Source of the DNA: Verrucomicrobiota bacterium | Lineage (GTDB): Bacteria > Verrucomicrobiota > Kiritimatiellia > UBA8416 > JABMPJ01 | DNA: 64,000 bases | NCBI GenBank assembly: GCA_018648805.1 | Contig: JABGQM010000005.1 | Location: 49,433 to 113,432, forward strand | Direction of reading: 5' to 3' | Position numbers and translations under genes: made by a program | The notes under the pieces: generated by a model | Databases searched by the model: none | Told to the model about the DNA's origin: nothing | What the model saw: only the letters and a program-made list of their open reading frames with translations | In this document: positions 1-64,000 of the stretch, in pieces | Layout of the letters: every line of letters starts with the position of its first letter | How positions within the stretch are numbered: position 1 is the first letter of the stretch

Positions 1-1
1 T

Positions 2-2947
2 CTTAAGGGAGACTTTGATGGTACGCTGGACGCCGATGATGCTGCTACGCAGTATCCGCAGGGCCATGGTGACGCTTACGGTCACTATCTATCAGCGTTA
101 AAGGGCTACTACGGTTACCTGCACCAGACCAATTTCAGTTGGTATCCGCAGGTCGAGGGCATCGTCGTGGGCGACTCCACCGAAGTAACCATTTCCTTCC
201 TTCACGAGAAGAAGTTTGTGACGGCCGCCGCTGCCCGTGCCCGCGCAGGTTCGGCTGTCATCAATCGAACCTGGCGCGACACCTACGCTGAGGACAATGG
301 ATGGCAGGCGGCGCGGGACAGCAATACGAACCGGGCATGGGGCGTGGGTGAATGGGGCTGCCGCGTGGGCATGGGGGCCTATTTCGATTGGCTGACGGCC
401 AATTCGCTTTTGCCGACCAGCGATCCCGACCCGGCTCACGAAGGCATTCGACTGATTGATCGGGTAAATACCCCGGAGCTGGCGGAGTTGGCCAACCAGG
501 GACATCGTGTTCAGCAACAGGTTGACTTTGCTGATACGTCCATGAATCCATTGGGCATTACATCCGATGCGGTACCTTTTGACATCAGCAGCTACGGCAT
601 TGATGACGGCCAGACTCATTTCGAACAGATGTATGATCGTGCCCTGGCCGCGCTGCATAACGCCCTGGGTATCCACAATCGGATCAAAAGCTGTGCGCAG
701 GCTATTCGTGATCAGAATGAGTCCGCGGATCTTGATGTGAAGATTCTGAGTGATGAGGCCCAGATGAACCGGGAGCTGATTGGGATTTACGGGTATCCGT
801 ATGAAGATGATATTGGCCCCGGAAAGATCTATCCACAGGGCTACAGTGGGCCGGACCTGCTGCACTATCTTTATGTGGATACCTGGCCTCTGGATCCGAG
901 CATCATTACCGATACACGTAACGTGCAGATGGAGCTCACCACGTACGACTACGCCTGGGAAACGGAAGATATTACGTTGGCCGCACCCATCTTCTGGGGA
1001 GGGGATGACCAGGACTATGAGATTACCTCTGTGGATTATCAGAGCACGGCGACACACACGGTTGACCTGAACATTGCGGGCAATGGCATTCCCGTCAAGC
1101 CGTCCAGTTACGGGGGCCAGCGTCGTGCCGAGGGGACGATTCAGGTCGCCTTGAGCGAATACTTGACTGCTATGGCGGATGTTTCCTCGGCGTTTGGCGA
1201 TGCTCAGTGGGCGGCCGACGAAGTACAGCGCGAGGCCGATGTGTGGTTGGCGACATACGAGAACCTCACGAATTCAATCTCGTACCGGATGGATACGGCC
1301 GACGATATCCGTCTGATGCAGGGATTCATCTCAGCCCTCGAGATCGCGCAGCTCTTCGGTAACTGGCTGAAGGATTCCATTAGTAAGGTTGATGCGGCTA
1401 TCATTGAGGGCATTCCGAAGGTGCTGGGGCTTGCGAGTGATGCGCTCGCGCCTACACGCGGTGCGCTCAAGATGTCGGCCAAGGCGATTGAGATTACGCA
1501 TGGGCTGACCACCGTCATCGGAGGGGCAGGCATTATCGGGCTGAAAGCCGGCATTGAGGACGAGAAGGTACGCTTGGAGCGTGACCTCGCCGCCTTGGAT
1601 CTGACCCGTGAGGCCACCGAGGCGGGGTACCGTATTCTCAGCCTGCTGCAGGAGCAGAATAACTGGTTGAGCACGGTGCAGGCGCAACTCCAGAAACTGG
1701 AATCGGCAAGAATGCGACTTAGTGCGGCAATCAATCAGGGCGATCTTCTGCTCATGAAACGTGAAACGGCACGCATGATCTGGGCGAGCGAATTGAACAC
1801 CAGCCGCTATCGCAACATGGCGTACCGCGTCTTCCGCAATGATGAACTGGCTCGCTATGACGAAGCATTCGACATGGCTGCCCGCTACGTTTACCTCGCG
1901 GCCAAAGCCTATGACTATGAGACAGGTTTACTGGAGGGTGGTGCCGAGCAAGAGGCCGGCCGCACGTTCATGCGCCAGATTGTCAAGGCCCGGACCTTGG
2001 GCCGTTTCACGGACTGGACCAACCCGAGTGATGGCGACCCGCTGACCGGTGGCCCGGTCGGTGAGCCCGGACTCGCGGATGCCATGGCACGGATGAAAGC
2101 CAACTGGAGCGTTCTCAAAGGCCGGCTGAACTTCAACAATCCACAGGAGGAAACGGGGCTGTTCTCTCTGCGCAGAGAGCTATTCAGGCTGTCGCCGGAG
2201 GCCTCCAGCGATGAGAGCTGGCAGGCCACATTGGCCGCACACAAGGTGTCCAATATTCGGGATATTCCAGAATTCAGGCGTTATTGTCTTCCGTTCGACC
2301 CTATCAAGGACGTAGAGCCGGGCATTGTTATTCCATTCTCGACAACGATCGATTTTGGAAAGAACTTCTTTGGCCGTCCGCTGGCCGCCGGCGACAATGC
2401 GTACGACTCGACGCATTTTGCCACGAAGATTCGGTCTGTAGGGGTGTGGTTTAGTAACTATACCAACGCCTTTGAGTATGGGTTGGCCAATCAGCCGCGA
2501 ATCTACCTGGTACCCGCCGGTGCCGATTCGATGCGTGTTACGTTCGGCGAATCGAGTCGCATCCGACAGTGGCAGGTCGTCGACCAAGCGCTGCCCCTTC
2601 CGTACCCGATTTCGGATGAGCAGTGGCAGGACCCTAACTGGAGTATGTTGGCCGACACACTTGGCAATGAACTCTACAACACGCGCCGACTGCCCGCGAT
2701 GCGCGCCTATCACGACGGTGGTGATGATCCCCTGGTTGAGGTGATGTGGAATTCCCGCTTGATCGGGCGTTCGGTCTGGAACTCCCGCTGGGTCCTGATC
2801 ATTCCGGGCGGCACGCTGTTGACCGACGCCAATGAAGGCCTGGCGCGGTTTATCTACGGTCGACCGACGCCTGCCGGCACACGCGATGGAGAGGGCGTCA
2901 AAGATATTAAGTTCTATTTCCATACGTACTCATATTCGGGTAACTGA
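2..2947 (+). CDS. Large hypothetical protein, 5'-truncated at the window edge
   Basis: ORF track 167..2947. The same frame read from position 2 (LKGDFDGTLDADDAATQYPQGHGDAYGHY...) has no stop, so the gene continues upstream of the window. No recognisable catalytic motif. GC-rich codon usage is consistent with real coding. Confidence 0.5.
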   Translation, partial: LKGDFDGTLDADDAATQYPQGHGDAYGHYLSALKGYYGYLHQTNFSWYPQVEGIVVGDSTEVTISFLHEKKFVTAAAARARAGSAVINRTWRDTYAEDNGWQAARDSNTNRAWGVGEWGCRVGMGAYFDWLTANSLLPTSDPDPAHEGIRLIDRVNTPELAELANQGHRVQQQVDFADTSMNPLGITSDAVPFDISSYGIDDGQTHFEQMYDRALAALHNALGIHNRIKSCAQAIRDQNESADLDVKILSDEAQMNRELIGIYGYPYEDDIGPGKIYPQGYSGPDLLHYLYVDTWPLDPSIITDTRNVQMELTTYDYAWETEDITLAAPIFWGGDDQDYEITSVDYQSTATHTVDLNIAGNGIPVKPSSYGGQRRAEGTIQVALSEYLTAMADVSSAFGDAQWAADEVQREADVWLATYENLTNSISYRMDTADDIRLMQGFISALEIAQLFGNWLKDSISKVDAAIIEGIPKVLGLASDALAPTRGALKMSAKAIEITHGLTTVIGGAGIIGLKAGIEDEKVRLERDLAALDLTREATEAGYRILSLLQEQNNWLSTVQAQLQKLESARMRLSAAINQGDLLLMKRETARMIWASELNTSRYRNMAYRVFRNDELARYDEAFDMAARYVYLAAKAYDYETGLLEGGAEQEAGRTFMRQIVKARTLGRFTDWTNPSDGDPLTGGPVGEPGLADAMARMKANWSVLKGRLNFNNPQEETGLFSLRRELFRLSPEASSDESWQATLAAHKVSNIRDIPEFRRYCLPFDPIKDVEPGIVIPFSTTIDFGKNFFGRPLAAGDNAYDSTHFATKIRSVGVWFSNYTNAFEYGLANQPRIYLVPAGADSMRVTFGESSRIRQWQVVDQALPLPYPISDEQWQDPNWSMLADTLGNELYNTRRLPAMRAYHDGGDDPLVEVMWNSRLIGRSVWNSRWVLIIPGGTLLTDANEGLARFIYGRPTPAGTRDGEGVKDIKFYFHTYSYSGN

Positions 2948-2987
2948 CCGAAGTCCACGGGAGCAACACAGAGGAGTGTTGAATACA

Positions 2988-3818
2988 ATGAAGCATATCG
3001 TCATCGCTGTCATCGCCACACTGTGTGCCGGTCTGTCTGTACGGGCTGGTACGCCGCAGCCCTGTGCGGTAGTCCATGGACTTCTTAAGGACGCCTATGG
3101 ATTCCCCTATGCTGAAGCCTGTACGTTGTCACTGCGCAAGAGTGGTGCGGAGTGTGATCGCTACGAGATCAGTGGTATTCTGGATGGAGGCGGGAATTAC
3201 AGGGTTGAACTCGACATGGATAGCGGAGGTACGCCGTATGCCCCCTATGCCGTCCACCCGGGGGATAAGATAGAGATTGCCGTCTCGGCGGGCGGTGTCA
3301 GCCAGCCGCTCATGCCCACCAACACGTTGTCCGTCGGTGCGGCCGGGTCGTTAACGCGCATGGATTTGTGTACCGGTACGGACCTGGATCATGACGGCCT
3401 GCCTGACGAGTGGGAGCAGCAGCTCGTGGCGCAGTCGGGTGGGGCACTCGCGGGCATTCAAGATGTCAATCCGGGTGATGACTTTGATGGTGATGGCCTC
3501 ACGAACCTGGAGGAGTTTCACTCCGGAACCTTTGCCTTTCTGTCGACTGACCTCTTCAAGATCGACAGGCTGGAGTCGATCTCGGCTAACCGTATGCGGC
3601 TTCGTTTCCTGACAAGTGAGTCTATTACCTATCGGCTGGTTGCCACGCAGAGCCTGTCACCGACATCGTGGGGACAGATCCCTTTTGCGGTGCAGGAAGA
3701 TGGCGCGCCCGGGTATCGGGAGCTTGTAGGGGATGGTGCCTTTCAAGTTATTTATATTGATCTGTCCGACTCGAATATCTTTATTCGGCTGGCGGTAACG
3801 ACGGATCCTCAGCCATGA
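2988..3818 (+). CDS. Secreted protein with calcium-binding DxDxDG motifs (thrombospondin type-3-like)
   Basis: ATG at 2988 is preceded by GAGGAG. N-terminus MKHIVIAVIATLCAGLSVRAG looks like a signal peptide. Motifs DLDHDGLPDEWEQQ and DFDGDGLTNLEEFHSGT are present. The ORF-track start at 2832 is probably too far upstream. Confidence 0.55.
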   Translation: MKHIVIAVIATLCAGLSVRAGTPQPCAVVHGLLKDAYGFPYAEACTLSLRKSGAECDRYEISGILDGGGNYRVELDMDSGGTPYAPYAVHPGDKIEIAVSAGGVSQPLMPTNTLSVGAAGSLTRMDLCTGTDLDHDGLPDEWEQQLVAQSGGALAGIQDVNPGDDFDGDGLTNLEEFHSGTFAFLSTDLFKIDRLESISANRMRLRFLTSESITYRLVATQSLSPTSWGQIPFAVQEDGAPGYRELVGDGAFQVIYIDLSDSNIFIRLAVTTDPQP

Positions 3819-4354
3819 ATGACCTGCCTGTAAAACGCCTGGCGCGAGCGGGCAGCGCGACTCTGAGCTTCCTGCTTCAGAGGATAAGCGTTCGGAGCTG
3901 GGGGCGCCGCCTTACTCCATCTCGAATTGTGGTGCTACTGCTCGGTCTGGTCTGTTGCCTGCCTATGCCGGTCCGTGGCGATATGTGGACCAATGTTGCC
4001 GGTCACGCCGTTGAGCTTGACCTGATCGATCTACAGGGCAACATGGCCACATTTGAACGGCCGGACGGGCAGCCGTTCCGGTTGCCCCTTGCCAGTCTCT
4101 GTGTCACAGACCGTGCGCGGGCCCGTCTGGAGTGGCATCAAGTGGCTATACCCATAGGCCTGCGCCCGGCGTACAATCAGTGCCGCCGCCAACTCAAGCG
4201 TTTGACTCGTCTGCGCCAAGCCAAGCGACTCGCACAGGATGACTATGTGGTCTATCGGCGCGGTTTTGTGGTGCATTTTAAGGCCGCTTGCATGCGCCTC
4301 AAACTCACAGAAGAGAATCGATCGCGCATCATAATGACACTCAGCGGGTATTAG
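3815..4354 (+). CDS. SHD1 (SLA1-homology) domain-containing secreted protein
   Basis: Hydrophobic leader IVVLLLGLVCCLPMPVRG. The segment MWTNVAGHAVELDLIDLQGNMATFERPDGQPFRLPLASLCVTDRARARLEWHQ fits the W-T-D...G...(V/L)...G..(V/I)P...LS..D pattern of SHD1 domains. The start codon overlaps the upstream stop. Confidence 0.45.
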   Translation: MNDLPVKRLARAGSATLSFLLQRISVRSWGRRLTPSRIVVLLLGLVCCLPMPVRGDMWTNVAGHAVELDLIDLQGNMATFERPDGQPFRLPLASLCVTDRARARLEWHQVAIPIGLRPAYNQCRRQLKRLTRLRQAKRLAQDDYVVYRRGFVVHFKAACMRLKLTEENRSRIIMTLSGY

Positions 4355-4370
4355 GCAGGCAGTGATACGT

Positions 4371-7300
4371 ATGACTAGACACATAGTAGCCGGAACTGGA
4401 CTTTTTCTACTTGCCGCTATACTCGGTACCACCGCTGTCGCAGAGCCGCCCGTGGCCGGAAGCGGCACGTTTGTTACCAATGCACACTCTTTGGTCGTGG
4501 ATTCCGGTGGTGCCCGCCGCTTCCTCAATATTGCGATTGGCGACATCAATGCCAGCGGTGCGCTTGACCTCATGGCGCCAAGTTGGAAGGGCTCAAGTGC
4601 GCTCCTTTTTACAAACGATGGCAGCGGTGTGTTTAGCGCCCAAACCGTGGATGTGCCCCTGGCCTCATTGGTCGACGTCGCGTTGAGCGATTTGAATGGC
4701 GACCTCCAGCCGGATGCCCTGTTTGGTTGCGAGACCCAAAGCGTGGTGACCGCCACCAACGATGGCGGTGGGCTGTTGTCCGGATGGCAGGCTGCCTACG
4801 CGGGAGGCGCGGACGATCCGGTACGCCGCGTTGTGACATGCGACTTGGATGGCGGCGGCAGCCAGGATGTCGTGGCGATTACGGAGCTCTCCGGCGAACT
4901 CGTTACACTGCTTAATGACGGGAGTGGTTCATTCAGTCTGGGCCAAACGATCCATTGCAGCGCGCCGCTGTATGATCTCGATGTGGGAGATCTGGACGGT
5001 AATGGGTCGTGTGATGCGGTGGTTGTTGGACCGGCGGGGTACGTCTCTGTTATGACCAACGACGGGTCCGGCACGCTGACGGCTGCCTATACCTATGACG
5101 TCGGTGCTCAGAGCCTCTTTGGTTGCCGGATTGCGGATATGGACACGGACGGGCTAATGGATATCGTGGTGGTTGGTGAAGAGGGACTCGTGGCTATCGG
5201 GCATGGGGCGGGATCAGGCTTTTCGTTTGCGACGATCGAACAAACCGTGATCGCGTCTACAATCTATGGTCTGGCGTTAGGGGACTGCGATGTCAATACC
5301 TATCCGGATATTGTGATCACGGGCTTCGAAAAAGTTGGCGTCCTGCTGAATGGGGATGGTAGCGAGTTTATCGTGAATAGATCCCCGGTCATTCTGTCAG
5401 GGAGGCATCTGCGCGACGTCGAGGTGGGCGACCTCGATGGGAACGGCAGTCTTGATATTGCGGTATGCGGCCTCTGGTCCGGATCACTTCATCTGCTTTG
5501 GAACACCTCCCCTTCGGCGCCGTCAGTCCTGGGCACGAATGGCACTCAGATCAGCAGTGGCGAGGCGGCGGACCTCGCCAAAGGCACAGACTTTGGCTCG
5601 TCGCCGCTTCTATCTCCTGTTACGAATCAATTCACACTGCTCAACCAGGGCGGAGGCGTGTTGGAGATTGTATCGGCTGAGCTCAGCGGCGTATCGACTT
5701 CCGTCATGTGGCTGGTGGATATGCCTGACCAAGTCCAAGCATCTGCGACCTCCCATTTTGGCGTCGTATTCTCGCCAGAGAGTCTGGGTCCTGTGTCGGC
5801 CGTGCTCAGAATCAACAATAATGGCCCCTTGGCAACGGATCCTTATGCTCTCAACCTGGCAGGCACGGGGGTCAAGAGGCCTGTCAGTGTGCTGGAGCTG
5901 AGTTCCACCAACCATGTCTATGACGGAACGGCGCACGAAGTGATTGTGGCTGTAGCGCCTGCGGTTACGACGGACGTATCCTATGTGGGGTATGCGATGC
6001 CTCCTACCAACGCGGGGCAATACACGGTAACAGTGGACGTGCAGGATCCAGTCTATGTTGGCTCGCTGACCGGACTGATGACTGTTGCGCAGCGTCCGTT
6101 GACCGTTAGCTGCGGCGACTACGCGCGTGGCTATGGTGTGACCAATCCGGTGTTTGCGCTCAGCTATACCAACTTCGCTCAGGCCGAAGGTATCAGCGAT
6201 CTGACCGTGGCGCCTCAGGCAACCACGCTGGCCACGCAGGGCTCAGATGTGGGAAGCTATGGAATTACGTTGTCGGGGGGTGTGGCATCGAACTACAGCT
6301 TCGCCTATCAGGGCGGAACGCTGAGCGTAACACAGCTGGTACTGCAGGTTGCGGCGGAGAATAAGAGTCGCTATTTTGGGGTAACAAATCCGCCGCTGAC
6401 CTTGGCGTGGAGTGGTTTTCACACAGGCGAGGGGCCCGATGTTCTCGACCAACGTCCCTCCGTGGCGACCACGGCCACACAGCTCAGCCTGCCCGGAACA
6501 TATCCTATCACCGTTACGGGTGGGTCTGATACGAACTATAGCCTCGTGCGCAGTAACGGCACGTTCCGGATTCTGGCTGCACCGGCATTCATTAGTCTTG
6601 GCGATCTGAATCAGCCATATACGGGCGGTCCCGCCCCCGTTTCGGTTGCGACGGTTCCCACCGGCCTAAGTCATCGCGTGACGTATGACGGCAGTACGAT
6701 CATCCCAACAGTCGCAGGCTCGTATGCGATCTTTGCCGAGATTACCGAGGCGCTCTACGCGGGCGAGGCGAATGGCACCCTGGTGGTATCCCGGGCGCAG
6801 CAAACCATCACATTTTCTTCGATCGCACAACAGGTCGCCACGAACACGACTGCGCTGGCGGCAACAGCCTCCAGTGGTCTTGATACGACGTTTACGCTTG
6901 TTGACGGTCCCGCCAGCCTTTCTGATGGATCAAACATCACATTCAGTGCGAGCGGTACCGTAGCGGTGGCAGCTCATCAAGTGGGCAATAGCAATTGGTT
7001 GGCCGCGGTGTCGGTAACACAGCAGTTCGATGTGGTGCGCGCACCCGTTGCTATTGCAATCGGCCTGACCAATCAACTCTACGATGCGACGGTCAAAACG
7101 GTAACAGTGAGCACGGTCCCGGGTGACCTGCCGTATAGCGTGACCTATGATGGTGCTGCGTTGACACCGACCAATGCCGGGCTGTATGCCGTAAGCGTCA
7201 GCGTGGACGAGCTCCTGCATGCCGGGACCGGTACGGGCTTGTTGACGGTCGCGCAGCGAGAACTTACGGTGTGGGCCGAAGACCAGTCGCGCGCCTATGG

Positions 7301-10300
7301 CGCAACCAATCCTGTGTGGACATTCAGCTACACCAACTTCGCTAGTGGCGAGGACCCGACGGACTTTAGTGTATGGCCCCAGGCCACGACGCCTGCCGTG
7401 ATCACCTCGACGGTGGGGGCCTACTCGATTGTTCCCAGTAATGCGTTCGCCGCCAATTACAGCTTTGCGTACTCGAATGGTACGTTGTCGGTTACACAGG
7501 CCGTACTGCAGGTGGCCGCGGACAATAAGGCGCGCGTCTATGGTGCAGCCAATCCGCCGCTGACATTGAGCTATCGCGGGTGGCGCAACGGCGACACCAC
7601 CCATGACCTCACCGTGATTCCGATGGGTGTTACGACTGCTTCTACTGCAACGTCGGTGGGGCAGTGCCTCATCAGCGTGACCAATGGTGTCGATGAAAAT
7701 TACGCATTCGACTATACCAATGGGCTCCTGACAATCTATGCAGCGACGGCAGTACTATCGATCGGAGAGACTCAACAAGTCTATAATGGTGCCGCCCGCC
7801 TGGTGTCGGTAACGACACAACCGTCGAATCTGAATGTGCGTGTCACTTATGCTGGCCGTGAGACGGCGCCGACCAATGCCGGTAACTATGCCGTTGAGGC
7901 CATCGTTGCTGAGACCAATTACGTTGGAACCAATACGTCCGTACTGACCGTGTCGCGGGCCCCACAGGCCATCACCGCGTTTCTACCGAGCAGCGGGGAC
8001 TACCCCAGCGAGAAGCTGTTGACGCTTGCGGCGGACGGAGCTGCTTCAGGCTTGCCTATCCAGTTTGAAATTGAATCCGGCCCCGGTGTGATGATGGCAA
8101 GTAATGTGGTGCGCTTTACGGCATGCGGGACCGTTCGGGTAACGGCAACGCAACAGGGCGACTCCAACTGGCTTGTTTCTCCGACCCTAACCAATAGCTA
8201 TGTGGTCATTGATACGAATGCCGTACACTACGTGGCTATGAATGGCCAGACCTCTGTGTGGCCCTATGCAAGCTGGGCGACAGCGGCCAGCAATCTGCAG
8301 GATGCCGTCGATATAGCGGCGGATGGTGATCGGGTGCTTGTGAACGACGGACTGTACGACACCGGTGGACGCGCGTTGCCGGGGCATCTGTTGACGAACC
8401 GACTGTGTGTCACGAACACCATTACCGTGCAGTCCGTGAATGGACCGCGCCACACCTTGATCGCAGGACAGGCAGGCACGGGCTCGGAGGCTCCGTTGGG
8501 GCCAGATGCCATGCGCGGCATTTACCTGGCCGATGGTGCCGTGTTGGCGGGCTTTAGCGTAACGAACGGCTGCACCCACGGGGCAGAAAGTGCGTCGGAA
8601 GTCGATCAGTCGGGCGGTGGTATCCTGATGTCGAGTGGCAGTGTGGTCAGCAACTCTCTGATCACCGGCAATGTGAGCCTATACGGCGGAGGGGCCTATG
8701 GCGGCACGCTATTGCGGTGCGAGGTCCTCGGCAACAGGGCGGTGTTCGATGGCGGTGGTGCGCACGGCAGTGTGGCGGCGAACAGCAGTTTTGTGGGCAA
8801 CACGGCCCGTTTTGGTGGTGGGATGTTCCGCGGGGTGTTGAGCCAAAGCACGGTGGTGCGTAACGAGGCGCTGTATGGGAGTGGCGCCTTTGAGTGCGAT
8901 GTGCGAAATACGATCATCTATCACAACCAGGACGAAGACCTCTTTGGCGGGAATGTCGTGAACTCCTGTGCCGGTGATGGTGTGGTGCAAGGCGTGGACG
9001 GCTGTATCACCAACAGCCCCATGCTTGTGGATGTAGCCGCTGGAGATCTGTACCTGCAGCATGAGTCGCCCTGTATCAATGCGGGATCGAATGGCGACGT
9101 TCCCATGACCGGTGGCGTGCCAGTGGCGGACCTGGCCGGCCGTCCGCGCATCATGCATGCGACGGTGGATATGGGCGCACACGAATATGACGGCACGCCG
9201 GACACGCCGGGTATCCTGGCCGCCACACAGATCGAAGCCCATCGCTTCACGGCCAACTGGACGGCACCGGGTGGTACGGTATTGGTGCGAGCTTACACGG
9301 TAGAGGTCACCAATGCTGTTGCGCAGACGTCCATCCCGGTCCTGGATGGTGCTCAGGAGAGTCTAACGGTTACCGGACTGACCGAATCTGTGTTGTATCA
9401 CTATCGTGTTCGCGCAGAGAACGAATACACCGTCGGGGGGTGGTCAGAGTGGACCAACCTGGTGACGCTGTCAGAAGGAGCAATGGCCCTGCCGAGCCGT
9501 TTGGGCTTTGAGGCGACCTACGGAGGTCCCAATCCGGTTGCCTATGTGTTTGCCTTCACCAACTATGGCGAAACGGCATTCGCTTGGTCCAACACGATCG
9601 CCTACAGCACACCGGCTGAAACATGGTTGACGATGAGCCCCTTGCAGGGCAGCGTGATGGCGATGGGAACGGCTCCCGTGACGGCCAGCGTCGATATGGC
9701 TGGGATGGACGCGGGGATTTACAGAGCCACCAACACCTATGTCTCGGCCACGGCGACCCATAGTCCGCAACTGCAGGCGGTCGAGTTCACGATTAGCCGG
9801 GGCGTGGATACGATCACGTTCACCCAGACCAACCACGTCTACGATGGGTCCTCAAAAGCCGTTGCGGCCAGCTCGGCGAGTGGATCACCGGTGAGTGTAA
9901 CCTATGATGGGGCCACTCAACCGCCCACGAATGCAGGGGCCTATGCTGTCGTCGGCGTGGTCGATACGATCAACTGGACCGGCACCAACACGGCCCTGTT
10001 GACCCTCAGCAGTGCTGAACAGTCGATCACGGCATTTCTGTCCCAACCCGGGACCTATGACAATACGAACGTATTAGCGTTGGCGGCCTCGGGTGGCGGT
10101 AGCGGTCAACCCGTGGTATTCAATGTGCTCTCAGGTCCTGCCGTTCTAGAAGGGATCGACCGGCTGCGCTTCACTGGTATTGGCGATGTTCAGGTTACCG
10201 CATCGCAGGCCGGCGACGCCAACTGGTCGGCCGCCCCGGTCCTGACCAACCTCTACACTGTTGTGCCGGTAAGTAACCTGGTGCATTACGTTGCCCAGAA

Positions 10301-12773
10301 CGGCCAGACATCGGTCTGGCCCTATGCCTCCTGGGATATGGCCGCCGGCACGATTCAGGATGCCGTGGATGCAGCCTATCCGGGCGACCGCATTATCGTA
10401 GGACCCGGCGTCTATGCCGCCGGAGGTGCATCCGCCACGGGGTTGACACTCTCTTCGCGGGTCTATGTCGATAAGGCTGTCACGATTCTGAGCGCCGATG
10501 GTCCGGAGACCACTTGGATTGTCGGGGCCGCCGCCTCAGGCGGCGGAAACGGTCCCGGCGCCGTCCGCTGTGCGAATCTGAGTGGGGGCGCCATACTCGA
10601 AGGCTTCATGCTGACCGGCGGCCATTCGCTGGGTGGCCTGGACCTGCTGGAAGACCGCTCGGGTGGCGGCGTATACCTGACTGATACGGCTGAAGTGCGC
10701 TATTGCGTGCTCCGTGACAACGGGGCACATGAGTATGGCGGGGGCGCCTACCTGGCTGAGGGAGGCCGGCTCATCAACTGTCTGGTCGTCAGCAATGAGA
10801 CTGTCGTGGGCGGTGGGGTCTACCTGTTCCGGGGCGGTGAGGTCTACAACAGTACAGTGGTTGGCAACCATGCCGCCGCCGAAGGGGGCGGGTTGCATCT
10901 TTTCGAAGGCGGCGCGGTGCACAACACGGTGTCATACGACAATACGGCCCTCCTTTCTGGGCACGATGTCTCCGTGCAGGGCGCCGGACCCAGCGTCGGC
11001 TACAGCTGTGCGTCTGATGGTGTTGTACACGGATTGAATGGATGTATCACCAATCCGCCGTCCTTTGTAAACGCAGCCATCGGCGATTACCATCTCCAGG
11101 CTGTATCGCCCTGTCGTGATGCGGGTGACGATACCGCTGTGCGCTCCAGTGTTGATTTGGATGGTGATCCGCGTGTTCTCAACGGCGTTGACATGGGGGC
11201 AGACGAATACATGACGGCACCATCACTAAACGTGCCATCCAACCAGGTGGTGAACGTGGTCTATGGCGACCCGAACCCGGCCGCGCTTGCCGTGCTTCTC
11301 GGCAATACGGGTGGGATGCCTTATGTCTGGTCCCATTCGGTTACCTACAGCGCTGCGGGTACTGGGTGGCTGACGGTCACGCCGGAGACGGGCGTTGTGG
11401 GGGCCCTGTCTGATGTCGAGCTTCTACTGAATGTTGACCTGTCCGGGTTGGGCGTCGGTAATTACGCTGCGACGAATGAGCTATCGGCCGGGGCGGCCAC
11501 CAACACGCCTCAGCAGTTTGTCGTGACGCTGACGATTACTCCTGCCCCCACAACGGGATCCATCGAGGGTACCGTCAGCTATGCCGGTGCCGAGACCGGC
11601 GTGGTCGTGGTGGCGGCGTACACCAACATCGCGATGGACCACGCCCCCGTGGCTTTCGTCGAGCAAACGGTCCCCGGCCCCTATGCCTTCACTGATCTGG
11701 ATCCGGGCACATACTATCTTGTTGCGACGATGCTAGTGGCTCCTCTGCCGGATGCTGATCACATTCGTTACTCTGATCCGTGGAGCATGTATACCTCGAC
11801 CACCAGCGCGGTGCCGGTCGCAGTGAACGCCGGTGACCTGCTTGACCAGCGCGACATGGCGTTGGTGGCAGGGACCATCGATGCGCCAAATCGCTTCGCG
11901 TCGCCCGGTGTGTATGGAGATTTTGATGGCGATTGGAGAGCAGACCCAGCCATCCGACGCGATACGGATGGTAAGATTCGGGTTCGGCTTTCGACGACCG
12001 GCACGGTATGGATGGAGTCGCGCGGCTGGAAGGCATGGATACCAGCGGTGGCTGACTACGATGGTGACGGGATGGCTGATCTGGCCTGGTATGCGCCTGG
12101 CGCAAGCGAGTGGCACATATTTGAAAGCAGCAGGGGCTATGCTGAGCGCCTGCCGCGTGAGCCTCTGGGAGTGACGGGTGACCTGCCTGTGCCGGCCGAT
12201 TACGACGGGGACGGCAGAGCCGACCCGGCCGTGCGGCGAAAGATCGATGGCAAAATTCGGGTTCGGCTTTCGACGACCGGCACGGTCTGGATGGAGTCGC
12301 GCGGCTGGAAGGCATGGATACCAGCGGTGGCTGACTACGATGGTGACGGGATGGCTGATCTGGCATGGTATGCGCCTGGCGCAAGCGAGTGGCACATATT
12401 TGAAAGCAGCAGGGGCTATGCTGAGCGCCTGCCGCGTGAGCCTCTGGGAGTGACGGGTGACCTGCCTGTGCCGGCCGATTACGACGGGGACGGGAAAGCC
12501 GATCCGGCCGTCGCCCGCAACTCCGATGGCAGGATTCGGGTGCGCCTTTCAACAACTGGTAAGATCTGGATGGCGTTCCGTGGCTCGAAGACATGGATAC
12601 CGGCAGTGGCTGACTACGACGGTGACGGGAAGGCTGATCTGGCGTGGTATGTTCCCGAGGTAAGCGCGTGGCGCATCTATGAGAGCAGCAGGGGCTATGC
12701 TGAACGTCTGCCTCGTGAACTCTTGGGTGCCACCATGGATCTTCCCGCTATTGGGCCGTGGTTCGCCTGGTAG
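4371..12773 (+). CDS. Giant multi-domain surface/adhesin-like protein (N-terminal FG-GAP repeats, many MBG repeats, two parallel beta-helix modules, FN3, C-terminal FG-GAP-like tandem repeats)
   Basis: Signal-peptide-like N-terminus MTRHIVAGTGLFLLAAILGTTAVA; a GTG at 4362 is an alternative start. FG-GAP motifs: DLNGDLQPDALFG, DLDGNGSCDAVVVG, DMDTDGLMDIVVVG. Repeated MBG-type units, e.g. YDGTA.EV...YVGY..PPTNAGQYTVTV. Beta-helix repeats: GGAYGGTLLRCEVLGNRAVFDGGGAHGSV... FN3-like: FTANWTAPGG...HYRVRAENEY..GWSEW. A single 8.4 kb uninterrupted ORF. Confidence 0.7.
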   Translation: MTRHIVAGTGLFLLAAILGTTAVAEPPVAGSGTFVTNAHSLVVDSGGARRFLNIAIGDINASGALDLMAPSWKGSSALLFTNDGSGVFSAQTVDVPLASLVDVALSDLNGDLQPDALFGCETQSVVTATNDGGGLLSGWQAAYAGGADDPVRRVVTCDLDGGGSQDVVAITELSGELVTLLNDGSGSFSLGQTIHCSAPLYDLDVGDLDGNGSCDAVVVGPAGYVSVMTNDGSGTLTAAYTYDVGAQSLFGCRIADMDTDGLMDIVVVGEEGLVAIGHGAGSGFSFATIEQTVIASTIYGLALGDCDVNTYPDIVITGFEKVGVLLNGDGSEFIVNRSPVILSGRHLRDVEVGDLDGNGSLDIAVCGLWSGSLHLLWNTSPSAPSVLGTNGTQISSGEAADLAKGTDFGSSPLLSPVTNQFTLLNQGGGVLEIVSAELSGVSTSVMWLVDMPDQVQASATSHFGVVFSPESLGPVSAVLRINNNGPLATDPYALNLAGTGVKRPVSVLELSSTNHVYDGTAHEVIVAVAPAVTTDVSYVGYAMPPTNAGQYTVTVDVQDPVYVGSLTGLMTVAQRPLTVSCGDYARGYGVTNPVFALSYTNFAQAEGISDLTVAPQATTLATQGSDVGSYGITLSGGVASNYSFAYQGGTLSVTQLVLQVAAENKSRYFGVTNPPLTLAWSGFHTGEGPDVLDQRPSVATTATQLSLPGTYPITVTGGSDTNYSLVRSNGTFRILAAPAFISLGDLNQPYTGGPAPVSVATVPTGLSHRVTYDGSTIIPTVAGSYAIFAEITEALYAGEANGTLVVSRAQQTITFSSIAQQVATNTTALAATASSGLDTTFTLVDGPASLSDGSNITFSASGTVAVAAHQVGNSNWLAAVSVTQQFDVVRAPVAIAIGLTNQLYDATVKTVTVSTVPGDLPYSVTYDGAALTPTNAGLYAVSVSVDELLHAGTGTGLLTVAQRELTVWAEDQSRAYGATNPVWTFSYTNFASGEDPTDFSVWPQATTPAVITSTVGAYSIVPSNAFAANYSFAYSNGTLSVTQAVLQVAADNKARVYGAANPPLTLSYRGWRNGDTTHDLTVIPMGVTTASTATSVGQCLISVTNGVDENYAFDYTNGLLTIYAATAVLSIGETQQVYNGAARLVSVTTQPSNLNVRVTYAGRETAPTNAGNYAVEAIVAETNYVGTNTSVLTVSRAPQAITAFLPSSGDYPSEKLLTLAADGAASGLPIQFEIESGPGVMMASNVVRFTACGTVRVTATQQGDSNWLVSPTLTNSYVVIDTNAVHYVAMNGQTSVWPYASWATAASNLQDAVDIAADGDRVLVNDGLYDTGGRALPGHLLTNRLCVTNTITVQSVNGPRHTLIAGQAGTGSEAPLGPDAMRGIYLADGAVLAGFSVTNGCTHGAESASEVDQSGGGILMSSGSVVSNSLITGNVSLYGGGAYGGTLLRCEVLGNRAVFDGGGAHGSVAANSSFVGNTARFGGGMFRGVLSQSTVVRNEALYGSGAFECDVRNTIIYHNQDEDLFGGNVVNSCAGDGVVQGVDGCITNSPMLVDVAAGDLYLQHESPCINAGSNGDVPMTGGVPVADLAGRPRIMHATVDMGAHEYDGTPDTPGILAATQIEAHRFTANWTAPGGTVLVRAYTVEVTNAVAQTSIPVLDGAQESLTVTGLTESVLYHYRVRAENEYTVGGWSEWTNLVTLSEGAMALPSRLGFEATYGGPNPVAYVFAFTNYGETAFAWSNTIAYSTPAETWLTMSPLQGSVMAMGTAPVTASVDMAGMDAGIYRATNTYVSATATHSPQLQAVEFTISRGVDTITFTQTNHVYDGSSKAVAASSASGSPVSVTYDGATQPPTNAGAYAVVGVVDTINWTGTNTALLTLSSAEQSITAFLSQPGTYDNTNVLALAASGGGSGQPVVFNVLSGPAVLEGIDRLRFTGIGDVQVTASQAGDANWSAAPVLTNLYTVVPVSNLVHYVAQNGQTSVWPYASWDMAAGTIQDAVDAAYPGDRIIVGPGVYAAGGASATGLTLSSRVYVDKAVTILSADGPETTWIVGAAASGGGNGPGAVRCANLSGGAILEGFMLTGGHSLGGLDLLEDRSGGGVYLTDTAEVRYCVLRDNGAHEYGGGAYLAEGGRLINCLVVSNETVVGGGVYLFRGGEVYNSTVVGNHAAAEGGGLHLFEGGAVHNTVSYDNTALLSGHDVSVQGAGPSVGYSCASDGVVHGLNGCITNPPSFVNAAIGDYHLQAVSPCRDAGDDTAVRSSVDLDGDPRVLNGVDMGADEYMTAPSLNVPSNQVVNVVYGDPNPAALAVLLGNTGGMPYVWSHSVTYSAAGTGWLTVTPETGVVGALSDVELLLNVDLSGLGVGNYAATNELSAGAATNTPQQFVVTLTITPAPTTGSIEGTVSYAGAETGVVVVAAYTNIAMDHAPVAFVEQTVPGPYAFTDLDPGTYYLVATMLVAPLPDADHIRYSDPWSMYTSTTSAVPVAVNAGDLLDQRDMALVAGTIDAPNRFASPGVYGDFDGDWRADPAIRRDTDGKIRVRLSTTGTVWMESRGWKAWIPAVADYDGDGMADLAWYAPGASEWHIFESSRGYAERLPREPLGVTGDLPVPADYDGDGRADPAVRRKIDGKIRVRLSTTGTVWMESRGWKAWIPAVADYDGDGMADLAWYAPGASEWHIFESSRGYAERLPREPLGVTGDLPVPADYDGDGKADPAVARNSDGRIRVRLSTTGKIWMAFRGSKTWIPAVADYDGDGKADLAWYVPEVSAWRIYESSRGYAERLPRELLGATMDLPAIGPWFAW
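11970..12773 (+). repeat. Tandem 279-bp (93-aa) coding repeat, ~2.9 copies, at the 3' end of the giant gene. Copies 1 and 2 are near-identical at nucleotide level; copy 3 has diverged.
   Basis: Unit starts at ~11970, 12249 and 12528, giving a 279-bp period. Encoded unit: DGKIRVRLSTTGTVWMESRGWKAWIPAVADYDGDGMADLAWYAPGASEWHIFESSRGYAERLPREPLGVTGDLPVPADYDGDG.ADPAV. Confidence 0.85.
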
Positions 12774-12876
12774 GTCTATGGCTCACGGCTCTCTTGAGTG
12801 TGTGCACAGGGGAACCCAATCGGGGTGACGCTTCTCATTTGCAGTTGGAGCCAGCGGATGGTACACACAGGCTATC

Positions 12877-15612
12877 TTGCGACGAACACTTCCATATCTT
12901 GTTCTGCTTCTCATCATAGGGATGGGCCTCTTTTTTCGCGGTGGCGGACTCTACCGCGGCCTCGATGAGCGCAAGTACGTCTACCACCCTGACTCCCCCA
13001 AGCAGATCCAGGCCGTCAGCAATTTCCTGAAAGGGACCTATGTCTGGCGCGGCGGCAGTTGGTTTATCGATGGCTATCCCTATGGGCTCAACCACATTGA
13101 TGCCGTATTTTTACGGCCGACGCTGGCCATCTGGAAGGGCCTAAGGCCCTCGCTGGAGAAATGGCTGGGACGTGAAGAGGGCATCACGCTCAACCTCTAC
13201 CACTGGGTCCGGTCGCTACGGCTCCTCTATGGACTGGTCTCCGTTCTCCTGGTCTGCCTGGCCTGTCGCCTTCTGCGCATGGGGTGGGGGGCCTCGCTCT
13301 TTGCCGCCGCCGTAGTGGCGATCTGTCCACTCACGGTCGCCGTCTCACATTTTGCGACGGGTGATATTGGGACCGACCTTTTCATCTCGTTCATGATGGT
13401 GATGCTGGCCGCTCACCTGCGTCAGCCGCGCCGCTTCATATGGATGGCAACCGCATCGCTCTGTACCGGCATGGCGTTCTCCTGCAAATACCAGGGCATC
13501 ATGGCCGCCTTCTGCATCGCCTTCATCATCCTGGTCGAATCCATCCGCAAACGCCAGTGGCTGGGATTCTTCCTGCGCGGCGGTGGCGCAGCGCTCTGCT
13601 GCGTGGCGGGTATCCTGATCCTGAAGCCGGAACTGATCATCAATACGGCACAGGCCTGGGATGACATGATCGTCAACTTCATTCGCATCCAGAGCTACAA
13701 CGTCCCTGCGGCATTCAAGGCGCTTCCCCTGCACGCGAAGTTGGCACAGAGCTGGTCCAACAGCCTGCCACGCCTCGCCCGCGCCATGTATGCCCCGCTC
13801 ATGATCGCTACGCTGGTGTCATCGGTCCTGTTTGTGTGGCGGGTGGTAGTGCATTGCCGCTCCGGGAAACCAGCCTGTTCGGCGCGCTGGGGGCGTGATG
13901 TAGGTGCGGCCGCGATCAGCCTGCTGGCGCCGGTGGTGCTGGTGCTGGCGGTGTCAGGCAAACCCATGCTGCATCCATTTCACTTTTCCTTCCTGGTGCC
14001 CGTTATGGCCGTGGGCGTAGCGGCGCTCCTGGATGCATCGCGCGGGAGCAGGGCCTGGACACGCTATGCCGCCGGCGTATTGGGTCTGCTGCTGGTGGCG
14101 ATGATGTGGCGCGACGCGGCGCACGAGCATTTCTTCTGGGTACGTGATGATAATCTGCATATCGCCCAGACCTACGCGCGTACCGTGGCGGAGTCGCCCT
14201 ACCGCGGCGAGAAACGCGGCATAAAGTTCCTGGACTTCGAGCCGCGTTCGGCTTCGGTATTCCGTAATCGCCATCCCTGGTCGATCGTACGAATGCGTGC
14301 GCTGAACTACTGGATCGACCATCGTACGTTGCCGCTGCCGACGGTGCCGTATCCGCGTGAGGTGGATTGGATGCTCTGTAACGGTCCGGTCTTTCTTCGC
14401 AACGATCGATGTTTCAATGTGCCAGCCGATGGCCGCGCTGAGCGGGCCTTGGTTTTTCCCGAACGATGCGATCGGATTGAGCTGGGCCTGCGCAGCGGCA
14501 CCCGCCCGACCGCCGTGACGATTCGTCGTCCCACGCGTCGGGTCTGCCACACGCTGCCACCTCACTCGCAAACCACGGTCGCGATGGATACGCGGGGATG
14601 GATCCGCAGCGCGACGCGTGACCGGAGCCAGCCGGTGTGGATCCTACCGCTGGAGGTCACGGCGGAGATGGGGGATGCCTGGGTCACGCTGCTTGCGACA
14701 GCGGAGGATCGCGCTCTATTCGAACTATACGGCGGGACCATGGGAGATCCGCCTGTCGCTCTGCTGGCGCAGCATGGCAAACGCAAGGTGACTATCGCGA
14801 CACAGGGCGCTCGGTTTGTCGACTGGACCCGTTTCACAGGCGGTCTGACCCATGTCCATGAAGCCGTCATGCCGGCGGGCGTCTACCGGTTGCGGTTGAC
14901 CGCAACGTCAGAGGTGGCCGGCAGCATTCGCATCGCTGTGAAGGGCGCCGACACGCAGCTGCTCTGGGAGGGGGTCGAGACGGTCCGCCCCATCCGCCCC
15001 GGCGAGAACGCCGTTGAACTCTCTTTCAGCAAGCCATTCGCCCCGTACGAACTGCGCGTGACGATTGAGCGTGATGACGCCACGATTCGGCCCACCCGCT
15101 GTTCGATCAAGCCGCTGGGAGGGCGCATCTTCAGTGAGTTGAGCGCGTGGTGCGAGGAGGGTGTGCGTCCGGCATGGTTGTCGCCCGCGGCCGCCGCACC
15201 TCGTCCATCCGGCGAAACGCTGAAGGCAGCCCAGACCGCGTTGGGCGACACCATAATGCTGCGCACAGTCACGCTGCCGGCGACGGTGCATCAGGGCGAT
15301 AAGATTGCCGCCTATCTCGACCTGGCCCTAGCGGCTCGTATCCTGCCCGACCTGGCGAACAGCCACCTTTTCATCCATCTTGTGAATGAGGCCGGAGAGC
15401 AGGTCCATGTGGGGGGCTGCCCCCTTGCAGGAGCCCTTGCCGCATCGACCCACGGGCGCCATGTCGAGTTCGACAATCCTGTGGCGGCGCCGGCGGGAGC
15501 GTATCGCTTGCGACTAGGTGTCTGGAACAGCCGCACGGCCGAAGCGTGGTCGGTCGGGGCGGAGGGCGGCGCCACCTATATCGAACTCGGTCCGTTCACG
15601 GTCACTCCGTAG
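12877..15612 (+). CDS. GT-C fold membrane glycosyltransferase-like protein (GT39/ArnT/PMT-like N-terminus) with a large C-terminal extracytoplasmic domain
   Basis: N-terminus MRRTLPYLVLLLIIGMGLFFRGGGLYRGLDERKYVYHPDSPKQ resembles ArnT/PMT family starts. Many predicted TM helices fill the first ~430 aa. A ~450-aa soluble C-terminal domain follows. Assignment is by resemblance only. Confidence 0.5.
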   Translation: MRRTLPYLVLLLIIGMGLFFRGGGLYRGLDERKYVYHPDSPKQIQAVSNFLKGTYVWRGGSWFIDGYPYGLNHIDAVFLRPTLAIWKGLRPSLEKWLGREEGITLNLYHWVRSLRLLYGLVSVLLVCLACRLLRMGWGASLFAAAVVAICPLTVAVSHFATGDIGTDLFISFMMVMLAAHLRQPRRFIWMATASLCTGMAFSCKYQGIMAAFCIAFIILVESIRKRQWLGFFLRGGGAALCCVAGILILKPELIINTAQAWDDMIVNFIRIQSYNVPAAFKALPLHAKLAQSWSNSLPRLARAMYAPLMIATLVSSVLFVWRVVVHCRSGKPACSARWGRDVGAAAISLLAPVVLVLAVSGKPMLHPFHFSFLVPVMAVGVAALLDASRGSRAWTRYAAGVLGLLLVAMMWRDAAHEHFFWVRDDNLHIAQTYARTVAESPYRGEKRGIKFLDFEPRSASVFRNRHPWSIVRMRALNYWIDHRTLPLPTVPYPREVDWMLCNGPVFLRNDRCFNVPADGRAERALVFPERCDRIELGLRSGTRPTAVTIRRPTRRVCHTLPPHSQTTVAMDTRGWIRSATRDRSQPVWILPLEVTAEMGDAWVTLLATAEDRALFELYGGTMGDPPVALLAQHGKRKVTIATQGARFVDWTRFTGGLTHVHEAVMPAGVYRLRLTATSEVAGSIRIAVKGADTQLLWEGVETVRPIRPGENAVELSFSKPFAPYELRVTIERDDATIRPTRCSIKPLGGRIFSELSAWCEEGVRPAWLSPAAAAPRPSGETLKAAQTALGDTIMLRTVTLPATVHQGDKIAAYLDLALAARILPDLANSHLFIHLVNEAGEQVHVGGCPLAGALAASTHGRHVEFDNPVAAPAGAYRLRLGVWNSRTAEAWSVGAEGGATYIELGPFTVTP

Positions 15613-15619
15613 CGGCGGT

Positions 15620-16408
15620 CTAATCCGCTTGCCGGGTCAGCGTGATCGTCATGGAGAACGCCATCAGACCATGCAATGGCTTGAGCAGCACGTCGTCAAC
15701 GACACGCATCGTGGGGTACATCCAGCCCGGCAGCATCTGGCGCGCCGTGAACCCCCCACTGACCAGGTAGCGCAGCGGCGTGTGTAGGCGCAGCGTCTGC
15801 AGCTTCAACTCTGGAAACGCCGCCTCGTAGCGCGCCCGGTCGCGTGCAAACACGATCCAGGGCAAGGCCTGGTTGCTGGCCGAGAGGGGGGTGCCGGGAG
15901 GCAAGGTCCAGTCGGCTGCCGTGTCAAACGGTTCGTGGTGGAAGTGTCTGAAAATGAAACGGCTGAGCAGCGTGTTGGCCGGCTCGATCGCCACCACTGT
16001 GCCGCCCGGTTTGAGGCAGCGCACACACTCGCGGAACATCGCCTCGATATCGGGGATGTGATGCATCGTGTTGATCATGCAGAAGCGATCCACCGAGGCG
16101 TCCTCAAACGGCATGGTTTCGGCGCCGAAGCATTGGTCCACATCAGGCAGCGGCAGTATATCTGAGGTAATGGCGTTAGGAATCACATCTTTGATGAATC
16201 CACCGCCACTACCCAACTCCACGATTGTGGCGGCTTCGGGGAGGTCAAGACCCTCCCGGAAGCTCGTGTAGTACTCCCCGTAGAGACGACGCAAGAAGAC
16301 CTTGTCCCGCAGGATCCTGGCATGCAGCAACGTGGTGCTGGTATCATCCGGACCCAATCCCTCCTGTTTCTCCGGCAGGACCAGAGCGCTGGGAAGCGAT
16401 GGTTTCAT
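15620..16408 (-). CDS. Class I SAM-dependent methyltransferase
   Basis: Motif I VELGSGGGFIKDV and LKPGGTVVAIEP. Start chosen at MKPSLPSAL (ATG 16408..16406, GGGGAG upstream). The longer track ORF (to 16483) overlaps the next gene and carries an odd HEGHEGHEG leader. Confidence 0.6.
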   Translation of the reverse strand: MKPSLPSALVLPEKQEGLGPDDTSTTLLHARILRDKVFLRRLYGEYYTSFREGLDLPEAATIVELGSGGGFIKDVIPNAITSDILPLPDVDQCFGAETMPFEDASVDRFCMINTMHHIPDIEAMFRECVRCLKPGGTVVAIEPANTLLSRFIFRHFHHEPFDTAADWTLPPGTPLSASNQALPWIVFARDRARYEAAFPELKLQTLRLHTPLRYLVSGGFTARQMLPGWMYPTMRVVDDVLLKPLHGLMAFSMTITLTRQAD

Positions 16409-16461
16409 GGACTGCTCCCCTTCATGCCCTTCATGTCCTTCATGGTGAAGAATCGATCCAC

Positions 16462-17793
16462 TCAAATGAACTTGATGCGCCACGCCGCGAAGAGCAGCAT
16501 CCTGAGCAGCAGTACGCCGTGGCTCCAGCGTGAGATGTTGGTGTCGCCATAGGTGCGCTCCCGGTACGTGATCGGCACCTCGACAATCTTAAGCCCCATA
16601 CGGGCACAACCGAAGATCAGGTCGAAGTCGCCAAAGGGGTCGAACTCCCCAAAGTAGTGACGGTGCGCGGCAAGCTTTTCATAGTTCTCGCGTGTCATCA
16701 CCTTGGTGCCGCATAGCGTGTCCCGGAACTGCTGACCCAGCACAAACGAGAACGCCGCCGCAAAGAACTTGTTGCCGATGATGTTGAAGAAGCGCATCGC
16801 CTCCTTCTCCATGGGATATACCAGTCGAGTGCCGTTAATGTACTCACCCTTATCGGTTCGAATGGCCTCGTAGAAGCGAGGCAGGTCTTCCGGAGGAACC
16901 GTCATGTCGGCATCCAGAATCATCAGGATGTCCTTGGTGCAGATGCCGAAACCTTTGCGCACTGCATCGCCCTTGCCTGTACCGTCCTGCTGGATCTTCA
17001 GGATAGGCATCTTATCTTTGTACTTCTCGGCCATCTCGCCGATCTTGTCCCACGTCTTGTCGGTCGAACCACCCTCCACGAAGACCAGCTCGTCGTCGGG
17101 TCCCATTCTCGGCACGCGCTGGATGATCTGCTCGATGTTCCCTTCTTCATTCCGGGCTGCCACAACGATCGACACGCTTGGGGCCGTCTCAGGTTCGGTG
17201 ACCGGCCACAATGGCCTCGCCAGGGCAATGTTGACCAGGCAGAGATGCCGGATGCCGGGCAGGGGCGCTATGAAGCGGTTGACCAGGTAGCTGATGATTG
17301 GGATGTACACCGGCAGCAGGACGCGACTCTCGCACCGCACGAGCTGGTAGTCGGAGATGAGCAGCATGTTTGTGATGTCGTCGTGTGTGATCCAGTTGCT
17401 CTCGGGGGTCTTGCTACGCACGCCGAGAGCCGAGGCCAGCGCGACCAGCGGCCGCCACAGCGAGCTGTAATAGGTGATCACGACACGTGTCGCCGGAGAG
17501 GTGTTCGACCGGATGTCCTGCAACAGCTTCTGGATATCGCGCTCACGGTGCAGCGTGCCGTTAAGCAGCACGAAGTCGGGTGCCTCCTTGCTCAGCTCCT
17601 CGACAGCGGCCAGGCGTTTGACGGCGGCATCTGCGGCCAGCGGCGTTGCGCTTTCGGCACGCTCCAGAACCGCACTCTGCGGGTAGCGACTGATGATGAT
17701 GGCGTTGGGCGGATCCACCTCGACCAGCCGGTCTTCCGGGCGCACGTAGAGTGAGATGTAACGGTATAGTAGTTTGTAGAGGTAGTTTCGCAT
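16462..17793 (-). CDS. GT2 glycosyltransferase, polyprenyl-phosphate sugar synthase-like (DPM1/GtrB/ArnC type), with an N-terminal extra domain and a C-terminal TM region
   Basis: GT2 signature VSIVVAARNEEGNIEQIIQRV...DELVFVEGGSTDKT...ILDADMTVPPEDL (DxD). C-terminal hydrophobic tail GVLLLRMLLFAAWRIKFI is typical of Dpm1/GtrB-like enzymes. Confidence 0.65.
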   Translation of the reverse strand: MRNYLYKLLYRYISLYVRPEDRLVEVDPPNAIIISRYPQSAVLERAESATPLAADAAVKRLAAVEELSKEAPDFVLLNGTLHRERDIQKLLQDIRSNTSPATRVVITYYSSLWRPLVALASALGVRSKTPESNWITHDDITNMLLISDYQLVRCESRVLLPVYIPIISYLVNRFIAPLPGIRHLCLVNIALARPLWPVTEPETAPSVSIVVAARNEEGNIEQIIQRVPRMGPDDELVFVEGGSTDKTWDKIGEMAEKYKDKMPILKIQQDGTGKGDAVRKGFGICTKDILMILDADMTVPPEDLPRFYEAIRTDKGEYINGTRLVYPMEKEAMRFFNIIGNKFFAAAFSFVLGQQFRDTLCGTKVMTRENYEKLAAHRHYFGEFDPFGDFDLIFGCARMGLKIVEVPITYRERTYGDTNISRWSHGVLLLRMLLFAAWRIKFI

Positions 17794-17807
17794 GTTTGTT
17801 CTCCCGG

Positions 17808-18995
17808 TTAGGGTGACTCGTGAATCAGATAACGTGCGGCCAGCGCCTGGTAGCCGGCGCGGGCCTGTTTCTTCAGAGTGGCCACCCGCGTGGTCCAGGC
17901 CGGTCGGAGCTCCCCGTCGTTGGCGCTGAGTCGTTGCACCTGGGCCGCCAGTCCAGCAGCGGAAAAATCCGCCAGCTCGATCAACGACTCGGGGGTGCCC
18001 ATCAGCTCCATGAAATGGCGCACCTTGGGCGCATAGGCCAGGCCGATGCAGGGCACATCCATGGCCGCCGCCAGGATGAGTGAGTGCAGGCGCATGCCCA
18101 CAAAATAGCGCATGCGCCCCATGGTTCCCATCAGCTCCTCAGAGGAGTACCGACCGTTGTCGAGCACAGCCACGCGGTCGCGACGGTTGACGTGTGCGAG
18201 GACCCCCTCGGCGTAGGCAATATCCATGATCTGGGTCACGACCAGCACCACGCGGCAGTCCTGCTCTTCAATCAGCAGGTCGACCGCTCTGGCCAGCTCC
18301 GCAGCAAACTGGGTGCCGTCAATTCCCTCCGACTTCTTGAGCCACTGGTCGACGTAGCTGTTGACGTTGATCCCGATCAGCGGCTGCGCCGTGTCGGCCA
18401 GGCCGTTTTCCTTCAGGATCTCGTCCACCCGTTCCTCACCGGCGGGCGGATCCACAAAGGCGGCATCCGCATAGACCTCAATCCGCTCGGACGGAATGCC
18501 CACCGATTCGAGCAGTGTCTTCGAGTCGTTCTCGCGCACCCAGATCGCGTCACAACGGTCGCACACAAAGCGTGCACATTTCTGGCCCAGCCGACTATCG
18601 AGCGGTCCGATGCCCACCAGGAAACAGATCACCGGTTTGCGGAACAGTCGCGCCAGCGGCACGACGAACACCAGCAGGATCAGGAAGTTGAAAATCGGGT
18701 TGAGCAGCTTGACGTCAAAGATGATACCGTCGGTGATCAATACCGCATCGGATCGTTTGATCGAGCAGGCGGTGGTCCACCCGATGAAGCGCAGGCTCAA
18801 GTTCCACGGCATCATCGGCACGCCGCGCACCACATCCGACGGATAGCGGCGACTGATATCGCGCTTGCGTGGGGCCGGTACCTCGAAGCGCGTCCCGGGC
18901 GCCTGCTCCAGCGTGTTGTGTATAATTGAGGAGAGAATCGCCGCATCGCCGGCATTTCGCCCCGAGTTCGAGCCCAGTACACAGAGTGTTGCCAT
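17808..18995 (-). CDS. Polysaccharide pyruvyl transferase family protein
   Basis: N-terminus LCVLGSNSGRNAGDAAILSSII (G..GN.GD motif). C-terminal YFVGMRLHSLILAA..VPCIGLAYAPKV matches the WcaK/CsaB-type family pattern. Confidence 0.65.
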   Translation of the reverse strand: MATLCVLGSNSGRNAGDAAILSSIIHNTLEQAPGTRFEVPAPRKRDISRRYPSDVVRGVPMMPWNLSLRFIGWTTACSIKRSDAVLITDGIIFDVKLLNPIFNFLILLVFVVPLARLFRKPVICFLVGIGPLDSRLGQKCARFVCDRCDAIWVRENDSKTLLESVGIPSERIEVYADAAFVDPPAGEERVDEILKENGLADTAQPLIGINVNSYVDQWLKKSEGIDGTQFAAELARAVDLLIEEQDCRVVLVVTQIMDIAYAEGVLAHVNRRDRVAVLDNGRYSSEELMGTMGRMRYFVGMRLHSLILAAAMDVPCIGLAYAPKVRHFMELMGTPESLIELADFSAAGLAAQVQRLSANDGELRPAWTTRVATLKKQARAGYQALAARYLIHESP

Positions 18996-19016
18996 TCAAA
19001 GTCCTCTCGCGGCGCC

Positions 19017-20015
19017 CTACAGCAGCCCTTCCGTGCGGTACCATTCGGCCGTGCGGCGAATGCCCTCGGCCAGGCTCACGCCCGGTGTATAGCCGATCGT
19101 CTGACGCGCCTTATCAATCTTGAAAGCACGGCTCTTTGTGAAGAAGTCGACTCGGCGCCGGTAAATCGGCGGCGGAATCCGCAGCGGTACGCAGACCTTC
19201 TCCACCACCGTGCCGAGCAACTGGATCGGCCAGGCCGGGATGTGCAGCTTTGGCGGCGGTACGCCCAAGGCGTCGGCGATGATTCTGAACAGCTCGTTGA
19301 GCGGCACGTACTCCTCGCCGGCCACGATAAAGAGTTCGCCGTCGGCGGTATCCGATTCCATGCCGCGGATGAAGCCCTCCACCAGGTCGTCGATATAGAC
19401 GGTGTGAAATGTGGGTTTGCCGCTGCCGATCACAAAGAAGCGCCGCTTGGCGATCATGCTGAACAATTTGAGCAGCCGCAGGTCGCCGGGTCCGTAAATC
19501 GAAGCGGGCCGAATCACCGTGCCACGCAGGCGGCCCGAGCGGAACGCCTCGAGGGCCAACTTCTCGCCTTCCATCTTGGTGACCTGGTAGATGTCGCCCG
19601 GGTTGTAGGGCGTCTCTTCGTCGGCCGGCGGATTGGCAATATGGCCGCATACCCCGATCGTGCTGCAGTGCACCATCTTCTCAACCCCGGCTTCAACCGC
19701 GGCATCAATCAGCAGCGTGGTCGCATCGCGGTTGATGCGGGTGTACTCCGCGTCGGGCACATTGGCCCGCCGGAACAGCGCCGCAATGTGGAAGAGGTAG
19801 CCGCAACCTTTCACGATGCGGGTACAATCCTCTGCCAGGCCCACATCGGCTTCGACCACTTCGACCCCAGCCTCCATCAGCTCTGCGGTGTCGCTGTTGC
19901 CCCCGGGCCGCACCGTGCCGCGCACCGTGTAACCCTCGTGCGCCAGCCGCAAGGCCAGTGCTTTACCTGTGAACCCGGCCGCGCCGGTCACCAAAATCTT
20001 ACGGTCTTTATCCAT
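19017..20015 (-). CDS. NAD-dependent epimerase/dehydratase (SDR family, sugar-nucleotide modifying)
   Basis: Rossmann motif KILVTGAAGFTGKALALRL. Catalytic YQVTKMEGEK (YxxxK). Length 332 aa. Confidence 0.75.
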   Translation of the reverse strand: MDKDRKILVTGAAGFTGKALALRLAHEGYTVRGTVRPGGNSDTAELMEAGVEVVEADVGLAEDCTRIVKGCGYLFHIAALFRRANVPDAEYTRINRDATTLLIDAAVEAGVEKMVHCSTIGVCGHIANPPADEETPYNPGDIYQVTKMEGEKLALEAFRSGRLRGTVIRPASIYGPGDLRLLKLFSMIAKRRFFVIGSGKPTFHTVYIDDLVEGFIRGMESDTADGELFIVAGEEYVPLNELFRIIADALGVPPPKLHIPAWPIQLLGTVVEKVCVPLRIPPPIYRRRVDFFTKSRAFKIDKARQTIGYTPGVSLAEGIRRTAEWYRTEGLL

Positions 20016-20185
20016 CGTACGGTCCGAACTGCGATCCCTACAGCCTATAGCCTACAGCCTAAACGCCTGGCAGCATCCGGAGGATGCCGCCTCAAATCTA
20101 CCCTTGCGCCGCTGTTGAGCTGATGTCTATGCTCTGCTCCATCTAGGGCGCGCCCGAAAGTGTCGGTCGGATAATAGGGATAGAG

Positions 20186-22816
20186 GTGTTTCCGTTGCAA
20201 GACTATAGCAGAGACGGGGGGCGTCGCCGCAGTGTGATTCTCTATGTTATTGCCGCGATAGCCTTCTTGCTGCTGGCCCTGGTTTGGACCCGGCCGTTGC
20301 ATCGTTACCTATTCAAAGGCATTCCCTATGAGGTCGAGCCGCATGCGGGGATCGAGGTGGTGCATGTCTCCCCGCAGGACTGTTTGCAGCTCTACTACAA
20401 GTACTGGCTCTTCTCGGAGTTCGTGGCCGGACGCATCCCGGTCTTCAGCGACCCCTACGAGTTCGCGCTGCCGGGCGCACGTGGCTTCACCAGTCAGCAA
20501 TTCCCGGTCAGCCTGATTTTCGCTGCCCTGCGGCCGATCAGCCCCATTTTCGCCTACAACGCCATCATCCTGCTCTCCTTCCTGGGGTGCGGTCTCTTCA
20601 TGATGATGCTCGTGCGTTGCACGATGGATGACTGGTGGGCTGCGGCCCTGGCCGGGCTCATCTTCTGCATCATGCCCTTCCGTCTGCCCCAGCTCATGGC
20701 CGGACACCCCAACGGGGTGGTGGTGATGCTCCTGCCGCTGGTGCTCTACTTTGCCCATCGCGGGCTGGAGGGCAAACGCGCGGCGGCCATCGGTGCCGGG
20801 TTGACCGCCACCGCGATTGCCCTCATGGATATGCAGTTGGCCTACTTCAGCGCCATGCTGATCACGGCCTTCGTGCTGTGGCGCACATGCGGCTATATCG
20901 TCGTACACTGGCGTCCGGTGGGCCCGCGTATTGTGGCCAAGCTATTGCTGCCACGACTCCTGTTGATGGGCGTCTCGGCGCTGCCGGGCGTGATCTATCT
21001 GATCTTCGTCAAGCGGGTGGTGCTCAAGGCCTCCGCCATCCATGGCAGCGGCGTGGCGGGCAGCGGCCAGATCGGACCCGCCCTCAAAGATATTTGGGAT
21101 ATTACCGTCTGCGGCGAACGACGCATCTACATGGGTCCCTACGTGTTGGCTTTTGCCGTGGCCGGCTTGATCCTGCCCTACCTCCTGAAGCACAAGCGCG
21201 TCGTACGCTGGCGTGCCGACGCCATCTTCTGGCTCCTCATGGTGGTCGGTGGCATTGTACTCAGCCTCTCGCTCAATCCCCCCTTCAATCGCTGGGTTGA
21301 CGGCATCCCGATCGCCCGCCTCTCGCGCACCCCCGCCCGCGCCGCCGTGATCACGTTTACCGGCCTGGCGCTCCTGGCGGCACAAGCGTTGTCTGTGCTG
21401 CGCGGCTGGTTGCAGCGTTGGCGCAACGGGCGTGCCATCGGCGCCGCTGTGGCGGTGGCCTGCATGGCGCTTGTTGTAGCGGACTACTGGCTTGAGGGCC
21501 CACGCGGCATCAACGTGCTGGCGGTACCGTCGCCGGTCTACCAGAACATCACGGCGTCTACCGATGACCCACGCGTTCTGGCGGTGCCTATCTGGCCGGG
21601 CGACAGCTCGATGAGCTCCAGCCTCTTTCATCACATTGCCCGCAGCCGCGTCCACCTGATCAATGGCTACAGTCCCGTGGCTTCGGCGGATTACCGCGCC
21701 AAGGTGTTCGAGCCGTTTAGCCTGGCCAATGTGGGCCAGTTCGGGAGCAACGAATGGGCCTTGGCGCAAGCGATGGGCGTCACGCACGTAACCTTTCATC
21801 CGGAGAGCTTTCCGGCACCGGGTCACGTCAGTGTATTTCCCGCCGATCTCACCCTCGACCGTCTCAAACAGACCCCCGGCCTCACCTGGCTTGAGCATCA
21901 CGATCCGGTGGACGGATTTCGCCTGCAGGATGCACCGGAGTGGTCGACGGCTCCGCCGCGTGCCATTTCACCTGTCTCCTACAATGTCTCCGGTTATCAC
22001 TGCGGCATGCCCGGCGAGACCGCGCTCGAGAGTCCGCCCAGCATTGCGGGCCACATCCAGACCGGCTCGGGCGGAACCACCAACGCGGTTTTCCAGTGGC
22101 GTGGCCGCGTCTTACCGAGCGGGGCGTACACGGTCGGCTTGCGCATGCGCGTCATGCCGATGGGGGACAGCATGCCCACCCCCGTGCGCTGGAACGTGGA
22201 GGCGGTAGACAGCCTGACCAGCAACGTGCTCACAACAGCAGCCTTCCCGGACGGCGTCGCCGAGGCCGGCGAGTTCGAATGGTTCTCGTTGCCGCTATCT
22301 CTCGACACGGCGCGACGCGTCGGGCTGCGCCTGACCTCACCCGACCGCGTGCGCTTCGAACTCGATCTCTGGACTATTGGGTTTAGCGCTGCCCGTAATC
22401 AGATGGCGTGGGAAGCCGAAGACTTTTACCACGCCGGCCGCACGCTGGCCGTGGAGGGGGCCGGCGGCCGCGGTGTGGTCAATCTGGGCGCGAACGATCC
22501 CACCGAAGGCGTGATTCGTGGGCCCTTTAAATACATTCCCGCCGGCGACTACGCTCTGACCGTCCGTTATCGAGGACGGAGCGATGACGCCGGACCGGTC
22601 GCGCGTATTTTGCTGGCCAGCCATCTCTCGCCGGCCCATCGCCACAAGGTCGATCTTGGCGCGCTGGATCTGTCGGTCGGCGGCGACGCCCAGCAGTGGC
22701 GCGAGGCGACACTGCCCTTTACGGTACCGTCGAGTGGGGTCATATTTGAATGCTGCATTGACCGCCTGCCTGGCGGTCTAATCGAGGTGGATCATTTCCG
22801 GCTGGCCTCCAAGTGA
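20186..22816 (+). CDS. Large polytopic membrane protein (putative GT-C-like glycosyltransferase) with a C-terminal carbohydrate-binding-like beta-sandwich region
   Basis: GTG start. The N-terminal ~480 aa are very hydrophobic with many TM helices (VILYVIAAIAFLLLALVW...). C-terminal soluble region ...AWEAEDFYHAGRTLAVEGAGGRGVVNLG...YALTVRYRG. No confident family assignment. Confidence 0.45.
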   Translation: MFPLQDYSRDGGRRRSVILYVIAAIAFLLLALVWTRPLHRYLFKGIPYEVEPHAGIEVVHVSPQDCLQLYYKYWLFSEFVAGRIPVFSDPYEFALPGARGFTSQQFPVSLIFAALRPISPIFAYNAIILLSFLGCGLFMMMLVRCTMDDWWAAALAGLIFCIMPFRLPQLMAGHPNGVVVMLLPLVLYFAHRGLEGKRAAAIGAGLTATAIALMDMQLAYFSAMLITAFVLWRTCGYIVVHWRPVGPRIVAKLLLPRLLLMGVSALPGVIYLIFVKRVVLKASAIHGSGVAGSGQIGPALKDIWDITVCGERRIYMGPYVLAFAVAGLILPYLLKHKRVVRWRADAIFWLLMVVGGIVLSLSLNPPFNRWVDGIPIARLSRTPARAAVITFTGLALLAAQALSVLRGWLQRWRNGRAIGAAVAVACMALVVADYWLEGPRGINVLAVPSPVYQNITASTDDPRVLAVPIWPGDSSMSSSLFHHIARSRVHLINGYSPVASADYRAKVFEPFSLANVGQFGSNEWALAQAMGVTHVTFHPESFPAPGHVSVFPADLTLDRLKQTPGLTWLEHHDPVDGFRLQDAPEWSTAPPRAISPVSYNVSGYHCGMPGETALESPPSIAGHIQTGSGGTTNAVFQWRGRVLPSGAYTVGLRMRVMPMGDSMPTPVRWNVEAVDSLTSNVLTTAAFPDGVAEAGEFEWFSLPLSLDTARRVGLRLTSPDRVRFELDLWTIGFSAARNQMAWEAEDFYHAGRTLAVEGAGGRGVVNLGANDPTEGVIRGPFKYIPAGDYALTVRYRGRSDDAGPVARILLASHLSPAHRHKVDLGALDLSVGGDAQQWREATLPFTVPSSGVIFECCIDRLPGGLIEVDHFRLASK

Positions 22817-24972
22817 GTCGCCACCACCCAAAGCGGAATCACCCAGCGCGCAGGACGCCGGTTGCGCAGACCGTGCTGCTGGTGGCGCTGGGTCTACTGC
22901 TCGTCTTCGGCACGTACCTGAGTGGTGCCTGGCTGAATGTGGGATGGATGCTCCGTGCGCTCTGGGTGCTTCCACTCTGGCTGGTTGGCGGCTTTGTTGC
23001 CTGGCGACAAGCGTCACAGGCCCCGCGGCGCTGGCCACTCATCGTTCTGCTTGGCCTGCTGGGCCTCTACCTCTTCTCACGCGCGGCCGCGGCGCCGGAC
23101 TTCTTCTTCCTGAATTGGGCGCCGGTGGTACCGTGGAAGCCCTGGCGGGGCTGGATCGAGCGCGCCCTCGCGCTGGGCGCCATCTTCCTGCTCGCGCGCG
23201 CTCTGGGCCGGCGTGCCCTGACCGCTGTGATGGCGCTCGCACTGGTGGGCTGCATTGGGGCGGCCGTTGTTGCGCTTATGCACGCCACGGGCGGCGATCC
23301 GCTCTACCGCATCGATCACCCCTCCTTCTTCTACCGCCTCTGGTCGTACGGCCAGTCGATGCCGCGTTTTATCTATTACGACCCGCATTGGAACGGCGGC
23401 ACAGTGATGCCCTACCTCGTGGCCTCAGGCGTGATGGGACCCGGACTCTTCCTCTGGCCGATCTGGAAATGGTGCGCCACGGCCACGGTCTATACCCCTG
23501 CCTTTGCCCTGCTCTTCCTCGTTGTGGTGCCGCTCTTGGCGGCGGCGGCCTGTCGTGCCCTCACGCGCGACCGCCTGGCATGGATCGCGGCGGCGTTCCT
23601 CGGACTCGGCACCTCGCATTTCTACTACGTTCACCTGGTCCACTACGGCACCTTTGGATCGATCTTTGCCGCCGCTTTCCTGATGCCCCTGACGGCCTGC
23701 CTCTACCGTATCGTCATGCTGGGGCGTACCGACCGCTGGACCTGGATCGGTGTTGTGCTCTGCGGGGCCGCGGCCCTGAGCTGGCCGCCCGCGGCCCTCA
23801 TGGCCCTGCCGCTGGGTGTGGCCCTGCTCTTCAACTGGCGCCGCCTGCGCTGGCCGGTCATGGCCGGCCTGCTGGCCTGCGCACTCGCCCTGGTGCTTAT
23901 TTTTGCGCTGCCGGCACTCAGCCTTATGACTCACTCCCGGGTGGGGAAGATTGCGGCCACCTATGCATCGCCCTTCACGCTCGACTTCGTGCGCGCCGGT
24001 TTTGTGCAGCTCGGCGAGCTGCTGCGTCAGAGCCATCCGGTCATCCTCTTCGCCGGCCTGCTCGGCCCGTTGGCACTGCCCTGTCGCCGCCTGCGCCGCT
24101 GGTTTGTGCCGCTGCTCGTTAGCAGCCTGCTGATTGCCGCCTGGGGCAAGGGCTGGAAGCGCGACCTGCAAATCGACCGGGTCTGGCTGAACGCCCTCTT
24201 CATCGGCATTCTCCCGGCCGCCATCGTGCTGGCCCGCCTGGCGCGACAGCGCGCCTGTCTCGCCCGCGTCACGGCGGCCCTACTGTGTGGCCTGCTTGTT
24301 ATGGGCGGCTACACCGCCATCAAATACATGGGCAACCAGGGCCGCGCCGGCTTCACCACCATGACGCCCGAGTTGCGCGAGATCGTGGAGTGGATCCGCG
24401 GGAATGTACCCGAAGAGGGGCGCGTTATGTTTGCCGGCGCGGCTGTGCACGGCTACAGCGGTGGCAAGGTCGCCGCCCTGCCGGTCTATACCGGGCGTGA
24501 GATGATGGCCTGCGACTACTACGGGTTCTCACCCAAGCTGGTCGAATACAACTACCCGACCCGCGAATTTCGCAAACACGGTCCGCAGAAGCTGTTCGAC
24601 TTCATGAATCTTTACAATATCACCCACATCATCACCTACCACGACGACTGGAAGGCCGCCTTCCGGCGCCTCGACACGCAGTACGCCGAGGCGGCCAGCT
24701 TCGGCAAGAAGACCCTCTTCCGCGTCTTGCGCGATTCGAGCATGATCGCCGATGGGGCAGGGGAGGTCGACGCGGGCATCAATCGCATCGTCGTGACCCC
24801 GGCCGACCCGAATACGCCCGTCGTCGTGAAGTACAACTGGGTAGACGGCATCAGTTGCACGCCGGCCCAGGCCTCGATTGAGCCATGGGATACGGGCACC
24901 AGCGTCAAACTGATCCAGGTGAATCCGGGCGGAGCCGAGACCGTGACGATCGGCTACAAGAGGTGGTACTGA
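22813..24972 (+). CDS. Polytopic membrane protein (putative GT-C-like glycosyltransferase or polymerase)
   Basis: GTG start overlaps the upstream stop (translational coupling). More than 12 predicted TM segments across ~520 aa, then a soluble C-terminal region. Rich in R/W-flanked helices. Confidence 0.45.
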   Translation: MSRHHPKRNHPARRTPVAQTVLLVALGLLLVFGTYLSGAWLNVGWMLRALWVLPLWLVGGFVAWRQASQAPRRWPLIVLLGLLGLYLFSRAAAAPDFFFLNWAPVVPWKPWRGWIERALALGAIFLLARALGRRALTAVMALALVGCIGAAVVALMHATGGDPLYRIDHPSFFYRLWSYGQSMPRFIYYDPHWNGGTVMPYLVASGVMGPGLFLWPIWKWCATATVYTPAFALLFLVVVPLLAAAACRALTRDRLAWIAAAFLGLGTSHFYYVHLVHYGTFGSIFAAAFLMPLTACLYRIVMLGRTDRWTWIGVVLCGAAALSWPPAALMALPLGVALLFNWRRLRWPVMAGLLACALALVLIFALPALSLMTHSRVGKIAATYASPFTLDFVRAGFVQLGELLRQSHPVILFAGLLGPLALPCRRLRRWFVPLLVSSLLIAAWGKGWKRDLQIDRVWLNALFIGILPAAIVLARLARQRACLARVTAALLCGLLVMGGYTAIKYMGNQGRAGFTTMTPELREIVEWIRGNVPEEGRVMFAGAAVHGYSGGKVAALPVYTGREMMACDYYGFSPKLVEYNYPTREFRKHGPQKLFDFMNLYNITHIITYHDDWKAAFRRLDTQYAEAASFGKKTLFRVLRDSSMIADGAGEVDAGINRIVVTPADPNTPVVVKYNWVDGISCTPAQASIEPWDTGTSVKLIQVNPGGAETVTIGYKRWY

Positions 24973-27296
24973 TGGCCGACGGGGCGGCTCAGAGTCAATA
25001 CGCGTGGCGCTGGCGAGTGGGGCTCCTTTTGGTCCTGCTGGCCGGATTCGGCCTGCGCATGGCGCTGGCCGTCACGGCCTTTGCCTCGACCCGTGACACC
25101 TCGACGGTGGGCATCATGGCCGGCCAAATCCTCAATGGCAGCCGGCCGCTCTTCTACGCCGGACAGGAATACATGGGCGCCCTCGAAGCCTATCTGGTCG
25201 CCATCGTGTTCCGTTGCTGTGGCGTCTCGCCCGTGACATTGGCGCTCATCCCGTCGCTCATGGCCCTGCTATGGGCCGGCGCCCTGTTCGCACTCTTCCG
25301 CCGGCTCTTCGCCTCACCGGCGGCCGGCCTCGCCGCGGCCGCCTGCGCCTCTTTCGGCGGACACTACACGATGTGGTACACCATGGGTGCCTACGGCGGC
25401 TATCCCGAGATGTATCTGTTCGGGACCCTCGCCCTCCTCCTGGCCATGATGGTCAGTCGCAGCGATGCACCCGAGGCCCGGTGGCGCCACTGGCTGCTGC
25501 TGGGTGGCGTGCTCGCCCTGGGGGTCTGGACCAATATGCAGGTGATTCCGTTCTTCCTGACCGCGGGCCTCTGGATAGCGGTCGACTGGTTGCGCCACCG
25601 CCGCCGCTCGTGGCGTCGCCCGGCGGCCATGCTGACCGCCCTCTCCATCGGACTGCTCGGTCTGCTGCCCTCCCGCTTCGTACCGCATAGCGAGAACAAC
25701 GAACTGGTGGGCATGGTGCTGCCGCGCCTCTCCCTCCTGGCCCGCCATGGATCCACTTTTGCGCGCCACAACCTCCCACGCGCACTGTGGTGGCCCGATA
25801 CCCATCTGGTCTGGATCTGGTGCCTCGGTCTGCTGCTCCTGCTGCCAGTGACGTGCTACCTGGCGGGACTCTTCACACGTCGCGGCGAAGCCCGACGTCG
25901 CGTGCCGCTGATCTTCGTGGCGCTCTTCCTGCTGCTCTATCTCTCGCATCCGCTCGCCGCCCTCTCGGCGCCGCGTTACCTTATCTCATTCGTTACCCTC
26001 TCACTGGCCGCCGGGTTCGCCGCCATGCTGGTGGCCCGTCCGCGTCTGCTACGCCTCGCCGGACTCCTCTTGCTGTTGCTGTGGTGTGGCTACAACGTCA
26101 GTGGCACGCTCAACAAGTGCCTGACCTCGCGTGCCGCCAAAGCACAGGAACTCATGATTCGGCATCGCCTGATCGACAAAGCCGAACAGGCCGGTCTGCA
26201 AAACGTGAAGATTATCGGGGGTATCGCCGACTGCCTGCGCGGTCTCAAGCTCTCCTTCTCAGCGGGCGGCCGTGTCGCCTTTCTCGGCTTTCGGGACGAC
26301 CGCATCCTGGCCCATCACACCGCCTGGGCGGCTGATGACCGGGCCGGCTACGCTTTCTCGCCGCGCCTGCGCTTCTATTTCGAAGGCGCCATGACCGCCC
26401 TCGCGGCCGAGAGCTACACCTTCGTGGATGATCCCAACCTGATGATGCTGGCCGATATAGTGCCGTCCCATGCGCGCCGCCGTGCGGTGGACGTGGCTTC
26501 TGTTATCACCGAGGGCGTATCCGGTCGTGGCATCGATCTCTTTGATCGTGTGCGCAGCACCGCCCTCGCCCCCACCGGCGCCGTGCAGCAGATCACCTTC
26601 GCACTGGAGGGCGTCACCACCCTCAGCGGGATGCGCTTCATGCCGGCCGGGGAGGATCTGCCGCGCGGGCCCTACGATCTCGCGGTCTCAACCGATGGCG
26701 CGCACTTCACGCCTATCCTGACCAATATTACGCGTGTGGGGGAGTCGTATGTGAACGGCAACCGGATCTATCTTAAGGATGTCGAGCCGGCTCAGGACCA
26801 CTGCTGGTCACCGGTTGAGGCCTCGCATGTTCGCTTCACCTGCCGCAGCAGCGGAAAAGCCGCCGGCTGGGCCATCGCCGAGGCCTACCTCTTCGAGCAC
26901 GTCGGTGAGCTGGGTCCGGTGGGGGAGGCGGAAGTGGAGGCGATCAGCCGCCACTGCACCTCACGTGCTATCGATTTCGCCTGGTGCGACCGCTGGCTCA
27001 GTCGCAAGCTGGTGGGGGTTGCCACGCCGCCCGCCCCCAACAGTCGCTACGCGCAGACACTCATCCCGCGTCGGGTCGACTTCCGTTCCGGCCTGGCCGT
27101 GATCGTCGACCGCGCCATTGCGGCCGACACCGAGCGCACGCTCACCCGTGCTCTCCCGACCGGTCGGCGCGTCATGCGCGAAGACTTCGATCACTACAGC
27201 GTGTTCCACACCGAAGGGACGTCCACGGCCACACCGGCGGGTGATCCGGACCTGGTCTGGAACGGCCACACCGTCCTGCTGACCCCGTCGCCCTAA
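24972..27296 (+). CDS. GT39/ArnT-like membrane glycosyltransferase with a C-terminal discoidin (F5/8 type C)-like domain
   Basis: ATG at 24972 overlaps the upstream TGA. N-terminus MADGAAQSQYAWRWRVGLLLVLLAGFGLRMALAV is ArnT/PMT-like. The C-terminal segment PRGPYDLAVSTDGAHFTPILTNITRVGESYVNGNRIYLKDVEPAQDHCWSPVEASHVRFTCRS...WAIAEAYLFEH resembles a discoidin domain. Confidence 0.5.
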   Translation: MADGAAQSQYAWRWRVGLLLVLLAGFGLRMALAVTAFASTRDTSTVGIMAGQILNGSRPLFYAGQEYMGALEAYLVAIVFRCCGVSPVTLALIPSLMALLWAGALFALFRRLFASPAAGLAAAACASFGGHYTMWYTMGAYGGYPEMYLFGTLALLLAMMVSRSDAPEARWRHWLLLGGVLALGVWTNMQVIPFFLTAGLWIAVDWLRHRRRSWRRPAAMLTALSIGLLGLLPSRFVPHSENNELVGMVLPRLSLLARHGSTFARHNLPRALWWPDTHLVWIWCLGLLLLLPVTCYLAGLFTRRGEARRRVPLIFVALFLLLYLSHPLAALSAPRYLISFVTLSLAAGFAAMLVARPRLLRLAGLLLLLLWCGYNVSGTLNKCLTSRAAKAQELMIRHRLIDKAEQAGLQNVKIIGGIADCLRGLKLSFSAGGRVAFLGFRDDRILAHHTAWAADDRAGYAFSPRLRFYFEGAMTALAAESYTFVDDPNLMMLADIVPSHARRRAVDVASVITEGVSGRGIDLFDRVRSTALAPTGAVQQITFALEGVTTLSGMRFMPAGEDLPRGPYDLAVSTDGAHFTPILTNITRVGESYVNGNRIYLKDVEPAQDHCWSPVEASHVRFTCRSSGKAAGWAIAEAYLFEHVGELGPVGEAEVEAISRHCTSRAIDFAWCDRWLSRKLVGVATPPAPNSRYAQTLIPRRVDFRSGLAVIVDRAIAADTERTLTRALPTGRRVMREDFDHYSVFHTEGTSTATPAGDPDLVWNGHTVLLTPSP

Positions 27297-27997
27297 AACT
27301 GGTAATCAAACCTCTCTATATCATCCCTATACAGCTTAGCGACTTGGTCAATTGTTGACGGACTGTTGTAGTAGTCATGGTAGTGGTTTCGATTCGTCGT
27401 GTTCCGCTTTTCCAATTCCAATGGCTCTCTCCCCATTGCCCTCAAGAGCCTGTTCATATCTCTATCGAAGTGTTCCACTTTTCCTGTAAAATCCAATTTG
27501 TCAGGGGTGAACAGGACTTGCGGCTGCCAATGATGATTGCCCTTGCTGACTGCAAACTCAACGAAGTGGTCAAATTCTGTTAGATCTTCGTTTGTCATCG
27601 TCCTCAACTGTGCAATGCGACGTGGCTGCGTCGTGAACATTTTCCAATTGGACACCATTCGATCCCAAGGATTACGAACAAAAGTAAACTTAAGATAACT
27701 GGCCAACTCCTTCTTGGGATTTCGCAATGAAGCCGATGATTTATTCTGAAACAATGCCCTTCGAATGGTAGTAGATGCTGCCTTTGGCACATCAAAATAC
27801 ATCAATTTACTCAACTCATCTATATAAACAAAGCTATAGCGATGAGCCGACACCGCTGGGCACTTGCACTTGGGGCATTCACAAGGAATATTCTCTCGTG
27901 CATACCGGTAATAGTACGGTGCACTCTTCTCCAATAGAAAATTGTTGTGCCATTTCTTCCCTAACTTCCAGCACGTTGATCGAATAGTCTCTTTCAT
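27293..27997 (-). CDS. Sulfotransferase family protein (Sulfotransfer_2-like), encoded in a low-GC island
   Basis: 5'-PSB-like motif YFDVPKAASTTIRRAL. 3'-PB-like FVRNPWDRMVSNW. Local GC is ~43-45% against >60% in the flanks. Confidence 0.55.
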   Translation of the reverse strand: MKETIRSTCWKLGKKWHNNFLLEKSAPYYYRYARENIPCECPKCKCPAVSAHRYSFVYIDELSKLMYFDVPKAASTTIRRALFQNKSSASLRNPKKELASYLKFTFVRNPWDRMVSNWKMFTTQPRRIAQLRTMTNEDLTEFDHFVEFAVSKGNHHWQPQVLFTPDKLDFTGKVEHFDRDMNRLLRAMGREPLELEKRNTTNRNHYHDYYNSPSTIDQVAKLYRDDIERFDYQF

Positions 27998-28091
27998 TTA
28001 CTTCTTACACTGATAGGAATTCACTTTCCTGCTGGTCATTCACACGACCCGCAAGTGGCCGCTAAACGCGCCTGGTGCATGCAGACTATGT

Positions 28092-29480
28092 CTATCGCTT
28101 AAGCTTCTGGTATTTCCGCTTCTTGAGCACCAACCGCAGCTTGATCAGTGGAATGGCCGCGCTGGAGGTCAGGAACTTGATCACGAGGAAGCGCAGTCGC
28201 GGGAAGCGGCTGAGTCCAATCAAGCCCGAGATCACACGCTCCTTAATGACATCCTTCTTCGTGTGATCAGGCGTATCACGGTCGTAGGTCGGTACGGCCC
28301 TTCCTGCCTTCTTGAGGCGCGCCACGCGTAGTGGGGCGTTGACCCCTTTGCGCCGGGTCTGGATGCGATGCGTGCGGTAACTTGGATCGTCCGAGACGCA
28401 GATCGTGGTGATCGCACCGGCCTCAACCGCATCGTCCAGCGCCTTGGCCCCGCGCTCGGTTCGTACCAGGATGCGCGAGTGGCCTTTGAACTTGTAGTTG
28501 CCCTCGCGGTCGCGTGTCCAGGCATCGCTGACCGATAGATCTGAAAACTCGCCGGAGCCATCCAGACAGGTCTGGCAGCGCGGCGGCATGTAGAGCGAGA
28601 TCAGGTAGTTGTAGGCACCATCCTTGTAGTTGGAGTAGTGCATGTCGCGGATGGTGTCGTTCTTGAGCAGGGCACGCATCTTGCCCGGCCATTCGCCACC
28701 GCGAAACTCGAAGCCGTTGATGTCATCCCGCCCCAGGTGCTTGGTCTTCAGCAGGTCGGTGACCACCTCCGGTTCGAGTGAGCCACCGCAGAAGAGACCG
28801 ATGGCCAGATGAATCTTGCCCGCCAGTTCAGGGCAGGCTTCCTGCATCAGGCGGTAGCCATGCATCTGGCAGGGCAGGGCGGCCAGAGCAAAGCGGCCCT
28901 GCTCGCGTCGCAGCAGGGCGAAGACCTCGTTGACCGGAATGATCATGTAGCGTGAGCCCTGGCTCTGCAGCAGCTCGGTGCGCGTGCGGGCAATAAAGGC
29001 TTCGCCGCGCCATGGCTGGTCCGGCTTCATACGCGTCACGATGCAGCCATCCACGACCTTGTGCTCCAGCAGATCGGCCAGCAGTCCCGTGATAATGCCG
29101 CCGCCCGCGCCGCGTGCCTGAATCTCCGGGTCGGTCGACTTGCCGACAAATGTCTCACGCACATGTCCGTCGAACGAATCGGTGTCGTGGTCATGTCCAA
29201 ACGTGATCTGGGTGAGGTGTTTGTATTCCACCGTGCCGCCCGGACAGGTCTTGGTGCACAGCCCGCAGTCGATGCACGCGTCCTCATCAATCACCGGGTA
29301 GAGATCGTCACCCATCGTGATGGCGCCCGTCGGGCAGACCCCCGCACAGGTCCCGCAGCGGGTGCAGAGGGTCTTGTCCGTGAACGCGATACTGAGATGG
29401 TCCGGGGAAATTGCCATGCGCGCAAGCAAACCCGATGCACCATACGCAGTCAAGGGGAAAGGCTCCTGTGCGTTTGCCAT
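28092..29480 (-). CDS. Coenzyme F420 hydrogenase/dehydrogenase beta-subunit (FrhB)-like protein with two N-terminal 4Fe-4S ferredoxin motifs
   Basis: CTRCGTCAGVCP and CIDCGLCTKTCP clusters precede an FrhB-like body. Start chosen at MANAQEP (ATG 29480..29478). The track's longer N-terminus is read through the upstream inverted repeat. Confidence 0.6.
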   Translation of the reverse strand: MANAQEPFPLTAYGASGLLARMAISPDHLSIAFTDKTLCTRCGTCAGVCPTGAITMGDDLYPVIDEDACIDCGLCTKTCPGGTVEYKHLTQITFGHDHDTDSFDGHVRETFVGKSTDPEIQARGAGGGIITGLLADLLEHKVVDGCIVTRMKPDQPWRGEAFIARTRTELLQSQGSRYMIIPVNEVFALLRREQGRFALAALPCQMHGYRLMQEACPELAGKIHLAIGLFCGGSLEPEVVTDLLKTKHLGRDDINGFEFRGGEWPGKMRALLKNDTIRDMHYSNYKDGAYNYLISLYMPPRCQTCLDGSGEFSDLSVSDAWTRDREGNYKFKGHSRILVRTERGAKALDDAVEAGAITTICVSDDPSYRTHRIQTRRKGVNAPLRVARLKKAGRAVPTYDRDTPDHTKKDVIKERVISGLIGLSRFPRLRFLVIKFLTSSAAIPLIKLRLVLKKRKYQKLKR

Positions 29481-29504
29481 GCTCTTTCCGACCAGGGGGA
29501 GATT

Positions 29505-29610
29505 CAACGCCCAACAACCAACGCCCAACAACCAACTTCCAAGGGAAGACGAACGTTCTGTGCCTCCCTACTTGGATGTTGGGCGTTGGATGTTGGATGT
29601 TGGAGGTTCA
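29505..29610. repeat. Long imperfect inverted repeat (predicted stem-loop) with nested small palindromes, in the divergent intergenic region
   Basis: Left arm caacgcccaacaaccaacgcccaacaaccaac contains a 15-nt direct repeat. Right arm ggatgttgggcgttggatgttggatgttgg pairs with it at ~21/23 positions. The loop contains cttcc-aag-ggaag and the perfect palindrome gaacgttc. Confidence 0.5.
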
Positions 29611-29716
29611 GTTTTCCTTACTGTTCTTCCCGCACCACGTGTGGTCTATTCCTTTTGCACACGGCGAAAATTTCTCGCAAAGCCCTCTGCTTTGCGACAG
29701 GGTAACTATCTTCAGC

Positions 29717-32254
29717 ATGAAATCTACGCCTGACAGCCTGCACTCTGACGCGACGCGCCCTGCCTCTGTGGGGTATCGGCTCAGCATGGTGCCGGGACTC
29801 CTCGGTAGCGCTTGGCTGATCGCGTGGACCTGGGCCTGGAACCAGCGTTACGAGCTGCGCACCGGATACGACAAGACCAGCGACCTGCTGGTCGCTGTGC
29901 CCACGCCGCGACTCTGGATCATCGTCATGGCGGCCCTCGGGCTGGCCGGTCTGTTGTGGCTCGTGGCGCGGCACTGGCCCATCGATACGCGTGCGCGCAC
30001 GCTGCGCCGCTGTCGCGTGGTCTTGACCGTCTTTGCGCTGCTCTCGCTTCCGTTTGGTCTGCTTTCCCGCACCCTCGCCCCCGACGGGCTCGGGCTCGGC
30101 ATGCTCTGGCATATCGGACTGCCCGTGGTGGCCCTGGCGGCACTGGTGGCGCTGGTCGCCCTGCTCCTGCCGCTGCTGGAAGGGCGGAGGGGGACGGTCC
30201 CATCCGGGCGCCACCGCTATCGTCTATGGATCTTCTTCTTTATTGCCGTGCACCTGCCCTCGCTCTGGTTTGCACGCCCCTGGGAGAGTGACCGTTTCTA
30301 TCGCCACCGCCACCTCGGTGGCGATGAGCCGCGCTACCTTCTCATGACGCATAGCCTGGCCCAGGACCGTGATTTCAATCTCCTGAACAACTACGTGGAG
30401 AATCACCGCGACCGCTACATCTGCTGGACCAATCCGTACAACGACCCCGGTGATGCCGCTTACGCTAGCCGTGCCGTGAAGTGGGGCGCCGATGCACCGC
30501 ATTCCACCCCGGAGTACTGGCAGGGGCGGCGCTACGGAATCGAGCGATTGGGGATGCCGCTGCTGATCGCCCCCGCCTACAAGATCGGACTCAAGTGTGG
30601 TCAGCGGCAGCGCTATGGCGTGGTCCTCATGTTGAACCTGGTGCTGGTCTTCAGCATGGCCAACATCTACCTCTTTGCCGCGCAACTTGGCGTCGCGCAC
30701 GGGGCCGCCCTGCTCGCCGCGCTCGGCGCCGGTCTGAGTGCCCCGCTGTGTCTCTATGGCGTGTCGGCCTACACCGAGCCGGTCAGTGCCGCCCTGATCA
30801 TCTTCTGTCTGCGCATGATCCACGCCTTCCGCGCCCGACGCCTCGAGGGGGGGATGCCGGCGCTGCTCCCGCTCCTCAGTTTTGCCGTCGGCCTGGCCTA
30901 TCTGCCCTGGGTGCATGAGAAGATGATTCCCTTGGCCCTGTTCCTCGGGCTCTGTTTCATCCTGGCCGCCCGTCCGCGCTGGCGCACCCTACTGCCCATC
31001 GCGCTCGCACTCGCGCTCAGTTTCGCGCTGCAGGGCCGCTATTACTGGCTGCTCTACGGCCAGGTCACCCCGGCGCACGTCCACGGCCACTCGTTCAGTG
31101 CCGCCGCCCTGTTCAGAGAGGGGCTCTGGGGACTGCTGCTCGACCAGAAGCGGGGCGTCATGCCGGCGGCCCCCTGGGTACTTGCCGGAGGGGTCGGTCT
31201 GGGGATCTGGTTCCGCCGTCAGTGGCGCTTTGCTGTGGCACCGGCCGTCATGGTCGTGGCCTTTCTGCTCATGACCGGGGCCTTTGGCGGCTGGTATGGC
31301 GGCGGATCGGCCCAGCCACGCTACCTGCTCAATATCTTGCCGATCCTGGCGGTTGGTGTGGCCGTGGCGTGGGCGCACGGCCGCCGCCCGTTGCGCGGGC
31401 TGATCCTGGTGACGGTTCTACTCGGCATGGCCCAGGGCATCAACGCCGTGCTGACCCCTGACTTCCTTGTCTGGCACCGCGCGCCCTTCCTGCGCGATCT
31501 CTATCCTTGTGTGTTCAAGCTCGATCCGGTGGAGTGGATGACGATCACCGCCTGGATGGTCGCCCTGCTCTGGCTGGGTGTGGGACTGCCGCAGTGGCCC
31601 CGGCGCAAGAGCCTGGCGGTGATCCCCGCCTGCTGCTGCCTCCTGATCATGGGCGGCTCTGTGTGGCGCTTCCACAAGAGTACGCGCCCCACGATTGCCG
31701 TCCAGAACCCCGCCCTTCTCTCGAGCTTCTACCGTGACGACCTCCGCTTTGCGACCTTCAACAAGCGCATCATGATGCGCCGCTGGGAACGGGCCTATTC
31801 GGCGCAGCAGACCCCCGACACGGTTATGGGGGCCCGCACCCAGTATGAGAACAAGGTGTCAGGCCACTGCAGCGTGGTTCAGGACCCCACGGCCGAGGGA
31901 GGTGCTGCAGCGCGCTGGGAGGGTGAGGCCCACAGTGACTGGCTGCCGCTTACCGTGGGTCCCATCCTCTCGCTCTATGAAGGCGACTACCGTGCCACGT
32001 TCCATCTGCAGGTGCGTGGCCGTGCGGTCGAGGAGACGCAGCCCCTCACCGTGCGGCTGGTGGTCAGTGCGGGTGGCGTCATTTTCAATAGCACCGTTCT
32101 TGAACCGAAGTCATTGACCGGCGACTGGGCCGACTATCAGCTCCCCTTTACGCTCGCCACCCCCGTGCGTGGCGTGGACATGTCGGTCCAGGTGGTGGGC
32201 GGCGGCACGTTGCAGATGGACCGTGTTCAGCTGGATTATCTTGTGCTGCCCTGA
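29717..32254 (+). CDS. Large polytopic membrane protein (putative GT-C-like) with a C-terminal beta-sandwich domain
   Basis: ATG at 29717. The track's 29411 start runs through the inverted repeat. Many TM helices across ~560 aa. C-terminal domain ...YEGDYRATFHLQVRGRAVEETQPLTVRLVVSAGG...MDRVQLDYLVLP. Confidence 0.45.
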   Translation: MKSTPDSLHSDATRPASVGYRLSMVPGLLGSAWLIAWTWAWNQRYELRTGYDKTSDLLVAVPTPRLWIIVMAALGLAGLLWLVARHWPIDTRARTLRRCRVVLTVFALLSLPFGLLSRTLAPDGLGLGMLWHIGLPVVALAALVALVALLLPLLEGRRGTVPSGRHRYRLWIFFFIAVHLPSLWFARPWESDRFYRHRHLGGDEPRYLLMTHSLAQDRDFNLLNNYVENHRDRYICWTNPYNDPGDAAYASRAVKWGADAPHSTPEYWQGRRYGIERLGMPLLIAPAYKIGLKCGQRQRYGVVLMLNLVLVFSMANIYLFAAQLGVAHGAALLAALGAGLSAPLCLYGVSAYTEPVSAALIIFCLRMIHAFRARRLEGGMPALLPLLSFAVGLAYLPWVHEKMIPLALFLGLCFILAARPRWRTLLPIALALALSFALQGRYYWLLYGQVTPAHVHGHSFSAAALFREGLWGLLLDQKRGVMPAAPWVLAGGVGLGIWFRRQWRFAVAPAVMVVAFLLMTGAFGGWYGGGSAQPRYLLNILPILAVGVAVAWAHGRRPLRGLILVTVLLGMAQGINAVLTPDFLVWHRAPFLRDLYPCVFKLDPVEWMTITAWMVALLWLGVGLPQWPRRKSLAVIPACCCLLIMGGSVWRFHKSTRPTIAVQNPALLSSFYRDDLRFATFNKRIMMRRWERAYSAQQTPDTVMGARTQYENKVSGHCSVVQDPTAEGGAAARWEGEAHSDWLPLTVGPILSLYEGDYRATFHLQVRGRAVEETQPLTVRLVVSAGGVIFNSTVLEPKSLTGDWADYQLPFTLATPVRGVDMSVQVVGGGTLQMDRVQLDYLVLP

Positions 32255-32290
32255 GTTCCGGACCTTGACTTGGCCTTGGGCTGTGACATT

Positions 32291-33187
32291 ATGGGGGTCA
32301 TGCAGACGAGGACCCACAACACGATTGACCGTGATGCGCCGCAGGAAGAGCTGCCCGTGGTAGTCTATACGCGTGACCGGTTTCAACGGCTCGGATGGCG
32401 TGTATGGAGGTTGATGTTTCATGACCTCGTGCGGTCACGCGGCCTTATCTGGCGTCTTTTTGTTCGCAGTTGGTCGGCCCAGTACCGCCAGTCCTGGATG
32501 GGGTATGTATGGGCCATCGTGCCGCCCGTAGTGGCTGCTGTGGCCTTCTCGTTTGCCGTCCGCCACAGGGTTCTACGCGTGGGACCCACGCCCATTCCCT
32601 ACGTCTGCTACGCCCTGTGGGGCATGACCGTCTGGCAGTTGTTCACCGGGATCTACAACTCATCCTCGGGTGTTCTCAAGGGTGCCAGCCAGATGATCTC
32701 ACGCATCAACTTTCCCAAGGATGCTCTCGTGTTTGCCTCTATCGGGCAGCCGCTTTTCACCTTTCTTATTCGGCTGGTTGTTGTGTTTCTGGTTTTCGGC
32801 TTTAAGGGCGTCATGCCCGGTTGGACCGCTTTGCTTGCCCCCTTTGCGTTGATTCCCCTTGTACTGATCGCTCTGGGTATGGGCATGATCATGGCCGTGG
32901 TCTCAGTGGCAGGCTCGGATATACGCCGGGCCTTCGGGGCGTTTCTTAACTTCGGTATGCTGCTGACCCCCGTGATCTATCCGCCGCCGGTCTCGTGGCC
33001 ATCCGCTGCCGTGAACGTTGTTAACCCGCTCAGTCCGGTGTTGTCGGTGTCACACAGTCTGCTGCAGGGCGCCCCCATCACAACCCCCGTACTTTACCTG
33101 GCGGCGTGGATCTTCGGGTTGCTGATGTTTGGGTGTGGCTGGCGGATCTTTCGAATGGCGCTGCCACGCATTGCGGAGAGATTCTGA
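32291..33187 (+). CDS. wzm: ABC-2 type polysaccharide exporter permease (Wzm/TagG/KpsM-like)
   Basis: VRSRGLIWRLFVRSWSAQYRQSWMGYVWAIVPPVVAAVAFSF matches the ABC-2 permease N-terminal signature. Six predicted TM helices. Sits immediately upstream of the ATPase. Confidence 0.75.
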   Translation: MGVMQTRTHNTIDRDAPQEELPVVVYTRDRFQRLGWRVWRLMFHDLVRSRGLIWRLFVRSWSAQYRQSWMGYVWAIVPPVVAAVAFSFAVRHRVLRVGPTPIPYVCYALWGMTVWQLFTGIYNSSSGVLKGASQMISRINFPKDALVFASIGQPLFTFLIRLVVVFLVFGFKGVMPGWTALLAPFALIPLVLIALGMGMIMAVVSVAGSDIRRAFGAFLNFGMLLTPVIYPPPVSWPSAAVNVVNPLSPVLSVSHSLLQGAPITTPVLYLAAWIFGLLMFGCGWRIFRMALPRIAERF

Positions 33188-33188
33188 T

Positions 33189-34388
33189 ATGCGCAACGAC
33201 GTGTTAGTTGAGGTGAACGGCATCGGCAAGAAGTTTTGTCGATCCCTCAAGCGCGCCATGTTCTATACCGGCGTTGACGTCATGTGCGGCGTGGTTAACC
33301 GCGTCCCGCGCGGCGATCGTCTGCGCAAAGAGGAGTTCTGGGCGCTCGACGATATATCCTTCGCGCTACGCCGTGGCGAATGTCTCGGGTTGGTTGGGCC
33401 CAACGGCTCGGGCAAGACCACGCTCTTGCGTATCCTGAACGGCATTATCAATCCGGACACAGGGTCGGCCACGGTGCGTGGCAGCACCGGTGCCCTGATC
33501 CATCTGGGTGCGGGATTTCACCCCACGCTCACAGGCCGTGAGAACGTCTATATCAGCGGTGCCATTCGCGGTATGTCACATCGTGAGGTAGACGCCCGGT
33601 TCGATGAGATCGTCGAGTTTGCCGGCGTCGGTGAGTTTATTGATATGCCCATACAGCACTACAGTGCCGGGATGTTCGTGCGGCTGGGATACTCCGTGGC
33701 GGCTCACATTGATCCCGATGTGTTGCTGATGGATGAAGTACTCGCCGTGGGTGATGCCGAATTCAAGTCGAAGTGCCTTGATCATCTGGCCCGTAAGATC
33801 GAGGGTGGATGCACGCCTGTTTTTGTTAGTCATTCCATGGCCAGCGTGGCTGAGATCTGTACGCGGGTGATCGTGCTCGCCAAGGGGGGCATTGTATTCG
33901 ACGGCGATGTGGATGCGGGGATTGCGGCGTACCAGGAGGAACTGTCGCGACATCGTTGGTCCGATATGGAGCATGCAGGGGGGAGCGGCCCGATTCGCGT
34001 AGAGGAGCTCCGGCTCCTGTCGCCCACGGCCACCACGGGCGTACCGATGGCGCTGGGGCTCGAGCTCTCCTCGGCTTCACCGGCCGGTCGACTACGTGTT
34101 GAGTTGGCCCTGCAGTCGGCCCGCTACGGTCCCGTGGCGGTCATGCGCTCTCACCCCGTAGATGCACCGTCACTCGGGCAGGTGCTTCCGATGCAGGTGC
34201 GCGTGGCTGAGAATCCACTCTTGCCTGGCTATTACCTGATTGTAGCACACGTGGTGGATGATGCCACCGGACGCGTTGTATCGCGGCATGCCGCCCAGCT
34301 TCCCTTCCGCGTCGCTCCGGGCGGCGACGGCTACGGTGCCTCCAAAGGGCTGTTGGATTTGGGTGAAACGTGGAGTGCGGCGGTATAG
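33189..34388 (+). CDS. wzt: ABC transporter ATP-binding protein (Wzt/TagH-like) with a C-terminal ~150-aa beta-sandwich carbohydrate-binding domain
   Basis: ATG at 33189 lies 2 nt after the wzm stop. Walker A GPNGSGKTT, signature YSAGMFVRLG, Walker B LLMDEVLAVGD. A C-terminal extension (GGSGPIRVEELRLL...FRVAPGG) has the layout of Wzt C-terminal glycan-binding domains. Confidence 0.75.
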   Translation: MRNDVLVEVNGIGKKFCRSLKRAMFYTGVDVMCGVVNRVPRGDRLRKEEFWALDDISFALRRGECLGLVGPNGSGKTTLLRILNGIINPDTGSATVRGSTGALIHLGAGFHPTLTGRENVYISGAIRGMSHREVDARFDEIVEFAGVGEFIDMPIQHYSAGMFVRLGYSVAAHIDPDVLLMDEVLAVGDAEFKSKCLDHLARKIEGGCTPVFVSHSMASVAEICTRVIVLAKGGIVFDGDVDAGIAAYQEELSRHRWSDMEHAGGSGPIRVEELRLLSPTATTGVPMALGLELSSASPAGRLRVELALQSARYGPVAVMRSHPVDAPSLGQVLPMQVRVAENPLLPGYYLIVAHVVDDATGRVVSRHAAQLPFRVAPGGDGYGASKGLLDLGETWSAAV

Positions 34389-34406
34389 TTCAAGGCGGAT
34401 GCACGA

Positions 34407-35138
34407 ATGATTCTTTCAGACCGGTTTGTCTTTATCCACTATCCAAAGACGGGTGGGTCTTTTGTGCGTTCCGTACTCAAGCGTGTGCTGGATGCGGCGA
34501 AGATAGCCTACACGGAAGGCGGGATGCATGATACCTGCGCGGATATTCCCGTGGCGTATCACGGCGTCCCCGTTGTGACATGCGTACGCAACCCGTATGA
34601 CATTCGTGTGTCAGAGTACAAGTATCGGTGGTGGGCAACGGATGCCTCCCCAGCGCTGCAAGAGCAGTTTCTCTCCTATTATGCGCACTACCCGGAGCTG
34701 TCATTTGAGGAGTATGTCCGAGCATGGCACCACTGTACGGAGATATCGGTGATCTCTGAAGGGATCAACCCCTACATGGCCAGCATGGGACAGTACAGCA
34801 AGCGCTTCATCAAGACGTTCGCCCGGGACCCTTCAGCGGTGTTCCTGGCCATGAGCAACGCGTTCATGCAGAGCGACGCGTTTCACGCGGCCTTGCATGA
34901 TGTGACCTATCTGCACACGGACTCCCTGAATGCTGATCTGTATGCGTTTCTGTGCAAGCAGGAATTCTCACGGAGGCATATCCGGTTTGTGAGAAGCGCC
35001 GCGAAGATCTTGCCGCCGGGAGGTCATCAGAGGGACGGCCAAGACCATTGGCTGAGTTACTATACGCCCGAGTTGAAGGCTGAGGTCCGGGCGCAGGAAC
35101 GACTGCTCTTTCGTATGTTTCCGCGCTATGATGTATAG
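34407..35138 (+). CDS. Sulfotransferase family protein (carbohydrate sulfotransferase-like)
   Basis: FVFIHYPKTGGSFVRSVL is a PAPS 5'-phosphosulfate-binding loop of PKTGGT type. VRNPYDIRVSEYKY is 3'-PB-like. Confidence 0.55.
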   Translation: MILSDRFVFIHYPKTGGSFVRSVLKRVLDAAKIAYTEGGMHDTCADIPVAYHGVPVVTCVRNPYDIRVSEYKYRWWATDASPALQEQFLSYYAHYPELSFEEYVRAWHHCTEISVISEGINPYMASMGQYSKRFIKTFARDPSAVFLAMSNAFMQSDAFHAALHDVTYLHTDSLNADLYAFLCKQEFSRRHIRFVRSAAKILPPGGHQRDGQDHWLSYYTPELKAEVRAQERLLFRMFPRYDV

Positions 35139-35156
35139 GTGTATCATGGGAGATGG

Positions 35157-35972
35157 ATGATGATATGTACGGATGATTTTGTGTTTGTTCACTTTCCCAA
35201 GACGGGAGGAACCTTTGTGGCCGATGTGCTGCAGCGTGTTCTGTCGCAGACGGGGCGGCGCTACGAGGAGGAGGAGATGCACGCCCGTGCTACCGGTATC
35301 CCTTCCGTGCACCAGGGCAAACCCATTCTGGCCTGTGTGCGCAGCCCTTATGACCTGAAAGTCTCTCAATACCAGTATCGCTGGTGGAAGAGTCGCGAAT
35401 CCAAACCGATCCTGAAAGAGCTTCACAAGCGCTGTCCGGGTTACCGGAACTGGACATTCGAGGAGTACGTCGTGGGGTGGGACCAGTTTGTACCGTTGGC
35501 GTTGAGCAACGCCGCGCGCAATCCGTTTACGCGGACGGTGGGTCAGTACTCTCAGAAGTTCATCGATTTTTTCTTCCGTGCGCCAGATGCATTCTTTGCT
35601 GACCTCACGGAGGAGATGCTCCTGGGGGATCTGGAGCAGGCGATGTTTCCCGTCACCTTCCTTACCACGGAGACGTTGAACGATGGTCTGTGCGATTTTC
35701 TGCTCCGCCATGGGTTCAAGGAGGAAGAGGTGGCATTCATTCGAGACGAGAAGCGGATTCTGCCGCCTGGGGCGGTACGCAGCCGGAACGATCGATGGCA
35801 ACAGCACTACACGCCCGGCCTCAAGGCATACGTCCGCCAGCAGGAGCGGTTGATGTTTAAGCTCTTCCCTGAGTTCGAAGAGCGCACCCCGTCCACGGGA
35901 TCGTCCGGTGTGTCGGATGCCCCCGAACCAACGGATGCCATGCACGGGAACCCGTCGACGGTGGCTTCGTGA
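35157..35972 (+). CDS. Sulfotransferase family protein, tandem paralog of 34407..35138
   Basis: FVFVHFPKTGGTFVADVL and VRSPYDLKVSQYQY. ATG at 35157 is preceded by GGGAGA. The track's GTG at 35139 is an alternative start. Confidence 0.55.
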   Translation: MMICTDDFVFVHFPKTGGTFVADVLQRVLSQTGRRYEEEEMHARATGIPSVHQGKPILACVRSPYDLKVSQYQYRWWKSRESKPILKELHKRCPGYRNWTFEEYVVGWDQFVPLALSNAARNPFTRTVGQYSQKFIDFFFRAPDAFFADLTEEMLLGDLEQAMFPVTFLTTETLNDGLCDFLLRHGFKEEEVAFIRDEKRILPPGAVRSRNDRWQQHYTPGLKAYVRQQERLMFKLFPEFEERTPSTGSSGVSDAPEPTDAMHGNPSTVAS

Positions 35973-37492
35973 TATGGCGCTGCATGCATCCACGGCTCGC
36001 TACCGTTCTGCTGTGCATGCTGGTTGCGGCTCTGTATGGGGCTAGCCGAGCAGGTAATCTTGACCGCCCCCTCGTGTACGAGGGGTACTCCTATCTGCAG
36101 CCGGGACTCTCCCTTTTCAATACCGGGCACTATGCCCTGGATGCCGGGGTCCTTGATCCGGATGCCAACACGTTTCACAAGCCGCCCTTAACATTTCTCC
36201 TGCTGGGAGCAAGTGCCCGGTGCCATGCCGATCCGGTCAGAGGCGCCCGGCTGGTTCCCATGCTCGTGGGGTTGTGGGTGGTCCTGGTGCCCTTGCTCGC
36301 CACCGGATCTGTCGTGCCGTCCCTGGTCATTCTCATGTCGCCATTTTTCTACGCGGCAGCAGGCCATATCCAAACCGACCCCATTGTCGGTCTTCTCGGG
36401 TGCAGCCTCGTGACATGGGGGATGTTGCGTCTGTGGGAGCGGCGTGAGGTACTGCGGCTGGATACGGCGGCCCAGTGGTTGATTGCCGTGGGTCTGTCGA
36501 CTCTCTGGCTGGGCAAGCTGGAAACAGCGGTACTGGCGTCTGCCGGGGTGGGGCTGCTCAGCCTGGCGCTCCCACGTGGCATGCGCCGCCAAAGCATTGT
36601 CCGGCTCCTCCAGGTATCACTCTGCGGCATGCTTCTCTTTATCCTGGTGACCTTTCTGTTGGGCCTGACCAACGCTAAGTTGTTTGATGAATCGGTTGGT
36701 CGTGTGGTGCGGACCCTCTATACGCAGACCGACGCGATTAGCCGTAGTAATGAGGCCGCGGGTGGTACGGTCGTGGCCCGGCATAGTATTTTCAAGATGT
36801 TCGTACGCTATCGGTTGCCGTTGCTGTTTGCTCTGGCCCTGCTGCCGGCTCTCATAAGCCTGCCGCGTCATAGGGCGCGGGTGCCGCTGACACTTTTGCT
36901 GGTGGGCGCGGCGGTCGTTCTGGCCGTACCGTATATGGTGCTGGGAATACGGGGAGAGGGGTATCCCCGCTACTTTCTGACGGCCTTCATTCCGTTGCTT
37001 CTTCTGCAAGGGAAGAGTCTGAGCGTGATGTCACGCAAGGTGCGATGGAGCATATCAGCCGTCATCCTTGTGGTGGCAGCGGTGGGCTTGCTTCCTCGCA
37101 CCTGCGCACTTATGGCCTCGCCGGGCAGTCCCACGGCCTGGTATGGAACCGTGGGCACCCGCCAGGCCGTCAACCGGCTCCAGGAGGTCACGCGCGAAGG
37201 CGACCTGGTCATGGGGCCCGGTGCGGCATTGTTTTACCTCCACAACAGGCAGAAGCTCACGCTCGAATCGTTCATCCACTCACAAGCGCGTACCTCTCAG
37301 GCAGTCGCGCTGGGGAGCCAGGTGCAGGCGGCCGTAGTCTTTCCTCGCATGGGGATTCACCATTCCCGCACACCTGTGGGGTGCGCCCTCGCATCGCTGC
37401 TGGCCCGGGATCCGGTCATCGAGAAGGTGGGGAGCTGGCGCCTGATTTATGCTCCCCGGCAGCGTATCGCCACGGGCTCAACGCTTGACTAG
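35969..37492 (+). CDS. Polytopic membrane protein, GT39/ArnT-like (putative GT-C glycosyltransferase)
   Basis: GTG at 35969 overlaps the upstream stop; ATG at 35984 (MHPRLATVLLCMLVAALYG) is an alternative start. More than 10 TM helices, with a short C-terminal soluble part. Confidence 0.45.
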   Translation: MIWRCMHPRLATVLLCMLVAALYGASRAGNLDRPLVYEGYSYLQPGLSLFNTGHYALDAGVLDPDANTFHKPPLTFLLLGASARCHADPVRGARLVPMLVGLWVVLVPLLATGSVVPSLVILMSPFFYAAAGHIQTDPIVGLLGCSLVTWGMLRLWERREVLRLDTAAQWLIAVGLSTLWLGKLETAVLASAGVGLLSLALPRGMRRQSIVRLLQVSLCGMLLFILVTFLLGLTNAKLFDESVGRVVRTLYTQTDAISRSNEAAGGTVVARHSIFKMFVRYRLPLLFALALLPALISLPRHRARVPLTLLLVGAAVVLAVPYMVLGIRGEGYPRYFLTAFIPLLLLQGKSLSVMSRKVRWSISAVILVVAAVGLLPRTCALMASPGSPTAWYGTVGTRQAVNRLQEVTREGDLVMGPGAALFYLHNRQKLTLESFIHSQARTSQAVALGSQVQAAVVFPRMGIHHSRTPVGCALASLLARDPVIEKVGSWRLIYAPRQRIATGSTLD

Positions 37493-37507
37493 TGTGCGCC
37501 CTCTGAG

Positions 37508-38302
37508 ATGATGGCGGTCAGGAATAGAACAATGCGCAACTGTATGATACTTGGAGCGGGACGCAGCGGTACCAGCTTGGCGGCGGGATGTCTCGCGTCG
37601 GCCGGTTATCACATGGGTGACGACCTGATTGAACCGTGTGAGACGAATCCGCAAGGGTTCTTTGAATGCCGGCGTATCAATGCTTTGAATGAGGATATCC
37701 TGCGTGCCGTGGATGCACGCGGCGCGCCCCGCTACCTGGGGCTATTCGGCCGTCAGCGGTTGCGGCACGACCAGTACTGGTTGGCCTGTCTCTCGCCGCG
37801 GACCACGTTTCGGCCTGACCCGGCCATCCGGGAGCGTATTCGAGACTGCTTGTCACGACGGCCTTACTGCTTCAAGGATCCCCGTTTCTGCTATACACTA
37901 CCCGTCTGGCAGCCCGAGCTAGGGCGTGCCGCCTTCCTGTGTGTCTTTCGCCATCCGGGCGCCACAGTGCGGAGTACGCTGCGGGAGTGCGAGCGGATGG
38001 ATTACCTGGGTGACGTGCACATGACCGAACGATGGGCCTGGCAGCTCTGGACCTGTATGTACCGTGCGGTCCTGGCCATGCCGGACCGCGACCGCACATG
38101 GCTGTTTGTGCACTACAACCAGATACTGGAGGGGGATGCCTTCTCGCGCGTGGCCGAGCACCTCGATGTGACGATTCAATCGGACTTCGTTAATCCCGCG
38201 TTGAGTCGCACCCCTACGATGCCCATCACCTCTTCCTCCGTGGCGCGGCTCTACGATGCACTGTGTGAACGGGCGGGCTATGACAGGAGTAGAGACAGAT
38301 GA
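37508..38302 (+). CDS. Sulfotransferase family protein (Sulfotransfer_3/Stf0-like), a third sequence family
   Basis: ILGAGRSGTSLAAGCL is a P-loop-like 5'-PSB motif. Size 264 aa. No similarity to the other sulfotransferase families at the motif level. Confidence 0.55.
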   Translation: MMAVRNRTMRNCMILGAGRSGTSLAAGCLASAGYHMGDDLIEPCETNPQGFFECRRINALNEDILRAVDARGAPRYLGLFGRQRLRHDQYWLACLSPRTTFRPDPAIRERIRDCLSRRPYCFKDPRFCYTLPVWQPELGRAAFLCVFRHPGATVRSTLRECERMDYLGDVHMTERWAWQLWTCMYRAVLAMPDRDRTWLFVHYNQILEGDAFSRVAEHLDVTIQSDFVNPALSRTPTMPITSSSVARLYDALCERAGYDRSRDR

Positions 38303-40770
38303 GTGAGACGGATCGAGTTGGGCCTGACCATGAGATGCCGGTCGTCTCTGTGGTGATTCCGTGTTTCAACGCGGCCGCAACCATCTTGGAAACGCTGGAA
38401 AGTGTGACGGCTCAAACGTATGCGTCGTGGGAGGCGGTCATCATCAATGACGGATCGACGGATGATACCACGGCTCTGGTTGAGGGGGTTCAGGCCGGTG
38501 ATGATCGCATTCACCTGATCAACGTGCCTCTGAATGAGGGGTTGTCCTCCGCCCGCAACAGGGCGATTCGTGCGGCGCGAGGGGCGTTCATCAAGTTCCT
38601 GGATGCCGATGACCGGTTGACCCCCGATGCGCTGGGCCTGATGGTCGACCGGGCTCGTGAGCGTCCGGAATGTGCGGGTGTCTATGCGTCCTGGATACAC
38701 TGCTATCCGGACGGACGGCAACGCGCGTGGCCCGTGGCACAGGAGCACGCACTCTCCTTTGAGACGCTGGTGAGTGGCAATCGACTCCATATTCAGGCCG
38801 TCATGCTCCGCAAGACGGTGATTGAGGAGGCCGGCCTGTTCTTTGATGAGGGCTTTGTGGACTATGCACAGGGCGCGGAAGACTGGGATGTGTGGATTCG
38901 TCTCTACCGCTGTGGCTATCGGTTGGCTCGTCTGAATACACCCGTGGCACTCTACCGTGAACGGGCAGACAGCATGAGTCACGATCATCTGTCGCAGTGG
39001 CGCTCGGGGTGTCACACCCTTGATCTTGCCTTTGTGCCTGATGCACGTTGTCCGAAGGCACTGCCCGAGTTCGCGGAGGGGCCTCCGTCGGTGACGAAGA
39101 CGCAGTCGCAGCTGGCATGGAACACTGAACATCTCAAGGGCTGCATCCTCGAGGGGGACGTTGGCGCTGTCGAGGGGCTGATTGAGGCTATCCGTGTGAA
39201 GGCGTTGCCCTTCCCCAGTTCGGTTGAATTGGCGCATGCCATGGTGTTTGCGCTGAAAAGTGAGCCCGAGGGTTTCGCTCGGCTGACAGCAGACTGGCCC
39301 AACCGTTATCGGTGCCTGCTCTGCGCCTTGCGCGCCATCCGCCGCGCCACGATGTCGCCCTTCTATGTGGCCGAGTTCATGGCGGCATGGTTGGCCTGTG
39401 TGCCGCACGACATTGATCCGCGGCCGATGCTCGCCGCCGCCCTCCGCCATGGGGGAGTGTCCTGGCTGCAATACCTTAGGCGCCGAAGCCACTGGCGTGA
39501 GCTGGAACGTAACCTGTGCCGTGAACGTCCGTCCGAACGCCGTGTGGCCATCGTGTGCGACTGGGTACCCTACCCGGTGCGGTCGGGGGATAACAAGCGT
39601 ACCGCCGAGATGATCGACGTGCTGCGGCAGAAGGGGTGGTGTGTCCATCTCGTGCTGACCCGCCCCCTGACCCGCAAGAGCCAGAAACGGCTCTGCCTGA
39701 CACATGCCGATGCCTTGCATGTCTTCTTTGGCGGCAACCTGCTCGGTCACGCCTTTCGGTTTGCCGTACGCAAGGTCGATGGCCTGCTCTTTCATCTCAA
39801 ATTGCCGCCGCTGCGCGACACGGTCAGCCGGTTGCTTGGTCGCCAACGCCACCTCGCGGTCGCCCTGTTCAGCCAGATGCCGACCTACCAGTCCGGGTTC
39901 AAGGAATACCTGGCCAAACTGGCGATCCGTCACGAATGGAATGCGGTCGTCATCAACTACCAGTGGCTCTACCCCTCAATCGAAGCGCTGCCCCCATCCG
40001 TTGTAACCCTCCTCGATACGATCGACCTCCAGCATAAGCGTGTCGAACAGTTCGAATCGCGCGACCTGAACGGCGTGCACGCCATCACACGCGCGGAAGA
40101 AGCGGAAACCATGCGTGGGTTCGATGCCATCCTTGCCATCCAGGAAGAGGAGGCCGGCGAAATACGTCAGATGTGTCCCGGACACGCCGTGATCACCGTC
40201 GGAACCAGCTCCCCGCCGCCGCCGCCACGGGATGTGCCCCTGCGCCCCTATTCACTGTTTTACGTGGGCGGTGCCAATGCGGCCAATATCGATGGCCTGC
40301 GGCACTTCCTGGATCGTTGCTGGCCCCGCATCTGTGCGGCCCGGCCGGATGCCGAGCTGCGCGTCTGTGGGCATGTCTACCAGGCGTTTCTTGGAGAATC
40401 ACGCGATAGGGTCACGTTCCTGGGCCATGTCGATGATGTCGAGCTGGAGTACGCACAGGCGGCTGTGGTGATCAATCCGATCTGGGTCGGCACCGGCCTG
40501 AAGATCAAGACCGTCGAAGCCCTGGCGCGCGCCAAACCGCTGGTCACGACCCAAAAGGGGATTGAGGGGATGTCCGGCAATCCCGACGCGGCATGCCGGG
40601 TTGTCGATGGGGATGAGGCCTTTGTTGATGCCGTCGTGCAACTTGTCGCGACCCCGTCAGCGTGTCGTGACCTGGCCCGGGAAGCGGCGACCTACCGTGA
40701 TCAGTTCTTGTCACCCGATGTGGTATACCGCGAGCTATTCGCCTTTCTTGATGAAAATTCTAGTCGATAA
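38299..40770 (+). CDS. Bifunctional glycosyltransferase: N-terminal GT2 domain plus C-terminal GT4 (group 1) domain (WbdA-like multidomain polymerising GT)
   Basis: GT2 segment VVSVVIPCFNAAATILETLESVTAQTY...IINDGSTDDT...FLDADD. C-terminal GT4-like segment SLFYVGGANAANIDGL...VINPIWVGTGLKIKTVEALARAKPLVTT. Confidence 0.65.
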   Translation: MSETDRVGPDHEMPVVSVVIPCFNAAATILETLESVTAQTYASWEAVIINDGSTDDTTALVEGVQAGDDRIHLINVPLNEGLSSARNRAIRAARGAFIKFLDADDRLTPDALGLMVDRARERPECAGVYASWIHCYPDGRQRAWPVAQEHALSFETLVSGNRLHIQAVMLRKTVIEEAGLFFDEGFVDYAQGAEDWDVWIRLYRCGYRLARLNTPVALYRERADSMSHDHLSQWRSGCHTLDLAFVPDARCPKALPEFAEGPPSVTKTQSQLAWNTEHLKGCILEGDVGAVEGLIEAIRVKALPFPSSVELAHAMVFALKSEPEGFARLTADWPNRYRCLLCALRAIRRATMSPFYVAEFMAAWLACVPHDIDPRPMLAAALRHGGVSWLQYLRRRSHWRELERNLCRERPSERRVAIVCDWVPYPVRSGDNKRTAEMIDVLRQKGWCVHLVLTRPLTRKSQKRLCLTHADALHVFFGGNLLGHAFRFAVRKVDGLLFHLKLPPLRDTVSRLLGRQRHLAVALFSQMPTYQSGFKEYLAKLAIRHEWNAVVINYQWLYPSIEALPPSVVTLLDTIDLQHKRVEQFESRDLNGVHAITRAEEAETMRGFDAILAIQEEEAGEIRQMCPGHAVITVGTSSPPPPPRDVPLRPYSLFYVGGANAANIDGLRHFLDRCWPRICAARPDAELRVCGHVYQAFLGESRDRVTFLGHVDDVELEYAQAAVVINPIWVGTGLKIKTVEALARAKPLVTTQKGIEGMSGNPDAACRVVDGDEAFVDAVVQLVATPSACRDLAREAATYRDQFLSPDVVYRELFAFLDENSSR

Positions 40771-41953
40771 TGGAAACTATCAGCTCGTGAATCTTGGCGA
40801 TATCGCCATGATGGATGTGTTTGTGCAGCGGATCATGGCGATGTTCGGCAATCCCGAGATCATGCTGGTCACGCGCAACCCGGATGCGGCAGCACGTCAG
40901 TTTCCAGGTATAACGCCGGTCGATCCCCATCTCCTGGTGCCTTCTGCCCGGCCCCTGAACCGGTTGGCTCGGTGGCGCCGGAAGGCGGGAGTACGGGTAG
41001 GGGTACCGCGGCCAGCGCCAACGGAAATCCCACTCATTGATGGCGTGGATGCTGTGCTGTTTTCCGGGTGTGGGTTTCTCAATGATCATTTTTCTTTCGG
41101 GGCGGCCATGCGCCTGCGTCGTTTGTTGTACGCCGCGAAGCGGGGCAAGGTTGTGGCCCTGTTTGGACAGGGGGTAGGGCCGGTCAGTGCACCGGCCCTC
41201 AGGCAGGCCATGGCTGCAACATTGCCGCTGGCTGATCTCATCGGCGTCAGGGAGCGGGTGGAAGCGCCGCGTATTCTGCGTGAGGTAGGTGTCGCGCAAG
41301 AGAGGATTGCCGTGGTCGGAGATGATGCCACGGAGCTTGCCTTCAGGCGATGTCGCGAGCACCCGGCAGCGCTCCGTATCGGCGTCGGTGTACGGGCGGC
41401 ACCCTACGCTGGAATCGGTAAGGCCGAAGCGCATCTGCTTGCGGACTCACTCGCGCGGGTGCTGGGCGAGCATGGCGCGCAAGCGGTGCCTATTCCGATC
41501 ACCTTCCAATCAGAATTCTCGGATCGCACGACGCTGCAGCGCCTGCTGGCATGCAGCGTCCCTGGCATGGGGGACATGACCGTGGATCGGATCATTGACG
41601 ACGTCGGTAGCTGTGGTGTTGTGGTCTCCGGCACGTACCATGCTGCCGTTTTTGCCCTGGCCCAGGGCATACCGGTGGTCGGAATCTATGCCAACGACTA
41701 TTACCGGACCAAGTTGCACGGCCTGTTCGATATGTATGGGTGGTCGGAGGAAAACCTGCTGCACGTTCAGCAGGCCGACTTCTCCGGCTTGCTGGCCACG
41801 CGTGTTCGCGATCTGCTGATCCACAAAGACCGCTTCACGACGCCCCTGCGCGATGCCGCCCGGCACCAGATCCACGCCTCGCGGGATAGCTACAGTCGCT
41901 TGGCCGTCTTGTTGGGGGGCGCGCCTCTGCCTCCGTTCCGCAAGGCCGTGTAA
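40751..41953 (+). CDS. Polysaccharide pyruvyl transferase family protein (second copy)
   Basis: ATG at 40751, in frame with the track ORF 40562 and overlapping the upstream gene by 20 nt. N-terminus MKILVDNGNYQLVNLGDIAMM is a typical family start. Confidence 0.6.
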   Translation: MKILVDNGNYQLVNLGDIAMMDVFVQRIMAMFGNPEIMLVTRNPDAAARQFPGITPVDPHLLVPSARPLNRLARWRRKAGVRVGVPRPAPTEIPLIDGVDAVLFSGCGFLNDHFSFGAAMRLRRLLYAAKRGKVVALFGQGVGPVSAPALRQAMAATLPLADLIGVRERVEAPRILREVGVAQERIAVVGDDATELAFRRCREHPAALRIGVGVRAAPYAGIGKAEAHLLADSLARVLGEHGAQAVPIPITFQSEFSDRTTLQRLLACSVPGMGDMTVDRIIDDVGSCGVVVSGTYHAAVFALAQGIPVVGIYANDYYRTKLHGLFDMYGWSEENLLHVQQADFSGLLATRVRDLLIHKDRFTTPLRDAARHQIHASRDSYSRLAVLLGGAPLPPFRKAV

Positions 41954-41957
41954 TGGT

Positions 41958-42932
41958 TTACGGTTTGCCGGGCCTACCCGCGGCGGCTATGCGGCCGAGC
42001 ATGGCACGCAGTCGTTGCGGGAAGCCGCGGCCGGGGGGCGACGGGTGCCTGGGCTGTGATGTGCCATCGTCCAGACTCTCCTCGGCCATGCCGACCAGGA
42101 CCGCCATGGCATCCTGGGTCTCGCGGCTGACCTCCTTGCCTCGCAGCCACGCCATGTAGTCGTCGTGTTGCGTGAAGAGCAGGCGCGTGGCCATATCGAT
42201 CACCGCGCGGTTGCGGCGCAGGACCTCCTTCGATATTGTTTGTCCCCAAAATGCGACGCGTGGGCGGGACCCGGCACCATGATGATAGACCAGGTCACCA
42301 TAGATCCCTCCGAGCAGGGGGTGGTAATTGCGTTGGTTGCTGCGCCTGAGCTTGAAGATTGTCTCGCCGTGCTCCTGTGCGGTTCTCGTAAAGAGGGAAA
42401 GCGTGTCAGAGCGCTGCCCATCCTTCATTCCGGGGATGACATCGAGCCGGAGGTTGTAGCCTTCGATGAAATCTGCACGAGCAGCCAGGCAGCTGGCGTG
42501 GAGATAGGGGGCGATGGCCGGCGCCAACTCGTCACGCCACACACCGGCCAGCGCGGCGCCATCATCCAGGGCCGCTGTGAGACGGGGCAGCCAGTCGTGA
42601 TGCACCGGATGCGCGTCGCTGTCCATCACCACAATGGACTGAATGCCATCCGCGCGCGCCATTTCGTAGAGCGTGTGAAGTGGCGTGGCGTGACAGTGCG
42701 CCAGCTCAGCGTTGGCGGGACACTGTGTCAGCGTCACAGTGTCGAGGGGAGCCAGCAGTGCCTTAACCGTGTGGTCGCGCGTGCTGTTGTTCCAGACGTA
42801 GAGATGGTAGCTCCCCGCCACGGTGTGACGGATAATGTTGTTGATGCAAAGCGGAAGCCAGCGTCCCTGCTGTGGATCACGCCCGCCATTGACAATCAGT
42901 ATTCCGGTTGTTTGGGATATCTGACGATTCAT
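41958..42932 (-). CDS. Hypothetical protein, possible nucleotide-sugar-dependent glycosyltransferase
   Basis: ILIVNGGRD...VVMDSDAHP contains a DxD-like motif. The minus-strand ORF is more protein-like than the overlapping plus-strand ORF 42165..42935. Confidence 0.35.
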   Translation of the reverse strand: MNRQISQTTGILIVNGGRDPQQGRWLPLCINNIIRHTVAGSYHLYVWNNSTRDHTVKALLAPLDTVTLTQCPANAELAHCHATPLHTLYEMARADGIQSIVVMDSDAHPVHHDWLPRLTAALDDGAALAGVWRDELAPAIAPYLHASCLAARADFIEGYNLRLDVIPGMKDGQRSDTLSLFTRTAQEHGETIFKLRRSNQRNYHPLLGGIYGDLVYHHGAGSRPRVAFWGQTISKEVLRRNRAVIDMATRLLFTQHDDYMAWLRGKEVSRETQDAMAVLVGMAEESLDDGTSQPRHPSPPGRGFPQRLRAMLGRIAAAGRPGKP

Positions 42933-43690
42933 TAAAGCTTCGCTCCACTATTCGTGCCTTCGACGGGCGGATCCACCACGCTCTCTTCGACTGTGGGGCC
43001 GTCGCCCATCGTCTCCTCAATCTGCTTGCCCTTGGGCGGCAGCACTCCCTCTGAGACCAGTTGGTCATCCATGGCCGGTGTCAGGGGGATCGGAAGGGGA
43101 GCCTCCCCGCGGCGCAGCCGTTCCATCTGTGTTTCGCGCCGCTTGTCCTCGCTACTCTTGGCCGCTTCCTGTCTGGCTTCCATGGCGTCGCGCTTACGCT
43201 GTACCGCCTCGCGCCGCTGGCGCAGCCGCTGGGCAAACGAAAGGGCCAGGGGGGACTTATCCTTGTCGGGGGCCATCGGGTCCAGAACCGAATCTTCGGG
43301 GCCCATCGACAGCCACTGTGTGTGGACGCCCTTGCGTATCAAGGCGCGGGCCTGCGCATAGTCGGCCTCCAGCAACTCGATGCCGTTTTCGCTTTCTCCC
43401 AAGCCGATGAGATACGATGTCGGGGGTTTGGTCTGGTTATCTACCAGGCCGACACAGAGCTTCTCCCCATCCGACGTGATGGCACACATACGATAGTGCT
43501 TGAAGGCCTCGCGTGCCGCAACGTCCTCGTCCGCTGGTTGGGGCGCCACCTCCCTGACGACGGCAGCGAAGGGCCGCCGCTGCAGAATGACGTCATAGCG
43601 TTCGAACGGGAGAGGCCGTCGCGAGTTGTTGCCCGCCGCGGTGGCGGCAAGAACCAGCCACAAAATACACGATGTACTTCTCGTTCTCAT
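42932..43690 (-). CDS. Secreted hypothetical protein with a charged, coiled-coil-like C-terminal half
   Basis: Start chosen at MRTRSTSCILWLVLAATAAG (signal peptide). C-terminal region is rich in R/E/Q (RQRREAVQRKRDAMEARQEAAK). Confidence 0.4.
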   Translation of the reverse strand: MRTRSTSCILWLVLAATAAGNNSRRPLPFERYDVILQRRPFAAVVREVAPQPADEDVAAREAFKHYRMCAITSDGEKLCVGLVDNQTKPPTSYLIGLGESENGIELLEADYAQARALIRKGVHTQWLSMGPEDSVLDPMAPDKDKSPLALSFAQRLRQRREAVQRKRDAMEARQEAAKSSEDKRRETQMERLRRGEAPLPIPLTPAMDDQLVSEGVLPPKGKQIEETMGDGPTVEESVVDPPVEGTNSGAKL

Positions 43691-43845
43691 CTCTTGCATT
43701 ATGGGCCAATCCGGCAGCCCCATCAAGGTGTCGTTGTGCCCGTTGTATATCTTGGGCTGGCAATCCCTCGCCTCTCGGGTGATACTTCGCCCGTATTGAA
43801 GTGGGAGTCTGTTGTTGAATCCGTGTGCAGAGCGTATATGAGTAG

Positions 43846-45294
43846 GTGTGTCTCTTGGTCTTCAGTTCACTAGTCTTTCTTCTTCTGTTCCTCCCCGCCT
43901 TCCTTTTGCTGTACTATGCCTGTCCCTCCCGCTGGCGCAATATGGTGGCCCTTGCCGGAAGCATGGTGTTCTATGCTTGGGGCGCCCCTCGCTTCATTCT
44001 TGTGCTGTTGGGGTCCTGTCTACTGGACTATCTCTGTGCACGGAAAATAGAGAGTGCGCCCCACCGCACACGCCGCCTGATTATCCTGGCGGTGGTGTTC
44101 AACGTTCTGGTCCTGGTATTCTTTAAATATGCCAACTTCTTTGTGGCTCAGCTCGACTCCCTGCTTGGCGCCGCGGCGCATGGCGGGGCGATTCCCTGGA
44201 AGCCGATCGCGCTGCCCATCGGAATCTCGTTTTTCACGTTTCAGAAGATTAGTTATCTGATTGACGTCTACAGAGGGCGCGTCGAACCGGCCCGGTCCTA
44301 CCGTGACTACGTGCTGTATGTGAGCCTCTTCCCGCAACTCATTGCCGGTCCCATCGTGCGCTATCACGACGTGGCGGATCAGATCCGGTCGCGGATCTGT
44401 TCATCCGCCATGATTTCGGACGGGTTTCGTCGCTTTACTATCGGGCTGGCTAAGAAGGTCCTGATCGCCAACCATGTCGGCGAAGTGGCCGATACCATGT
44501 TTAACGGGCCTCCTCTCCAGATGTCATGTGTGCAGGCCTGGGTGGGGCTGCTCTGCTACAGCTTTCAGATATACTTCGATTTCTCGGGATATTCGGATAT
44601 GGCTATCGGCTTGGGGCGCTTGCTGGGCTTCAAGTTTCTCGAGAATTTCAACCGTCCCTATATGGCCGCGAGTTTCACTGACTTCTGGCGCCGCTGGCAC
44701 ATCTCGTTGTCAAACTGGATGCGGGAGTATCTTTATATCCCGCTTGGGGGCAATCGCGTGTCGCACCTGCTCCAAGTCAGGAACCTTTGGATCGTGTTTC
44801 TGGTCTCAGGATTCTGGCATGGCGCCAGTTGGAACTTTATTGCATGGGGGGCGTATCACGGGTTCTTCCTCTCACTCGAGCGGATAACGTTTGTGCGTCG
44901 AGTCCATGACGCCCTGCCGCGCTTGGTACGCACGTTGGGCACTTTTGTCCTGGTCTCGATCGGCTGGTGTTTCTTCCGTGCCGAGGACCTCTCCGGGGCG
45001 TGGGCCTTCCTCATGCGGCTTTTTGCTTGCGGCAATACGGGGCAGGGCTTGTATCCCACTCGTCTGCTCTACTATATTGTCTCGCCACGTATTGCGGTGG
45101 CATTCGTGGCCGCCTGCCTGCTCAGTTTCTGGCCCGCTCGCGCGACAAAGCTTGACCTGGAGTGCTCCGGGGGTGCCCAGTGGGGCCTCGCTAGGCTTGT
45201 CGGCGCCAACCTGTTTACGATCGTGCTTCTGGCTTTCTCGCTAGGGGCTTTGGCTACCCAGGCGTTTAACCCGTTTATATACTTCAGGTTTTAG
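43846..45294 (+). CDS. MBOAT family membrane-bound O-acyltransferase (AlgI/DltB-like), copy 1
   Basis: FFTFQKISYLIDVYRG, YFDFSGYSDMAIGLGRLLGF, and FWRRWHISLSNWMREYLYIPLGGNR with the conserved His. The start may be the TTG/GTG a few codons in (MVFSSLVFLL). Confidence 0.75.
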   Translation: MCLLVFSSLVFLLLFLPAFLLLYYACPSRWRNMVALAGSMVFYAWGAPRFILVLLGSCLLDYLCARKIESAPHRTRRLIILAVVFNVLVLVFFKYANFFVAQLDSLLGAAAHGGAIPWKPIALPIGISFFTFQKISYLIDVYRGRVEPARSYRDYVLYVSLFPQLIAGPIVRYHDVADQIRSRICSSAMISDGFRRFTIGLAKKVLIANHVGEVADTMFNGPPLQMSCVQAWVGLLCYSFQIYFDFSGYSDMAIGLGRLLGFKFLENFNRPYMAASFTDFWRRWHISLSNWMREYLYIPLGGNRVSHLLQVRNLWIVFLVSGFWHGASWNFIAWGAYHGFFLSLERITFVRRVHDALPRLVRTLGTFVLVSIGWCFFRAEDLSGAWAFLMRLFACGNTGQGLYPTRLLYYIVSPRIAVAFVAACLLSFWPARATKLDLECSGGAQWGLARLVGANLFTIVLLAFSLGALATQAFNPFIYFRF

Positions 45295-45414
45295 ATGAGA
45301 CGCATGCTGCAACTTCTACCCCTGATGCTCTACATGGCTGTTGCCGGAACGATCGCGTTGCAGGGAAATCATGCGTTCGTGGCCCGACAACGTCTGTATG
45401 GAGAGCCTAATTAG
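45295..45414 (+). pseudogene. 5' fragment (39 codons) of an AlgJ/AlgX/DltD-like partner gene, cut by an IS insertion
   Basis: Starts directly after the MBOAT stop, the same arrangement as copy 2 at 50775. MRRMLQLLPLMLYMAVAGTIALQGNHAFVARQRLYGEP is homologous to the copy-2 N-terminus MRRFLQLGPIMVYAAVVASVAIQQYTRRVELHPLDGEP. The frame then runs into the IS and stops. Confidence 0.7.
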
Positions 45415-47299
45415 AGCCCATCTGAAAAGGGTTTCGGACCGGGGTTCTGAGTTCAAAGTTCACGGTTCAAGGTTGCCTCCGGGCGTGACAAGCACCCCCC
45501 TTGAGCATTTTTCGGATGCCGTGCCTCAATGACGCGTGATTTCACCATTTTTTGAGACAGCTCGTCCATGCTGTTCCCTCCACTCCGTACGAATCGGCCA
45601 TTCAGGCCGCTTTATCCAAAGCCTCCCGTCGTCGCTTCCTCATCAGGATGATGCGGCAGCAGTTGTAGGCCAGCACCTTTTCCATCAACTCCGACCGAAC
45701 CGCCTCTATACCCCGGCGACCCAATTCGCCGAATTCAAAGCCGTCCTTTATCGTGAACATCAGAGACTCGACCGCCGAGCGGTCCCGCCGAGCTCCGCGA
45801 TATGTCTCGCTTTCCCACTCATTGAGGCCGGTCAACTTCTTGCCTTTGGCCCCGCTGATGCTGATATCCTCTACGCCCATGTCCAGCACTTCATCGCGCC
45901 CCTTTGCTGAAGCATATCCATCGTCAGTACTGACCAGTGCGGCCGTCACTCCCGTGCGCTTGATGGACTCACGGATTGCCGGCACCAGTTCAATAGAGTC
46001 AGCCGCGTTCCCCTCCGGAACGATCAGGCTGGTGACAAAACCGTTTGCGCTACGAACCAGTTGTGGCCTATATCCGATAACCGGCAAGCGGCTGCCCTTC
46101 TTGATATAGGCAGCCGATCCGTCCGACAGGCTCAGGACCTTCTCCGTCGAGGGAAGCTTCTTGTCGTGAAACACTCGGTCATTGGCGTAGTCGATAACTC
46201 TGTTTCCATCGGCGAGGTCAGCTTTGACCTGATCCAACACTCGCTGTAGAAGCACGCGGCGACTGGGCGGGAGCGTCTCTATCAACAGTTCCTGCTCAAG
46301 GCGGTTGAGTTCCGTTGTCAACGCGTTCGCCGCCTTGCGTCCAAGTCTGAGCAATCCCCGATAACGTTTCTTCAATTTGACGATGGAATTCGCCTTGCCC
46401 GCTACCAGGCAAATCTGAAACACCAGCTTGTCCATCTCTTCGAGCCAGCGAGCAACCCAGCCTTGCCGAAAATTCTCGAACCCGAATACATTCAGTTTCT
46501 GCCCCAGACGATTCGCCCGCATCAGCAGCCCCGTAAGGATCTTCGCATCGGTGGGCCAACTGCTGTTGGCCTTCACCGAGGTACTGTCGATCGTCAGTTT
46601 CAAGAAGTCATCCAGATCTTCTTTGAGAACAAACTTGATCTGTTCATCGAATATCACGTTCAACGTCTTGGCGCTCACCAGATTTATGTTTTCCAGAATC
46701 GTGGTTACGCCCGGCATCGTCAGATCACGGTTATCAAGATAAGCGTATAAGCTCATCGACTCGCGCAGAAAGCGCCTCGATGTCTTTGACGCCAACGAGC
46801 CACCCAGAAATCCGCGGATCATCACAAACAGATAAACCAGCTCCGCCGACATACGTGGCCGCCCCGTGCCTAGCTCCAATTGATCAGCCAGGAGCTCCGC
46901 GTCCGCCACATGAAGGTCGGGTAGATCCAATGTCGTGATCTCAAAGAACTTCCGATCCTCGATTCGAAGCTTCTTCTTGGCGCGTGCATTGGCATCCAGG
47001 TCTTTCTCGATTTCCTCAATGATTTTCGGTGCGAATCGGGACAACGCGTCCACTTCGTCGAGATAATCACGAAAGTCGGTGTCTGGAACCGGCAAAATCA
47101 GGTTGTAGATAGGGGCGGCTTCTGCTAGCTTCTGCTGTGTCGCACATGTTGGCATGCTCAACTCCTTGAGTAGTGTTAAGTTGTTGAACACTAGCATGTT
47201 GCGACACATTCTTGCAAGCCTGAAATCGGATATTGTCAACTTTTTCTTTGCGGTCCTTGCGTTCTTTCGCGGTGAATAAAGACCTTCTCAGATAACGTC
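45414..47299 (-). mobile_element. Insertion sequence (~1.89 kb, IS5/IS1182-superfamily-like) with a TAATTA target-site duplication and imperfect terminal inverted repeats
   Basis: Direct repeat ctaatta/taatta at 45407-45413 and 47299-47305. Left end gagcccatctgaaaagg versus right-end reverse complement gacgttatctgagaagg match at 12/17 positions. Interior GC is lower than the flanks. Removing the element plus one TSD copy restores the interrupted reading frame. Confidence 0.65.
45602..47239 (-). CDS. DDE transposase (IS1182/IS5-like)
   Basis: 545-aa ORF fills the IS. C-terminal RRDRSAVESLMFTIKDGFEFGELGRRGIEAVRSELMEKVLAYNCCRI resembles the conserved C-terminal block of IS5/IS1182-type DDE transposases. 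Confidence 0.6.
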   Translation of the reverse strand: MTISDFRLARMCRNMLVFNNLTLLKELSMPTCATQQKLAEAAPIYNLILPVPDTDFRDYLDEVDALSRFAPKIIEEIEKDLDANARAKKKLRIEDRKFFEITTLDLPDLHVADAELLADQLELGTGRPRMSAELVYLFVMIRGFLGGSLASKTSRRFLRESMSLYAYLDNRDLTMPGVTTILENINLVSAKTLNVIFDEQIKFVLKEDLDDFLKLTIDSTSVKANSSWPTDAKILTGLLMRANRLGQKLNVFGFENFRQGWVARWLEEMDKLVFQICLVAGKANSIVKLKKRYRGLLRLGRKAANALTTELNRLEQELLIETLPPSRRVLLQRVLDQVKADLADGNRVIDYANDRVFHDKKLPSTEKVLSLSDGSAAYIKKGSRLPVIGYRPQLVRSANGFVTSLIVPEGNAADSIELVPAIRESIKRTGVTAALVSTDDGYASAKGRDEVLDMGVEDISISGAKGKKLTGLNEWESETYRGARRDRSAVESLMFTIKDGFEFGELGRRGIEAVRSELMEKVLAYNCCRIILMRKRRREALDKAA

Positions 47300-47348
47300 T
47301 AATTATGCCAAGATCCCTCGCCCCACCGGCAGTGTCACACGGTGGTGG

Positions 47349-48392
47349 ATGGGCACATTCCAGGCCGATTTCGGCCAGTGGTATGCACGGGCATTCGGGT
47401 TTCGTCCGCGGTTGATACGCTGCTACAACGAGGTGATGTACAGGGCGCTTCGCGAATCCGCAGAAACGAAGCGGCAGAAACGGTTCGTGGGTCGTGACGG
47501 GTGGCTCTATTCGTGGGACTATATTGAGCATCTCTGCTTCCCGCGGGCCCTTGAGCAGGGGCTGTTGTCGCATCGTGTCGCTACGCTGGCGAAGGCCCGG
47601 GATATTCTTGCCCAAGAGGGCGTTGCACTCGTTGTGGCTGTGGCTCCCAGCAAAGCCAACGTGCATGCCGATATGCTACCTGCACGTTTCCGTCGCCTTG
47701 CACCGCCCCCCTCCGAATGCTACCAGAGCATGATTAACATGTTTGAAGAGAGCGAAATCCCCTATGTTGATTTCGACGCCCAGTTCATTCGTCATCGGAA
47801 GGAAGACCGTGATTTCATGCCATTTCCGTCGACCGGCATTCACTGGAACTATGTTGTCGCGGGAGATGCGCTGGAGCAGATTATGGGTATGGCCGAGCAG
47901 CAACTCGGTTTTCCTATAAAGCGTAGTGTGCCGAGAGGGGTGATCCAGCGAGAGAGCATTGCCTCCGACCGCGACTTGCTGGATATGCTCAATATCGCCA
48001 CAACTGAGCGCTTCGTCCTGCCGTCACCCTACCCCCGCTACGAGAAATGCGCACCTGAAGGGGCACAAGAGGTGAAGATGTTCTTCGTTGGCGACAGTTT
48101 TGCGAGCCAGTTGATCCGAATTATTGCCGATCAGAGAATGTGTCCGCAACCTACCTTTTGGAGTTACTTCTGCGACGAGAAGGAGGTCGGCTCAACGTAT
48201 AGACGTGCCTTCCGCACATCCCGCATTGATAAGCCCGCAATTGACTGGGATGAGGTCATCGCGGAGCATGATATCATCGTTATTGAGTTCAACGTGGTTT
48301 TCTGCTGGAATCAGCAGGAACACGGGTTCGGGTGGGGGTTTGCTGATAGGCTTGTTGCCGCTATGGAGAGATCCTGCGAGGAGGAACACTGA
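47349..48392 (+). CDS. AlgJ/AlgX/DltD-like (SGNH-like) O-acyltransferase partner, copy 1, 3' portion: N-terminally truncated by the IS insertion and probably inactive
   Basis: Homologous throughout to 50775..52019 (GIHWNYV vs GVHWNHV; KMFFVGDSFASQLIRIIADQ vs RVLLVGDSFAGQIVRIMADQ). Homology extends upstream of the ATG to the IS right end. The signal-anchor segment is left on the other side of the IS. Confidence 0.6.
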   Translation: MGTFQADFGQWYARAFGFRPRLIRCYNEVMYRALRESAETKRQKRFVGRDGWLYSWDYIEHLCFPRALEQGLLSHRVATLAKARDILAQEGVALVVAVAPSKANVHADMLPARFRRLAPPPSECYQSMINMFEESEIPYVDFDAQFIRHRKEDRDFMPFPSTGIHWNYVVAGDALEQIMGMAEQQLGFPIKRSVPRGVIQRESIASDRDLLDMLNIATTERFVLPSPYPRYEKCAPEGAQEVKMFFVGDSFASQLIRIIADQRMCPQPTFWSYFCDEKEVGSTYRRAFRTSRIDKPAIDWDEVIAEHDIIVIEFNVVFCWNQQEHGFGWGFADRLVAAMERSCEEEH

Positions 48393-48396
48393 ACGC

Positions 48397-49170
48397 ATGA
48401 AACTGTTTGTCCAGGAACTGCTGCTCAAGACCTATGCCCTGATCGTACGCACTGGCGTGCTCGAGACTCGGGCTGGCCGCCGGCTCTTCGCGGGGGCTTA
48501 TAACCTCTACAAACTCCTGCTTGAGGCGTGTGAGATACGGTTCTTGCGTGCCTACGTGAAGCCCGGTGAGGTCGTTGTGGATGTTGGCGCCAACGTCGGG
48601 TTCTTCACGCGGCGTTTTGCCCAGTGGGTCAGTGATGGCGGGTTCGTCATTGCGATTGAGCCCGAGGAAACCAACTTCCGGAATCTGCTGCGCAATCTGG
48701 ATCGGTATCATCTTGCGGCCGCCGTCAGGCCGTTCCAGGGCGTTGCGGCTGAAGCGCCCGGCACGCTCAAGCTCGAGATCAATCCGATCCACCCGGCCGA
48801 CCACAAGATCGGTGCCGAAGGCGTCGATGTGACCGCCTACACGGTTGACGGCCTGGTTCGGCAGGAGGGTGTCAGCCGCGTCAGCCTGATGAAAATCGAT
48901 GTGCAAGGCGCCGAAGAACGTGTCCTGCGCGGCGCCGGCGAGATGATCGCGCGTGATCACCCCGTCATCTTCATCGAGATGGATGACACCGGGCTGCGCA
49001 AGATGGACTCCAGCGCCCAACGCGTGATCGATCTGCTCACAGAAGCCAACTACGAGATCCGCCACTTCAGCAAGGCCGGTAAACCCGAGCTGATCTCAAT
49101 CGAGACGGCACTCGGCCTCTGCGCCGATGGCCGCTATACCGACCTGCTGTTTGTGCCTGTTGTTGCGTAG
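48397..49170 (+). CDS. FkbM family methyltransferase
   Basis: ATG at 48397 with GAGGAG upstream. VVDVGANVGFFTRRFA (SAM motif I) and GFVIAIEPEETNFRNL are typical FkbM-family features. Confidence 0.65.
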   Translation: MKLFVQELLLKTYALIVRTGVLETRAGRRLFAGAYNLYKLLLEACEIRFLRAYVKPGEVVVDVGANVGFFTRRFAQWVSDGGFVIAIEPEETNFRNLLRNLDRYHLAAAVRPFQGVAAEAPGTLKLEINPIHPADHKIGAEGVDVTAYTVDGLVRQEGVSRVSLMKIDVQGAEERVLRGAGEMIARDHPVIFIEMDDTGLRKMDSSAQRVIDLLTEANYEIRHFSKAGKPELISIETALGLCADGRYTDLLFVPVVA

Positions 49171-49337
49171 CCCTCTGGGGCGAATAGGCGCGCCAGGAGC
49201 GTGCAGGAGTAGGGCTGCTGGAGTAGAGGCCTATAGCGTAATGTGGCTCTCGCATCCAGGTTTGCTTCCCGTGATCTTATCATTTACTGTCAGTTGGTTC
49301 ATTCATTTCAACGGCGTCTCTTCTGGGTGGGATTCGA

Positions 49338-50774
49338 TTGGTCTTTAGTTCTCTACTCTTTCTGTTGGTGTTCCTTCCCGTCTTTCTTGGGATTTACTAC
49401 GCCAGCCCCAGGTCCTGGCGCAATGCCGTAGCGGTAGCAGGCAGTCTGCTCTTCTACGCGTGGGGTGCTCCGCGATTCATAGTGGCCCTGCTGGGCTCCT
49501 GCCTGGTTGACTATGTCTGTACACGCAAGATGGGATCCGACCCCCAACGCACGCGTGCTCGTATTGTTCTTGCGATTGCCTTCAATGTGAGCGTTCTCGT
49601 CTTCTTTAAATACTCGAACTTCATGGTGCAGCAGTGCAATGGGCTCCTTGGCTCGATATCATCTGGTGGTGTGATTCCCTGGAAGACCATCGCGCTGCCC
49701 ATCGGGATCTCTTTCTTCACATTCCAGAAGATCAGCTATCTGGTGGATGTGCGGCGAGAGCGCATGGAGCCGGCCCGCACCTTTCTGGATTACCTGCTCT
49801 ATGTCTGTCTGTTTCCTCAACTGATAGCAGGACCCATCGTGCGGTACCACGATGTGGCCCGTCAGATCACGAGTCGTGTTCACTCCACACTGCTGGTCTC
49901 TGATGGGTTCCGCCGGTTCGTGATCGGGCTGGCCAAGAAAGTGCTGATTGCCAACCATGTGGGGCTGATTGCTGACGCGACGTTCAACGGATCGCCCAGT
50001 CATCTGTCCTGTGGCCAGGCGTGGATCGGGGTCATCGCCTATAGCTTTCAGATCTACTTTGACTTCTCTGGTTACTCCGACATGGCTATCGGTTTGGGTC
50101 GGCTGATGGGGTTTCGGTTTCTCGAGAACTTCAATAGGCCTTACCTCGCGATCGGTTTTACCGATTTCTGGCGTCGATGGCATATCTCGCTTTCCAACTG
50201 GATGCGGGAGTATCTGTATCTACCCCTCGGGGGAAATCGCGTATCACACTTTGTGCAGATTCGGAATCTCTGGATTGTGTTTCTGGTGTCTGGACTCTGG
50301 CATGGCGCCAGTTGGAATTTTGTGGCGTGGGGTGCCTATCATGGTCTCTTCCTCTCCTTGGAAAAGGGGCGTAGGGTACAATCGCTTCTCACGGTTCTGC
50401 CCGCCTGGGTTCGCAGGTCTGTGACGTTCCTGCTGATATCCATTGGATGGTGTTTCTTTCGTGCCGGTACGTTCGAGGGGGCTCTGGCAATGATCTCACG
50501 GTTGTTCACCTTAGGTCCGGCTACAGCGGCGATCGTTCCCATACGAAGCTTGGCGTATTTGCTGAGCCCTAGAATCGCAGTGGCCCTGCTGGTCGCCGCC
50601 ATACTCAGTTTTTGGCCGGAATCCGGGCGTAGCCATCGGAAGGTGGTGCCGGGTTCTGGGGTGTGGACAGTGGACCATCTGTTCTCTGCCGCCGGGACGA
50701 TCGTGCTGTTGCTGGCCTGTGTCGGGGCTCTGACGGTCCAAGATTTTAACCCCTTCATCTACTTCAGGTTCTAG
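49338..50774 (+). CDS. MBOAT family membrane-bound O-acyltransferase (AlgI/DltB-like), copy 2
   Basis: Paralog of 43846..45294 with the same motifs: FFTFQKISYLVDVRRE, YFDFSGYSDMAIGLGRLMGF, WRRWHISLSNWMREYLYLPLGGNR. N-terminus MVFSSLLFLLVFLPVFLGIYY. Confidence 0.75.
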   Translation: MVFSSLLFLLVFLPVFLGIYYASPRSWRNAVAVAGSLLFYAWGAPRFIVALLGSCLVDYVCTRKMGSDPQRTRARIVLAIAFNVSVLVFFKYSNFMVQQCNGLLGSISSGGVIPWKTIALPIGISFFTFQKISYLVDVRRERMEPARTFLDYLLYVCLFPQLIAGPIVRYHDVARQITSRVHSTLLVSDGFRRFVIGLAKKVLIANHVGLIADATFNGSPSHLSCGQAWIGVIAYSFQIYFDFSGYSDMAIGLGRLMGFRFLENFNRPYLAIGFTDFWRRWHISLSNWMREYLYLPLGGNRVSHFVQIRNLWIVFLVSGLWHGASWNFVAWGAYHGLFLSLEKGRRVQSLLTVLPAWVRRSVTFLLISIGWCFFRAGTFEGALAMISRLFTLGPATAAIVPIRSLAYLLSPRIAVALLVAAILSFWPESGRSHRKVVPGSGVWTVDHLFSAAGTIVLLLACVGALTVQDFNPFIYFRF

Positions 50775-52019
50775 ATGCGTCGCTTCCTACAACTGGGCCC
50801 GATCATGGTTTACGCGGCAGTGGTGGCCTCTGTGGCCATTCAGCAGTACACTCGTCGTGTGGAGCTCCATCCGCTCGATGGGGAACCGTTGCCCGAAAAT
50901 ATCCCGGCGCCCGTCTGTGACCTGCGGCATTGGTTTGATGGAACGCTGCAGGCAGAGCTGTCATCCTGGTACCCTAAGATTCTCGGGTTCAGGCCGTTGA
51001 TCATTCGCCTCTACAATGAGGTCTTGTATTCTGCGTTGCATGATGCGAACAGCGGGTCCCGCTCGAAGGTGGTTGTGGGAAGGGATGAAGAACTCTTCAC
51101 ATGGTATTTCGTCTCCCGTAGCATCTACCATGCAACGCTGAACGAGGCGCTCCTCGAAGCGCGCGTGGAGAAGCTGAAGCGAGTACAGAGCATTCTGCAT
51201 GATCGGGGCATTGCCCTTGTGGTGGTGATCACGCCGAGCAAGGCGAGTGTTTACCATGATAAACTCCCGTATCGTTTCTCTCGCGGGTGGACGTCGCAAC
51301 CGCCTCCCCTCTATGCGCGAATGCGCTCGTTACTTGAGGACGCCGGGGTCCGGTACTTGGATTTCGATAGAGAGTTTCTACGCAAACGCACAATGGATGA
51401 CCAGTTTGGGCCTTTCCCGAAGACCGGCGTTCACTGGAACCATGTGTCCGCCGGATATGCGTTGGAGCGTATCTTCAAAGAGGGGGAAGCACAGCTTGGG
51501 GTGGACATTGAGCGCCGTGTTCCCGTGGGAGTGGCCTCGCGCCGCACCATTGATACGGACCGCGACGCTCTGAGTATGCTCAATCTGCTATCAGATTCGC
51601 GGCGGGCCCTGCCGTCTCCGTATCCGCTGTATCGCCCCCATGGAGTTGATGGTGCTTTACGGGCCCGCGTGCTTCTCGTAGGCGATAGTTTTGCGGGGCA
51701 GATTGTCAGGATCATGGCCGATCAGGATATGTGTGACTATGTGACGTACTGGTGGTACTTCCGGTCAGAAGCCACAGTGGGATCCACGGTTACCCCCGCG
51801 TTTGCCCGAAAGCCGATTGCCAAGGATTCCATTGACTGGAACCAGCTGCTGGACGACCACAACCTGGTCGTCATCGAGTTCAACAAGGCCTTTTGCAAGT
51901 CCCAGCAGGTTCAGGGGTTCGGCTGGGGGTTTGCGGATGCGCTTGCCGATGCCTTCCCCGCTCCGTCCGAGACATCGCCCGACGGTATACGGTCTCAAGT
52001 CGATCCCTCACAACCGTAG
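50775..52019 (+). CDS. AlgJ/AlgX/DltD-like (SGNH-like) O-acyltransferase partner, copy 2 (intact, with N-terminal signal anchor)
   Basis: ATG follows immediately after the MBOAT stop. N-terminal hydrophobic segment MVYAAVVASVAIQQY. Motifs GVHWNHVSAGY and LLVGDSFAGQIV. Confidence 0.55.
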   Translation: MRRFLQLGPIMVYAAVVASVAIQQYTRRVELHPLDGEPLPENIPAPVCDLRHWFDGTLQAELSSWYPKILGFRPLIIRLYNEVLYSALHDANSGSRSKVVVGRDEELFTWYFVSRSIYHATLNEALLEARVEKLKRVQSILHDRGIALVVVITPSKASVYHDKLPYRFSRGWTSQPPPLYARMRSLLEDAGVRYLDFDREFLRKRTMDDQFGPFPKTGVHWNHVSAGYALERIFKEGEAQLGVDIERRVPVGVASRRTIDTDRDALSMLNLLSDSRRALPSPYPLYRPHGVDGALRARVLLVGDSFAGQIVRIMADQDMCDYVTYWWYFRSEATVGSTVTPAFARKPIAKDSIDWNQLLDDHNLVVIEFNKAFCKSQQVQGFGWGFADALADAFPAPSETSPDGIRSQVDPSQP

Positions 52020-53058
52020 GGCCGAACTGCTCATGCATGTTTCGGCTTGCCGTGTGTCCGAGCCGCTGCTTCAGGTCTGCGTCATCCAAGAGCCGCGTGA
52101 CGGCCTCAGCCAGAGCGGAGGTGTCCCCCGGAGGCACTAGAAGACCTGTCTGCTCGTGCTGCACGACTTCGGGAATGGCGCCAATGCGCGAGGCGATGAT
52201 GGGCTTGCTGAACGAGGCGGCTACGAATGGGATGCTGCTCTGGCTGGCTTCAAGATAGGGCGCCAGGGCAATCGAACATCGCTCAAACAGCGCCGCGCTC
52301 TCGGCATCCGAGACAAACCGGTTGATCACCTCGATGCGGTCACCCAGTTGCGCTATCGGGGCGGCGTAGGGGGTCAGGTCGCCTTGTCCGGCCAGGATAA
52401 GCTTGGCATCGGGCTGGTGTTCGAGAATATCGGGCATGGCTTCCAGAATCGTGCGGATGCCCTTGTACTCCCGCAGGCGGCCGTACAGGAGAAGGGTGTT
52501 GGGCTCCTCGGCAATGCCCGTACGCCACGGCTCGAAGACATCATGAAAGGCCATGGGTGTCACGCACACGCGCGCCGGTGCCAAGTGCCACTTGGCGAGT
52601 GCCAATTCGCGTAGTTTTTCGCTGTGCACGGTAATGATGCGGCTGTGTTTGAGCAGTGGGGCCAGCTTCATGCGGTCGAACGGACGCGGCTCACCCAGGT
52701 GCGGGTCGATGTCATGAATGGTCGATACCATGGGGTAACGGCGTGCCAGGGCACCCAGGAAAAGCCCATAGAGAATGTGGCCGCTGTTGACGTGAATGAT
52801 ATCGGGCTGCCAGTGGTGAATGTCGCGTACGATACGGTGTACCAGCATGGGTGCCGCCAGGTAGCGCAGCAGTTCACCGAGTGTGGCCCACTGCGGCACA
52901 CCGTAAGTGAAGGATCGACTGGCGCTGGACAAATGCTCGTCTGAAACGCCTCTTGGAAGGAAACATGCGACCTCATGGCGCGGTCGCAAGGCGTGCGCCA
53001 GGCTGCTGGCATAGTGCGCCATTGCACCCACATGTAGACTGAGAATAGCTACCCGCAT
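51880..53058 (-). CDS. Glycosyltransferase family 4 (group 1)
   Basis: MRVAILSLHVGAMAHYASSLAHALRPRHEV and a typical GT4 C-terminal half (...LLYGRLREYKGIRTILEAM...EVINRFVSDAE...). The 3' end overlaps the convergent gene by ~140 nt. Confidence 0.65.
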   Translation of the reverse strand: MRVAILSLHVGAMAHYASSLAHALRPRHEVACFLPRGVSDEHLSSASRSFTYGVPQWATLGELLRYLAAPMLVHRIVRDIHHWQPDIIHVNSGHILYGLFLGALARRYPMVSTIHDIDPHLGEPRPFDRMKLAPLLKHSRIITVHSEKLRELALAKWHLAPARVCVTPMAFHDVFEPWRTGIAEEPNTLLLYGRLREYKGIRTILEAMPDILEHQPDAKLILAGQGDLTPYAAPIAQLGDRIEVINRFVSDAESAALFERCSIALAPYLEASQSSIPFVAASFSKPIIASRIGAIPEVVQHEQTGLLVPPGDTSALAEAVTRLLDDADLKQRLGHTASRNMHEQFGPTVVRDRLETVYRRAMSRTERGRHRQAHPQTPSRTPEPAGTCKRPC

Positions 53059-54288
53059 TCAGTTCTCCCGTATAGCACTCACGTGGGCCGCGTAACGCGA
53101 CCAGATGGAGGCCCAGTCATAGGCCTCGGCCGCAACACGGCAGGCGGCGCCCAGGGCCCGCCGCCGCTCTGGTGCATCGATCAGTGCTTCGAGGGCTGCG
53201 CGCAGGGCCTCCGGTTGGGCCGGCGGCACCAGCATTTCGGCCAGCTCGCCCTGTAGCACCTGCGGAATATCACCCACGGGGGTGGTCAGGCAGGGCAGAC
53301 CCGAGGCCATTGCCTCCATCAAGGCCAGTGGCAACCCCTCCTGCTGCGTTGGCAACACAAAGATGTCGGCTGCGCGCAGTTCGGGGGCCAGCACCTCCTC
53401 GTCGGCCAGCCCTTTGAGTGTCATGGTGCCCTGCAGCCCGGCCTTATCAATCTGCTCGCGTAAGACCGATTCGTACGGCCCGGATCCGTAGACATCTGCC
53501 TGCAGGCGTGCCCGCGTCCCGGCCGGCATACCCGCAATGGCTTCAATCAAGTGCTGAATGCCCTTGCGCTCGATCAATTGGGCCACCGTGATCAGCCGGA
53601 TGGTGCTGTCATCGCGGGCGTCGCCCTCTGTGGCGGGGTGAAATACGCGCGTATCGACCCCGTTCGGAATCACGCCGAACTCGCGTGAGGGTAGCGTCTG
53701 TTTCGCCAGATCGGCCAGCGGGGAGCTTACGGCGCTGACGTGGGCCGCGCGGCGCCAGACATAGCGTGCCACCGCCCGCATGATCGGATGCAGCAGAGCG
53801 AAACGGCCCGGCTGGTAGCCCGGCACATCCGAGCCCTGTAGCACGGTGATGAAGGGGGTGCCGTAGCGCCGCGACCAAGCCGCCCCCAGCAAGCCGGCCG
53901 GCATGGTGAAGACCGCTATGATGGCTTGCGGGTTCAGCTTGTCTTCCAGCGCGGCCATGTGGCGGCGTCCGGACCGGTAAAACGCGAGAAGCTCCAACAC
54001 CGAGTGGCGCGTCCAGTTCTTTTTGGGGCAAGGGATGCGGTGGACATCGACCCCGTTGCGCTGCTCCTCGGCCGGCAGGCGCCCCCCGATGTCGGAAGTC
54101 AGCACGCTGACAGCGTACTCGCCCGAGGCTGCGGCCTGCTCGGCAATGGCTGCCGCCGCACGCTCAGCTCCACCGTAGTAGGGGGGGTAGCCCTGGCAGA
54201 TTACGAGCAGGCGCGTCTGTGCCTCGCGCGGCTGTGTTGACGCCGCCGGCTCAGGCGTCGTCGGTTGCATCTTCTTCTCGGCGCTCAT
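53059..54288 (-). CDS. Glycosyltransferase family 4 (group 1)
   Basis: LLVICQGYPPYYGGAERAAAAIAE (GT4 N-terminal motif) and a C-terminal EGLPLALMEAMASGLPCLTTPVGDIPQVL (E-x7-E-like region). Confidence 0.7.
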   Translation of the reverse strand: MSAEKKMQPTTPEPAASTQPREAQTRLLVICQGYPPYYGGAERAAAAIAEQAAASGEYAVSVLTSDIGGRLPAEEQRNGVDVHRIPCPKKNWTRHSVLELLAFYRSGRRHMAALEDKLNPQAIIAVFTMPAGLLGAAWSRRYGTPFITVLQGSDVPGYQPGRFALLHPIMRAVARYVWRRAAHVSAVSSPLADLAKQTLPSREFGVIPNGVDTRVFHPATEGDARDDSTIRLITVAQLIERKGIQHLIEAIAGMPAGTRARLQADVYGSGPYESVLREQIDKAGLQGTMTLKGLADEEVLAPELRAADIFVLPTQQEGLPLALMEAMASGLPCLTTPVGDIPQVLQGELAEMLVPPAQPEALRAALEALIDAPERRRALGAACRVAAEAYDWASIWSRYAAHVSAIREN

Positions 54289-55195
54289 GATCCTCCCAGA
54301 ACAGGCTGGTCTGGGAACTCATTTCCTTGCGGAGCGAAGCAATCTGGTCCCCGAGCAAACCAAAGTGAAAGATGATGATACCGGCCAGGAGCGATAGGAT
54401 CGCGCCACCTTCGATATGCATGCCCCATTTCGCAAAGATGTAGGCCTGGTAGAGCACGCCGATAGCCATCAGGCCTATGGCCGGATACCCGAAGGCGCGC
54501 ATCGGGTCGAACAGCATCATCAGGCGCAAAGAAAGTAAGAGTGTCTTCATGCCGTCATACACGATGCGCACCGTGCTTGACCCCTTACGCGGGTGCACGA
54601 TCACTGGTACGAAGATTGTGGAGAAACGGCTGCGCATACCGAACATAAGCGAGGTGGTTGAGAACGAAAAGCCATCCGGCAACAGATCCAGCATCTGCAT
54701 ATAGATGCGTCGCCGCCCACCGCGCAGGCCGCAGTTGATATCCGGAATCTTGCGCGCGGCCAGGAAGTTGCAGACCCAATGTAGAATCCATTTTCCCGGT
54801 CGCCGCACCATCGGTACCCCGGCATGCTTGGCGCGCTCGCCGAAGACCATCTCGTGGTCTTTGAGCGCGTCGATCAAGGCCGGCAGGTTGCAGGGATCAT
54901 GCTGGCCGTCGCTGTCGAGAAAGATAACGTTCAGCGCCCGCGTGGCGCGGATGCCAGTCTTGAGCGATGCCCCGTAGCCGTGGTTGGAGGGATGCCGGAT
55001 CACGCGGATGCGGTCACCGAACCCCTGCAGCACTTCGCTGGACCCATCCTCCGAGGCATCATCCACCGCGATCACATCACAGGGCTGACCCGCCACGGCA
55101 TCCAGTACCCCCTGAATCACATCCCCGACGGCCTCGGCTTCATTGTAGACCGGGATAATAATGGCAAACTGGTTTGAATCCTTGGGTGTGGTCAA
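54251..55195 (-). CDS. GT2 polyprenyl-phosphate glycosyltransferase (GtrB/ArnC/DPM1-like) with two C-terminal TM helices
   Basis: FAIIIPVYNEAEAVGDVIQGV...VIAVDDASEDGS...IFLDSDGQHDP. C-terminal TM region LLLSLRLMMLF...ILSLLAGIIIFHFGLLGDQI. Confidence 0.7.
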   Translation of the reverse strand: MTTPKDSNQFAIIIPVYNEAEAVGDVIQGVLDAVAGQPCDVIAVDDASEDGSSEVLQGFGDRIRVIRHPSNHGYGASLKTGIRATRALNVIFLDSDGQHDPCNLPALIDALKDHEMVFGERAKHAGVPMVRRPGKWILHWVCNFLAARKIPDINCGLRGGRRRIYMQMLDLLPDGFSFSTTSLMFGMRSRFSTIFVPVIVHPRKGSSTVRIVYDGMKTLLLSLRLMMLFDPMRAFGYPAIGLMAIGVLYQAYIFAKWGMHIEGGAILSLLAGIIIFHFGLLGDQIASLRKEMSSQTSLFWEDHERREEDATDDA

Positions 55196-55289
55196 CGGCG
55201 GTTCCTCTCGTTCGGTTACTCAATCACGGCATGCTATAGGAAGCGGTGTGCGGTGTCGAGGCGGGACATCCCGCGCCGTGTTAGCCGTG

Positions 55290-57926
55290 TTAGCCTGCCG
55301 GTGCTCTTTCAAGTTCTTTCCGCAGGGCGGCGGCCACCGTCGCAACATACGCGTCATGCAGGATGGTCGTGTGTTCACCGGGGATGTCGACATAATCGAT
55401 CCCTGCGCAGAGCCGGCGCCATTCGTGCTTCCACGCCTCCCGCATCCCCTCGCCGGATGATCTGAAGTAGGTGACCCGGCCGGGATAACGGCGGGCAATA
55501 TAGCGCCAACGCGCCTGCATATGTGCCGTGCGAATGCGTTCGTGTGGGTCAATGGCCATCAGTGGGTGGGGGGCGTTGCACGGACCTGTTGCCAGTGGCT
55601 CCCGATTCTCGCCCCGGGTCTTGCGAAACAGGTGCCTGTATGCGTGGGCGGCGACCCGTAAGGTGCCGTAGTAGCACTGTTTCATGTTGCGTATGGGGTC
55701 TGCCTGGGGTCGCTTGTTGCGCCCCTTGAGTGTATATCCGGGCGGCATGCGGGAGTCCAGCACCGCCAGCAGGTGTATCGGCATCTCCGCGGCATGAAGC
55801 TGTTGCGCCATTTCGAAGGCCACGACACCTCCCAGGCAGCGTCCTCCAATATAGTAGGGCCCGTGCGGCTGAACGTCGCGCATGGCCCGGACGTAGTGGG
55901 CCGCCATGTCTTCGATCCGATTCTGCGGCGGTAACCGTCCGTCGATACCTGCAGGTTCAAATCCGTAGACAGGGCGGTCGCACCCCAGGTGCAGGGCCAA
56001 TGATCTGAACCCCAGTGTGCTGCTGGCGGCAGGCGGAACCAGGAAGAGGGGCGGCAACGATCCCTGTGGCTGAAGGACCACCAGGCCATCGGATGCCGCC
56101 GGTGCCTCCTTCGATCGAATGATGTCTGCCTGGGCCGCGACGGTAGGTGCATGAATCAACGTGGTCATGGGCAGTTGCATGCCGAATACGTGCTCGATGG
56201 CGGCAAGGATCTGTACGGCATGCAGCGAGTCGCCGCCGAGATCGAAGAAATGGTCATCTGGACCGACGTATGGAATGCCCAACGTCTGCTTCCACATCTC
56301 GGAGAGGTCGTGTTCCACACTGCCTTTGCCGATGACCGTGGACCTGGTTGTGGCTGGCGGTTCGGGAAGATCCGGAAGCGCATTTCGATCAATCTTGCCC
56401 GTCGACGTCAGCGGCAGCGCCGCGACCGCGATGAAGCGGGAGGGCACCATGTATTCCGGGAACCGCTCGTGCAGCAGGTGCCGCAGATCGGTTGTTAGCA
56501 GGTGTTCTGGTTCATTCTCAACCAGGTAGGCGACCAGGCAGAGGTCGCCATTCTGGTCCTTGCGGGGCACGACCGCCACATGGTCGATCGATGCTGTATT
56601 TCTGATGGCTGTTTCGACCGCGCCTGTTTCAACGCGGAACCCGCGAATCTTGACCTGGTCATCCTGTCGTCCCGTGTATACCAGGCAGCCATCTTTACGT
56701 TGTCGTCCCCTGTCGCCTGTGAAATAGGTTCGCGCATTAGCCCCCGTGGCGGCGGGGCGGAATTTGGCGCGCGTCAGTTCTGGCCGGTTCCAGTAGCCCG
56801 GCGAAAGAAAACGGCTTTCCACGACGAACTCGCCGACGGTGCCCGGCGGCACGATCGCCCCATTGCTGTCCCGGACGGTGACGACCTTGCCTCGATGTGC
56901 ATACCCCACCGGGAGGTCGCTGCCCTTCAGCACGTCCTGGCCATGCAGAGCATACTGCGCATAGCTCAGTGTCTCGGTGGCGCCAATGTTGTTGATGAAG
57001 GTCGATGTTACAGGGAAGTGCTGTCGCCACACCTCTATGTCGCGCGTGGTGACCCTTTCGCCTCCCAGCCAGCACAAGCGCACGTCCGGGAACTGCTTGC
57101 CACGGGGGAGCGTGGCCGCCAGGAGGCGGAATAGGGTGGGTATACATCGCAGAAAGGTAATGCGCGCTTCAAGTAGCCATGCCGCCAGGTGGGCCAGTCC
57201 ATCCTGTGCCACATCGTAGGGATGTATCGATGCCCCGCACAGCAGGGCGCACAAGATCGTCCCCTGTGCGGAGATCGAGCCTGGTGTATGTAGCATCGAG
57301 AGGCGGTCATCGGCAGAGAGGGCCAGCCGGTCCTGCAAACAACGAACCGATTGCAGATAGGTGCGGTGACTATGAATCACGCCCTTGGGGGTGCCCGATG
57401 AACCCGATGTATAGATGATGATGGCCGGGTCGTCGGGGGCAATGGAGCGGTCCGGGTCTGGGAGGGCATCGGTCTTTGCGATGTCATCAATATTGATAAC
57501 CCGTGTCTGTGGGGATGTCACTCGCGCGGCGGTCATCATCGTTCTTGAGTTGCAGAGCAGGACTCGCGCACTGACATCGTTCAGAATCCGCATCAGGGCG
57601 GTGTCGGGGTCTGTCGGGGTGACGGGCACGGAAATCTTGCCGGCCTTCCATATTCCCCATGCGGCACAAACATAATCACAGCCAAGAGGCAGCAGTGCGA
57701 CGACCGGGTGGCGACCGGCATCGGTCTCGGCAAGAAGGGCGCCGGCAATCCTGTTGGCCTCTCCGTTGAGCTCGGCGTAGCTCAGTGTGCGTTCGCCGTC
57801 CCGAACGGCCAGCCGGTGCGGATGCCGCCGTACCTGCTCCTCAAACGGCTGCACGAACGAGGATCCTGTTTCGCGGTCCTCGACGGTCTCGATCTGGTGG
57901 GGCCAATCTGATCTGGCAGCAGTCAT
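55290..57926 (-). CDS. Stand-alone NRPS-like tridomain protein: adenylation (AMP-binding) domain, carrier (PCP/T) domain, and a thioesterase/alpha-beta hydrolase domain with Cys in the nucleophile position
   Basis: A-domain core motifs LSYAELNGEANRIA, IIYTSGSSGTPKGV, YTGDRGRQRKDGCLVYTGRQDDQVKIRGFRVE. Carrier motif FFDLGGDSLHAVQI. TE-like PLFLVPPAASSTLGFRSLALHL...YYIGGRCLGGVVAFEMA, where Cys replaces the usual Ser in the G-x-S-x-G position. Confidence 0.75.
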   Translation of the reverse strand: MTAARSDWPHQIETVEDRETGSSFVQPFEEQVRRHPHRLAVRDGERTLSYAELNGEANRIAGALLAETDAGRHPVVALLPLGCDYVCAAWGIWKAGKISVPVTPTDPDTALMRILNDVSARVLLCNSRTMMTAARVTSPQTRVINIDDIAKTDALPDPDRSIAPDDPAIIIYTSGSSGTPKGVIHSHRTYLQSVRCLQDRLALSADDRLSMLHTPGSISAQGTILCALLCGASIHPYDVAQDGLAHLAAWLLEARITFLRCIPTLFRLLAATLPRGKQFPDVRLCWLGGERVTTRDIEVWRQHFPVTSTFINNIGATETLSYAQYALHGQDVLKGSDLPVGYAHRGKVVTVRDSNGAIVPPGTVGEFVVESRFLSPGYWNRPELTRAKFRPAATGANARTYFTGDRGRQRKDGCLVYTGRQDDQVKIRGFRVETGAVETAIRNTASIDHVAVVPRKDQNGDLCLVAYLVENEPEHLLTTDLRHLLHERFPEYMVPSRFIAVAALPLTSTGKIDRNALPDLPEPPATTRSTVIGKGSVEHDLSEMWKQTLGIPYVGPDDHFFDLGGDSLHAVQILAAIEHVFGMQLPMTTLIHAPTVAAQADIIRSKEAPAASDGLVVLQPQGSLPPLFLVPPAASSTLGFRSLALHLGCDRPVYGFEPAGIDGRLPPQNRIEDMAAHYVRAMRDVQPHGPYYIGGRCLGGVVAFEMAQQLHAAEMPIHLLAVLDSRMPPGYTLKGRNKRPQADPIRNMKQCYYGTLRVAAHAYRHLFRKTRGENREPLATGPCNAPHPLMAIDPHERIRTAHMQARWRYIARRYPGRVTYFRSSGEGMREAWKHEWRRLCAGIDYVDIPGEHTTILHDAYVATVAAALRKELERAPAG

Positions 57927-58030
57927 GCGGCGTATCGTAAGGTCCGGCGCCCTAAATGCCAGCGTTGTTTTGTGCGCCTCCCTCGATTCGTCTTAACCGC
58001 GTGGCGGGGATGTGATACATAGTCGACATC

Positions 58031-60682
58031 ATGGTTGTGATTGGACTCATCGCGGCATTGTGGGCCGTTATTCTGGCAGCGGTCGCACGCATTGTGGCCG
58101 GCAACTTTGATGCCGCTGTGATGCGCAAGGGCTATGCAGGCGTCGTGTTGTTGCTTCTGGCGCTGGCATCCATCGCCTATTTTCGGCCGCATGAAGACGT
58201 CTTTGGCGGACAGGACCAGGGCGCTTACATCAATGCCGCCGTGACCTTCGCCCGTACCAAAACGTTGAAGCACGTCGATCCGCTCTTGGACGTAGTGCCC
58301 GAAGCACAACGTACCGGTTTCCACTACCGCAGTTCCCTCAGCGGGTTACCCACTTTGGCACATGTTTTGCGCCTTGAAGCCGTTGACTCCGCTAGACAGG
58401 TGCCGTGGTTTCAGCCCTCCTTTTCCTTGATATTGGCCCTGCCCGCCCTGTGCGGCTGGAGCGATGGGGTACTCTATGTCTCGCCACTATTAACACTCTT
58501 GATTGCCCTGGCCCTGTGGGGGCTGGCCCATCAACTTTGGGCGGGCCGTAGTGCGGGACTCATTGCGGCGGCCACGTTTCTTGCGTCGCCACTGCTTCTC
58601 TGGCATGGCCGTAATGCGCGCGCTGAACTGCCCGCTCTGCTGTTTTTGGTCTGTGGCGCTTCGTTGCTGCTACAGGCCATCCGGCCGAGGCCAGGGCGTC
58701 GGTCGTGGGACTGGGCACTTGCCGGGCTCTGTTTTGGCCTGGCCCCACTGTCGCATATTACCGCGGCCCCCATGTCGCTCTTGGCGGGACTGGTCCTGCT
58801 CGTGTTGATTCGCCGGGGACACAGGCATGGCTGGTTGGCTCTCGCGTTCCTGGTTGCGATGGCGCTGCTCTTTGTGGGGCAAACCCTCTGGATCACCGAC
58901 CCCTACGGCTTGGCCGGGGCCTTGCGTGTGTGTGGGCAGCATAGTGGACTATGGATAGTGTTGTTGGGCGCCATTACGGTCGGGGCTGCTATGCTTGCAT
59001 TGCCTCTACCCCTTGCAGTGGCCGTTGCGCGGCGGACGTGGCTTGTTCCGGCCTTACAGTGGGGGCTGGCCATTGTCGGGGTGGGGTGGTTGTTCGCGGT
59101 CGCTCGGATCGGCCCCAATCGTCTGTTCGGTGCCGGGAGCGCCTTGCGCATTGTCGGATTGGCAGACCTGGCTGGGTTTGTCGAAATCGCCGGTCCTGCA
59201 GCAGCGATCTGCATGTTGCTTGGGTGGTTGGTCTTGGTGTTGGGGTCGGGGGCCGGGTGGGCTCGGCGTGTAGCTGTTGCCGTCATTCTACTGCCCTGTG
59301 CCACGCTCGGTGGCGTAATATCCTCCGGCCTGCTCTACGGATCACGCTACATGCTGATTGCCATCGCGCCACTCGCCGCGCTCAGCTTGGTAGGGCTTTT
59401 CATGTGGCTGCAGTCGTGGTCGTGCCGCTGTCGCTGGTGTCGCTGGTGTTTAACCGGTTTCGTCGCACTGGCCTGTCTGTGGGGGGTGTATGCCCAGCGC
59501 CCCCTGCTATTCGAACGCGACTATCCCGGACTCAACGCCTTCATCCGGCGTGTTGCCGCGCCCATGCGAGGGGGTCTGGTTTTGTGCGAGTACTCACGCG
59601 TGGCGGCCCCGCTGAAATACTTGGCCGGCCTCGATCTGTTGGGCATCGACAGCGAGACTCAGCGTGACTACACAGCCATTGAGATTGGGTGGGCCGGTAT
59701 TATGGTCGCCCATCCGGGTCGCGCGGCCTACTTTGTAACCCCCTATGCCACCCCGCCGCTCAGCGAGCGGTTCACGTTCGAGCCCAAGGGCATCTTTACC
59801 TATAGCGGAGCACGCCTCCGCTCGGGTGCGAGCGAGGTCGATGCTGCGAGTTCTCCGCTGACCAAACAGCTCCACGTCTACCGTATGCACCCACCCACGC
59901 CGCCGGCCAATCCGACGCAACCCTTTACGCGCGCTATCCCGCCCATCAGCAGCATGGGGCTGCGCCGCTTCCATGATAACCGCATGGTCGGCCCCAATCA
60001 GCGCGGCATTGTCGTGCCCGTCAGGCCTGCCCCCCCGCTGCGCATCGGGGCGCTCAGCTCTCCCTCGGCCCCGGTCCGGATTGGGCTCGTACTCGTTAGC
60101 GATACCGCACCGTGTCTTACCGATGCGACGGCAGCCCCCATTCAGGTCCTTCCGCTGCAGCCCCCCTGGTGGCTGGCCGTGGCAGATCAGACCACCTTGG
60201 CGGAGGGGCTGAGCTCTGCCCCGGCCGGTCCGGCCGTGCGGCTGGTAGATGTCTGGAAACTGGGTGCCACACCGCAGCCGCTGACCAACTGGGCGGATGG
60301 ACTCGAACTTCAGGCGGTCGATCTGCCCTCCACCCCAGGCCGTTGGATGGCACAGGGAGCCGAGATTCTTCTCCCGGAACGGGCGTCTGGCACCCTTTTT
60401 GCTTTGTTAATCAAAGTGCGTTCCGCTGATGATGCCGTGGATCCACGTTTGCGGCTGACGGTTGCAGGAGGGGGCTCCCGTGTTTTTGCACTGGATCCCG
60501 CTAGCGGAGCGATGAGGTGGTATTTTGTCAACAGTGAGAATGGAAAGGAATCCGACCTGGATTACAGATGGGTGCGTATGGCCATGCGTCCGCCTTACCG
60601 GGTGCGGATCGGACGCTCCATGGGCGCACGCGTCGGTGTGCTGGCGGCGGCCTGCTCACTGCCCTTGACAACAGAGCCATGA
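58031..60682 (+). CDS. Large polytopic membrane protein (putative GT-C-like) with a C-terminal soluble domain
   Basis: N-terminus MVVIGLIAALWAVILAAVARIV. More than 12 TM helices across ~500 aa, then a ~350-aa soluble region. Contains an unusual CRCRWCRWC run. Confidence 0.45.
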   Translation: MVVIGLIAALWAVILAAVARIVAGNFDAAVMRKGYAGVVLLLLALASIAYFRPHEDVFGGQDQGAYINAAVTFARTKTLKHVDPLLDVVPEAQRTGFHYRSSLSGLPTLAHVLRLEAVDSARQVPWFQPSFSLILALPALCGWSDGVLYVSPLLTLLIALALWGLAHQLWAGRSAGLIAAATFLASPLLLWHGRNARAELPALLFLVCGASLLLQAIRPRPGRRSWDWALAGLCFGLAPLSHITAAPMSLLAGLVLLVLIRRGHRHGWLALAFLVAMALLFVGQTLWITDPYGLAGALRVCGQHSGLWIVLLGAITVGAAMLALPLPLAVAVARRTWLVPALQWGLAIVGVGWLFAVARIGPNRLFGAGSALRIVGLADLAGFVEIAGPAAAICMLLGWLVLVLGSGAGWARRVAVAVILLPCATLGGVISSGLLYGSRYMLIAIAPLAALSLVGLFMWLQSWSCRCRWCRWCLTGFVALACLWGVYAQRPLLFERDYPGLNAFIRRVAAPMRGGLVLCEYSRVAAPLKYLAGLDLLGIDSETQRDYTAIEIGWAGIMVAHPGRAAYFVTPYATPPLSERFTFEPKGIFTYSGARLRSGASEVDAASSPLTKQLHVYRMHPPTPPANPTQPFTRAIPPISSMGLRRFHDNRMVGPNQRGIVVPVRPAPPLRIGALSSPSAPVRIGLVLVSDTAPCLTDATAAPIQVLPLQPPWWLAVADQTTLAEGLSSAPAGPAVRLVDVWKLGATPQPLTNWADGLELQAVDLPSTPGRWMAQGAEILLPERASGTLFALLIKVRSADDAVDPRLRLTVAGGGSRVFALDPASGAMRWYFVNSENGKESDLDYRWVRMAMRPPYRVRIGRSMGARVGVLAAACSLPLTTEP

Positions 60683-60788
60683 ATTGGTATAGTGGATCCC
60701 CAAATAGCAGGTAGGTAGCCTGATACCCCGTGGTCATCCCGACGACGGGGAACTTGAACCAGTAAACACTAATATGGAGAATCATAAC

Positions 60789-62543
60789 ATGACGCTATAC
60801 AAGTATATCGCGGCAACGGCCGGCATGGCGCTGCTGATGGGTGCCTCGGCAAGCGCCACGCCGAGCACTGTCACGTTTGAAGGCGTGAGTCGGGCCGATG
60901 GGTCAACACTGATGCGCGCCGACGGCATTACATTTGATGTCACGGCGGGCGGAGTTCTGGAGCGGCTGGATATCACGGTCGCGGCGGACACCAATACACC
61001 GTGGCTGACTCACTCCCTCTCGAGCGATTCCACAGCACTGGCGACGTACTCCGCCACGAATGGCAACCCCAAGAGCGAAGGCATCCTCTCCATGGATGTC
61101 GAGCTTTCTTCGCCGACCCAGCTGCAGTGGAGCATCGAATTCAATACCGCGCATCCCGCCTGGCAGCGCCAGTTGATGGATGCCCCTTCCGTCGACATGA
61201 CCCTTACCGCAACGGCATGGGACGGTTCGGGCGGATCCGCCACGACCAGCCTCACCTATCGCGTCATGAATGCCGCCAAGGCGGACTACGACGGCGACGG
61301 GATCTCGGACAAATGCGTCTACCGGAAAGATGGCAAAATGGAGTGGATAAGCTCCAAGAGCGGGGACACCAACGTGACGACCCACGCACTGGAGGACGTC
61401 TATCCCGTGGCCGGAGACTTCAATGGCGACGGCTTGTGTGACTTCGTCTGGTTCACTAAAGCGAATGTCGGGCAGTGGGACATCATCTTTGCAGGGGACA
61501 CTACACTGCATGAGTATGTGTTTGGGCCCAAGAACTCGGTGCCGGCCGTTGGTGACTACGACGGTGACGGAGTTGACGACCTTGGCGTTATCCTGACCGA
61601 CGGACGTCTGCGCTGGTGGAAATCGACATCGCCGAGTAACTGGTTCGAATCGGTAGGTGGCTCGAAGATCATTAAGACGACCGGCTTCGGAGGCCCCGGC
61701 CTCAAGGCCGCCCAGGGCGACTACGATGGCGATGGTTTCTGCGACCGCGCCTGGTATGAGCCGAGCAAGGCGAAGTTCACTATTGTCAGCACCCTGAACG
61801 GCGGGAAAGTATGGCGTCGCTATCTCGGTGGCAGCGCGGCTATTCCCGTTCCGGGCGACTATGACGGCGATGGCCGGGCTGATGTGGCCGTCATGCATGG
61901 TGACCGCCGCGTTTCCTGGTTACGCTCAGACTCCGGCAATAAGATCAGACGCAAGACCATGGCCACGAGGGCCTGGCTGAGAAAGTACAAAGACGCCACC
62001 TTTGCTGGCGGCGACTACAATGGCGACGGTATTTCCGATCTGGTCTGGTTCCTCAATACGGGCGCTGCAGCTGGTAACACGTGGCATATGCGCCGGTCAG
62101 TGCGCACCCTTACCAGTGTGGCTTTTCCTGCGATGAATGTTTATTTCGGTGCGGAGGATTCTTACCCGGTGACGGGCTCTGTCGATGGGATCATGGGACC
62201 TCACCTTCCGATTATCTACCCCGCCAACTTCAACGGAACGCTCTGGAAGACGCCCAACCACTCGCACGACGGTACAGTCGTTCTCGTGGCCAGCTCGTTC
62301 ATGGCTGATTATCAAGCCGGCTTGTGGGAGAAGGCTGTGGTCTCGACTGACCCTTCGGGCGAGAACGTTCTGTTGCCGTGGGGGGTGGGTCGCATCGTAG
62401 CTCCGTATCATGAGCGTCCGGCCATCCGGTTCGACGTGCTGGGTTCGTGGTTCGGGCCCGGCCCGGTGTACATGGTGATTATCTATAAGGATGGTCGCCG
62501 TCAGCCCTGGTATCTCCCGAATCCGGGCTTACGCACCGAGTAG
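60789..62543 (+). CDS. Secreted FG-GAP-like repeat (beta-propeller) protein
   Basis: ATG at 60789 with GGAGAA 7 nt upstream; ATG at 60774 is an alternative start. Signal peptide MTLYKYIAATAGMALLMGASASA. Repeated DYDGDGxxD...W units: DYDGDGISDKCVY, GDFNGDGLCDFVWF, DYDGDGVDDLGVI, DYDGDGFCDRAWY, DYDGDGRADVAVM, DYNGDGISDLVWF. Confidence 0.55.
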   Translation: MTLYKYIAATAGMALLMGASASATPSTVTFEGVSRADGSTLMRADGITFDVTAGGVLERLDITVAADTNTPWLTHSLSSDSTALATYSATNGNPKSEGILSMDVELSSPTQLQWSIEFNTAHPAWQRQLMDAPSVDMTLTATAWDGSGGSATTSLTYRVMNAAKADYDGDGISDKCVYRKDGKMEWISSKSGDTNVTTHALEDVYPVAGDFNGDGLCDFVWFTKANVGQWDIIFAGDTTLHEYVFGPKNSVPAVGDYDGDGVDDLGVILTDGRLRWWKSTSPSNWFESVGGSKIIKTTGFGGPGLKAAQGDYDGDGFCDRAWYEPSKAKFTIVSTLNGGKVWRRYLGGSAAIPVPGDYDGDGRADVAVMHGDRRVSWLRSDSGNKIRRKTMATRAWLRKYKDATFAGGDYNGDGISDLVWFLNTGAAAGNTWHMRRSVRTLTSVAFPAMNVYFGAEDSYPVTGSVDGIMGPHLPIIYPANFNGTLWKTPNHSHDGTVVLVASSFMADYQAGLWEKAVVSTDPSGENVLLPWGVGRIVAPYHERPAIRFDVLGSWFGPGPVYMVIIYKDGRRQPWYLPNPGLRTE

Positions 62544-62645
62544 TTCTGCCGGTCTTTTGAAATCTGGAATGAGGTGTTGCACCAGGTGTAATACCTCATT
62601 CCGCTATATGCGAATATCTATCCAGACCCAACGGAGGACAGAGAG

Positions 62646-64000
62646 ATGAAGCCACTGAAGACCCTGACCATCATGGCCGCCTTGGCCTGTGTGGTGCCCT
62701 GTGCCGTCGCTTCGCCGGCTGGGCCTCGCATTGTGAGCGTGTCACCCCCGGGCGGATCCACCCTCACAAGAGGCAGTGGTGTGACCTTCGATGTGACCTC
62801 GGATGGAATCCTGGAAAAGCTGGACGTCACGATTGCCGTGGGTGCGGACGCGCCCTGGTTGAGCCACAGCTTGTCCAGCGACTCCACGGTGTTAGCCGCC
62901 TATTTCGCTCGAACGGGAAACCCCAAAGCAGAAGGCGTAGTGGCGATGGGCGTGGACTTCTCTTCGCCAACCCGCGCGCAGTGGAACATGGAGTTCAATA
63001 CCGCACACAGCGCGTGGCAGGCGCAGCTCAATGGCAAGCGCACGGTTGACATCACCCTGACGGCGACCGTATACAACGAGAACACGTCAACCCATTCCGT
63101 CAGTGTGACCTATCGTGTGATGAACGCCGTTCCGGCGGACTATGATGGCGATGGCCTTACTGACCGAAGCGTGTACCGGGAGAATGGCAAGCTTCAGTGG
63201 GTTAGGAGTCAGTCTGGTGACACCGTCGGCACCACCCATCATGCGGTCGAGAACGCCTATCCTGTCGTTGGCGATTTCGACGGCGATGGACTATGTGATC
63301 GCGGCTGGTTCAGAAAGGGTAATGTTGGGCGCTGGACTATCGTGATGACCACACGGGGCGTACTGAGCGAATTCTCATTCGGTGCGAAAAACTCATTGCC
63401 TGCGGTGGGCGACTACGATGGGGATGGTATAGATGACCTGGCGGTCATCTTGGCTGATGGCCGTTTGCGCTGGTGGGAATCTTCGTCACCGAACAACTGG
63501 TTGGCCACTACGGGCTCAACCAAGATCATCAAGACGACTGCTTTTGGGTTGCAGCGCATGAGGGCGGCTCCGGGCGATTACGATGGAGATGGCCTGTGCG
63601 ACCGCGCCTGGTTTGATCCGGCCAAGGCTGAGTTTACAATCGTTAAGACGTCAAGTGGCGGTAAGGTACTGACCCATAAGCTTGGGGGGAGCGGGGCCTT
63701 TCCTGTGCCCGGCGACTACGATGGCGATGGCCTCACGGATCTTGCCGTCATGGACAGCGACCGCCGCGTCTCCTGGCTCTGCTCAAGCAGTGGCGACACT
63801 GTGCGTCGCAAGACATCGGCCACGGCGGCCTGGTTGAATAAGTACAAACGCGCCGTTTTTGCCCCTGGCGACTACAATGGCGATGGCATCTCGGACCTGG
63901 TTTGGTACCTCGATACCGGTGTCACCGGTGGAGGGACCTGGCACATGCGTCGCTCGAAGCGCACGCCCACGAGCGTAACGTTCTCTGCCTTTAACACGTT
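62646..64000 (+). CDS. Secreted FG-GAP-like repeat protein, paralog of 60789..62543, 3'-truncated at the window end
   Basis: ATG at 62646 with GGAGGA upstream. MKPLKTLTIMAALACVVPCAVASPA is a signal peptide. Collinear with the upstream paralog (GVTFDVTSDGILEKLDVTIAVGADAPWLSHSLSSDST...DYDGDGLTDRSVY...). No stop before position 64000. Absent from the ORF track because it is open-ended. Confidence 0.55.
   Translation, partial: MKPLKTLTIMAALACVVPCAVASPAGPRIVSVSPPGGSTLTRGSGVTFDVTSDGILEKLDVTIAVGADAPWLSHSLSSDSTVLAAYFARTGNPKAEGVVAMGVDFSSPTRAQWNMEFNTAHSAWQAQLNGKRTVDITLTATVYNENTSTHSVSVTYRVMNAVPADYDGDGLTDRSVYRENGKLQWVRSQSGDTVGTTHHAVENAYPVVGDFDGDGLCDRGWFRKGNVGRWTIVMTTRGVLSEFSFGAKNSLPAVGDYDGDGIDDLAVILADGRLRWWESSSPNNWLATTGSTKIIKTTAFGLQRMRAAPGDYDGDGLCDRAWFDPAKAEFTIVKTSSGGKVLTHKLGGSGAFPVPGDYDGDGLTDLAVMDSDRRVSWLCSSSGDTVRRKTSATAAWLNKYKRAVFAPGDYNGDGISDLVWYLDTGVTGGGTWHMRRSKRTPTSVTFSAFNT

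Follow-up and report, generated by a model that had tools for sequence, protein, structure and literature searches.

The gene and its neighborhood

The window analyzed here, a stretch of DNA 64,000 nucleotides in length, encodes on its forward strand a multidomain protein of 2,803 aa (Table 1). Its N-terminus (MTRHIVAGTGLFLLAAILGTTAVA) is signal-peptide-like and is followed, in order, by an N-terminal FG-GAP_3 repeat region, a choice-of-anchor D domain, MBG_2/MBG_3 arrays, two choice-of-anchor Q matches, an fn3 domain, BACON-like stretches and a C-terminal propeller. Choice-of-anchor domains are a class that accompanies interchangeable anchors; Pfam and NCBIfam recognized no C-terminal sorting signal on the 2,803 aa protein. 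Neighboring genes encode a PMT_2-like membrane protein, a GT2, a pyruvyl transferase, an epimerase, a GT4, and DltB-like and DltA-like products, with the TuaG/TuaC-like and Dlt matches among them falling far below the curated cut-offs. Two further proteins with a six-motif propeller are encoded in the window, in both of which the propeller lies within the chain and not at its C-terminus. The window also carries a transposase, but no housekeeping gene informative enough for a taxonomic placement.

A single tandem array was reported by TRF at 11967-12718, with a period of 279, 2.7 copies, 89% matches, no indels and a score of 1166. The array is in frame with the open reading frame and closes it, and we counted it as 11967-12773 when running it to the stop codon. 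When unit 1 was used as a blastn query against the window, the match to unit 2 spanned 266 nt at 97.4% identity (E 1.6e-128) and that to unit 3 spanned 194 nt at 81.4% (E 2.4e-50), a similarity far above chance. The tandem 279-bp repeats proposed in the initial annotation are thus real, and they do encode, as proposed there, the C-terminus of a giant protein; its N-terminus is signal-peptide-like. The start given at that time, 11970, falls 3 nt after that of TRF, a difference without consequence.

Table 1. Positions in the window of the gene, its repeat units and the sequence elements within and around them.
Feature	Position	Strand	Description	Basis
2,803-aa multidomain protein	4362..12773	+		ORF list, translation, Pfam and NCBIfam matches
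Degenerate DxDxDG loop DFDGDWRAD	11919..11945	+	aa 2520-2528; opens blade 1, upstream of the TRF array	Motif scan
Repeat unit 1	11967..12245	+	aa 2536-2628; motifs 12054-12080, 12198-12224	TRF, alignment, motif scan
Homogenized tract, copy 1	11967..12214	+	98.4% identity to 12246-12493; 4 synonymous, 0 non-synonymous changes	
Unit 1 diverged tail	12215..12245	+	Encodes G-RADPAVRRKI; 11 differences vs 12494-12524	
Repeat unit 2	12246..12524	+	aa 2629-2721; motifs 12333-12359, 12477-12503	TRF, alignment, motif scan
Homogenized tract, copy 2	12246..12493	+	Pairs with 11967-12214	
Unit 2 diverged tail	12494..12524	+	Encodes G-KADPAVARNS	
Repeat unit 3	12525..12773	+	aa 2722-2803 and stop codon; one motif, 12612-12638	Alignment, blastn, divergence
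C-terminal strand MDLPAIGPWFAW	12735..12770	+	Orphan "strand A" that would complete blade 1 (velcro closure)	Alignment, DSSP

A predicted six-bladed propeller

With the C-terminal 307 aa as the query (aa 2497-2803), Pfam returned FG-GAP (PF01839; 97.6 bits, cut-off 22.1, 3e-28) and FG-GAP_3 (VCBS; PF13517; 74.8 bits, cut-off 26.9, 8.5e-21), which identifies the DYDGDG motifs, previously described as blade-like and calcium-binding, as DxDxDG loops of FG-GAP/VCBS propeller blades. A motif scan found six such motifs, at aa 2520, 2565, 2613, 2658, 2706 and 2751, five of them DYDGDGxAD and one DFDGDWRAD. The earlier count of two per unit holds for units 1 and 2 (two DYDGDGxxD each) but not for unit 3, which has one; the sixth, degenerate motif lies upstream of the array.

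The segments marked off by these motifs alternate between an atypical blade of 45 aa (A) and a canonical blade of 48 aa (B), so that one unit comprises 93 aa. Blades of the same type are 0.81 identical and A and B blades 0.30; A-A and B-B identities run from 69 to 100%, while neighboring A and B blades are 27-36% identical. Unit 1 finishes an A blade, spans a complete B blade and supplies the strand and Ca-type loop with which the next A blade opens, and unit 3, shortened by the stop codon, ends in the closing strand.

An AlphaFold2 (AF2) model built from a 72-sequence alignment has a pLDDT of 92.1 and a pTM of 0.88, with pLDDT above 90 from model residue 21 on, although AF2 confidence cannot separate a closed from an open ring. 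The region at aa about 2515-2803 is modeled with confidence as a beta-propeller fold, as the initial annotation had suggested. Six motifs, six blade-length segments and best structural neighbors that are six-bladed all point to six blades; the blade number and the closure of the ring rest on the predicted model and on the kind of structural neighbors. A seven-bladed propeller of the integrin-alpha type was rejected given the six motifs and six blade-length segments. PVL and ITFG2 are among the Foldseek matches, and the TM-score to these seven-bladed structures is ~0.5.

DSSP assigns a strand at model residues 298-299, near the end of the protein. The ends of homologues read D-W-P-L-A-x-P-x-x-G-W, followed by a stop in three of four, with P0002 two residues longer and the terminal W invariant, and the homologue P0008 begins right at the first DFDGD loop, without a strand before it. 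On this basis, the three 93-aa units, the upstream DFDGDW loop and the closing strand would together form a closed six-bladed propeller of the FG-GAP/VCBS type, and its (AB)3 layout would give it pseudo-threefold symmetry. Each blade would carry a DxDxDGxxD loop, placed within the blade from DSSP and the alignment; loops of this type bind Ca2+ in the propellers of integrin alpha and the PVL lectin.

Homologues and blade number

No record of the exact 2,803 aa protein was found. Among 5.8 billion proteins, 4,037 matches were significant, the best of them at 49% identity, and no relative above that identity was present in any collection searched; the top identity in a metagenome scan was 45%, and a scan of a genome collection gave relatives at 25-41% identity only, confined to the region around aa 1997-2393. 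Homologues at 45-49% identity nevertheless keep the six motifs, the 45/48-aa alternation and the C-terminal strand ending in W. Two of them, P0002 and P0008, are stand-alone proteins of ~300 aa with the six-blade layout and the C-terminal end seen here, and both share the distinction between A and B blades. Of 80 metagenome relatives, 48 show exactly six regularly spaced motifs (and one shows seven), and most of the 48 place the last motif 43-56 aa ahead of the stop. Across about 110 family members the usual blade count is six. Since six blades and the same C-terminal end recur in this way, the copy number looks structurally fixed.

We also looked for unit-by-unit orthology with P0002 and P0008 in order to date the triplication, and no positional orthology was seen. 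The units within a protein are more alike than units of different proteins, so the triplication need not be ancestral and could have arisen independently in each lineage. In some family members the mean blade identity reaches 0.84.

Comparison with known propellers

Searched directly by sequence, the PDB gave no match to the domain, while the family profile found PDB 9oee_A (E 6.8e-12). This structure is UmbA4 of the Streptomyces coelicolor umbrella toxin, which has a C-terminal six-bladed propeller lectin with conserved Ca-type loops and whose teichuronic acid sites lie on blade 4 and between blades 5 and 6 (PMC13274773). The propeller described here differs from it in several respects: identity is only 21%, the UmbA4 blades are longer, and UmbA4 is built from a degenerate single-blade repeat rather than an (AB)3 array of two-blade units. 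One would not expect its ligand-contact residues to be shared. We also considered whether the protein could be an UmbA lectin spoke of an umbrella toxin particle. Only the propeller is common to the two; Pfam detected FG-GAP, MBG and fn3 alone across the whole 2,803 aa protein, with no trypsin-like or other UmbA4 domain, NCBIfam added choice-of-anchor Q and D, and the scanned neighbors are glycan-synthesis genes. This candidate was rejected.

Propellers of the integrin alpha and PVL type belong, as the present domain does, to the FG-GAP Pfam family and likewise carry a Ca-binding DxDxDG loop between their A and B strands, the position by which this cation-binding motif is defined (PMC8023676). 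Similar to the highly repetitive VCBS/FG-GAP propellers described previously (PMC9218822, PMC8023676), the domain has near-identical neighboring units inside an older, diverged propeller, sits at a protein terminus, belongs to the VCBS/FG-GAP supercluster and carries the DxDxDG loop. It departs from the propellers surveyed by Pereira & Lupas 2022 in that the repeat unit is two blades and the identity stops at the edges of a tract whose flanks are saturated; amplification starting from a two-bladed fragment was reported only once in that survey (PMC9218822). Whether the domain counts as highly repetitive hangs on accepting the two-blade unit, given that consecutive blades are 27-36% identical and consecutive two-blade units 96% (units 1 and 2) and ~76% (unit 3). 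Six-bladed propellers made of two-blade units are also found in the fucose lectins of the RSL/AAL family.

A proposed lectin-like module, or possibly the protein's own anchor

By analogy with UmbA4, the closest solved relative, the domain may act as a Ca-stabilized, lectin-like module that sits at the distal end of the giant secreted protein and binds ligands in pockets between its blades. Binding of Ca2+ and glycan is inferred from relatives, and the analogy to UmbA4 is one at 21% identity to a protein whose pocket residues are not conserved even among its own blades.

The same analogy admits a different role, in which the propeller is the protein's own anchor, tethering it without a covalent bond to an anionic surface glycopolymer that the adjacent locus makes and so replacing a classical sorting signal. 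The lack of a recognized sorting signal, the presence of choice-of-anchor D and Q domains, the position of the gene within a glycan-synthesis region, the teichuronic acid binding of the nearest solved relative and the two further six-motif propeller proteins in the window are all in keeping with such a role. This support is contextual, however: the Tua and Dlt matches score far under the curated thresholds, and the propeller is internal in the two other proteins. We consider this role improbable. A broader proposal, that a natural single-chain six-bladed VCBS propeller built from a two-blade module and partly homogenized by conversion (see below) also serves as a Ca-dependent anchor to a pyruvylated, teichuronic-like or teichoic-like glycopolymer of the locus, strikes us as similarly doubtful; such a construction would, if real, represent a mode of propeller evolution met only once in the main survey.

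Divergence between units 1 and 2

Copy 3 had been called diverged, and it is, with a dS of 1.0-1.1 and a dN of 0.125 against units 1 and 2. Copies 1 and 2 are near-identical, as was also claimed, but their differences are more than a handful. The two differ at 15 of 279 positions: the initial 248 bp hold four of these, all synonymous, and the remaining 31 bp hold the other 11, a clustering with a Fisher P of 5e-9; the longest identical run is 128 bp (12087-12214). In the homogenized 248-bp block dS is 0.071 and dN 0, whereas the tails, compared over 33 codon-aligned nt, have a dS of ~0.94 and a dN of 0.31. A bounded 248-bp tract with saturated flanks points to conversion inside an existing array and not to a new amplification, and saturated tails beside a block with only synonymous changes suggest a long, stable co-existence of units 1 and 2.

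Other routes to this pattern were examined. An unequal-crossover hybrid, in which tail 1 would join part of e0, the upstream tail, to part of tail 2, was ruled out because the three tails are equidistant, being mutually identical at 20-22 of 33 positions. A diversity-generating retroelement target was rejected as well: the block changes are T/C, G/A, A/C and C/A, all synonymous, and in this substitution pattern no copy is consistently the adenine-bearing one across the four differences.

An old gene-conversion tract within the array thus accounts best for the near-identity of units 1 and 2, and a fresh duplication does not fit. Judging from the substitution patterns, the three units would have parted long ago (dS ~1); later, a conversion tract of ~248 bp would have let unit 2 overwrite unit 1, or the reverse, leaving the 31-bp tails intact, after which both copies would have been held by purifying selection. 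The conversion is read from one sequence, with no sister sequence carrying the pre-conversion state. Such an event would leave the domain with the same site in two of its three units, an arrangement that would favor multivalent binding of a repeating glycopolymer.

Copy number and assembly

The initial annotation had proposed that copy number changes readily by recombination or slippage, possibly giving strain or phase variation. In its strongest form, one 279-bp unit was recently duplicated in tandem and its number is still recombining, which would make the protein a strain- or phase-variable adhesin tip. The two homogenized tracts, direct, in tandem and with a 128-bp perfect run, speak for this, since tracts of such length and identity are adequate substrates for homologous recombination, and the unit of 279 nt (3 x 93) means that any gain or loss keeps the frame. 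Additionally, WD40 constructs with varied blade copy number still assembled into oligomeric propellers that were folded and had six to nine blades (PMC6805158). A recent duplication would predict uniform identity, yet of the 15 differences 11 crowd into the final 31 bp. The neighboring tails do not combine to give tail 1, the dS of 0.07 with a dN of 0 indicates a unit pair long kept under selection, and the six-blade layout is kept in distant homologues. A recent or frequent duplication is accordingly not borne out: frequent turnover, as at a contingency locus, would keep the copies identical, whereas these have a block dS of 0.07 and saturated tails, which argues against frequent change. Nor does a freely variable repeat number agree with a domain modeled as a closed six-bladed ring whose layout recurs at 45-49% identity. 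Phase variation as an on/off switch fails for a simpler reason, as in-frame changes cannot alter the reading frame or switch expression. There is no sign of copy-number switching here, where the nearest relative is 49% identical; phase variation is not supported, and we judge the whole proposal to have little chance of being correct.

If the units are instead old and share a conversion tract, recombination between the 98%-identical tracts could at times still delete or insert a single unit in frame, for a total of 4 or 8 blades, and nothing indicates that such variants are tolerated or used.

That the assembler expanded or collapsed the repeat number, near-identical 279-bp repeats being a classic short-read assembly problem, is very unlikely, since a spurious extra copy should equal its source and these copies have specific differences (four in the block, 11 in the tail) with no identical run beyond 128 bp, the frame is intact up to the conserved C-terminal strand, and three units give exactly the six-blade layout of independent homologues.

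Implications

We consider it probable that the locus encodes a closed (AB)3 six-bladed propeller made of old units, with a later conversion tract, which serves as a Ca-stabilized, lectin-like module. As a case of propeller repeat evolution it is ordinary, though tidy, and does not overturn current understanding. For annotation, the repeat should be treated as one structural domain with a seemingly fixed six blades and not as an open-ended stalk of variable length. For protein evolution, it would show cleanly, in a natural protein, both how a six-bladed propeller can be assembled from a two-blade unit and how concerted evolution, by way of a bounded conversion tract, can act within a closed repeat fold. 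Functionally, the findings suggest a lectin-like C-terminal module, related to a propeller experimentally shown to recognize a cell-wall glycopolymer.

Position and sequence of the repeat array

The tandem repeat that the initial annotation had placed at the C-terminus of the giant protein is real by three measures. Tandem Repeats Finder detects one large array between 11967 and 12718, with 2.7 copies of a 279-nt period, 89% matches, a score of 1166 and no indels. The array is in frame with the + strand ORF of the giant protein (4362..12773, 2,803 aa), at whose 3' end it lies. With blastn against the whole window, unit 1 recovers unit 2 (97.4% identity over 266 nt, E 1.6e-128) and unit 3 (81.4% over 194 nt, E 2.4e-50). 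When the full-length ORF is compared with itself at the protein level, 40 of 40 residues agree at an offset of 93 aa and 33 of 40 at 186 aa. The longest perfect run between units 1 and 2 is 128 bp (12087-12214). Two antisense ORFs overlap the repeat region, 11689-12594 (-), 301 aa, and 11733-12395 (-), 220 aa, and most probably arise by chance from the repeated, GC-rich coding sequence.

Features of the window discussed in the text
Feature	Coordinates	Strand	Remark
ORF directly upstream of giant gene, 926 aa	167-2947	+	
ORF directly upstream of giant gene, 328 aa	2832-3818	+	
ORF directly upstream of giant gene, 179 aa	3815-4354	+	
Repeat unit 1	11967-12245	+	
Repeat unit 2	12246-12524	+	
Repeat unit 3	12525-12773	+	
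Pyruvyl transferase	17808-18995	-	
ISNCY-family transposase ORF	45602-47239	-	266.5 bits, below 325-bit equivalog cut-off
DltB-like MBOAT	49338-50774	+	below equivalog cut-off
Adenylation-domain protein, 878 aa (DltA-like or NRPS-like)	55290-57926	-	below equivalog cut-off
Six-motif FG-GAP propeller gene, complete	60774-62543	+	
Second six-motif FG-GAP propeller gene	~62646 to beyond 64000	+	runs off window

A predicted six-bladed propeller

The C-terminal 307 aa of the giant protein score above the cut-offs of both Pfam FG-GAP (3e-28) and FG-GAP_3 (8.5e-21) and carry six DxDxD[G/W]xxD motifs at aa 2520, 2565, 2613, 2658, 2706 and 2751. Because the motif spacing alternates between 45 and 48 aa, each 93-aa unit comprises two blade-length segments, an atypical A segment (…ADPAVRRKIDGKIRVRLSTTGTVWMESRGWKAWIPAVA) and a B segment that matches the family consensus (…ADLAWYAPGASEWHIFESSRGYAERLPREPLGVTGDLPVPA). 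An AlphaFold2 model built on a 72-sequence alignment reached pLDDT 92.1 and pTM 0.88, with pLDDT below 50 solely in the first 18 linker residues; in Foldseek, the seven-bladed FG-GAP relatives ITFG2 and PVL gave a TM of just ~0.5. A plain sequence search of the PDB with the propeller domain found no match, and the sole PDB match to the family profile was 9oee_A (E 6.8e-12). We conclude that the repeat region is, as modelled, a single six-bladed FG-GAP/VCBS propeller. The Pfam matches, the six motifs and the model thus bear out the earlier description of blade-like calcium-binding motifs in a beta-propeller-like domain, in which the motifs would bind Ca2+.

Within the array a short strand precedes each calcium-type loop (…PVPA-DYDGDG or …IPAVA-DYDGDG), and after blade six there is one further such strand without a loop (MDLPAIGPWFAW, then stop). 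The closest homologues carry D-W-P-L-A-x-P-x-x-G-W, with an invariant terminal W and the stop directly after in three of four, and one of them, P0008, starts right at its first DFDGD loop without a strand before it. Most simply, the ring would be closed by a velcro arrangement, with the C-terminal strand serving as the innermost strand of blade 1.

Relatives and the (AB)3 subtype

The exact giant protein is not on record, and the collections searched hold no close relative, the best of 4,037 significant matches being 49% identical. The genome scan retrieved only distant relatives that match another part of the giant protein, and the best identity in the metagenome scan was 45%. [quoted passage not shown] To judge from these sequences, the six-blade architecture is conserved at the family level.

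Blade by blade, same-type blades of the giant protein are 0.81 identical and A versus B 0.30. The pattern is weaker in P0002 (0.54 vs 0.33), P0008 (0.41 vs 0.33) and the metagenome loci L076 and L043 (0.72-0.73 vs 0.56-0.57), and ~100 other six-motif family members have no even/odd blade difference. The giant-protein propeller is therefore the most pronounced example of an (AB)3 subtype, three two-blade units in one ring, whose A/B distinction is common to several proteins. Unit-by-unit orthology between proteins was not found, within-protein identity exceeding between-protein identity, so the units may go back to an ancestral triplication with concerted evolution or to triplications that arose independently. 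Three metagenome relatives (L044, L023 and L009) are six-bladed FG-GAP propellers with mean blade identity of 77-84%, up to 98% pairwise, and look like recent whole-domain single-blade amplifications within the same family.

The monomer of the lectin RSL has two blades. Its trimer forms a six-bladed ring from three pieces (PMC6631993), as three two-blade units do here. Propeller blades are well known to be amplified and homogenised to this day, and a survey of such cases includes "locally repetitive" propellers, where a handful of adjacent blades are nearly identical inside a domain that is older. In that survey VCBS-type propellers ranked second by number sampled, and the repetitive regions were mostly terminal in the protein (PMC9218822). 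Since amplification of a two-bladed fragment was seen there just once (PMC9218822), the (AB)3 layout is a less common variant. The giant-protein propeller is thus a locally homogenised FG-GAP/VCBS propeller, a known kind, with a mildly unusual two-blade unit.

History and copy number of the units

Units 1 and 2 are distinguished by 15 positions, just four of them in the first 248 bp (the block), all synonymous, and 11 in the last 31 bp (Fisher P = 5e-9 for 4 in 248 vs 11 in 31). Nei-Gojobori estimates for this pair are dS 0.071 and dN 0 over the first 246 nt (4.0 synonymous, 0 non-synonymous differences) and dS ~0.94 and dN ~0.31 over the 33-nt codon-aligned tail; unit 3 against either gives dS 1.0-1.1 and dN 0.125. 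Under neutrality, the probability that all four block differences are synonymous is ~0.003. We infer from this pattern that gene conversion homogenised units 1 and 2: the three units would have diverged at about one remote time, a later non-reciprocal transfer of ~248 bp would have passed between units 1 and 2, and time enough would have followed for four synonymous substitutions with both copies under purifying selection.

A fresh 279-bp duplication predicts uniform identity, and the observed pattern is non-uniform. Any two of the three 33-nt tails (those before unit 1, at the end of unit 1 and at the end of unit 2) agree at 20-22 of 33 positions, so the middle tail is no crossover product of the tails on either side. 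An assembly artefact in the repeat number is argued against by distinguishable copies, an intact reading frame and the expected domain resulting from three units.

Rare RecA-dependent events could plausibly use the 98%-identical 248-bp tracts to delete or add one unit. Phase variation through repeat number, as earlier suggested, finds no support. Copy number as a used or freely drifting variable is argued against by a unit change that cannot shift the frame, by units that coexisted long enough for synonymous divergence and by a ring architecture conserved in relatives. WD40 blade fragments whose blade number differs can still form folded oligomers, and tachylectin- and PknD-derived constructs regained the parental fold (PMC6805158), so a four- or eight-blade variant of the giant-protein propeller is conceivable, though unsupported here.

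Protein context, neighbourhood and function

The giant protein has a signal-peptide-like N-terminus, as read from the sequence, followed by an FG-GAP_3 repeat region, choice-of-anchor D, MBG_2/MBG_3 arrays, two choice-of-anchor Q matches, fn3, BACON-like stretches and the propeller; no known sorting signal was matched in Pfam or NCBIfam. The giant protein also has older internal duplications, of a large module at aa ~1169-1600 and ~1855-2290 (offset ~686 aa, best window 29/40 identical) and of MBG modules at aa ~640-680 and ~1030-1070 (offset 388 aa, 30/40). For the three ORFs directly upstream, Pfam gives no match at a threshold of E <= 0.001.

Downstream lie two tandem paralogues whose products, presumably secreted, start with a signal-peptide-like stretch and combine an N-terminal domain of ~160 aa with a six-motif propeller. 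The propeller, with DYDGDG motifs 44-55 aa apart, is 37-40% identical to the giant-protein repeat unit; the complete paralogue also has a ~130-aa C-terminal region. The transposase ORF sits inside the glycan-synthesis region, with a local GC dip to ~0.54-0.57.

The surroundings of the giant gene are rich in surface-glycan genes (PMT_2-like membrane protein, GT2, pyruvyl transferase, epimerase, GT4, DltB-like, DltA-like), the GT2 and GT4 genes giving weak TuaG and TuaC matches. Taken together, the DltB-like, DltA-like/NRPS-like, GT2, GT4 and pyruvyl transferase genes suggest that a surface polymer, anionic and decorated, is made. Integrin and PVL propellers have their cation site in the DxDxDG loop between strands A and B (PMC8023676). 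The profile match 9oee is UmbA4 of the Streptomyces coelicolor umbrella toxin. UmbA4 ends in a six-bladed propeller, a lectin whose teichuronic acid sites lie on blade 4 and between blades 5 and 6, with calcium-type loops conserved across blades and divergent pocket residues (PMC13274773). By analogy with UmbA4, the giant-protein propeller may have a lectin-like function, and the genomic context leaves room for a role as an anchor, in which it would bind a glycopolymer of the cell itself.

Follow-up and report, generated by a model that had tools for sequence, protein, structure and literature searches.

A probable surface-polysaccharide gene cluster of an uncultured Kiritimatiellia/Lentisphaerota-type bacterium with seven candidate GT-C glycosyltransferases

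The 48-kb stretch described here (positions 12877 to 60682 of the window, that is, of the whole 64,000 nucleotides of DNA that were analysed) comes from an uncultured bacterium of the Kiritimatiellia/Lentisphaerota type and carries a cluster of genes for a surface polysaccharide. It belongs to a kind of system that is already known, with an unusual number of GT-C proteins and with protein families that are in part unnamed. The most likely product is an ABC-exported polysaccharide, sulfated, pyruvylated and acylated, which receives further sugars or is lengthened outside the cytoplasm with polyprenyl-phosphate sugars as donors. An earlier proposal, referred to below as the sequence-only reading, held that GT-C-like enzymes act here outside the cytoplasm together with DPM1/GtrB-type lipid-sugar synthases; it is supported by the predicted folds of proteins C and E, by the PMT_2 assignment of D and, through its relatives, by F. 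The GT-C reading is well supported for the set of seven proteins, not equally for each of them. Their number in one locus is unusual, as had been remarked, but less exceptional than was thought, since related loci of the PVC group carry two to five within no more than 22 kb.

The seven polytopic membrane proteins

All seven long open reading frames named in the sequence-only reading (starts at 12877, 20186, 22813, 24972, 29717, 35969 and 58031; here A to G) are present. Each begins with a polytopic membrane module and ends in a soluble tail: by a Kyte-Doolittle scan, all seven proteins have 7-13 hydrophobic segments in their N-terminal part, the last of them ending near residues 385, 436, 499, 377, 650, 382 and 460 in A to G, respectively. 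The common plan thus holds in outline, but the tail of F is only ~120 aa long and the membrane part of E reaches ~650 aa, a length explained by ~4 additional helices which, in the predicted models of both C and E, precede the canonical GT-C core. The tails had all been described as beta-rich; the models show such a tail in C (residues 624-715) and E (719-843) only. All-against-all BLASTP of the seven gave nothing below E = 0.1, indicating that they are not recent paralogues and, as far as such comparison can tell, not paralogues in any simple sense. Homologues of B, C, D, E and F occur elsewhere, so these are real genes. For A and G, both open reading frames of 880-910 codons, only identical copies were recovered: no homologues of A were retrieved and none of G in the metagenome scan, and since the genome scan for B and the metagenome scan for G gave nothing beyond the source contig, there was no homologue set for A or G.

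The predicted models of C and E resemble solved GT-C enzymes in three dimensions and show a GT-C fold in these two proteins, both of which are without a family match. Searches against PDB sequences with phmmer (D) and with profiles (C, E, B and strict F) returned nothing meaningful, so that sequence methods alone miss the solved GT-C structures, the extended F profile (Fext, which includes distant relatives) excepted. The Pfam gathering threshold of PMT_2, 26.1 bits, was exceeded by D only (31.5-31.6 bits), A scored 23.9 bits, and B, C, E, F and G had no PMT_2 match themselves. A, B and G, with sub-threshold matches only, almost all of them to GT-C families, are putative members. Profile-profile comparison by hhalign linked Fext with D (95.8%), E (92%), C (86.5%) and A (43%), the transmembrane domain of B with F (80% over 370 columns), D (79%) and C (66%), and G with the D (68%) and E (64%) profiles. 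Assignment to the protein O-mannosyltransferases (GT39, Pfam PMT) did not follow, with G at 16.8 bits against a cutoff of 22.7 and a MIR domain in none of the seven; in NCBIfam, E, F and G matched only LA3751_2_3, far below its cutoff.

An invariant or near-invariant Asp/Glu lies right after the relevant membrane helix in five families: B (D65, invariant, in the loop after TM1), C (D168), D (D42, after TM1 and invariant in 12 orthologues), E (D203/E204) and F (E33/E34, with E33 invariant and an F-H-K-P-P-L motif). Candidates from single sequences are D30-E31 of A, after the first helix, and E55-D56 and D62 of G, after a TM helix. In the membrane topology that we infer for the seven proteins, these residues would lie in the periplasm and may act in catalysis. 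Neither placement in a transporter family nor loss of the putative first-loop Asp/Glu, the two findings named beforehand as contrary to the GT-C reading, was encountered: the acidic residues are conserved in the five families, and a transporter identity was rejected for all seven, with no match to a transporter family at E <= 0.01 and chance-level hits only (MerC 0.016, Vps55 0.033).

The lectin-like character ascribed to the C-terminal domains stood for some of the proteins. In E the modelled tail shows a carbohydrate-binding-module-like fold, a beta-sandwich; B follows by its profile match to E (hhalign 95%), and D weakly, through a discoidin-like domain (F5_F8_type_C, E 1.4e-3). One lectin domain common to the set was rejected, hhalign of the C-terminal domains relating only B and E.

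B (876 aa; 20186..22816, plus strand), a probable GT-C of an unnamed family, C (719 aa; 22813..24972, plus strand), a GT-C-fold protein likewise of an unnamed family, and D (774 aa; 24972..27296, plus strand), a PMT_2-family GT-C, form a block with stop/start codon overlaps GTGA and TGATG, the latter being the C stop and D start. This arrangement suggests that the three are a co-translated unit, in which C and D probably function as a pair and may form a complex. The longest open reading frame of D begins at 24885. For B, sub-threshold matches were found to PTPS_related (8e-4), to DUF6541 in an orthologue (2.9e-6) and to PMT_2 in a relative (2e-3). For C, the solved structures that match its predicted model best include those of AftD and AftA. 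A full-length D homologue directly follows C in 13 of the 33 informative genome loci, with a partial D-like match in 7 more, and the C-D pair thus recurs across PVC-group genomes. Within the island, synteny with other genomes is confined to the B-C-D block and the neighbouring pyruvyl transferase and epimerase.

E (845 aa; 29717..32254, plus strand) has a longest open reading frame from 29411; the product called by NCBI (P0025) is 845 aa long. F (507 aa; 35969..37492, plus strand) is an ArnT/PMT_2-like GT-C with a short C-terminal tail. Its family is very small: a search of 1.84 billion representatives yielded no more than 53 relatives. PMT_2 was matched by 14 of its 33 aligned relatives (best 2e-15), and the extended profile aligned with ArnT (5ezm; E 1.5e-10) at residues 13-402, collinear over ~390 residues; the profile from close relatives only gave no ArnT match, so that the link is a transitive one. 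A (911 aa; 12877..15612, plus strand) is a probable PMT_2-like GT-C (E 5.4e-5 for its sub-threshold PMT_2 match) with a ~525-aa soluble tail. For G (883 aa; 58031..60682, plus strand; ~420-aa soluble tail) a GT-C identity is possible, on evidence that is the weakest of the seven: the sub-threshold PMT match has E 5.3e-3 and that to LA3751_2_3 0.015.

Donor synthases, exporter and modifying genes

Two GT2 genes of the polyprenyl-phosphate-sugar-synthase type are found where the sequence-only reading had placed them, with ArnC, DPMS and GtrB as the best solved relatives. The first (16462..17793, minus strand; Glycos_transf_2 E 3.6e-21) is extended by ~200 aa at its N terminus, has a single TM segment, placed ahead of the catalytic domain, and is devoid of the C-terminal hairpin; its best NCBIfam matches are AglJ and dolichyl-phosphate-hexose transferase, and in the PDB it matches dolichyl-phosphate-mannose synthase (5mlz, 7.2e-16) and ArnC (5e-11). 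The second (54251..55195, minus strand; Glycos_transf_2 E 4e-28) has the GtrB/ArnC architecture, a GT-A domain followed by a C-terminal TM hairpin (hydrophobic pair at residues ~230-282, end GLLGDQIA), aligns with ArnC/GtrB through residue 296, and matches over its full length ArnC (3.1e-12) and GtrB sll0501 (5.7e-7); dolichyl-phosphate-mannose synthase (7e-11) is a further match, and its top NCBIfam families include AglJ (2.6e-27), PpgS (2e-18) and dolichyl-phosphate-hexose transferase. Both GT2s fell far short of every named NCBIfam equivalog, the level that defines the sugar (AglJ, with its cutoff of 325, was matched at 96-110 bits). With two donor synthases for seven transferases, donors would have to be shared or made elsewhere. 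A donor flippase (GtrA, SMR or MATE) was not found among window open reading frames of at least 150 aa, and the intergenic gaps are too short for another gene; it may be encoded elsewhere. Searches of the window likewise yielded no initiating phosphoglycosyltransferase and no ligase. Circumstantially, the two donor-synthase genes in the island point to a polyprenyl-linked sugar as the donor for the seven proteins.

E and F share one same-strand gene run with a glycan exporter of the ABC-transporter-dependent pathway, consisting of a Wzm-like ABC-2 permease (32270..33187, plus strand; at least 4 TM segments) and a Wzt/TagH-like ATP-binding subunit (33129..34388, plus strand; ABC_tran E 1.5e-18). 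The NCBIfam match of the permease is weak (galactan export permease Wzm/RfbD 2e-6, KpsM 1e-4) and that of the ATPase much stronger (teichoic-acid export ATPase 2.8e-52, galactan Wzt/RfbE 3.6e-50), all of them below equivalog cutoffs. Between exporter and F lie two soluble proteins (34407-35138 and 35139-35972, plus strand) with no assigned function, no Pfam or NCBIfam match and no TM segment.

The further genes of the island are as follows. On the minus strand, a SAM-dependent methyltransferase (15620..16483; Methyltransf_11 E 1.5e-11), a polysaccharide pyruvyl transferase (17808..18995; PS_pyruv_trans E 1e-29) and an NAD-dependent (SDR) epimerase/dehydratase (19017..20015; Epimerase E 5.7e-34) precede B; the latter two, divergent from B, are conserved in loci L006/L011 and L007/L037, and the epimerase orthologues in syntenic loci are 73-74% identical. 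A sulfotransferase (27293..27997, minus strand; Sulfotransfer_2 E 1.1e-20) and an FrhB/FdhB-like iron-sulfur flavoprotein (28092..29531, minus strand; FrhB_FdhB_C E 8.6e-31, Fer4 domains), whose homologues occur near C in L012-L015, separate D from E. Downstream of F, on the plus strand, lie a probable sulfotransferase (37508..38302; Sulfotransfer_3 E 2e-4, below cutoff), a GT2-GT4 fusion (38299..40770; Glycos_transf_2 E 3.5e-34, Glyco_trans_1_4 E 5.4e-19, TuaG-like 2.5e-29), a cytoplasmic Leloir glycosyltransferase likely serving backbone synthesis, and a second pyruvyl transferase (40562..41953; PS_pyruv_trans E 1.8e-23), the real start of which is probably later than 40562. They are followed by an MBOAT acyltransferase (43846..45294, plus strand; E 2e-33), an IS transposase (45602-47239) flanked by no convincing terminal inverted-repeat pair, an AlgX/SGNH-like protein (47349..48392, plus strand; ALGX E 6.8e-16), an FkbM-type methyltransferase (48124..49170, plus strand; Methyltransf_21 E 4.6e-19) and a second glycan acylation pair (MBOAT 49338-50774, E 4.2e-31, and AlgX/SGNH-like 50775-52019, E 3.5e-16; plus strand). 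The MBOAT copies are 67% identical and the AlgX copies 47%; the AlgX alignment begins with residue 56 of copy 2, and ~54 N-terminal residues are missing from copy 1. Two GT4 Leloir glycosyltransferases (51880-53058 and 53059-54288, minus strand; Glycos_transf_1 and Glyco_transf_4, E 1e-25 to 1e-28) and, ahead of G, a stand-alone NRPS-like module of adenylation, carrier and thioesterase domains (55290..57926, minus strand; AMP-binding E 2.2e-61, PP-binding 4.1e-15, Thioesterase 8.3e-22; amino-acid adenylation domain 2.3e-85, DltA-like 2.4e-60) complete the island. FG-GAP/MBG surface proteins flank it at 4362-12773 and 60774-62543.

Proposed assembly and alternative readings

We consider it probable that the island is the biosynthesis locus of a heavily decorated surface or extracellular polysaccharide on which the GT-C enzymes act after export. 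A lipid-linked polymer would be built by the cytoplasmic Leloir enzymes (the GT2-GT4 fusion and the two GT4s), modified by the cytoplasmic pyruvyl-, sulfo- and methyltransferases, and exported through the Wzm/Wzt ABC transporter. The two ArnC/DPM1/GtrB-type GT2s would load monosaccharides on polyprenyl phosphate; once these donors are flipped across the membrane, each GT-C would place its sugar at a different position of the exported glycan, either as a side branch or to lengthen the glycan outside the cytoplasm; O-antigen three-component systems and the assembly of mycobacterial arabinan are the models for this. The acceptor would be held by the C-terminal glycan-binding domains, B, C and D would be translated as one unit, and C would probably pair with D. 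The identities of donors and acceptor and the order of the steps are those that we infer; a polysaccharide acceptor is favoured by the glycan-binding domains and by the gene run shared with the Wzm/Wzt exporter, whereas the sequence-only reading had named the neighbouring giant adhesin as a possible one.

That some or all of the GT-Cs glycosylate proteins instead, in the manner of bacterial PMT-type O-mannosyltransferases and with the flanking FG-GAP/MBG proteins as candidate targets, appears unlikely. D, A and relatives of F do match PMT_2/PMT families, but PMT_2 includes ArnT-like enzymes working on lipids and glycans, no protein carries a MIR domain, and the E and B tails look like modules for glycan binding. 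Besides flanking the island, large FG-GAP proteins occur near C homologues, but only at 4 of ~50 loci (L004, L010, L034 and L054), and E and F lie within the exporter gene run. We regard as distinctly unlikely the reading in which at least one of the seven moves a polyprenyl-diphosphate-linked oligo- or polysaccharide en bloc, like an oligosaccharyltransferase, ligase or polymerase, for example to anchor the exported polymer. The structural similarity to STT3B/AglB is not above that to ArnT, ALG12 or the Aft enzymes, and Pmt4 too scores equally well; there was no Pfam match to STT3 or Wzy_C, and the island encodes two dedicated monosaccharide-donor synthases. An oligosaccharyltransferase identity of C was tried and not supported: WWDYG was not found after the last membrane helix, and the invariant D-Y-Y-G-F at 568-572 falls in a region modelled at low confidence (pLDDT < 50).

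With an IS transposase and no fewer than nine transcription units, distributed over both strands, the island need not be a single pathway. A grouping partly due to chance, in which rearrangement or IS activity brought separate glycan loci side by side and some of the seven persist as scaffolds or as inactive relics with a GT-C fold, could draw also on the duplicated MBOAT/AlgX modules, on the restriction of synteny to the B-C-D block with its pyruvyl transferase and epimerase, and on A and G, which are without detectable relatives. Against this, all seven open reading frames are intact, the acidic residues are conserved wherever the families can be aligned, every gene between the seven is glycan-related or has no known function, and the GC content of the region (~0.54-0.66) leaves the island edges without a sharp boundary; we hold this explanation to be very improbable. 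The biosynthesis of an exported polysaccharide thus being preferred, a bolder form of it can be put forward tentatively, and with considerable doubt: B-C-D would be a conserved, translationally coupled trio in which C and D form a heteromer comparable with EmbA-EmbB or Pmt1-Pmt2. Using one or two polyprenyl-phosphate sugars, this trio and A, E, F and G would then polymerise or branch an entire domain of the glycan outside the cytoplasm, in mycobacterial-arabinan style but in a diderm of the PVC group whose polysaccharide is sulfated, with B, C, E and F each a new glycosyltransferase family.

Comparison with known systems

Decorated and sulfated exopolymers of Kiritimatiellia, Lentisphaerota and Verrucomicrobiota matter for marine and sediment carbon cycling, and their biosynthesis is almost unknown. 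As the present locus indicates, much of the glycosylation capacity of such clusters consists of GT-Cs overlooked by standard annotation; since C, E and F had no Pfam match and B only sub-threshold ones, counts of extracytoplasmic glycosylation in these phyla are probably too low. The island offers as targets the C-D pair, conserved in 13 genomes or more, residues that are candidates for catalysis, and a GT-C to which a carbohydrate-binding-module-like domain is fused. Characterisation of the enzymes would probably define new CAZy families and could show whether diderm bacteria possess a periplasmic assembly line with multiple GT-Cs, like that of mycobacteria. With the general mechanism established elsewhere, the surprise in concept is a moderate one.

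In mycobacterial arabinan/arabinogalactan assembly (EmbA/B/C, AftA-D, decaprenyl-P-arabinose), as proposed here, many GT-Cs, some with carbohydrate-binding domains, use one or few lipid-linked donors on a branched glycan outside the cytoplasm, and EmbA-EmbB is a precedent for GT-C pairing. The island differs in its diderm host of the PVC group and in its synthases, which are GT2 (DPM1/ArnC type) and not of the PRPP-dependent type; DprE1/E2 were not seen, and a sequence-level relation to Emb/Aft was not detected. From the ArnC/ArnT system (Und-P-L-Ara4FN synthase and lipid A Ara4N transferase) it is set apart by a score of 50 bits against the ArnC equivalog cutoff of 529, by the absence of other Arn pathway genes, and by large C-terminal domains that have no counterpart in ArnT.

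A precedent in the same broad lineage is Pontiella sulfatireligans F21 (Kiritimatiellae), where a cluster for a putative sulfated glycosaminoglycan-like exopolymer contains yfhO, an Und-P mannosyltransferase GT2 and gtrA (PMC7356697). In gene content this cluster is similar: next to a YfhO-type membrane protein and a GT2 of the undecaprenyl-phosphate mannosyltransferase type it has a sulfotransferase, a methyltransferase and glycosyltransferases of the GT2 and GT4 families. It has one YfhO and a GtrA-like protein, whereas the island has seven GT-C candidates and no GtrA, and the ABC exporter, the pyruvyl transferases and the MBOAT/AlgX pairs are found in the island only. In the three-component extracytoplasmic glycosylation systems (GtrA/GtrB/GtrC of Shigella and Salmonella, and the O-antigen system of Citrobacter youngae), a polyprenyl-phosphate-sugar synthase is paired with a GT-C that works after export, as would be the case here on an ABC-transporter-dependent polysaccharide. 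A precedent is the GT136 ORF12 of Citrobacter youngae, a GT-C with a C-terminal carbohydrate-binding module that modifies an ABC-exported O antigen (PMC11127046); there, too, a beta-sandwich domain for glycan binding stands C-terminal to the GT-C membrane module. Unlike the three-component systems, with their one GT-C, the island has two synthases, no flippase gene that could be seen and seven GT-Cs of unrelated families, and interleaves them with genes for sulfation, pyruvylation and acylation.

Architecture and fold of the seven polytopic proteins

The ORF map contains all seven long reading frames that the sequence-only reading had listed for the glycan island, designated A (12877-15612), B (20186-22816), C (22813-24972), D (24972-27296), E (29717-32254), F (35969-37492) and G (58031-60682). 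A hydropathy scan placed 7-13 hydrophobic segments in each protein, within the N-terminal 380-650 residues, followed by a non-hydrophobic tail of 210-525 aa in six of them (A-E and G); the proposed common plan of membrane module and soluble domain was thus recovered throughout, but the F tail measures only about 120 aa. All-against-all BLASTP gave no match among the seven below E = 0.1, so they are not recent duplicates. Homologues of B, C, D, E and F are present in other assemblies, and A and G were recovered as identical copies only. The description of the tails as lectin-like holds for protein E, whose tail (residues 719-843) is a beta-sandwich matching carbohydrate-binding modules; the tails of A and G resembled nothing compared. 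The seven proteins therefore share an architecture, without one common lectin domain.

Direct family searches of A-G were weak. D scored above the PMT_2 threshold (31.6 bits, cutoff 26.1) and A below it (23.9 bits, E-value 5.4e-5), the best direct matches of the others being PTPS_related (8e-4) and DUF6541 (7e-3) for B, PMT (5e-3) for G, and the NCBIfam family 'LA_3751/LA_3752 putative glycosyltransferase' (2.7e-7) for E; C and F had no match in these searches. The F family is tiny, a search of 1.84 billion representative proteins yielding 53 relatives, and 14 of its 33 aligned relatives matched PMT_2 (best 2e-15). The profile of these 33 sequences, with distant relatives included (Fext), matched ArnT (5ezm, E-value 1.5e-10) collinearly over profile positions 13-402, with E-E of F aligned on D-E of ArnT and FHKPPL on FEKPPF; since a profile of close relatives only found nothing, the F-ArnT link is transitive. 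The B family, its alignment enlarged with paralogues from the fetched loci, still remained sub-threshold (DUF6541 2.9e-6, PTPS_related 8e-4, PMT_2 2e-3), all three of these families being members of the Pfam GT-C clan. In hhalign comparisons, the membrane domain of B was linked to F (80% over 370 columns), D (79%) and C (66%), with further links between D and Fext (95.8%), E and Fext (92%), C and Fext (86.5%), D and G (68%), E and G (64%), and A and Fext (43%).

Every family alignment available (B-F) shows an invariant or almost invariant acidic position directly behind the relevant helix: D65 in B, D168 in C (Y-R-x-D-H-P), D42 in D, D203-E204 in E (G-G-D-E-P-x-Y-L) and E33-E34 in F; candidate acids are D30-E31 in A and E55-D56/D62 in G. 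The sequence-only reading had named, as evidence against a GT-C identity, placement in transporter families lacking such an acid; no transporter family matched any of the seven at E ≤ 0.01, and non-GT-C matches were at chance level only (e.g. MerC 0.016, Vps55 0.033), so that this counter-evidence did not materialise. The GT-C interpretation is supported in a graded manner: the predicted structures of C and E show this fold, D is a GT-C member by family match, F is a well-supported member through its indirect profile link, A and B are probable members, and G is a possible one. In the C and E models, approximately four extra membrane helices precede the helix before the conserved acidic loop, spanning residues 17-131 and 16-154, respectively, as read from the secondary-structure listing of the models only.

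Distribution and synteny

Homologues of C occur in 50 species-representative genomes, mostly of Kiritimatiellia, Lentisphaerota/Victivallales and Verrucomicrobiota, with a few in Bdellovibrionota, Rokubacteria, Omnitrophota and Desulfobulbaceae. Where the sequence continues for 2 kb or more beyond the downstream end of C (33 loci), a full-length D homologue adjoins C in 13 loci, and a partial D-like match directly follows it in 7 more; Kiritimatiellaeota bacterium B1221 (L022), a cultivable relative, is one carrier of the C-D pair. In ≤22 kb around C homologues, other loci carry 2-5 large ORFs of the polytopic kind, so the clustering of several such genes is typical of the group; none of them reaches the seven that were previously considered unusual, but the window has three times the length of the compared loci.

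B is syntenic with a divergent pyruvyl transferase and epimerase in four loci; in the window, this pyruvyl transferase and SDR epimerase (17808-20015) lie divergently upstream of B, with 57-74% identity across the four loci, and one locus (L006) encodes an epimerase-methyltransferase fusion. The epimerase may have either a nucleotide sugar or the lipid-linked donor as its substrate, the latter being that of ORF13 in Citrobacter. An FrhB/FdhB-like iron-sulfur flavoprotein (28092-29531) is found again in the vicinity of C homologues in L012-L015. The island lies between large surface proteins of the FG-GAP/MBG/fibronectin-III kind (4362-12773 and 60774-62543); four further loci (L004, L010, L034 and L054) likewise have FG-GAP proteins near their C homologues, and in L008, the source contig copy, a second FG-GAP paralogue follows the first.

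Donor synthases and gene content of the island

The two GT2 enzymes proposed as DPM1/GtrB-type proteins retained this assignment. The first (16462-17793, 443 aa) best matched Dol-P-Man synthase (7.2e-16) and next ArnC (5e-11), and carries an N-terminal extension of about 200 aa with one TM segment; the second (54251-55195, 314 aa) gave full-length alignments to ArnC (3.1e-12) and GtrB (5.7e-7), matched Pyrococcus Dol-P-Man synthase (7e-11), and has the C-terminal hydrophobic hairpin typical of ArnC/GtrB architecture. Sequence comparison thus supports the polyprenyl-phosphate-sugar synthase type for both but assigns no sugar to either, because the top-ranking NCBIfam models (AglJ, Dol-P-hexose transferase, ArnC, PpgS) scored far below equivalog cutoffs. 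In Victivallales-type loci, a 238-aa GT2, about 27% identical to the 54251 enzyme, lies directly upstream of C (9259-9975 in L007/L037, between B and C; 9260-9976 in L004, which is without B); in the window, B and C overlap with no GT2 between them.

Nearly all remaining island genes are glycan-related: a Wzm-like permease and a Wzt/TagH-like ATPase, a GT2-GT4 fusion and two GT4 enzymes, two pyruvyl transferases and the FrhB-like protein, one SDR epimerase, two sulfotransferases, two methyltransferases, two MBOAT plus AlgX/SGNH pairs, and one adenylation-carrier-thioesterase protein. The same-strand run 29717-41953 comprises E, Wzm, Wzt, two unknown proteins, F, a sulfotransferase, the GT2-GT4 fusion and a pyruvyl transferase, and the stop and start codons of B, C and D overlap (GTGA and TGATG). 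The window yielded neither a flippase for the donors nor an initiating transferase or a ligase. Pfam and NCBIfam gave no match for seven ORFs of 179-926 aa (in 167-4354, 34407-35972 and 41958-43726); two of these separate the ABC exporter from F, and another two are minus-strand genes that come after the second pyruvyl transferase. The convergent 3' ends of 50775-52019 (+) and 51880-53058 (-) overlap by an unusually long 140 bases, which may reflect a mis-called end or a frameshift.

The MBOAT and AlgX/SGNH-like pairs (43846-52019), whose copies are 67% and 47% identical, respectively, lie near the stand-alone adenylation-carrier-thioesterase protein (55290-57926), which has an amino-acid-type adenylation domain (DltA-like, 2.4e-60) and whose homologues also occur in the neighbourhood of C homologues (L009, L021 and L023). 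By analogy with DltA/DltC/DltB/DltD logic, which this set recalls, it may link an amino acid or a different acyl group to the glycan as an ester. A DDE transposase (45602-47239, minus strand), with no convincing terminal inverted repeats, separates the first MBOAT from its AlgX-like partner (47349-48392); as this copy is shorter at its N-terminus by about 54 residues, among them the membrane anchor that the second copy has, the gene may have been truncated by the insertion or uncoupled from its partner.

Proposed pathway and comparison with known systems

The best reading of the island is a polysaccharide that would be exported by the ABC transporter and then modified or extended outside the cytoplasm by GT-C enzymes, which would use polyprenyl-phosphate sugars from the two GT2 enzymes while glycan-binding tails hold the acceptor. 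With two synthases for seven transferases, donors would be either shared or made elsewhere in the genome; in mycobacterial arabinan synthesis, lipid-linked donors are shared among transferases. It is unlikely that some or all of the GT-C enzymes instead O-glycosylate the flanking FG-GAP proteins, and slightly less likely still that at least one of the seven transfers en bloc in an oligosaccharyltransferase- or ligase-like manner; it is very improbable that separate loci were brought together here partly by chance.

For extracytoplasmic modification of an ABC-exported polysaccharide, both mechanism and architecture are already established elsewhere. New are the number of GT-C enzymes in one island, the families of B, C, E and F, which are unannotated and have no usable models, and the C-D pair, which is translationally coupled and conserved in the PVC group. 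A direct precedent for a GT-C enzyme with a glycan-binding tail is the three-component Citrobacter O-antigen system, in which the C-terminal CBM of the GT136 enzyme binds the unmodified polymer, with EmbA/B/C and AftD cited there as other GT-Cs with CBMs (PMC11127046). From the same lineage as the island, a putative sulfated exopolymer cluster of Pontiella has yfhO, an Und-P mannosyltransferase-type GT2 and gtrA beside a sulfotransferase (PMC7356697).

Follow-up and report, generated by a model that had tools for sequence, protein, structure and literature searches.

Four sulfotransferases within a glycan synthesis and export cluster of an uncultured Verrucomicrobiota bacterium: a probable sulfated surface polysaccharide

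Layout of the locus

The uncultured Verrucomicrobiota bacterium discussed here is known solely as a metagenome-assembled genome. The window, that is, the whole stretch of DNA analysed, spans 64 kb and corresponds to the gene island described below. Its sulfotransferase-bearing part is composed of the following genes:

27293–27997, minus strand: ST1, canonical Sulfotransfer_2 sulfotransferase, 234 aa, soluble, 3' of the FrhB-like gene
28092–29531, minus strand: FrhB/FdhB-like protein carrying two [4Fe-4S] clusters, same direction as ST1
29411–32254, plus strand: polytopic membrane protein, about 12 membrane segments (hydropathy)
32270–33187, plus strand: Wzm-like ABC-2 permease for polysaccharide export, with 4 or more membrane segments (hydropathy)
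33129–34388, plus strand: Wzt ABC ATPase, nucleotide-binding domain (aa 67–273) followed by a C-terminal extension of about 130 aa
34407–35138, plus strand: ST2, member of a distinct sulfotransferase subfamily with distant likeness to Sulfotransfer_2/1, 243 aa, soluble (family profile, model)
35157–35972, plus strand: ST3, tandem paralog of ST2, 271 aa (ST2-family HMM, 286 bits)
35969–37492, plus strand: polytopic membrane protein, 507 aa, at least 6 membrane segments (hydropathy), 4-nt overlap with the ST3 stop codon
37508–38302, plus strand: ST4, Sulfotransfer_3-like (TPST, CurM-ST, Stf0 type), soluble (family profile, model)
38299–40770, plus strand: two-domain glycosyltransferase, 823 aa, cytoplasmic, N-terminal GT2 and C-terminal GT1/GT4, 4-nt overlap with the ST4 stop codon
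40562–41953, plus strand: polysaccharide pyruvyl transferase (Pfam PS_pyruv_trans, E=1.8e-23)
41958–42932, minus strand: divergent GT2-like glycosyltransferase with a DSDAHP motif (147 homologs)

From 29411 to 41953 every gene lies on the plus strand, with gaps of at most 18 nt or else 4-nt overlaps. This operon, headed by the first membrane protein and ending with the pyruvyl transferase, unites ST2, ST3 and ST4 with wzm-wzt and the two-domain glycosyltransferase. ST1 is found on the opposite strand in a unit of its own with the FrhB-like gene; a divergent promoter region lies between it and the plus-strand operon, which begins about 1.4 kb away. The FrhB-like protein matches FrhB_FdhB_C (E=8.6e-31), FrhB_FdhB_N (1.1e-21) and Fer4 domains of Pfam, and proteins of this type are frequent partners of polysaccharide pyruvyl transferases.

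Several reading frames probably begin downstream of their first possible start: the operon's first gene after 29411, Wzt at Met21 (about 33189) and the pyruvyl transferase near 40770. For ST4, the public gene call and the consensus of homologs make 37532 (Met9) the likely start. The longest ORF of ST3 opens at a GTG at 35139, while the deposited protein and an earlier note on this DNA both use 35157. Neither polytopic membrane protein of the operon has a Pfam match; the first shows a weak likeness to the LA_3751/LA_3752 putative glycosyltransferase family (NCBIfam NF047440, E=2.7e-7, far under the cut-off), and the second reaches only E=0.017 with the same model.

Four PAPS-type sulfotransferases of one fold

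The four sulfotransferase ORFs are present where the earlier note had placed them, and the motifs quoted there can be read in their translations. Motifs, profiles and models together confirm ST1–ST4 as PAPS-type sulfotransferases, well outside what chance would give, and all four contain the second PAPS-binding motif, the 3'-phosphate-binding Arg...Ser. Applied to single sequences, the curated cut-offs of Pfam are passed by ST1 alone, and a search of NCBIfam recognises none of the four. The check by profile searches that had been suggested for the motif hits thus succeeded with Pfam for ST1, failed for ST2–ST4 taken singly, and succeeded with family profiles for ST2 and ST4 and with the ST2-family HMM for ST3.

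ST1 matches Pfam Sulfotransfer_2 (PF03567) with 75.3 bits (cut-off 22, E=1.1e-20) over model positions 5–252 of 252 and is recorded at NCBI as 'sulfotransferase family 2 domain-containing protein' (MBT3294313.1). Its translation contains FDVPKAASTTIRRAL; PKAASTT is the 5'-phosphosulfate-binding loop and RNPWDRMVS the 3'-phosphate-binding motif. Its N-terminus is rich in Cys.

ST2, deposited as 'hypothetical protein HN919_16080', carries the motifs HYPKTGGSFV and RNPYDIRVS, with the PKTGGS loop (K14), His41 and R61...S69 as key residues. On its own it scores 13.7 bits on Pfam Sulfotransfer_1, under the cut-off. In the alignment of its family (45 members), 27 match PF03567 and 10 match PF00685. 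When the family profile is compared with the PDB, sulfotransferases account for 35 of the 36 listed matches; on the best of these, 1cjm (E=6e-6), the PAPS loop, the His and the RNPxDxxVS motif align. The AlphaFold2 model (pLDDT 92.4) adopts the sulfotransferase fold, and its best 50 Foldseek matches are sulfotransferases throughout.

ST3, 'hypothetical protein HN919_16085' with a deposited start at 35157, has no match to Pfam as a single sequence. It shows HFPKTGGTFV (a PKTGGT loop), the conserved His and RSPYDLKVS, and BLASTP aligns it to ST2 with 40% identity over 242 aa (E=3e-70), which bears out the proposal that the two are tandem paralogs.

ST4 contains ILGAGRSGTSL and FRHPGATVRS; its key residues are the GAGRSGTS loop, R148...S156 and an invariant E53. 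The single sequence reaches 22.1 bits against Sulfotransfer_3 (PF13469; cut-off 27, E=2e-4), and many of its 411 homologs are recorded with this domain. In the PDB its family profile finds sulfotransferases only, among them TPST1 and SULT7A1 (E about 3e-3). The AlphaFold2 model (pLDDT 91) again has the sulfotransferase fold, with CurM ST, TPST1/2 and 3rnl making up its best 15 Foldseek matches.

How are these enzymes related? The assignment to three unrelated sequence families was an overstatement. An hhalign comparison of ST1 with the ST2/ST3 subfamily gives E=1e-4 with both PAPS motifs aligned, and many intermediate sequences match both the ST2-family HMM and ST1. As judged by sequence, the ST2/ST3 subfamily is remotely related to the Sulfotransfer_2 family of ST1; ST4 alone stands apart, though it shares the fold. 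The four enzymes hence represent two Pfam families and one fold. Neither a membrane segment nor a signal peptide is found in any of them, and in ST2, ST3 and ST4 the PAPS loop begins 13–20 residues from the N-terminus and therefore leaves no room for a signal peptide. Profile HMMs of the three sulfotransferase groups detect no fifth member within the window.

Export and glycosyl transfer

As the earlier note had it, the sulfotransferases lie beside an exporter: Wzm/Wzt and glycosyltransferases adjoin them. The permease has weak NCBIfam matches to the galactan Wzm/RfbD (E=2e-6) and KpsM (1e-4), and its orthologs adjoin Wzt in five further loci (L014, L020, L027, L029 and L036). Wzt aligns with the A. 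aeolicus Wzt structures 6amx, 6m96 and 7k2t (E=5e-55 to 6e-54) through its nucleotide-binding domain only. Its extension occupies the place of the cap-binding domain in exporters of capped O-antigens; the C-terminal 145 aa have no Pfam and no PDB sequence match, and the extension shows no detectable similarity to known cap-binding domains or to the Wzt extensions of other ST2-linked loci.

The polymerase genes that had also been proposed for this locus did not materialize, as domain searches of the window found no Wzx, Wzy, PCP or OPX domains; a priming phosphoglycosyl transferase was not found there either. In ABC-transporter pathways polymerisation is done by cytoplasmic glycosyltransferases, and the 38299–40770 protein, with its Glycos_transf_2 (E=3.5e-34, aa 17–145) and Glyco_trans_1_4 (5.4e-19, aa 652–783) domains, is a candidate for the chain-building enzyme.

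The GT2-like gene at 41958–42932 offers a further link between sulfation and glycosyl transfer. Its distant homologs match PF00535 and are labelled glycosyltransferases in UniRef. Among 21 long homologs, at least 13 are recognised by the ST4-family HMM (E from 1e-5 to 3e-22), and SAM-methyltransferase domains occur in 4. The present copy stops exactly where the C-terminal sulfotransferase or methyltransferase domain of its orthologs would start; aligned with the fusions of L003 and L056, it breaks at 'GM|HRSGTS'. The repeated fusion of these orthologs to an ST4-like domain ties ST4-type sulfation to glycosyl transfer.

Related loci and precedents

The earlier note regarded sulfated glycans as uncommon in bacteria, a rarity that now appears overstated. 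Single loci that contain three to five sulfotransferase domains, or more, were seen in Verrucomicrobiia, Phycisphaerae, Anaerolineae, cyanobacteria and unassigned metagenome contigs, and Pontiella, a member of the same phylum, is reported to produce sulfated exopolymers (PMC7356697). In cyanobacteria, sulfotransferases belong to exopolysaccharide clusters of the Wzx/Wzy as well as the ABC type, with synechan proven genetically and chemically (PMC8205485), and the sulfated capsule of Vibrio sp. KMM 8419 comes with an ABC transporter and three sulfotransferases (PMC11641403). Because similar clusters exist in many other bacteria, the present one is a useful yet unsurprising find.

In Anaerolineae, Pyrinomonadaceae, Phycisphaeraceae, Vicingaceae and Rhodothermales, genes of the ST2 family have Wzm/Wzt orthologs (E 1e-62 to 1e-68) beside them or close by. 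Wzt falls within 6.3 kb in 6 of the 23 ST2-family loci with usable flanks. A module of ST2-like, ST4-like and GT2 genes recurs in L003 (Verrucomicrobiia), L027 (Anaerolineae), L056 (metagenome) and a Phycisphaerae contig; in these other genomes the conserved module comes without an ST1-like gene. Fusions of glycosyltransferase and sulfotransferase are also present in L059, a locus of Wzx/Wzy type. The ST2 family extends outside glycan contexts as well: in Cystobacter ferrugineus it is encoded beside an acyl-AMP ligase, a carrier protein, a radical-SAM enzyme and a short-chain dehydrogenase, and in Sessilibacter and several Gammaproteobacteria beside acyl-AMP ligase, carrier-protein and radical-SAM genes.

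Co-located PAPS genes have been treated as a hallmark of sulfated-polysaccharide clusters (PMC11641403). Within a search span of about 80 kb, made up of the window, 5.6 kb upstream and 10 kb downstream, no cysD, cysN, cysC or cysQ (PAPS synthesis and PAP recycling) was found.

A probable sulfated surface glycan and its alternatives

Since four real sulfotransferases lie inside a cluster for the synthesis and export of a sugar polymer, a sulfated surface polysaccharide is probable. With a probability that we put at roughly 70%, this is the central part of a surface-glycan island that depends on an ABC transporter (Wzm/Wzt) and whose glycan is decorated by four sulfotransferases, all soluble, cytoplasmic and PAPS-dependent. 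The sulfated bacterial glycan envisaged by the earlier note remains the most economical product of four such enzymes beside Wzm/Wzt and glycosyltransferases.

Under this scheme the glycan would be assembled on the cytoplasmic side, attached to a polyprenyl carrier, by the GT2+GT1 enzyme, the GT2-like enzyme and further glycosyltransferases elsewhere in the island. ST2, ST3 and ST4 would move sulfate from PAPS, the presumed donor, onto specific sugar hydroxyls, the pyruvyl transferase would attach ketal groups, and ST1, from its adjacent unit, possibly uses the same glycan as substrate. After this cytoplasmic sulfation of the lipid-linked glycan, Wzm/Wzt would export the completed anionic polymer, and extracytoplasmic modification by the island's GT-C-like membrane proteins and MBOAT/AlgX-like acylation pairs may follow. 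How many sulfates each repeat would carry is a matter of inference, and so is the destination, which might be an LPS O-antigen, a capsule-like layer or a glycoprotein.

Does one product receive all the sulfate? The multiply sulfated product that had been predicted stands as an inference, as ST1 belongs to a separate transcription unit and the island may make more than one glycan. It is possible, if doubtful, that the island is composite, with at least two pathways and fewer sulfates per product than the gene count; ST1, the FrhB-like gene and upstream GT-C, GT2, pyruvyl transferase and epimerase genes might then serve one glycan and ST2–ST4 another. The strand and unit of ST1 agree with such a split, as do its absence from the conserved module and the duplications within the 64 kb (two pyruvyl transferases, two MBOAT/AlgX-like pairs, several methyltransferases). 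A DDE transposase at 45602–47239, where the GC content drops, and the size of the island suggest a composite too, so four enzymes need not mean one product. However, Wzm/Wzt is the sole exporter detectable within the window, and ST1 is only about 1.4 kb away from the operon.

The sulfated glycan may be real yet serve protein glycosylation instead of LPS or a capsule, which we regard as rather unlikely. Once exported, it would be transferred by PMT_2/GT-C-like membrane enzymes to giant adhesin-like proteins, or elaborated by them, in analogy to the ABC-transporter-dependent S-layer glycan pathways of Firmicutes and the sulfated S-layer glycans of archaea. Weak PMT, PMT_2 or YfhO-like signatures are present in three or four of the seven large polytopic membrane proteins, and an F5/8 type C lectin-like domain in one; giant secreted FG-GAP/MBG/Laminin_G proteins flank it, and neither an O-antigen ligase (Wzy_C) nor capsule export proteins were detected. 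But the PMT-like matches are weak (E from 2e-7 to 5e-3) and mostly under curated cut-offs, no oligosaccharyltransferase is recognisable, and the closeness to adhesin genes may be chance.

Sulfate could also act as a chain-terminating cap, although this is improbable: ST2 and/or ST3 would sulfate the non-reducing terminal sugar, elongation would stop, and the C-terminal domain of Wzt would read the export signal. Sulfate would then play the part that methyl, methyl-phosphate and Kdo caps have in capped O-antigens, with WbdD in E. coli O9a and the 3-O-methyl caps in A. aeolicus as examples. The position of the Wzt extension fits, and the order wzm-wzt-ST2, seen again in Anaerolineaceae L014 and Vicingaceae L029, parallels the wzm-wzt-wbdD of a known capped system. 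The proximity of Wzt in 6 of 23 loci points the same way, as does the 41958–42932 scaffold, whose fusion to either a sulfotransferase or a methyltransferase makes sulfation and methylation look interchangeable. Sulfate is absent among the known caps given in PMC9445017, so the idea would be new. Against it, the extension has no detectable resemblance to any known cap-binding domain, most ST2-family loci have no Wzt nearby, the fusions of L059 occur where caps have no role, and two tandem paralogs plus ST4 better suit several repeat-unit sites than one cap.

Least likely of all, some of the enzymes might take a lipid or polyketide-like intermediate, or tyrosines of the flanking giant proteins, as their substrate, as the acyl-AMP ligase neighborhoods of the ST2 family, the CurM and tyrosylprotein sulfotransferases among the best fold matches of ST4, and the window's genes for giant surface proteins and an adenylation/carrier-protein/thioesterase protein (55290–57926) would allow, but the adenylation protein lies 17 kb off and past the transposase, secreted proteins would need cytoplasmic sulfation ahead of export, many genomes have the ST4-like domain covalently fused to a GT2-like enzyme, and one operon places ST2, ST3 and ST4 between wzt and glycosyltransferases.

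Four enzymes of one superfamily

The four open reading frames that the earlier note had named as sulfotransferases are all present, with the loop motifs quoted there. Their translations carry a 5'-phosphosulfate-binding loop in the N-terminal part and, downstream of it, an Arg...Ser motif for binding the 3'-phosphate.

Predicted sulfotransferases with their phosphosulfate loop and 3'-phosphate motif
27293-27997, minus strand: ST1; PKAASTT; RNPWDRMVS
34407-35138, plus strand: ST2; PKTGGS; RNPYDIRVS
35157-35972, plus strand: ST3; PKTGGT; RSPYDLKVS
37508-38302, plus strand: ST4; GAGRSGTS; FRHPGATVRS

For ST4 the deposited protein and the homolog consensus place the start at Met9, that is at 37532. 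The public record names ST1 alone as a sulfotransferase and lists ST2, ST3, ST4 and a GT2-like gene (41958-42932) as 'hypothetical protein'.

The earlier note let its assignment depend on confirmation of these motifs by profile searches. ST1 passes: it matches Pfam Sulfotransfer_2 (PF03567) over its full length at 75.3 bits, with a gathering cut-off of 22. As single sequences the other three fail. ST2 reaches Sulfotransfer_1 at a sub-threshold 13.7 bits, ST3 has no match in the Pfam scan, neither of them matches the PF03567 model, and ST4 scores 22.1 bits (E=2e-4) with Sulfotransfer_3 (PF13469), under the gathering cut-off of 27. None of the four is recognised in the NCBIfam scan, and searching ST1, ST2 and ST4 singly against PDB sequences gave nothing useful; the weak ST2 match (E=0.005), with a shell protein of microcompartments, was dismissed as spurious. 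Read literally, the motif hits of three of the four genes would go unconfirmed, so deeper tests were needed.

ST2 and ST3 share 40% identity over 242 residues (E=3e-70) and are tandem paralogs. In a 45-member alignment of the ST2 family the loop P13 K14 T15 G16 G17, His41 and R61 N62 P63...S69 are invariant or at least 90% conserved. R61 and S69 belong to the invariant residues and align with RNPKDVAVS of SULT1A3; the loop and His41 reach at least 90%, and this His, shared by ST2 and ST3, falls in the column of the catalytic His in cytosolic sulfotransferases. When the family profile is compared with the PDB, 35 of 36 matches are cytosolic sulfotransferases, the sole exception being a designed helical repeat protein (E=0.17). 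The best match is SULT1A3 (1cjm, E=6e-6); in that alignment the PAPS loops, the catalytic His columns and the RNPxDxxVS motifs of the two coincide. ST2 was also modelled confidently with AlphaFold2 (pLDDT 92.4, pTM 0.89), and the best 50 Foldseek matches of the model in the PDB are PAPS-dependent sulfotransferases without exception (probability 0.9-1.0, TM 0.35-0.5). A search of 1.84 billion representative proteins with the profile yields 549 clusters at E<=1e-30, counted at 50% identity, and 5,866 at E<=1e-3. The ST2/ST3 group thus appears as a sizeable and distinct subfamily, shading into the wider Sulfotransfer_2 group.

ST4 is a borderline member of PF13469, because its own match reaches 22.1 bits only, yet many of its 411 homologs, at 41-51% identity, carry a PF13469 match on record. 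The invariants of its family include the GxGRSGTS loop, R148, P150 and E53; the loop residues G16 G18 R19 S20 G21 T22 S23 and S156 are at least 90% conserved, and R148 and S156 align with RNPKDTAVS of SULT7A1. The catalytic base is a His in SULT-type and a Glu in TPST-type enzymes; by position alone, Glu53 is a candidate for this role in ST4, as is the HHWQPQ segment of ST1 from its sequence. Compared with the PDB, the ST4-family profile retrieves sulfotransferases only (TPST1 and SULT7A1, E about 3e-3). The AlphaFold2 model (pLDDT 91.0) has the CurM sulfotransferase domain, TPST1/2 and the bacterial sulfotransferase 3rnl as its top 15 Foldseek matches, with Stf0 (PDB 1tex) at rank 19.

The count of three unrelated sequence families proposed in the earlier note has to be lowered. 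An hhalign comparison of the ST2 family with ST1 gives E=1e-4 with both PAPS motifs aligned, RNPWDRMVS of ST1 lying on the ST2 motif. Many bridging proteins from reference-genome loci, mostly of Rhodobacteraceae, match the ST2-family HMM (E 1e-9 to 1e-14) and also ST1 by phmmer (E 1e-5 to 1e-18), so ST1 and ST2/ST3 are linked by intermediates. Because of these sequences, and because 27 of the 45 ST2-family members match PF03567 (E<0.01; 10 of the 45 match Sulfotransfer_1), ST2 and ST3 form a distant sister subfamily of Sulfotransfer_2 with no Pfam model of its own. Between the ST2 and ST4 families hhalign detects no sequence relationship, so their link is one of fold. The four enzymes make up two Pfam-level families, one comprising a canonical member and a divergent tandem pair, within a single superfamily.

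By loop, 3'-phosphate motif and fold, ST1-ST4 are assigned to the PAPS-dependent sulfotransferase superfamily, with the activity predicted; for ST1 and ST3 membership follows from homology. A fifth sulfotransferase was sought in three unannotated open reading frames (2988-3818, 3815-4354 and 42932-43726), which lack the PAPS motifs and resemble secreted or low-complexity proteins.

The operon and its surroundings

The source record is a metagenome-assembled genome, "Verrucomicrobia bacterium" (locus tags HN919_160xx; proteins MBT3294313-MBT3294319; contig of about 174 kb). Each gene of the locus has three NCBI protein records, and JGI, ENA and Logan assemblies contain the locus too. The window has a GC content of about 0.6. 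ST2, ST3 and ST4 lie in a tightly packed plus-strand operon at 29411-41953, in which neighbouring genes overlap by 4 nt or stand no more than 18 nt apart.

Genes of the operon in order, all on the plus strand
Gene 1: 12-segment membrane protein, function unassigned by searches
Gene 2, 32270-33187: Wzm-like permease
Gene 3, 33129-34388: Wzt
Gene 4: ST2
Gene 5: ST3
Gene 6: 507-aa membrane protein
Gene 7: ST4
Gene 8: 823-aa two-domain glycosyltransferase, GT2+GT1
Gene 9, 40562-41953: pyruvyl transferase

On the opposite strand, just upstream of the operon, is ST1; it adjoins, and stands behind, an FrhB/FdhB-like protein with two [4Fe-4S] clusters (28092-29531, minus strand). At the other end the GT2-like gene (41958-42932, minus strand) converges on the operon. 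A promoter and terminator scan of 27000-44000 found promoter-like sites at the level of shuffled sequence and weak, intragenic terminator-like matches.

The nucleotide-binding domain of Wzt matches the O-antigen Wzt of Aquifex aeolicus with E=5e-55, and no large open reading frame of the window has a Pfam match to Wzx, Wzy, PCP or OPX. A Wzt-type ATPase and an ABC-2 permease without Wzx/Wzy would place the locus in the ABC-transporter-dependent pathway. The window holds no priming polyprenyl-phosphate glycosyl-1-phosphate transferase of the WecA/WbaP type, which may be encoded elsewhere in the genome, as enterobacterial wecA is.

A wider island at about 12.9-58 kb contains further GT2 and GT4 enzymes, methyltransferases, an epimerase, two MBOAT and AlgX-like pairs, a stand-alone protein with adenylation, carrier-protein and thioesterase parts, a DDE transposase and a second pyruvyl transferase (17808-18995, minus strand, in addition to the plus-strand one at 40562-41953).

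Further features of the island and its borders
12877-15612, 20186-22816, 22813-24972, 24885-27296, 29411-32254, 35969-37492, 58031-60682: large polytopic membrane proteins
43846-45294, 47349-48392, 49338-50774, 50775-52019, 55290-57926, minus strand: MBOAT + AlgX-like (SGNH) pairs and adenylation protein
45602-47239, minus strand: DDE-type transposase, separating the first MBOAT gene from its presumed AlgX-like partner
167-2947, 4371-12773, 60774-62543, 62646-64000: giant secreted proteins bordering the island

The seven polytopic proteins have 6-12 predicted segments and 507-947 aa; several bear a weak resemblance to PMT, PMT_2 or YfhO proteins (GT-C), and an F5/8 type C domain is present in one. 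Putative periplasm-facing glycosyltransferases are unusually concentrated in this island. By analogy with Alg or Dlt systems, the MBOAT/AlgX-like pairs and the adenylation protein suggest extracytoplasmic O-acylation of a glycan, possibly with an unusual acyl or aminoacyl donor. The giant flanking proteins are possible adhesins or glycoprotein substrates; the largest, of 2800 aa, has a signal peptide and FG-GAP, MBG and fn3 domains, and 167-2947 is the C-terminal part of a 2473-aa Laminin_G_3 protein. Between 44 and 52 kb the GC content falls to 0.54-0.57. The island may have a composite origin or have undergone a recent rearrangement.

Probable sulfation before export

We consider it probable, at roughly 0.7, that a polyprenyl-linked glycan is sulfated in the cytoplasm, pyruvylated and exported by Wzm/Wzt. 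PAPS is made in the cytoplasm, and ST1-ST4 must act there because they have no membrane segment and no room for a signal peptide. The glycan would be assembled in the same compartment and sulfated at several positions by ST2, ST3, ST4 and perhaps ST1; after export, further glycosylation or acylation may follow. Its destination would be LPS O-antigen, a capsule-like layer or glycoprotein. One multiply sulfated product, as the earlier note had predicted, is plausible but unproven, because ST1 belongs to another transcription unit and the island has a composite look.

Can the neighbourhoods of related genes tell us what the acceptor is? Genes of the ST2 family follow Wzm/Wzt orthologs directly, or lie no more than a few kb away from them, in Anaerolineae, Pyrinomonadaceae, Phycisphaeraceae, Vicingaceae and Rhodothermales (Wzt E 1e-62 to 1e-68). 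Wzt lies at most 6.3 kb from the ST2-family gene in 6 of the 23 loci with usable flanks. ST2-like, ST4-like and GT2 genes occur together in loci from Verrucomicrobiia (L003) and Anaerolineae (L027), on a Phycisphaerae contig and on a JGI contig (L056), where six sulfotransferase domains fall within 7 kb (5781-12414). This contig and L059 (see below), both from uncultured bacteria, are still more densely packed with sulfotransferases than the window. Heavily sulfated bacterial glycans may be common but little studied.

The family of the GT2-like gene bears more directly on the acceptor. Its proteins (41958-42932 on the minus strand of the window, L003 8276-9982, L056 8367-9941 and P0193-P0301) come as stand-alone forms of about 300 aa and two-domain forms of about 550 aa, the latter with a C-terminal ST4-like sulfotransferase in at least 13 clusters and a SAM-methyltransferase in 4. 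In the window the protein breaks off precisely at the point of fusion ("...VLVGM|"). The missing domain evidently comes from a separate protein, for which ST4 is a plausible candidate. Of the computational arguments, this GT2::sulfotransferase fusion speaks most strongly for ST4-type enzymes modifying the sugar that the glycosyltransferase adds. A profile of the fusion (A3) found noise only in the PDB. One such fusion was also seen in L059 (8001-17140), a locus of Wzx/Wzy type that has five or more sulfotransferase domains, so the module is not tied to a single export route.

Some of the same observations could be read in another way, in which sulfate, in a role not recognised before, caps the non-reducing end in ABC-transporter glycan export, the ST2/ST3 subfamily acts as chain terminator and the C-terminal domain of Wzt reads the product. 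ST2-subfamily genes are encoded directly after wzt in several phyla, a position matching that of chain terminators such as WbdD, and the alternation of sulfotransferase and methyltransferase domains on the GT2-like scaffold would mark two caps as evolutionary alternatives. The capped O-antigen systems of E. coli O9a (WbdD/Wzt-CBD) and A. aeolicus (WzmWzt) resemble the locus in a close Wzt nucleotide-binding domain, an extra Wzt C-terminal domain and a gene for a small-group transferase directly after wzt (PMC3482155, PMC9445017). However, the evidence for a sulfate cap is positional, and the caps described so far are methyl, methyl-phosphate and Kdo groups (PMC9445017). The Wzt extension of about 130-145 aa (residues about 275-419, window 33951-34385) has no Pfam match, with the Wzt_C model among those scanned, no PDB sequence match and no detectable similarity to known cap-binding domains or to the equally long Wzt C-termini of other ST2-linked loci; it is unclassifiable and unconserved among them. 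Nor is the coiled-coil ruler/terminator architecture of WbdD evident at the locus. We regard a sulfate cap as unlikely and retain sulfation of the glycan at several positions before export.

Similar systems already described

Cyanobacteria are well known to carry polysaccharide clusters with sulfotransferases, and in the synechan xss cluster of Synechocystis sp. PCC 6803 the number of sulfotransferase genes roughly tracked the sulfate stoichiometry (PMC8205485). Like the locus described here, these clusters hold several sulfotransferases of distinct subfamilies among glycosyltransferases, and homologs of the ST2 family and of the 41958-42932 protein occur in cyanobacteria. In contrast, xss is Wzx/Wzy-dependent and has two sulfotransferases and a dedicated regulatory system, whereas the present locus has Wzm/Wzt and four sulfotransferases, comes from Verrucomicrobiota and is known from its genes alone.

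The sulfated capsule of Vibrio sp. KMM 8419 depends on an ABC transporter, and its cluster includes three sulfotransferases together with cysN, cysD and cysC; the glycan structure has been solved (PMC11641403). Here the likeness extends to ABC export, several sulfotransferases, a composite locus with mobile elements and, as predicted for the present locus, cytoplasmic assembly with sulfation before export. The difference lies in the solved glycan and in the supply of PAPS: no cysN, cysD or cysC gene was found in the 64-kb window, 5.6 kb upstream or 10 kb downstream. The presence of these genes beside sulfotransferases, by which a sulfated-polysaccharide cluster has been defined (PMC11641403), does not extend to this locus within about 80 kb.

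Within the same phylum, a sulfated, mainly N-sulfated exopolymer was chemically detected in cultures of Pontiella sulfatireligans F21, a member of the Kiritimatiellae (PMC7356697). Its putative glycosaminoglycan-like cluster, compared by gene content, also has a PF13469 sulfotransferase among GT2, GT4, methyltransferase and YfhO-like proteins, but one sulfotransferase where the present locus has four with Wzm/Wzt and pyruvyl transferases. A sulfated capsular polysaccharide is known from Cobetia marina as well (PMC11766843). The rhizobial Nod factor enzyme NodH and Stf0 of mycobacterial trehalose-2-sulfate share with ST1-ST4 the PAPS fold, the motifs and a soluble cytoplasmic way of acting on sugars; they differ in their small glycolipid or oligosaccharide acceptors and dedicated pathways, and have no significant sequence similarity to ST1-ST4.

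Taken together, the locus is a richly equipped example of already known sulfotransferase-bearing polysaccharide clusters, and current understanding is not overturned by it. Modestly new are the wzm-wzt-sulfotransferase synteny and the exchange of sulfotransferase and methyltransferase domains on GT2, which were not found in the papers examined. Verrucomicrobiota are known as a phylum that degrades sulfated algal polysaccharides. If the proposed pathway holds, an uncultured marine-type lineage among them makes its own heavily anionic glycan, sulfated and pyruvylated. This would matter for the marine cycles of carbon and sulfur and for the question of where the sulfated "glycosaminoglycan-like" polymers in biofilms and granular sludge come from. 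On the practical side, three of the four enzymes are now deposited as hypothetical proteins, a sizeable subfamily is missed by current Pfam/NCBIfam models, and the GT2::sulfotransferase fusions offer a ready-made enzyme pairing for engineering microbial sulfated polysaccharides.

ST2-family genes outside glycan loci

Members of the ST2 family are also encoded away from glycan genes. In Cystobacter ferrugineus (L057; MPIN01000002.1, 6894-12365) the gene order is acyl-AMP ligase, carrier protein, HemN-like radical-SAM enzyme, ST2-like gene, short-chain dehydrogenase and a second sulfotransferase, a setting that may point to a pathway, so far uncharacterised, for a sulfated lipid or small molecule. 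Three further loci (L015, L021 and L024) were grouped with it. The carrier-protein, radical-SAM and dehydrogenase genes accompany the ST2-family gene in Cystobacter only. An acyl-AMP ligase gene adjoins it also in several gammaproteobacterial and Rhodobacteraceae loci, the neighbours in Rhodobacteraceae being either ST2-family genes or their more distant ST1-like relatives.
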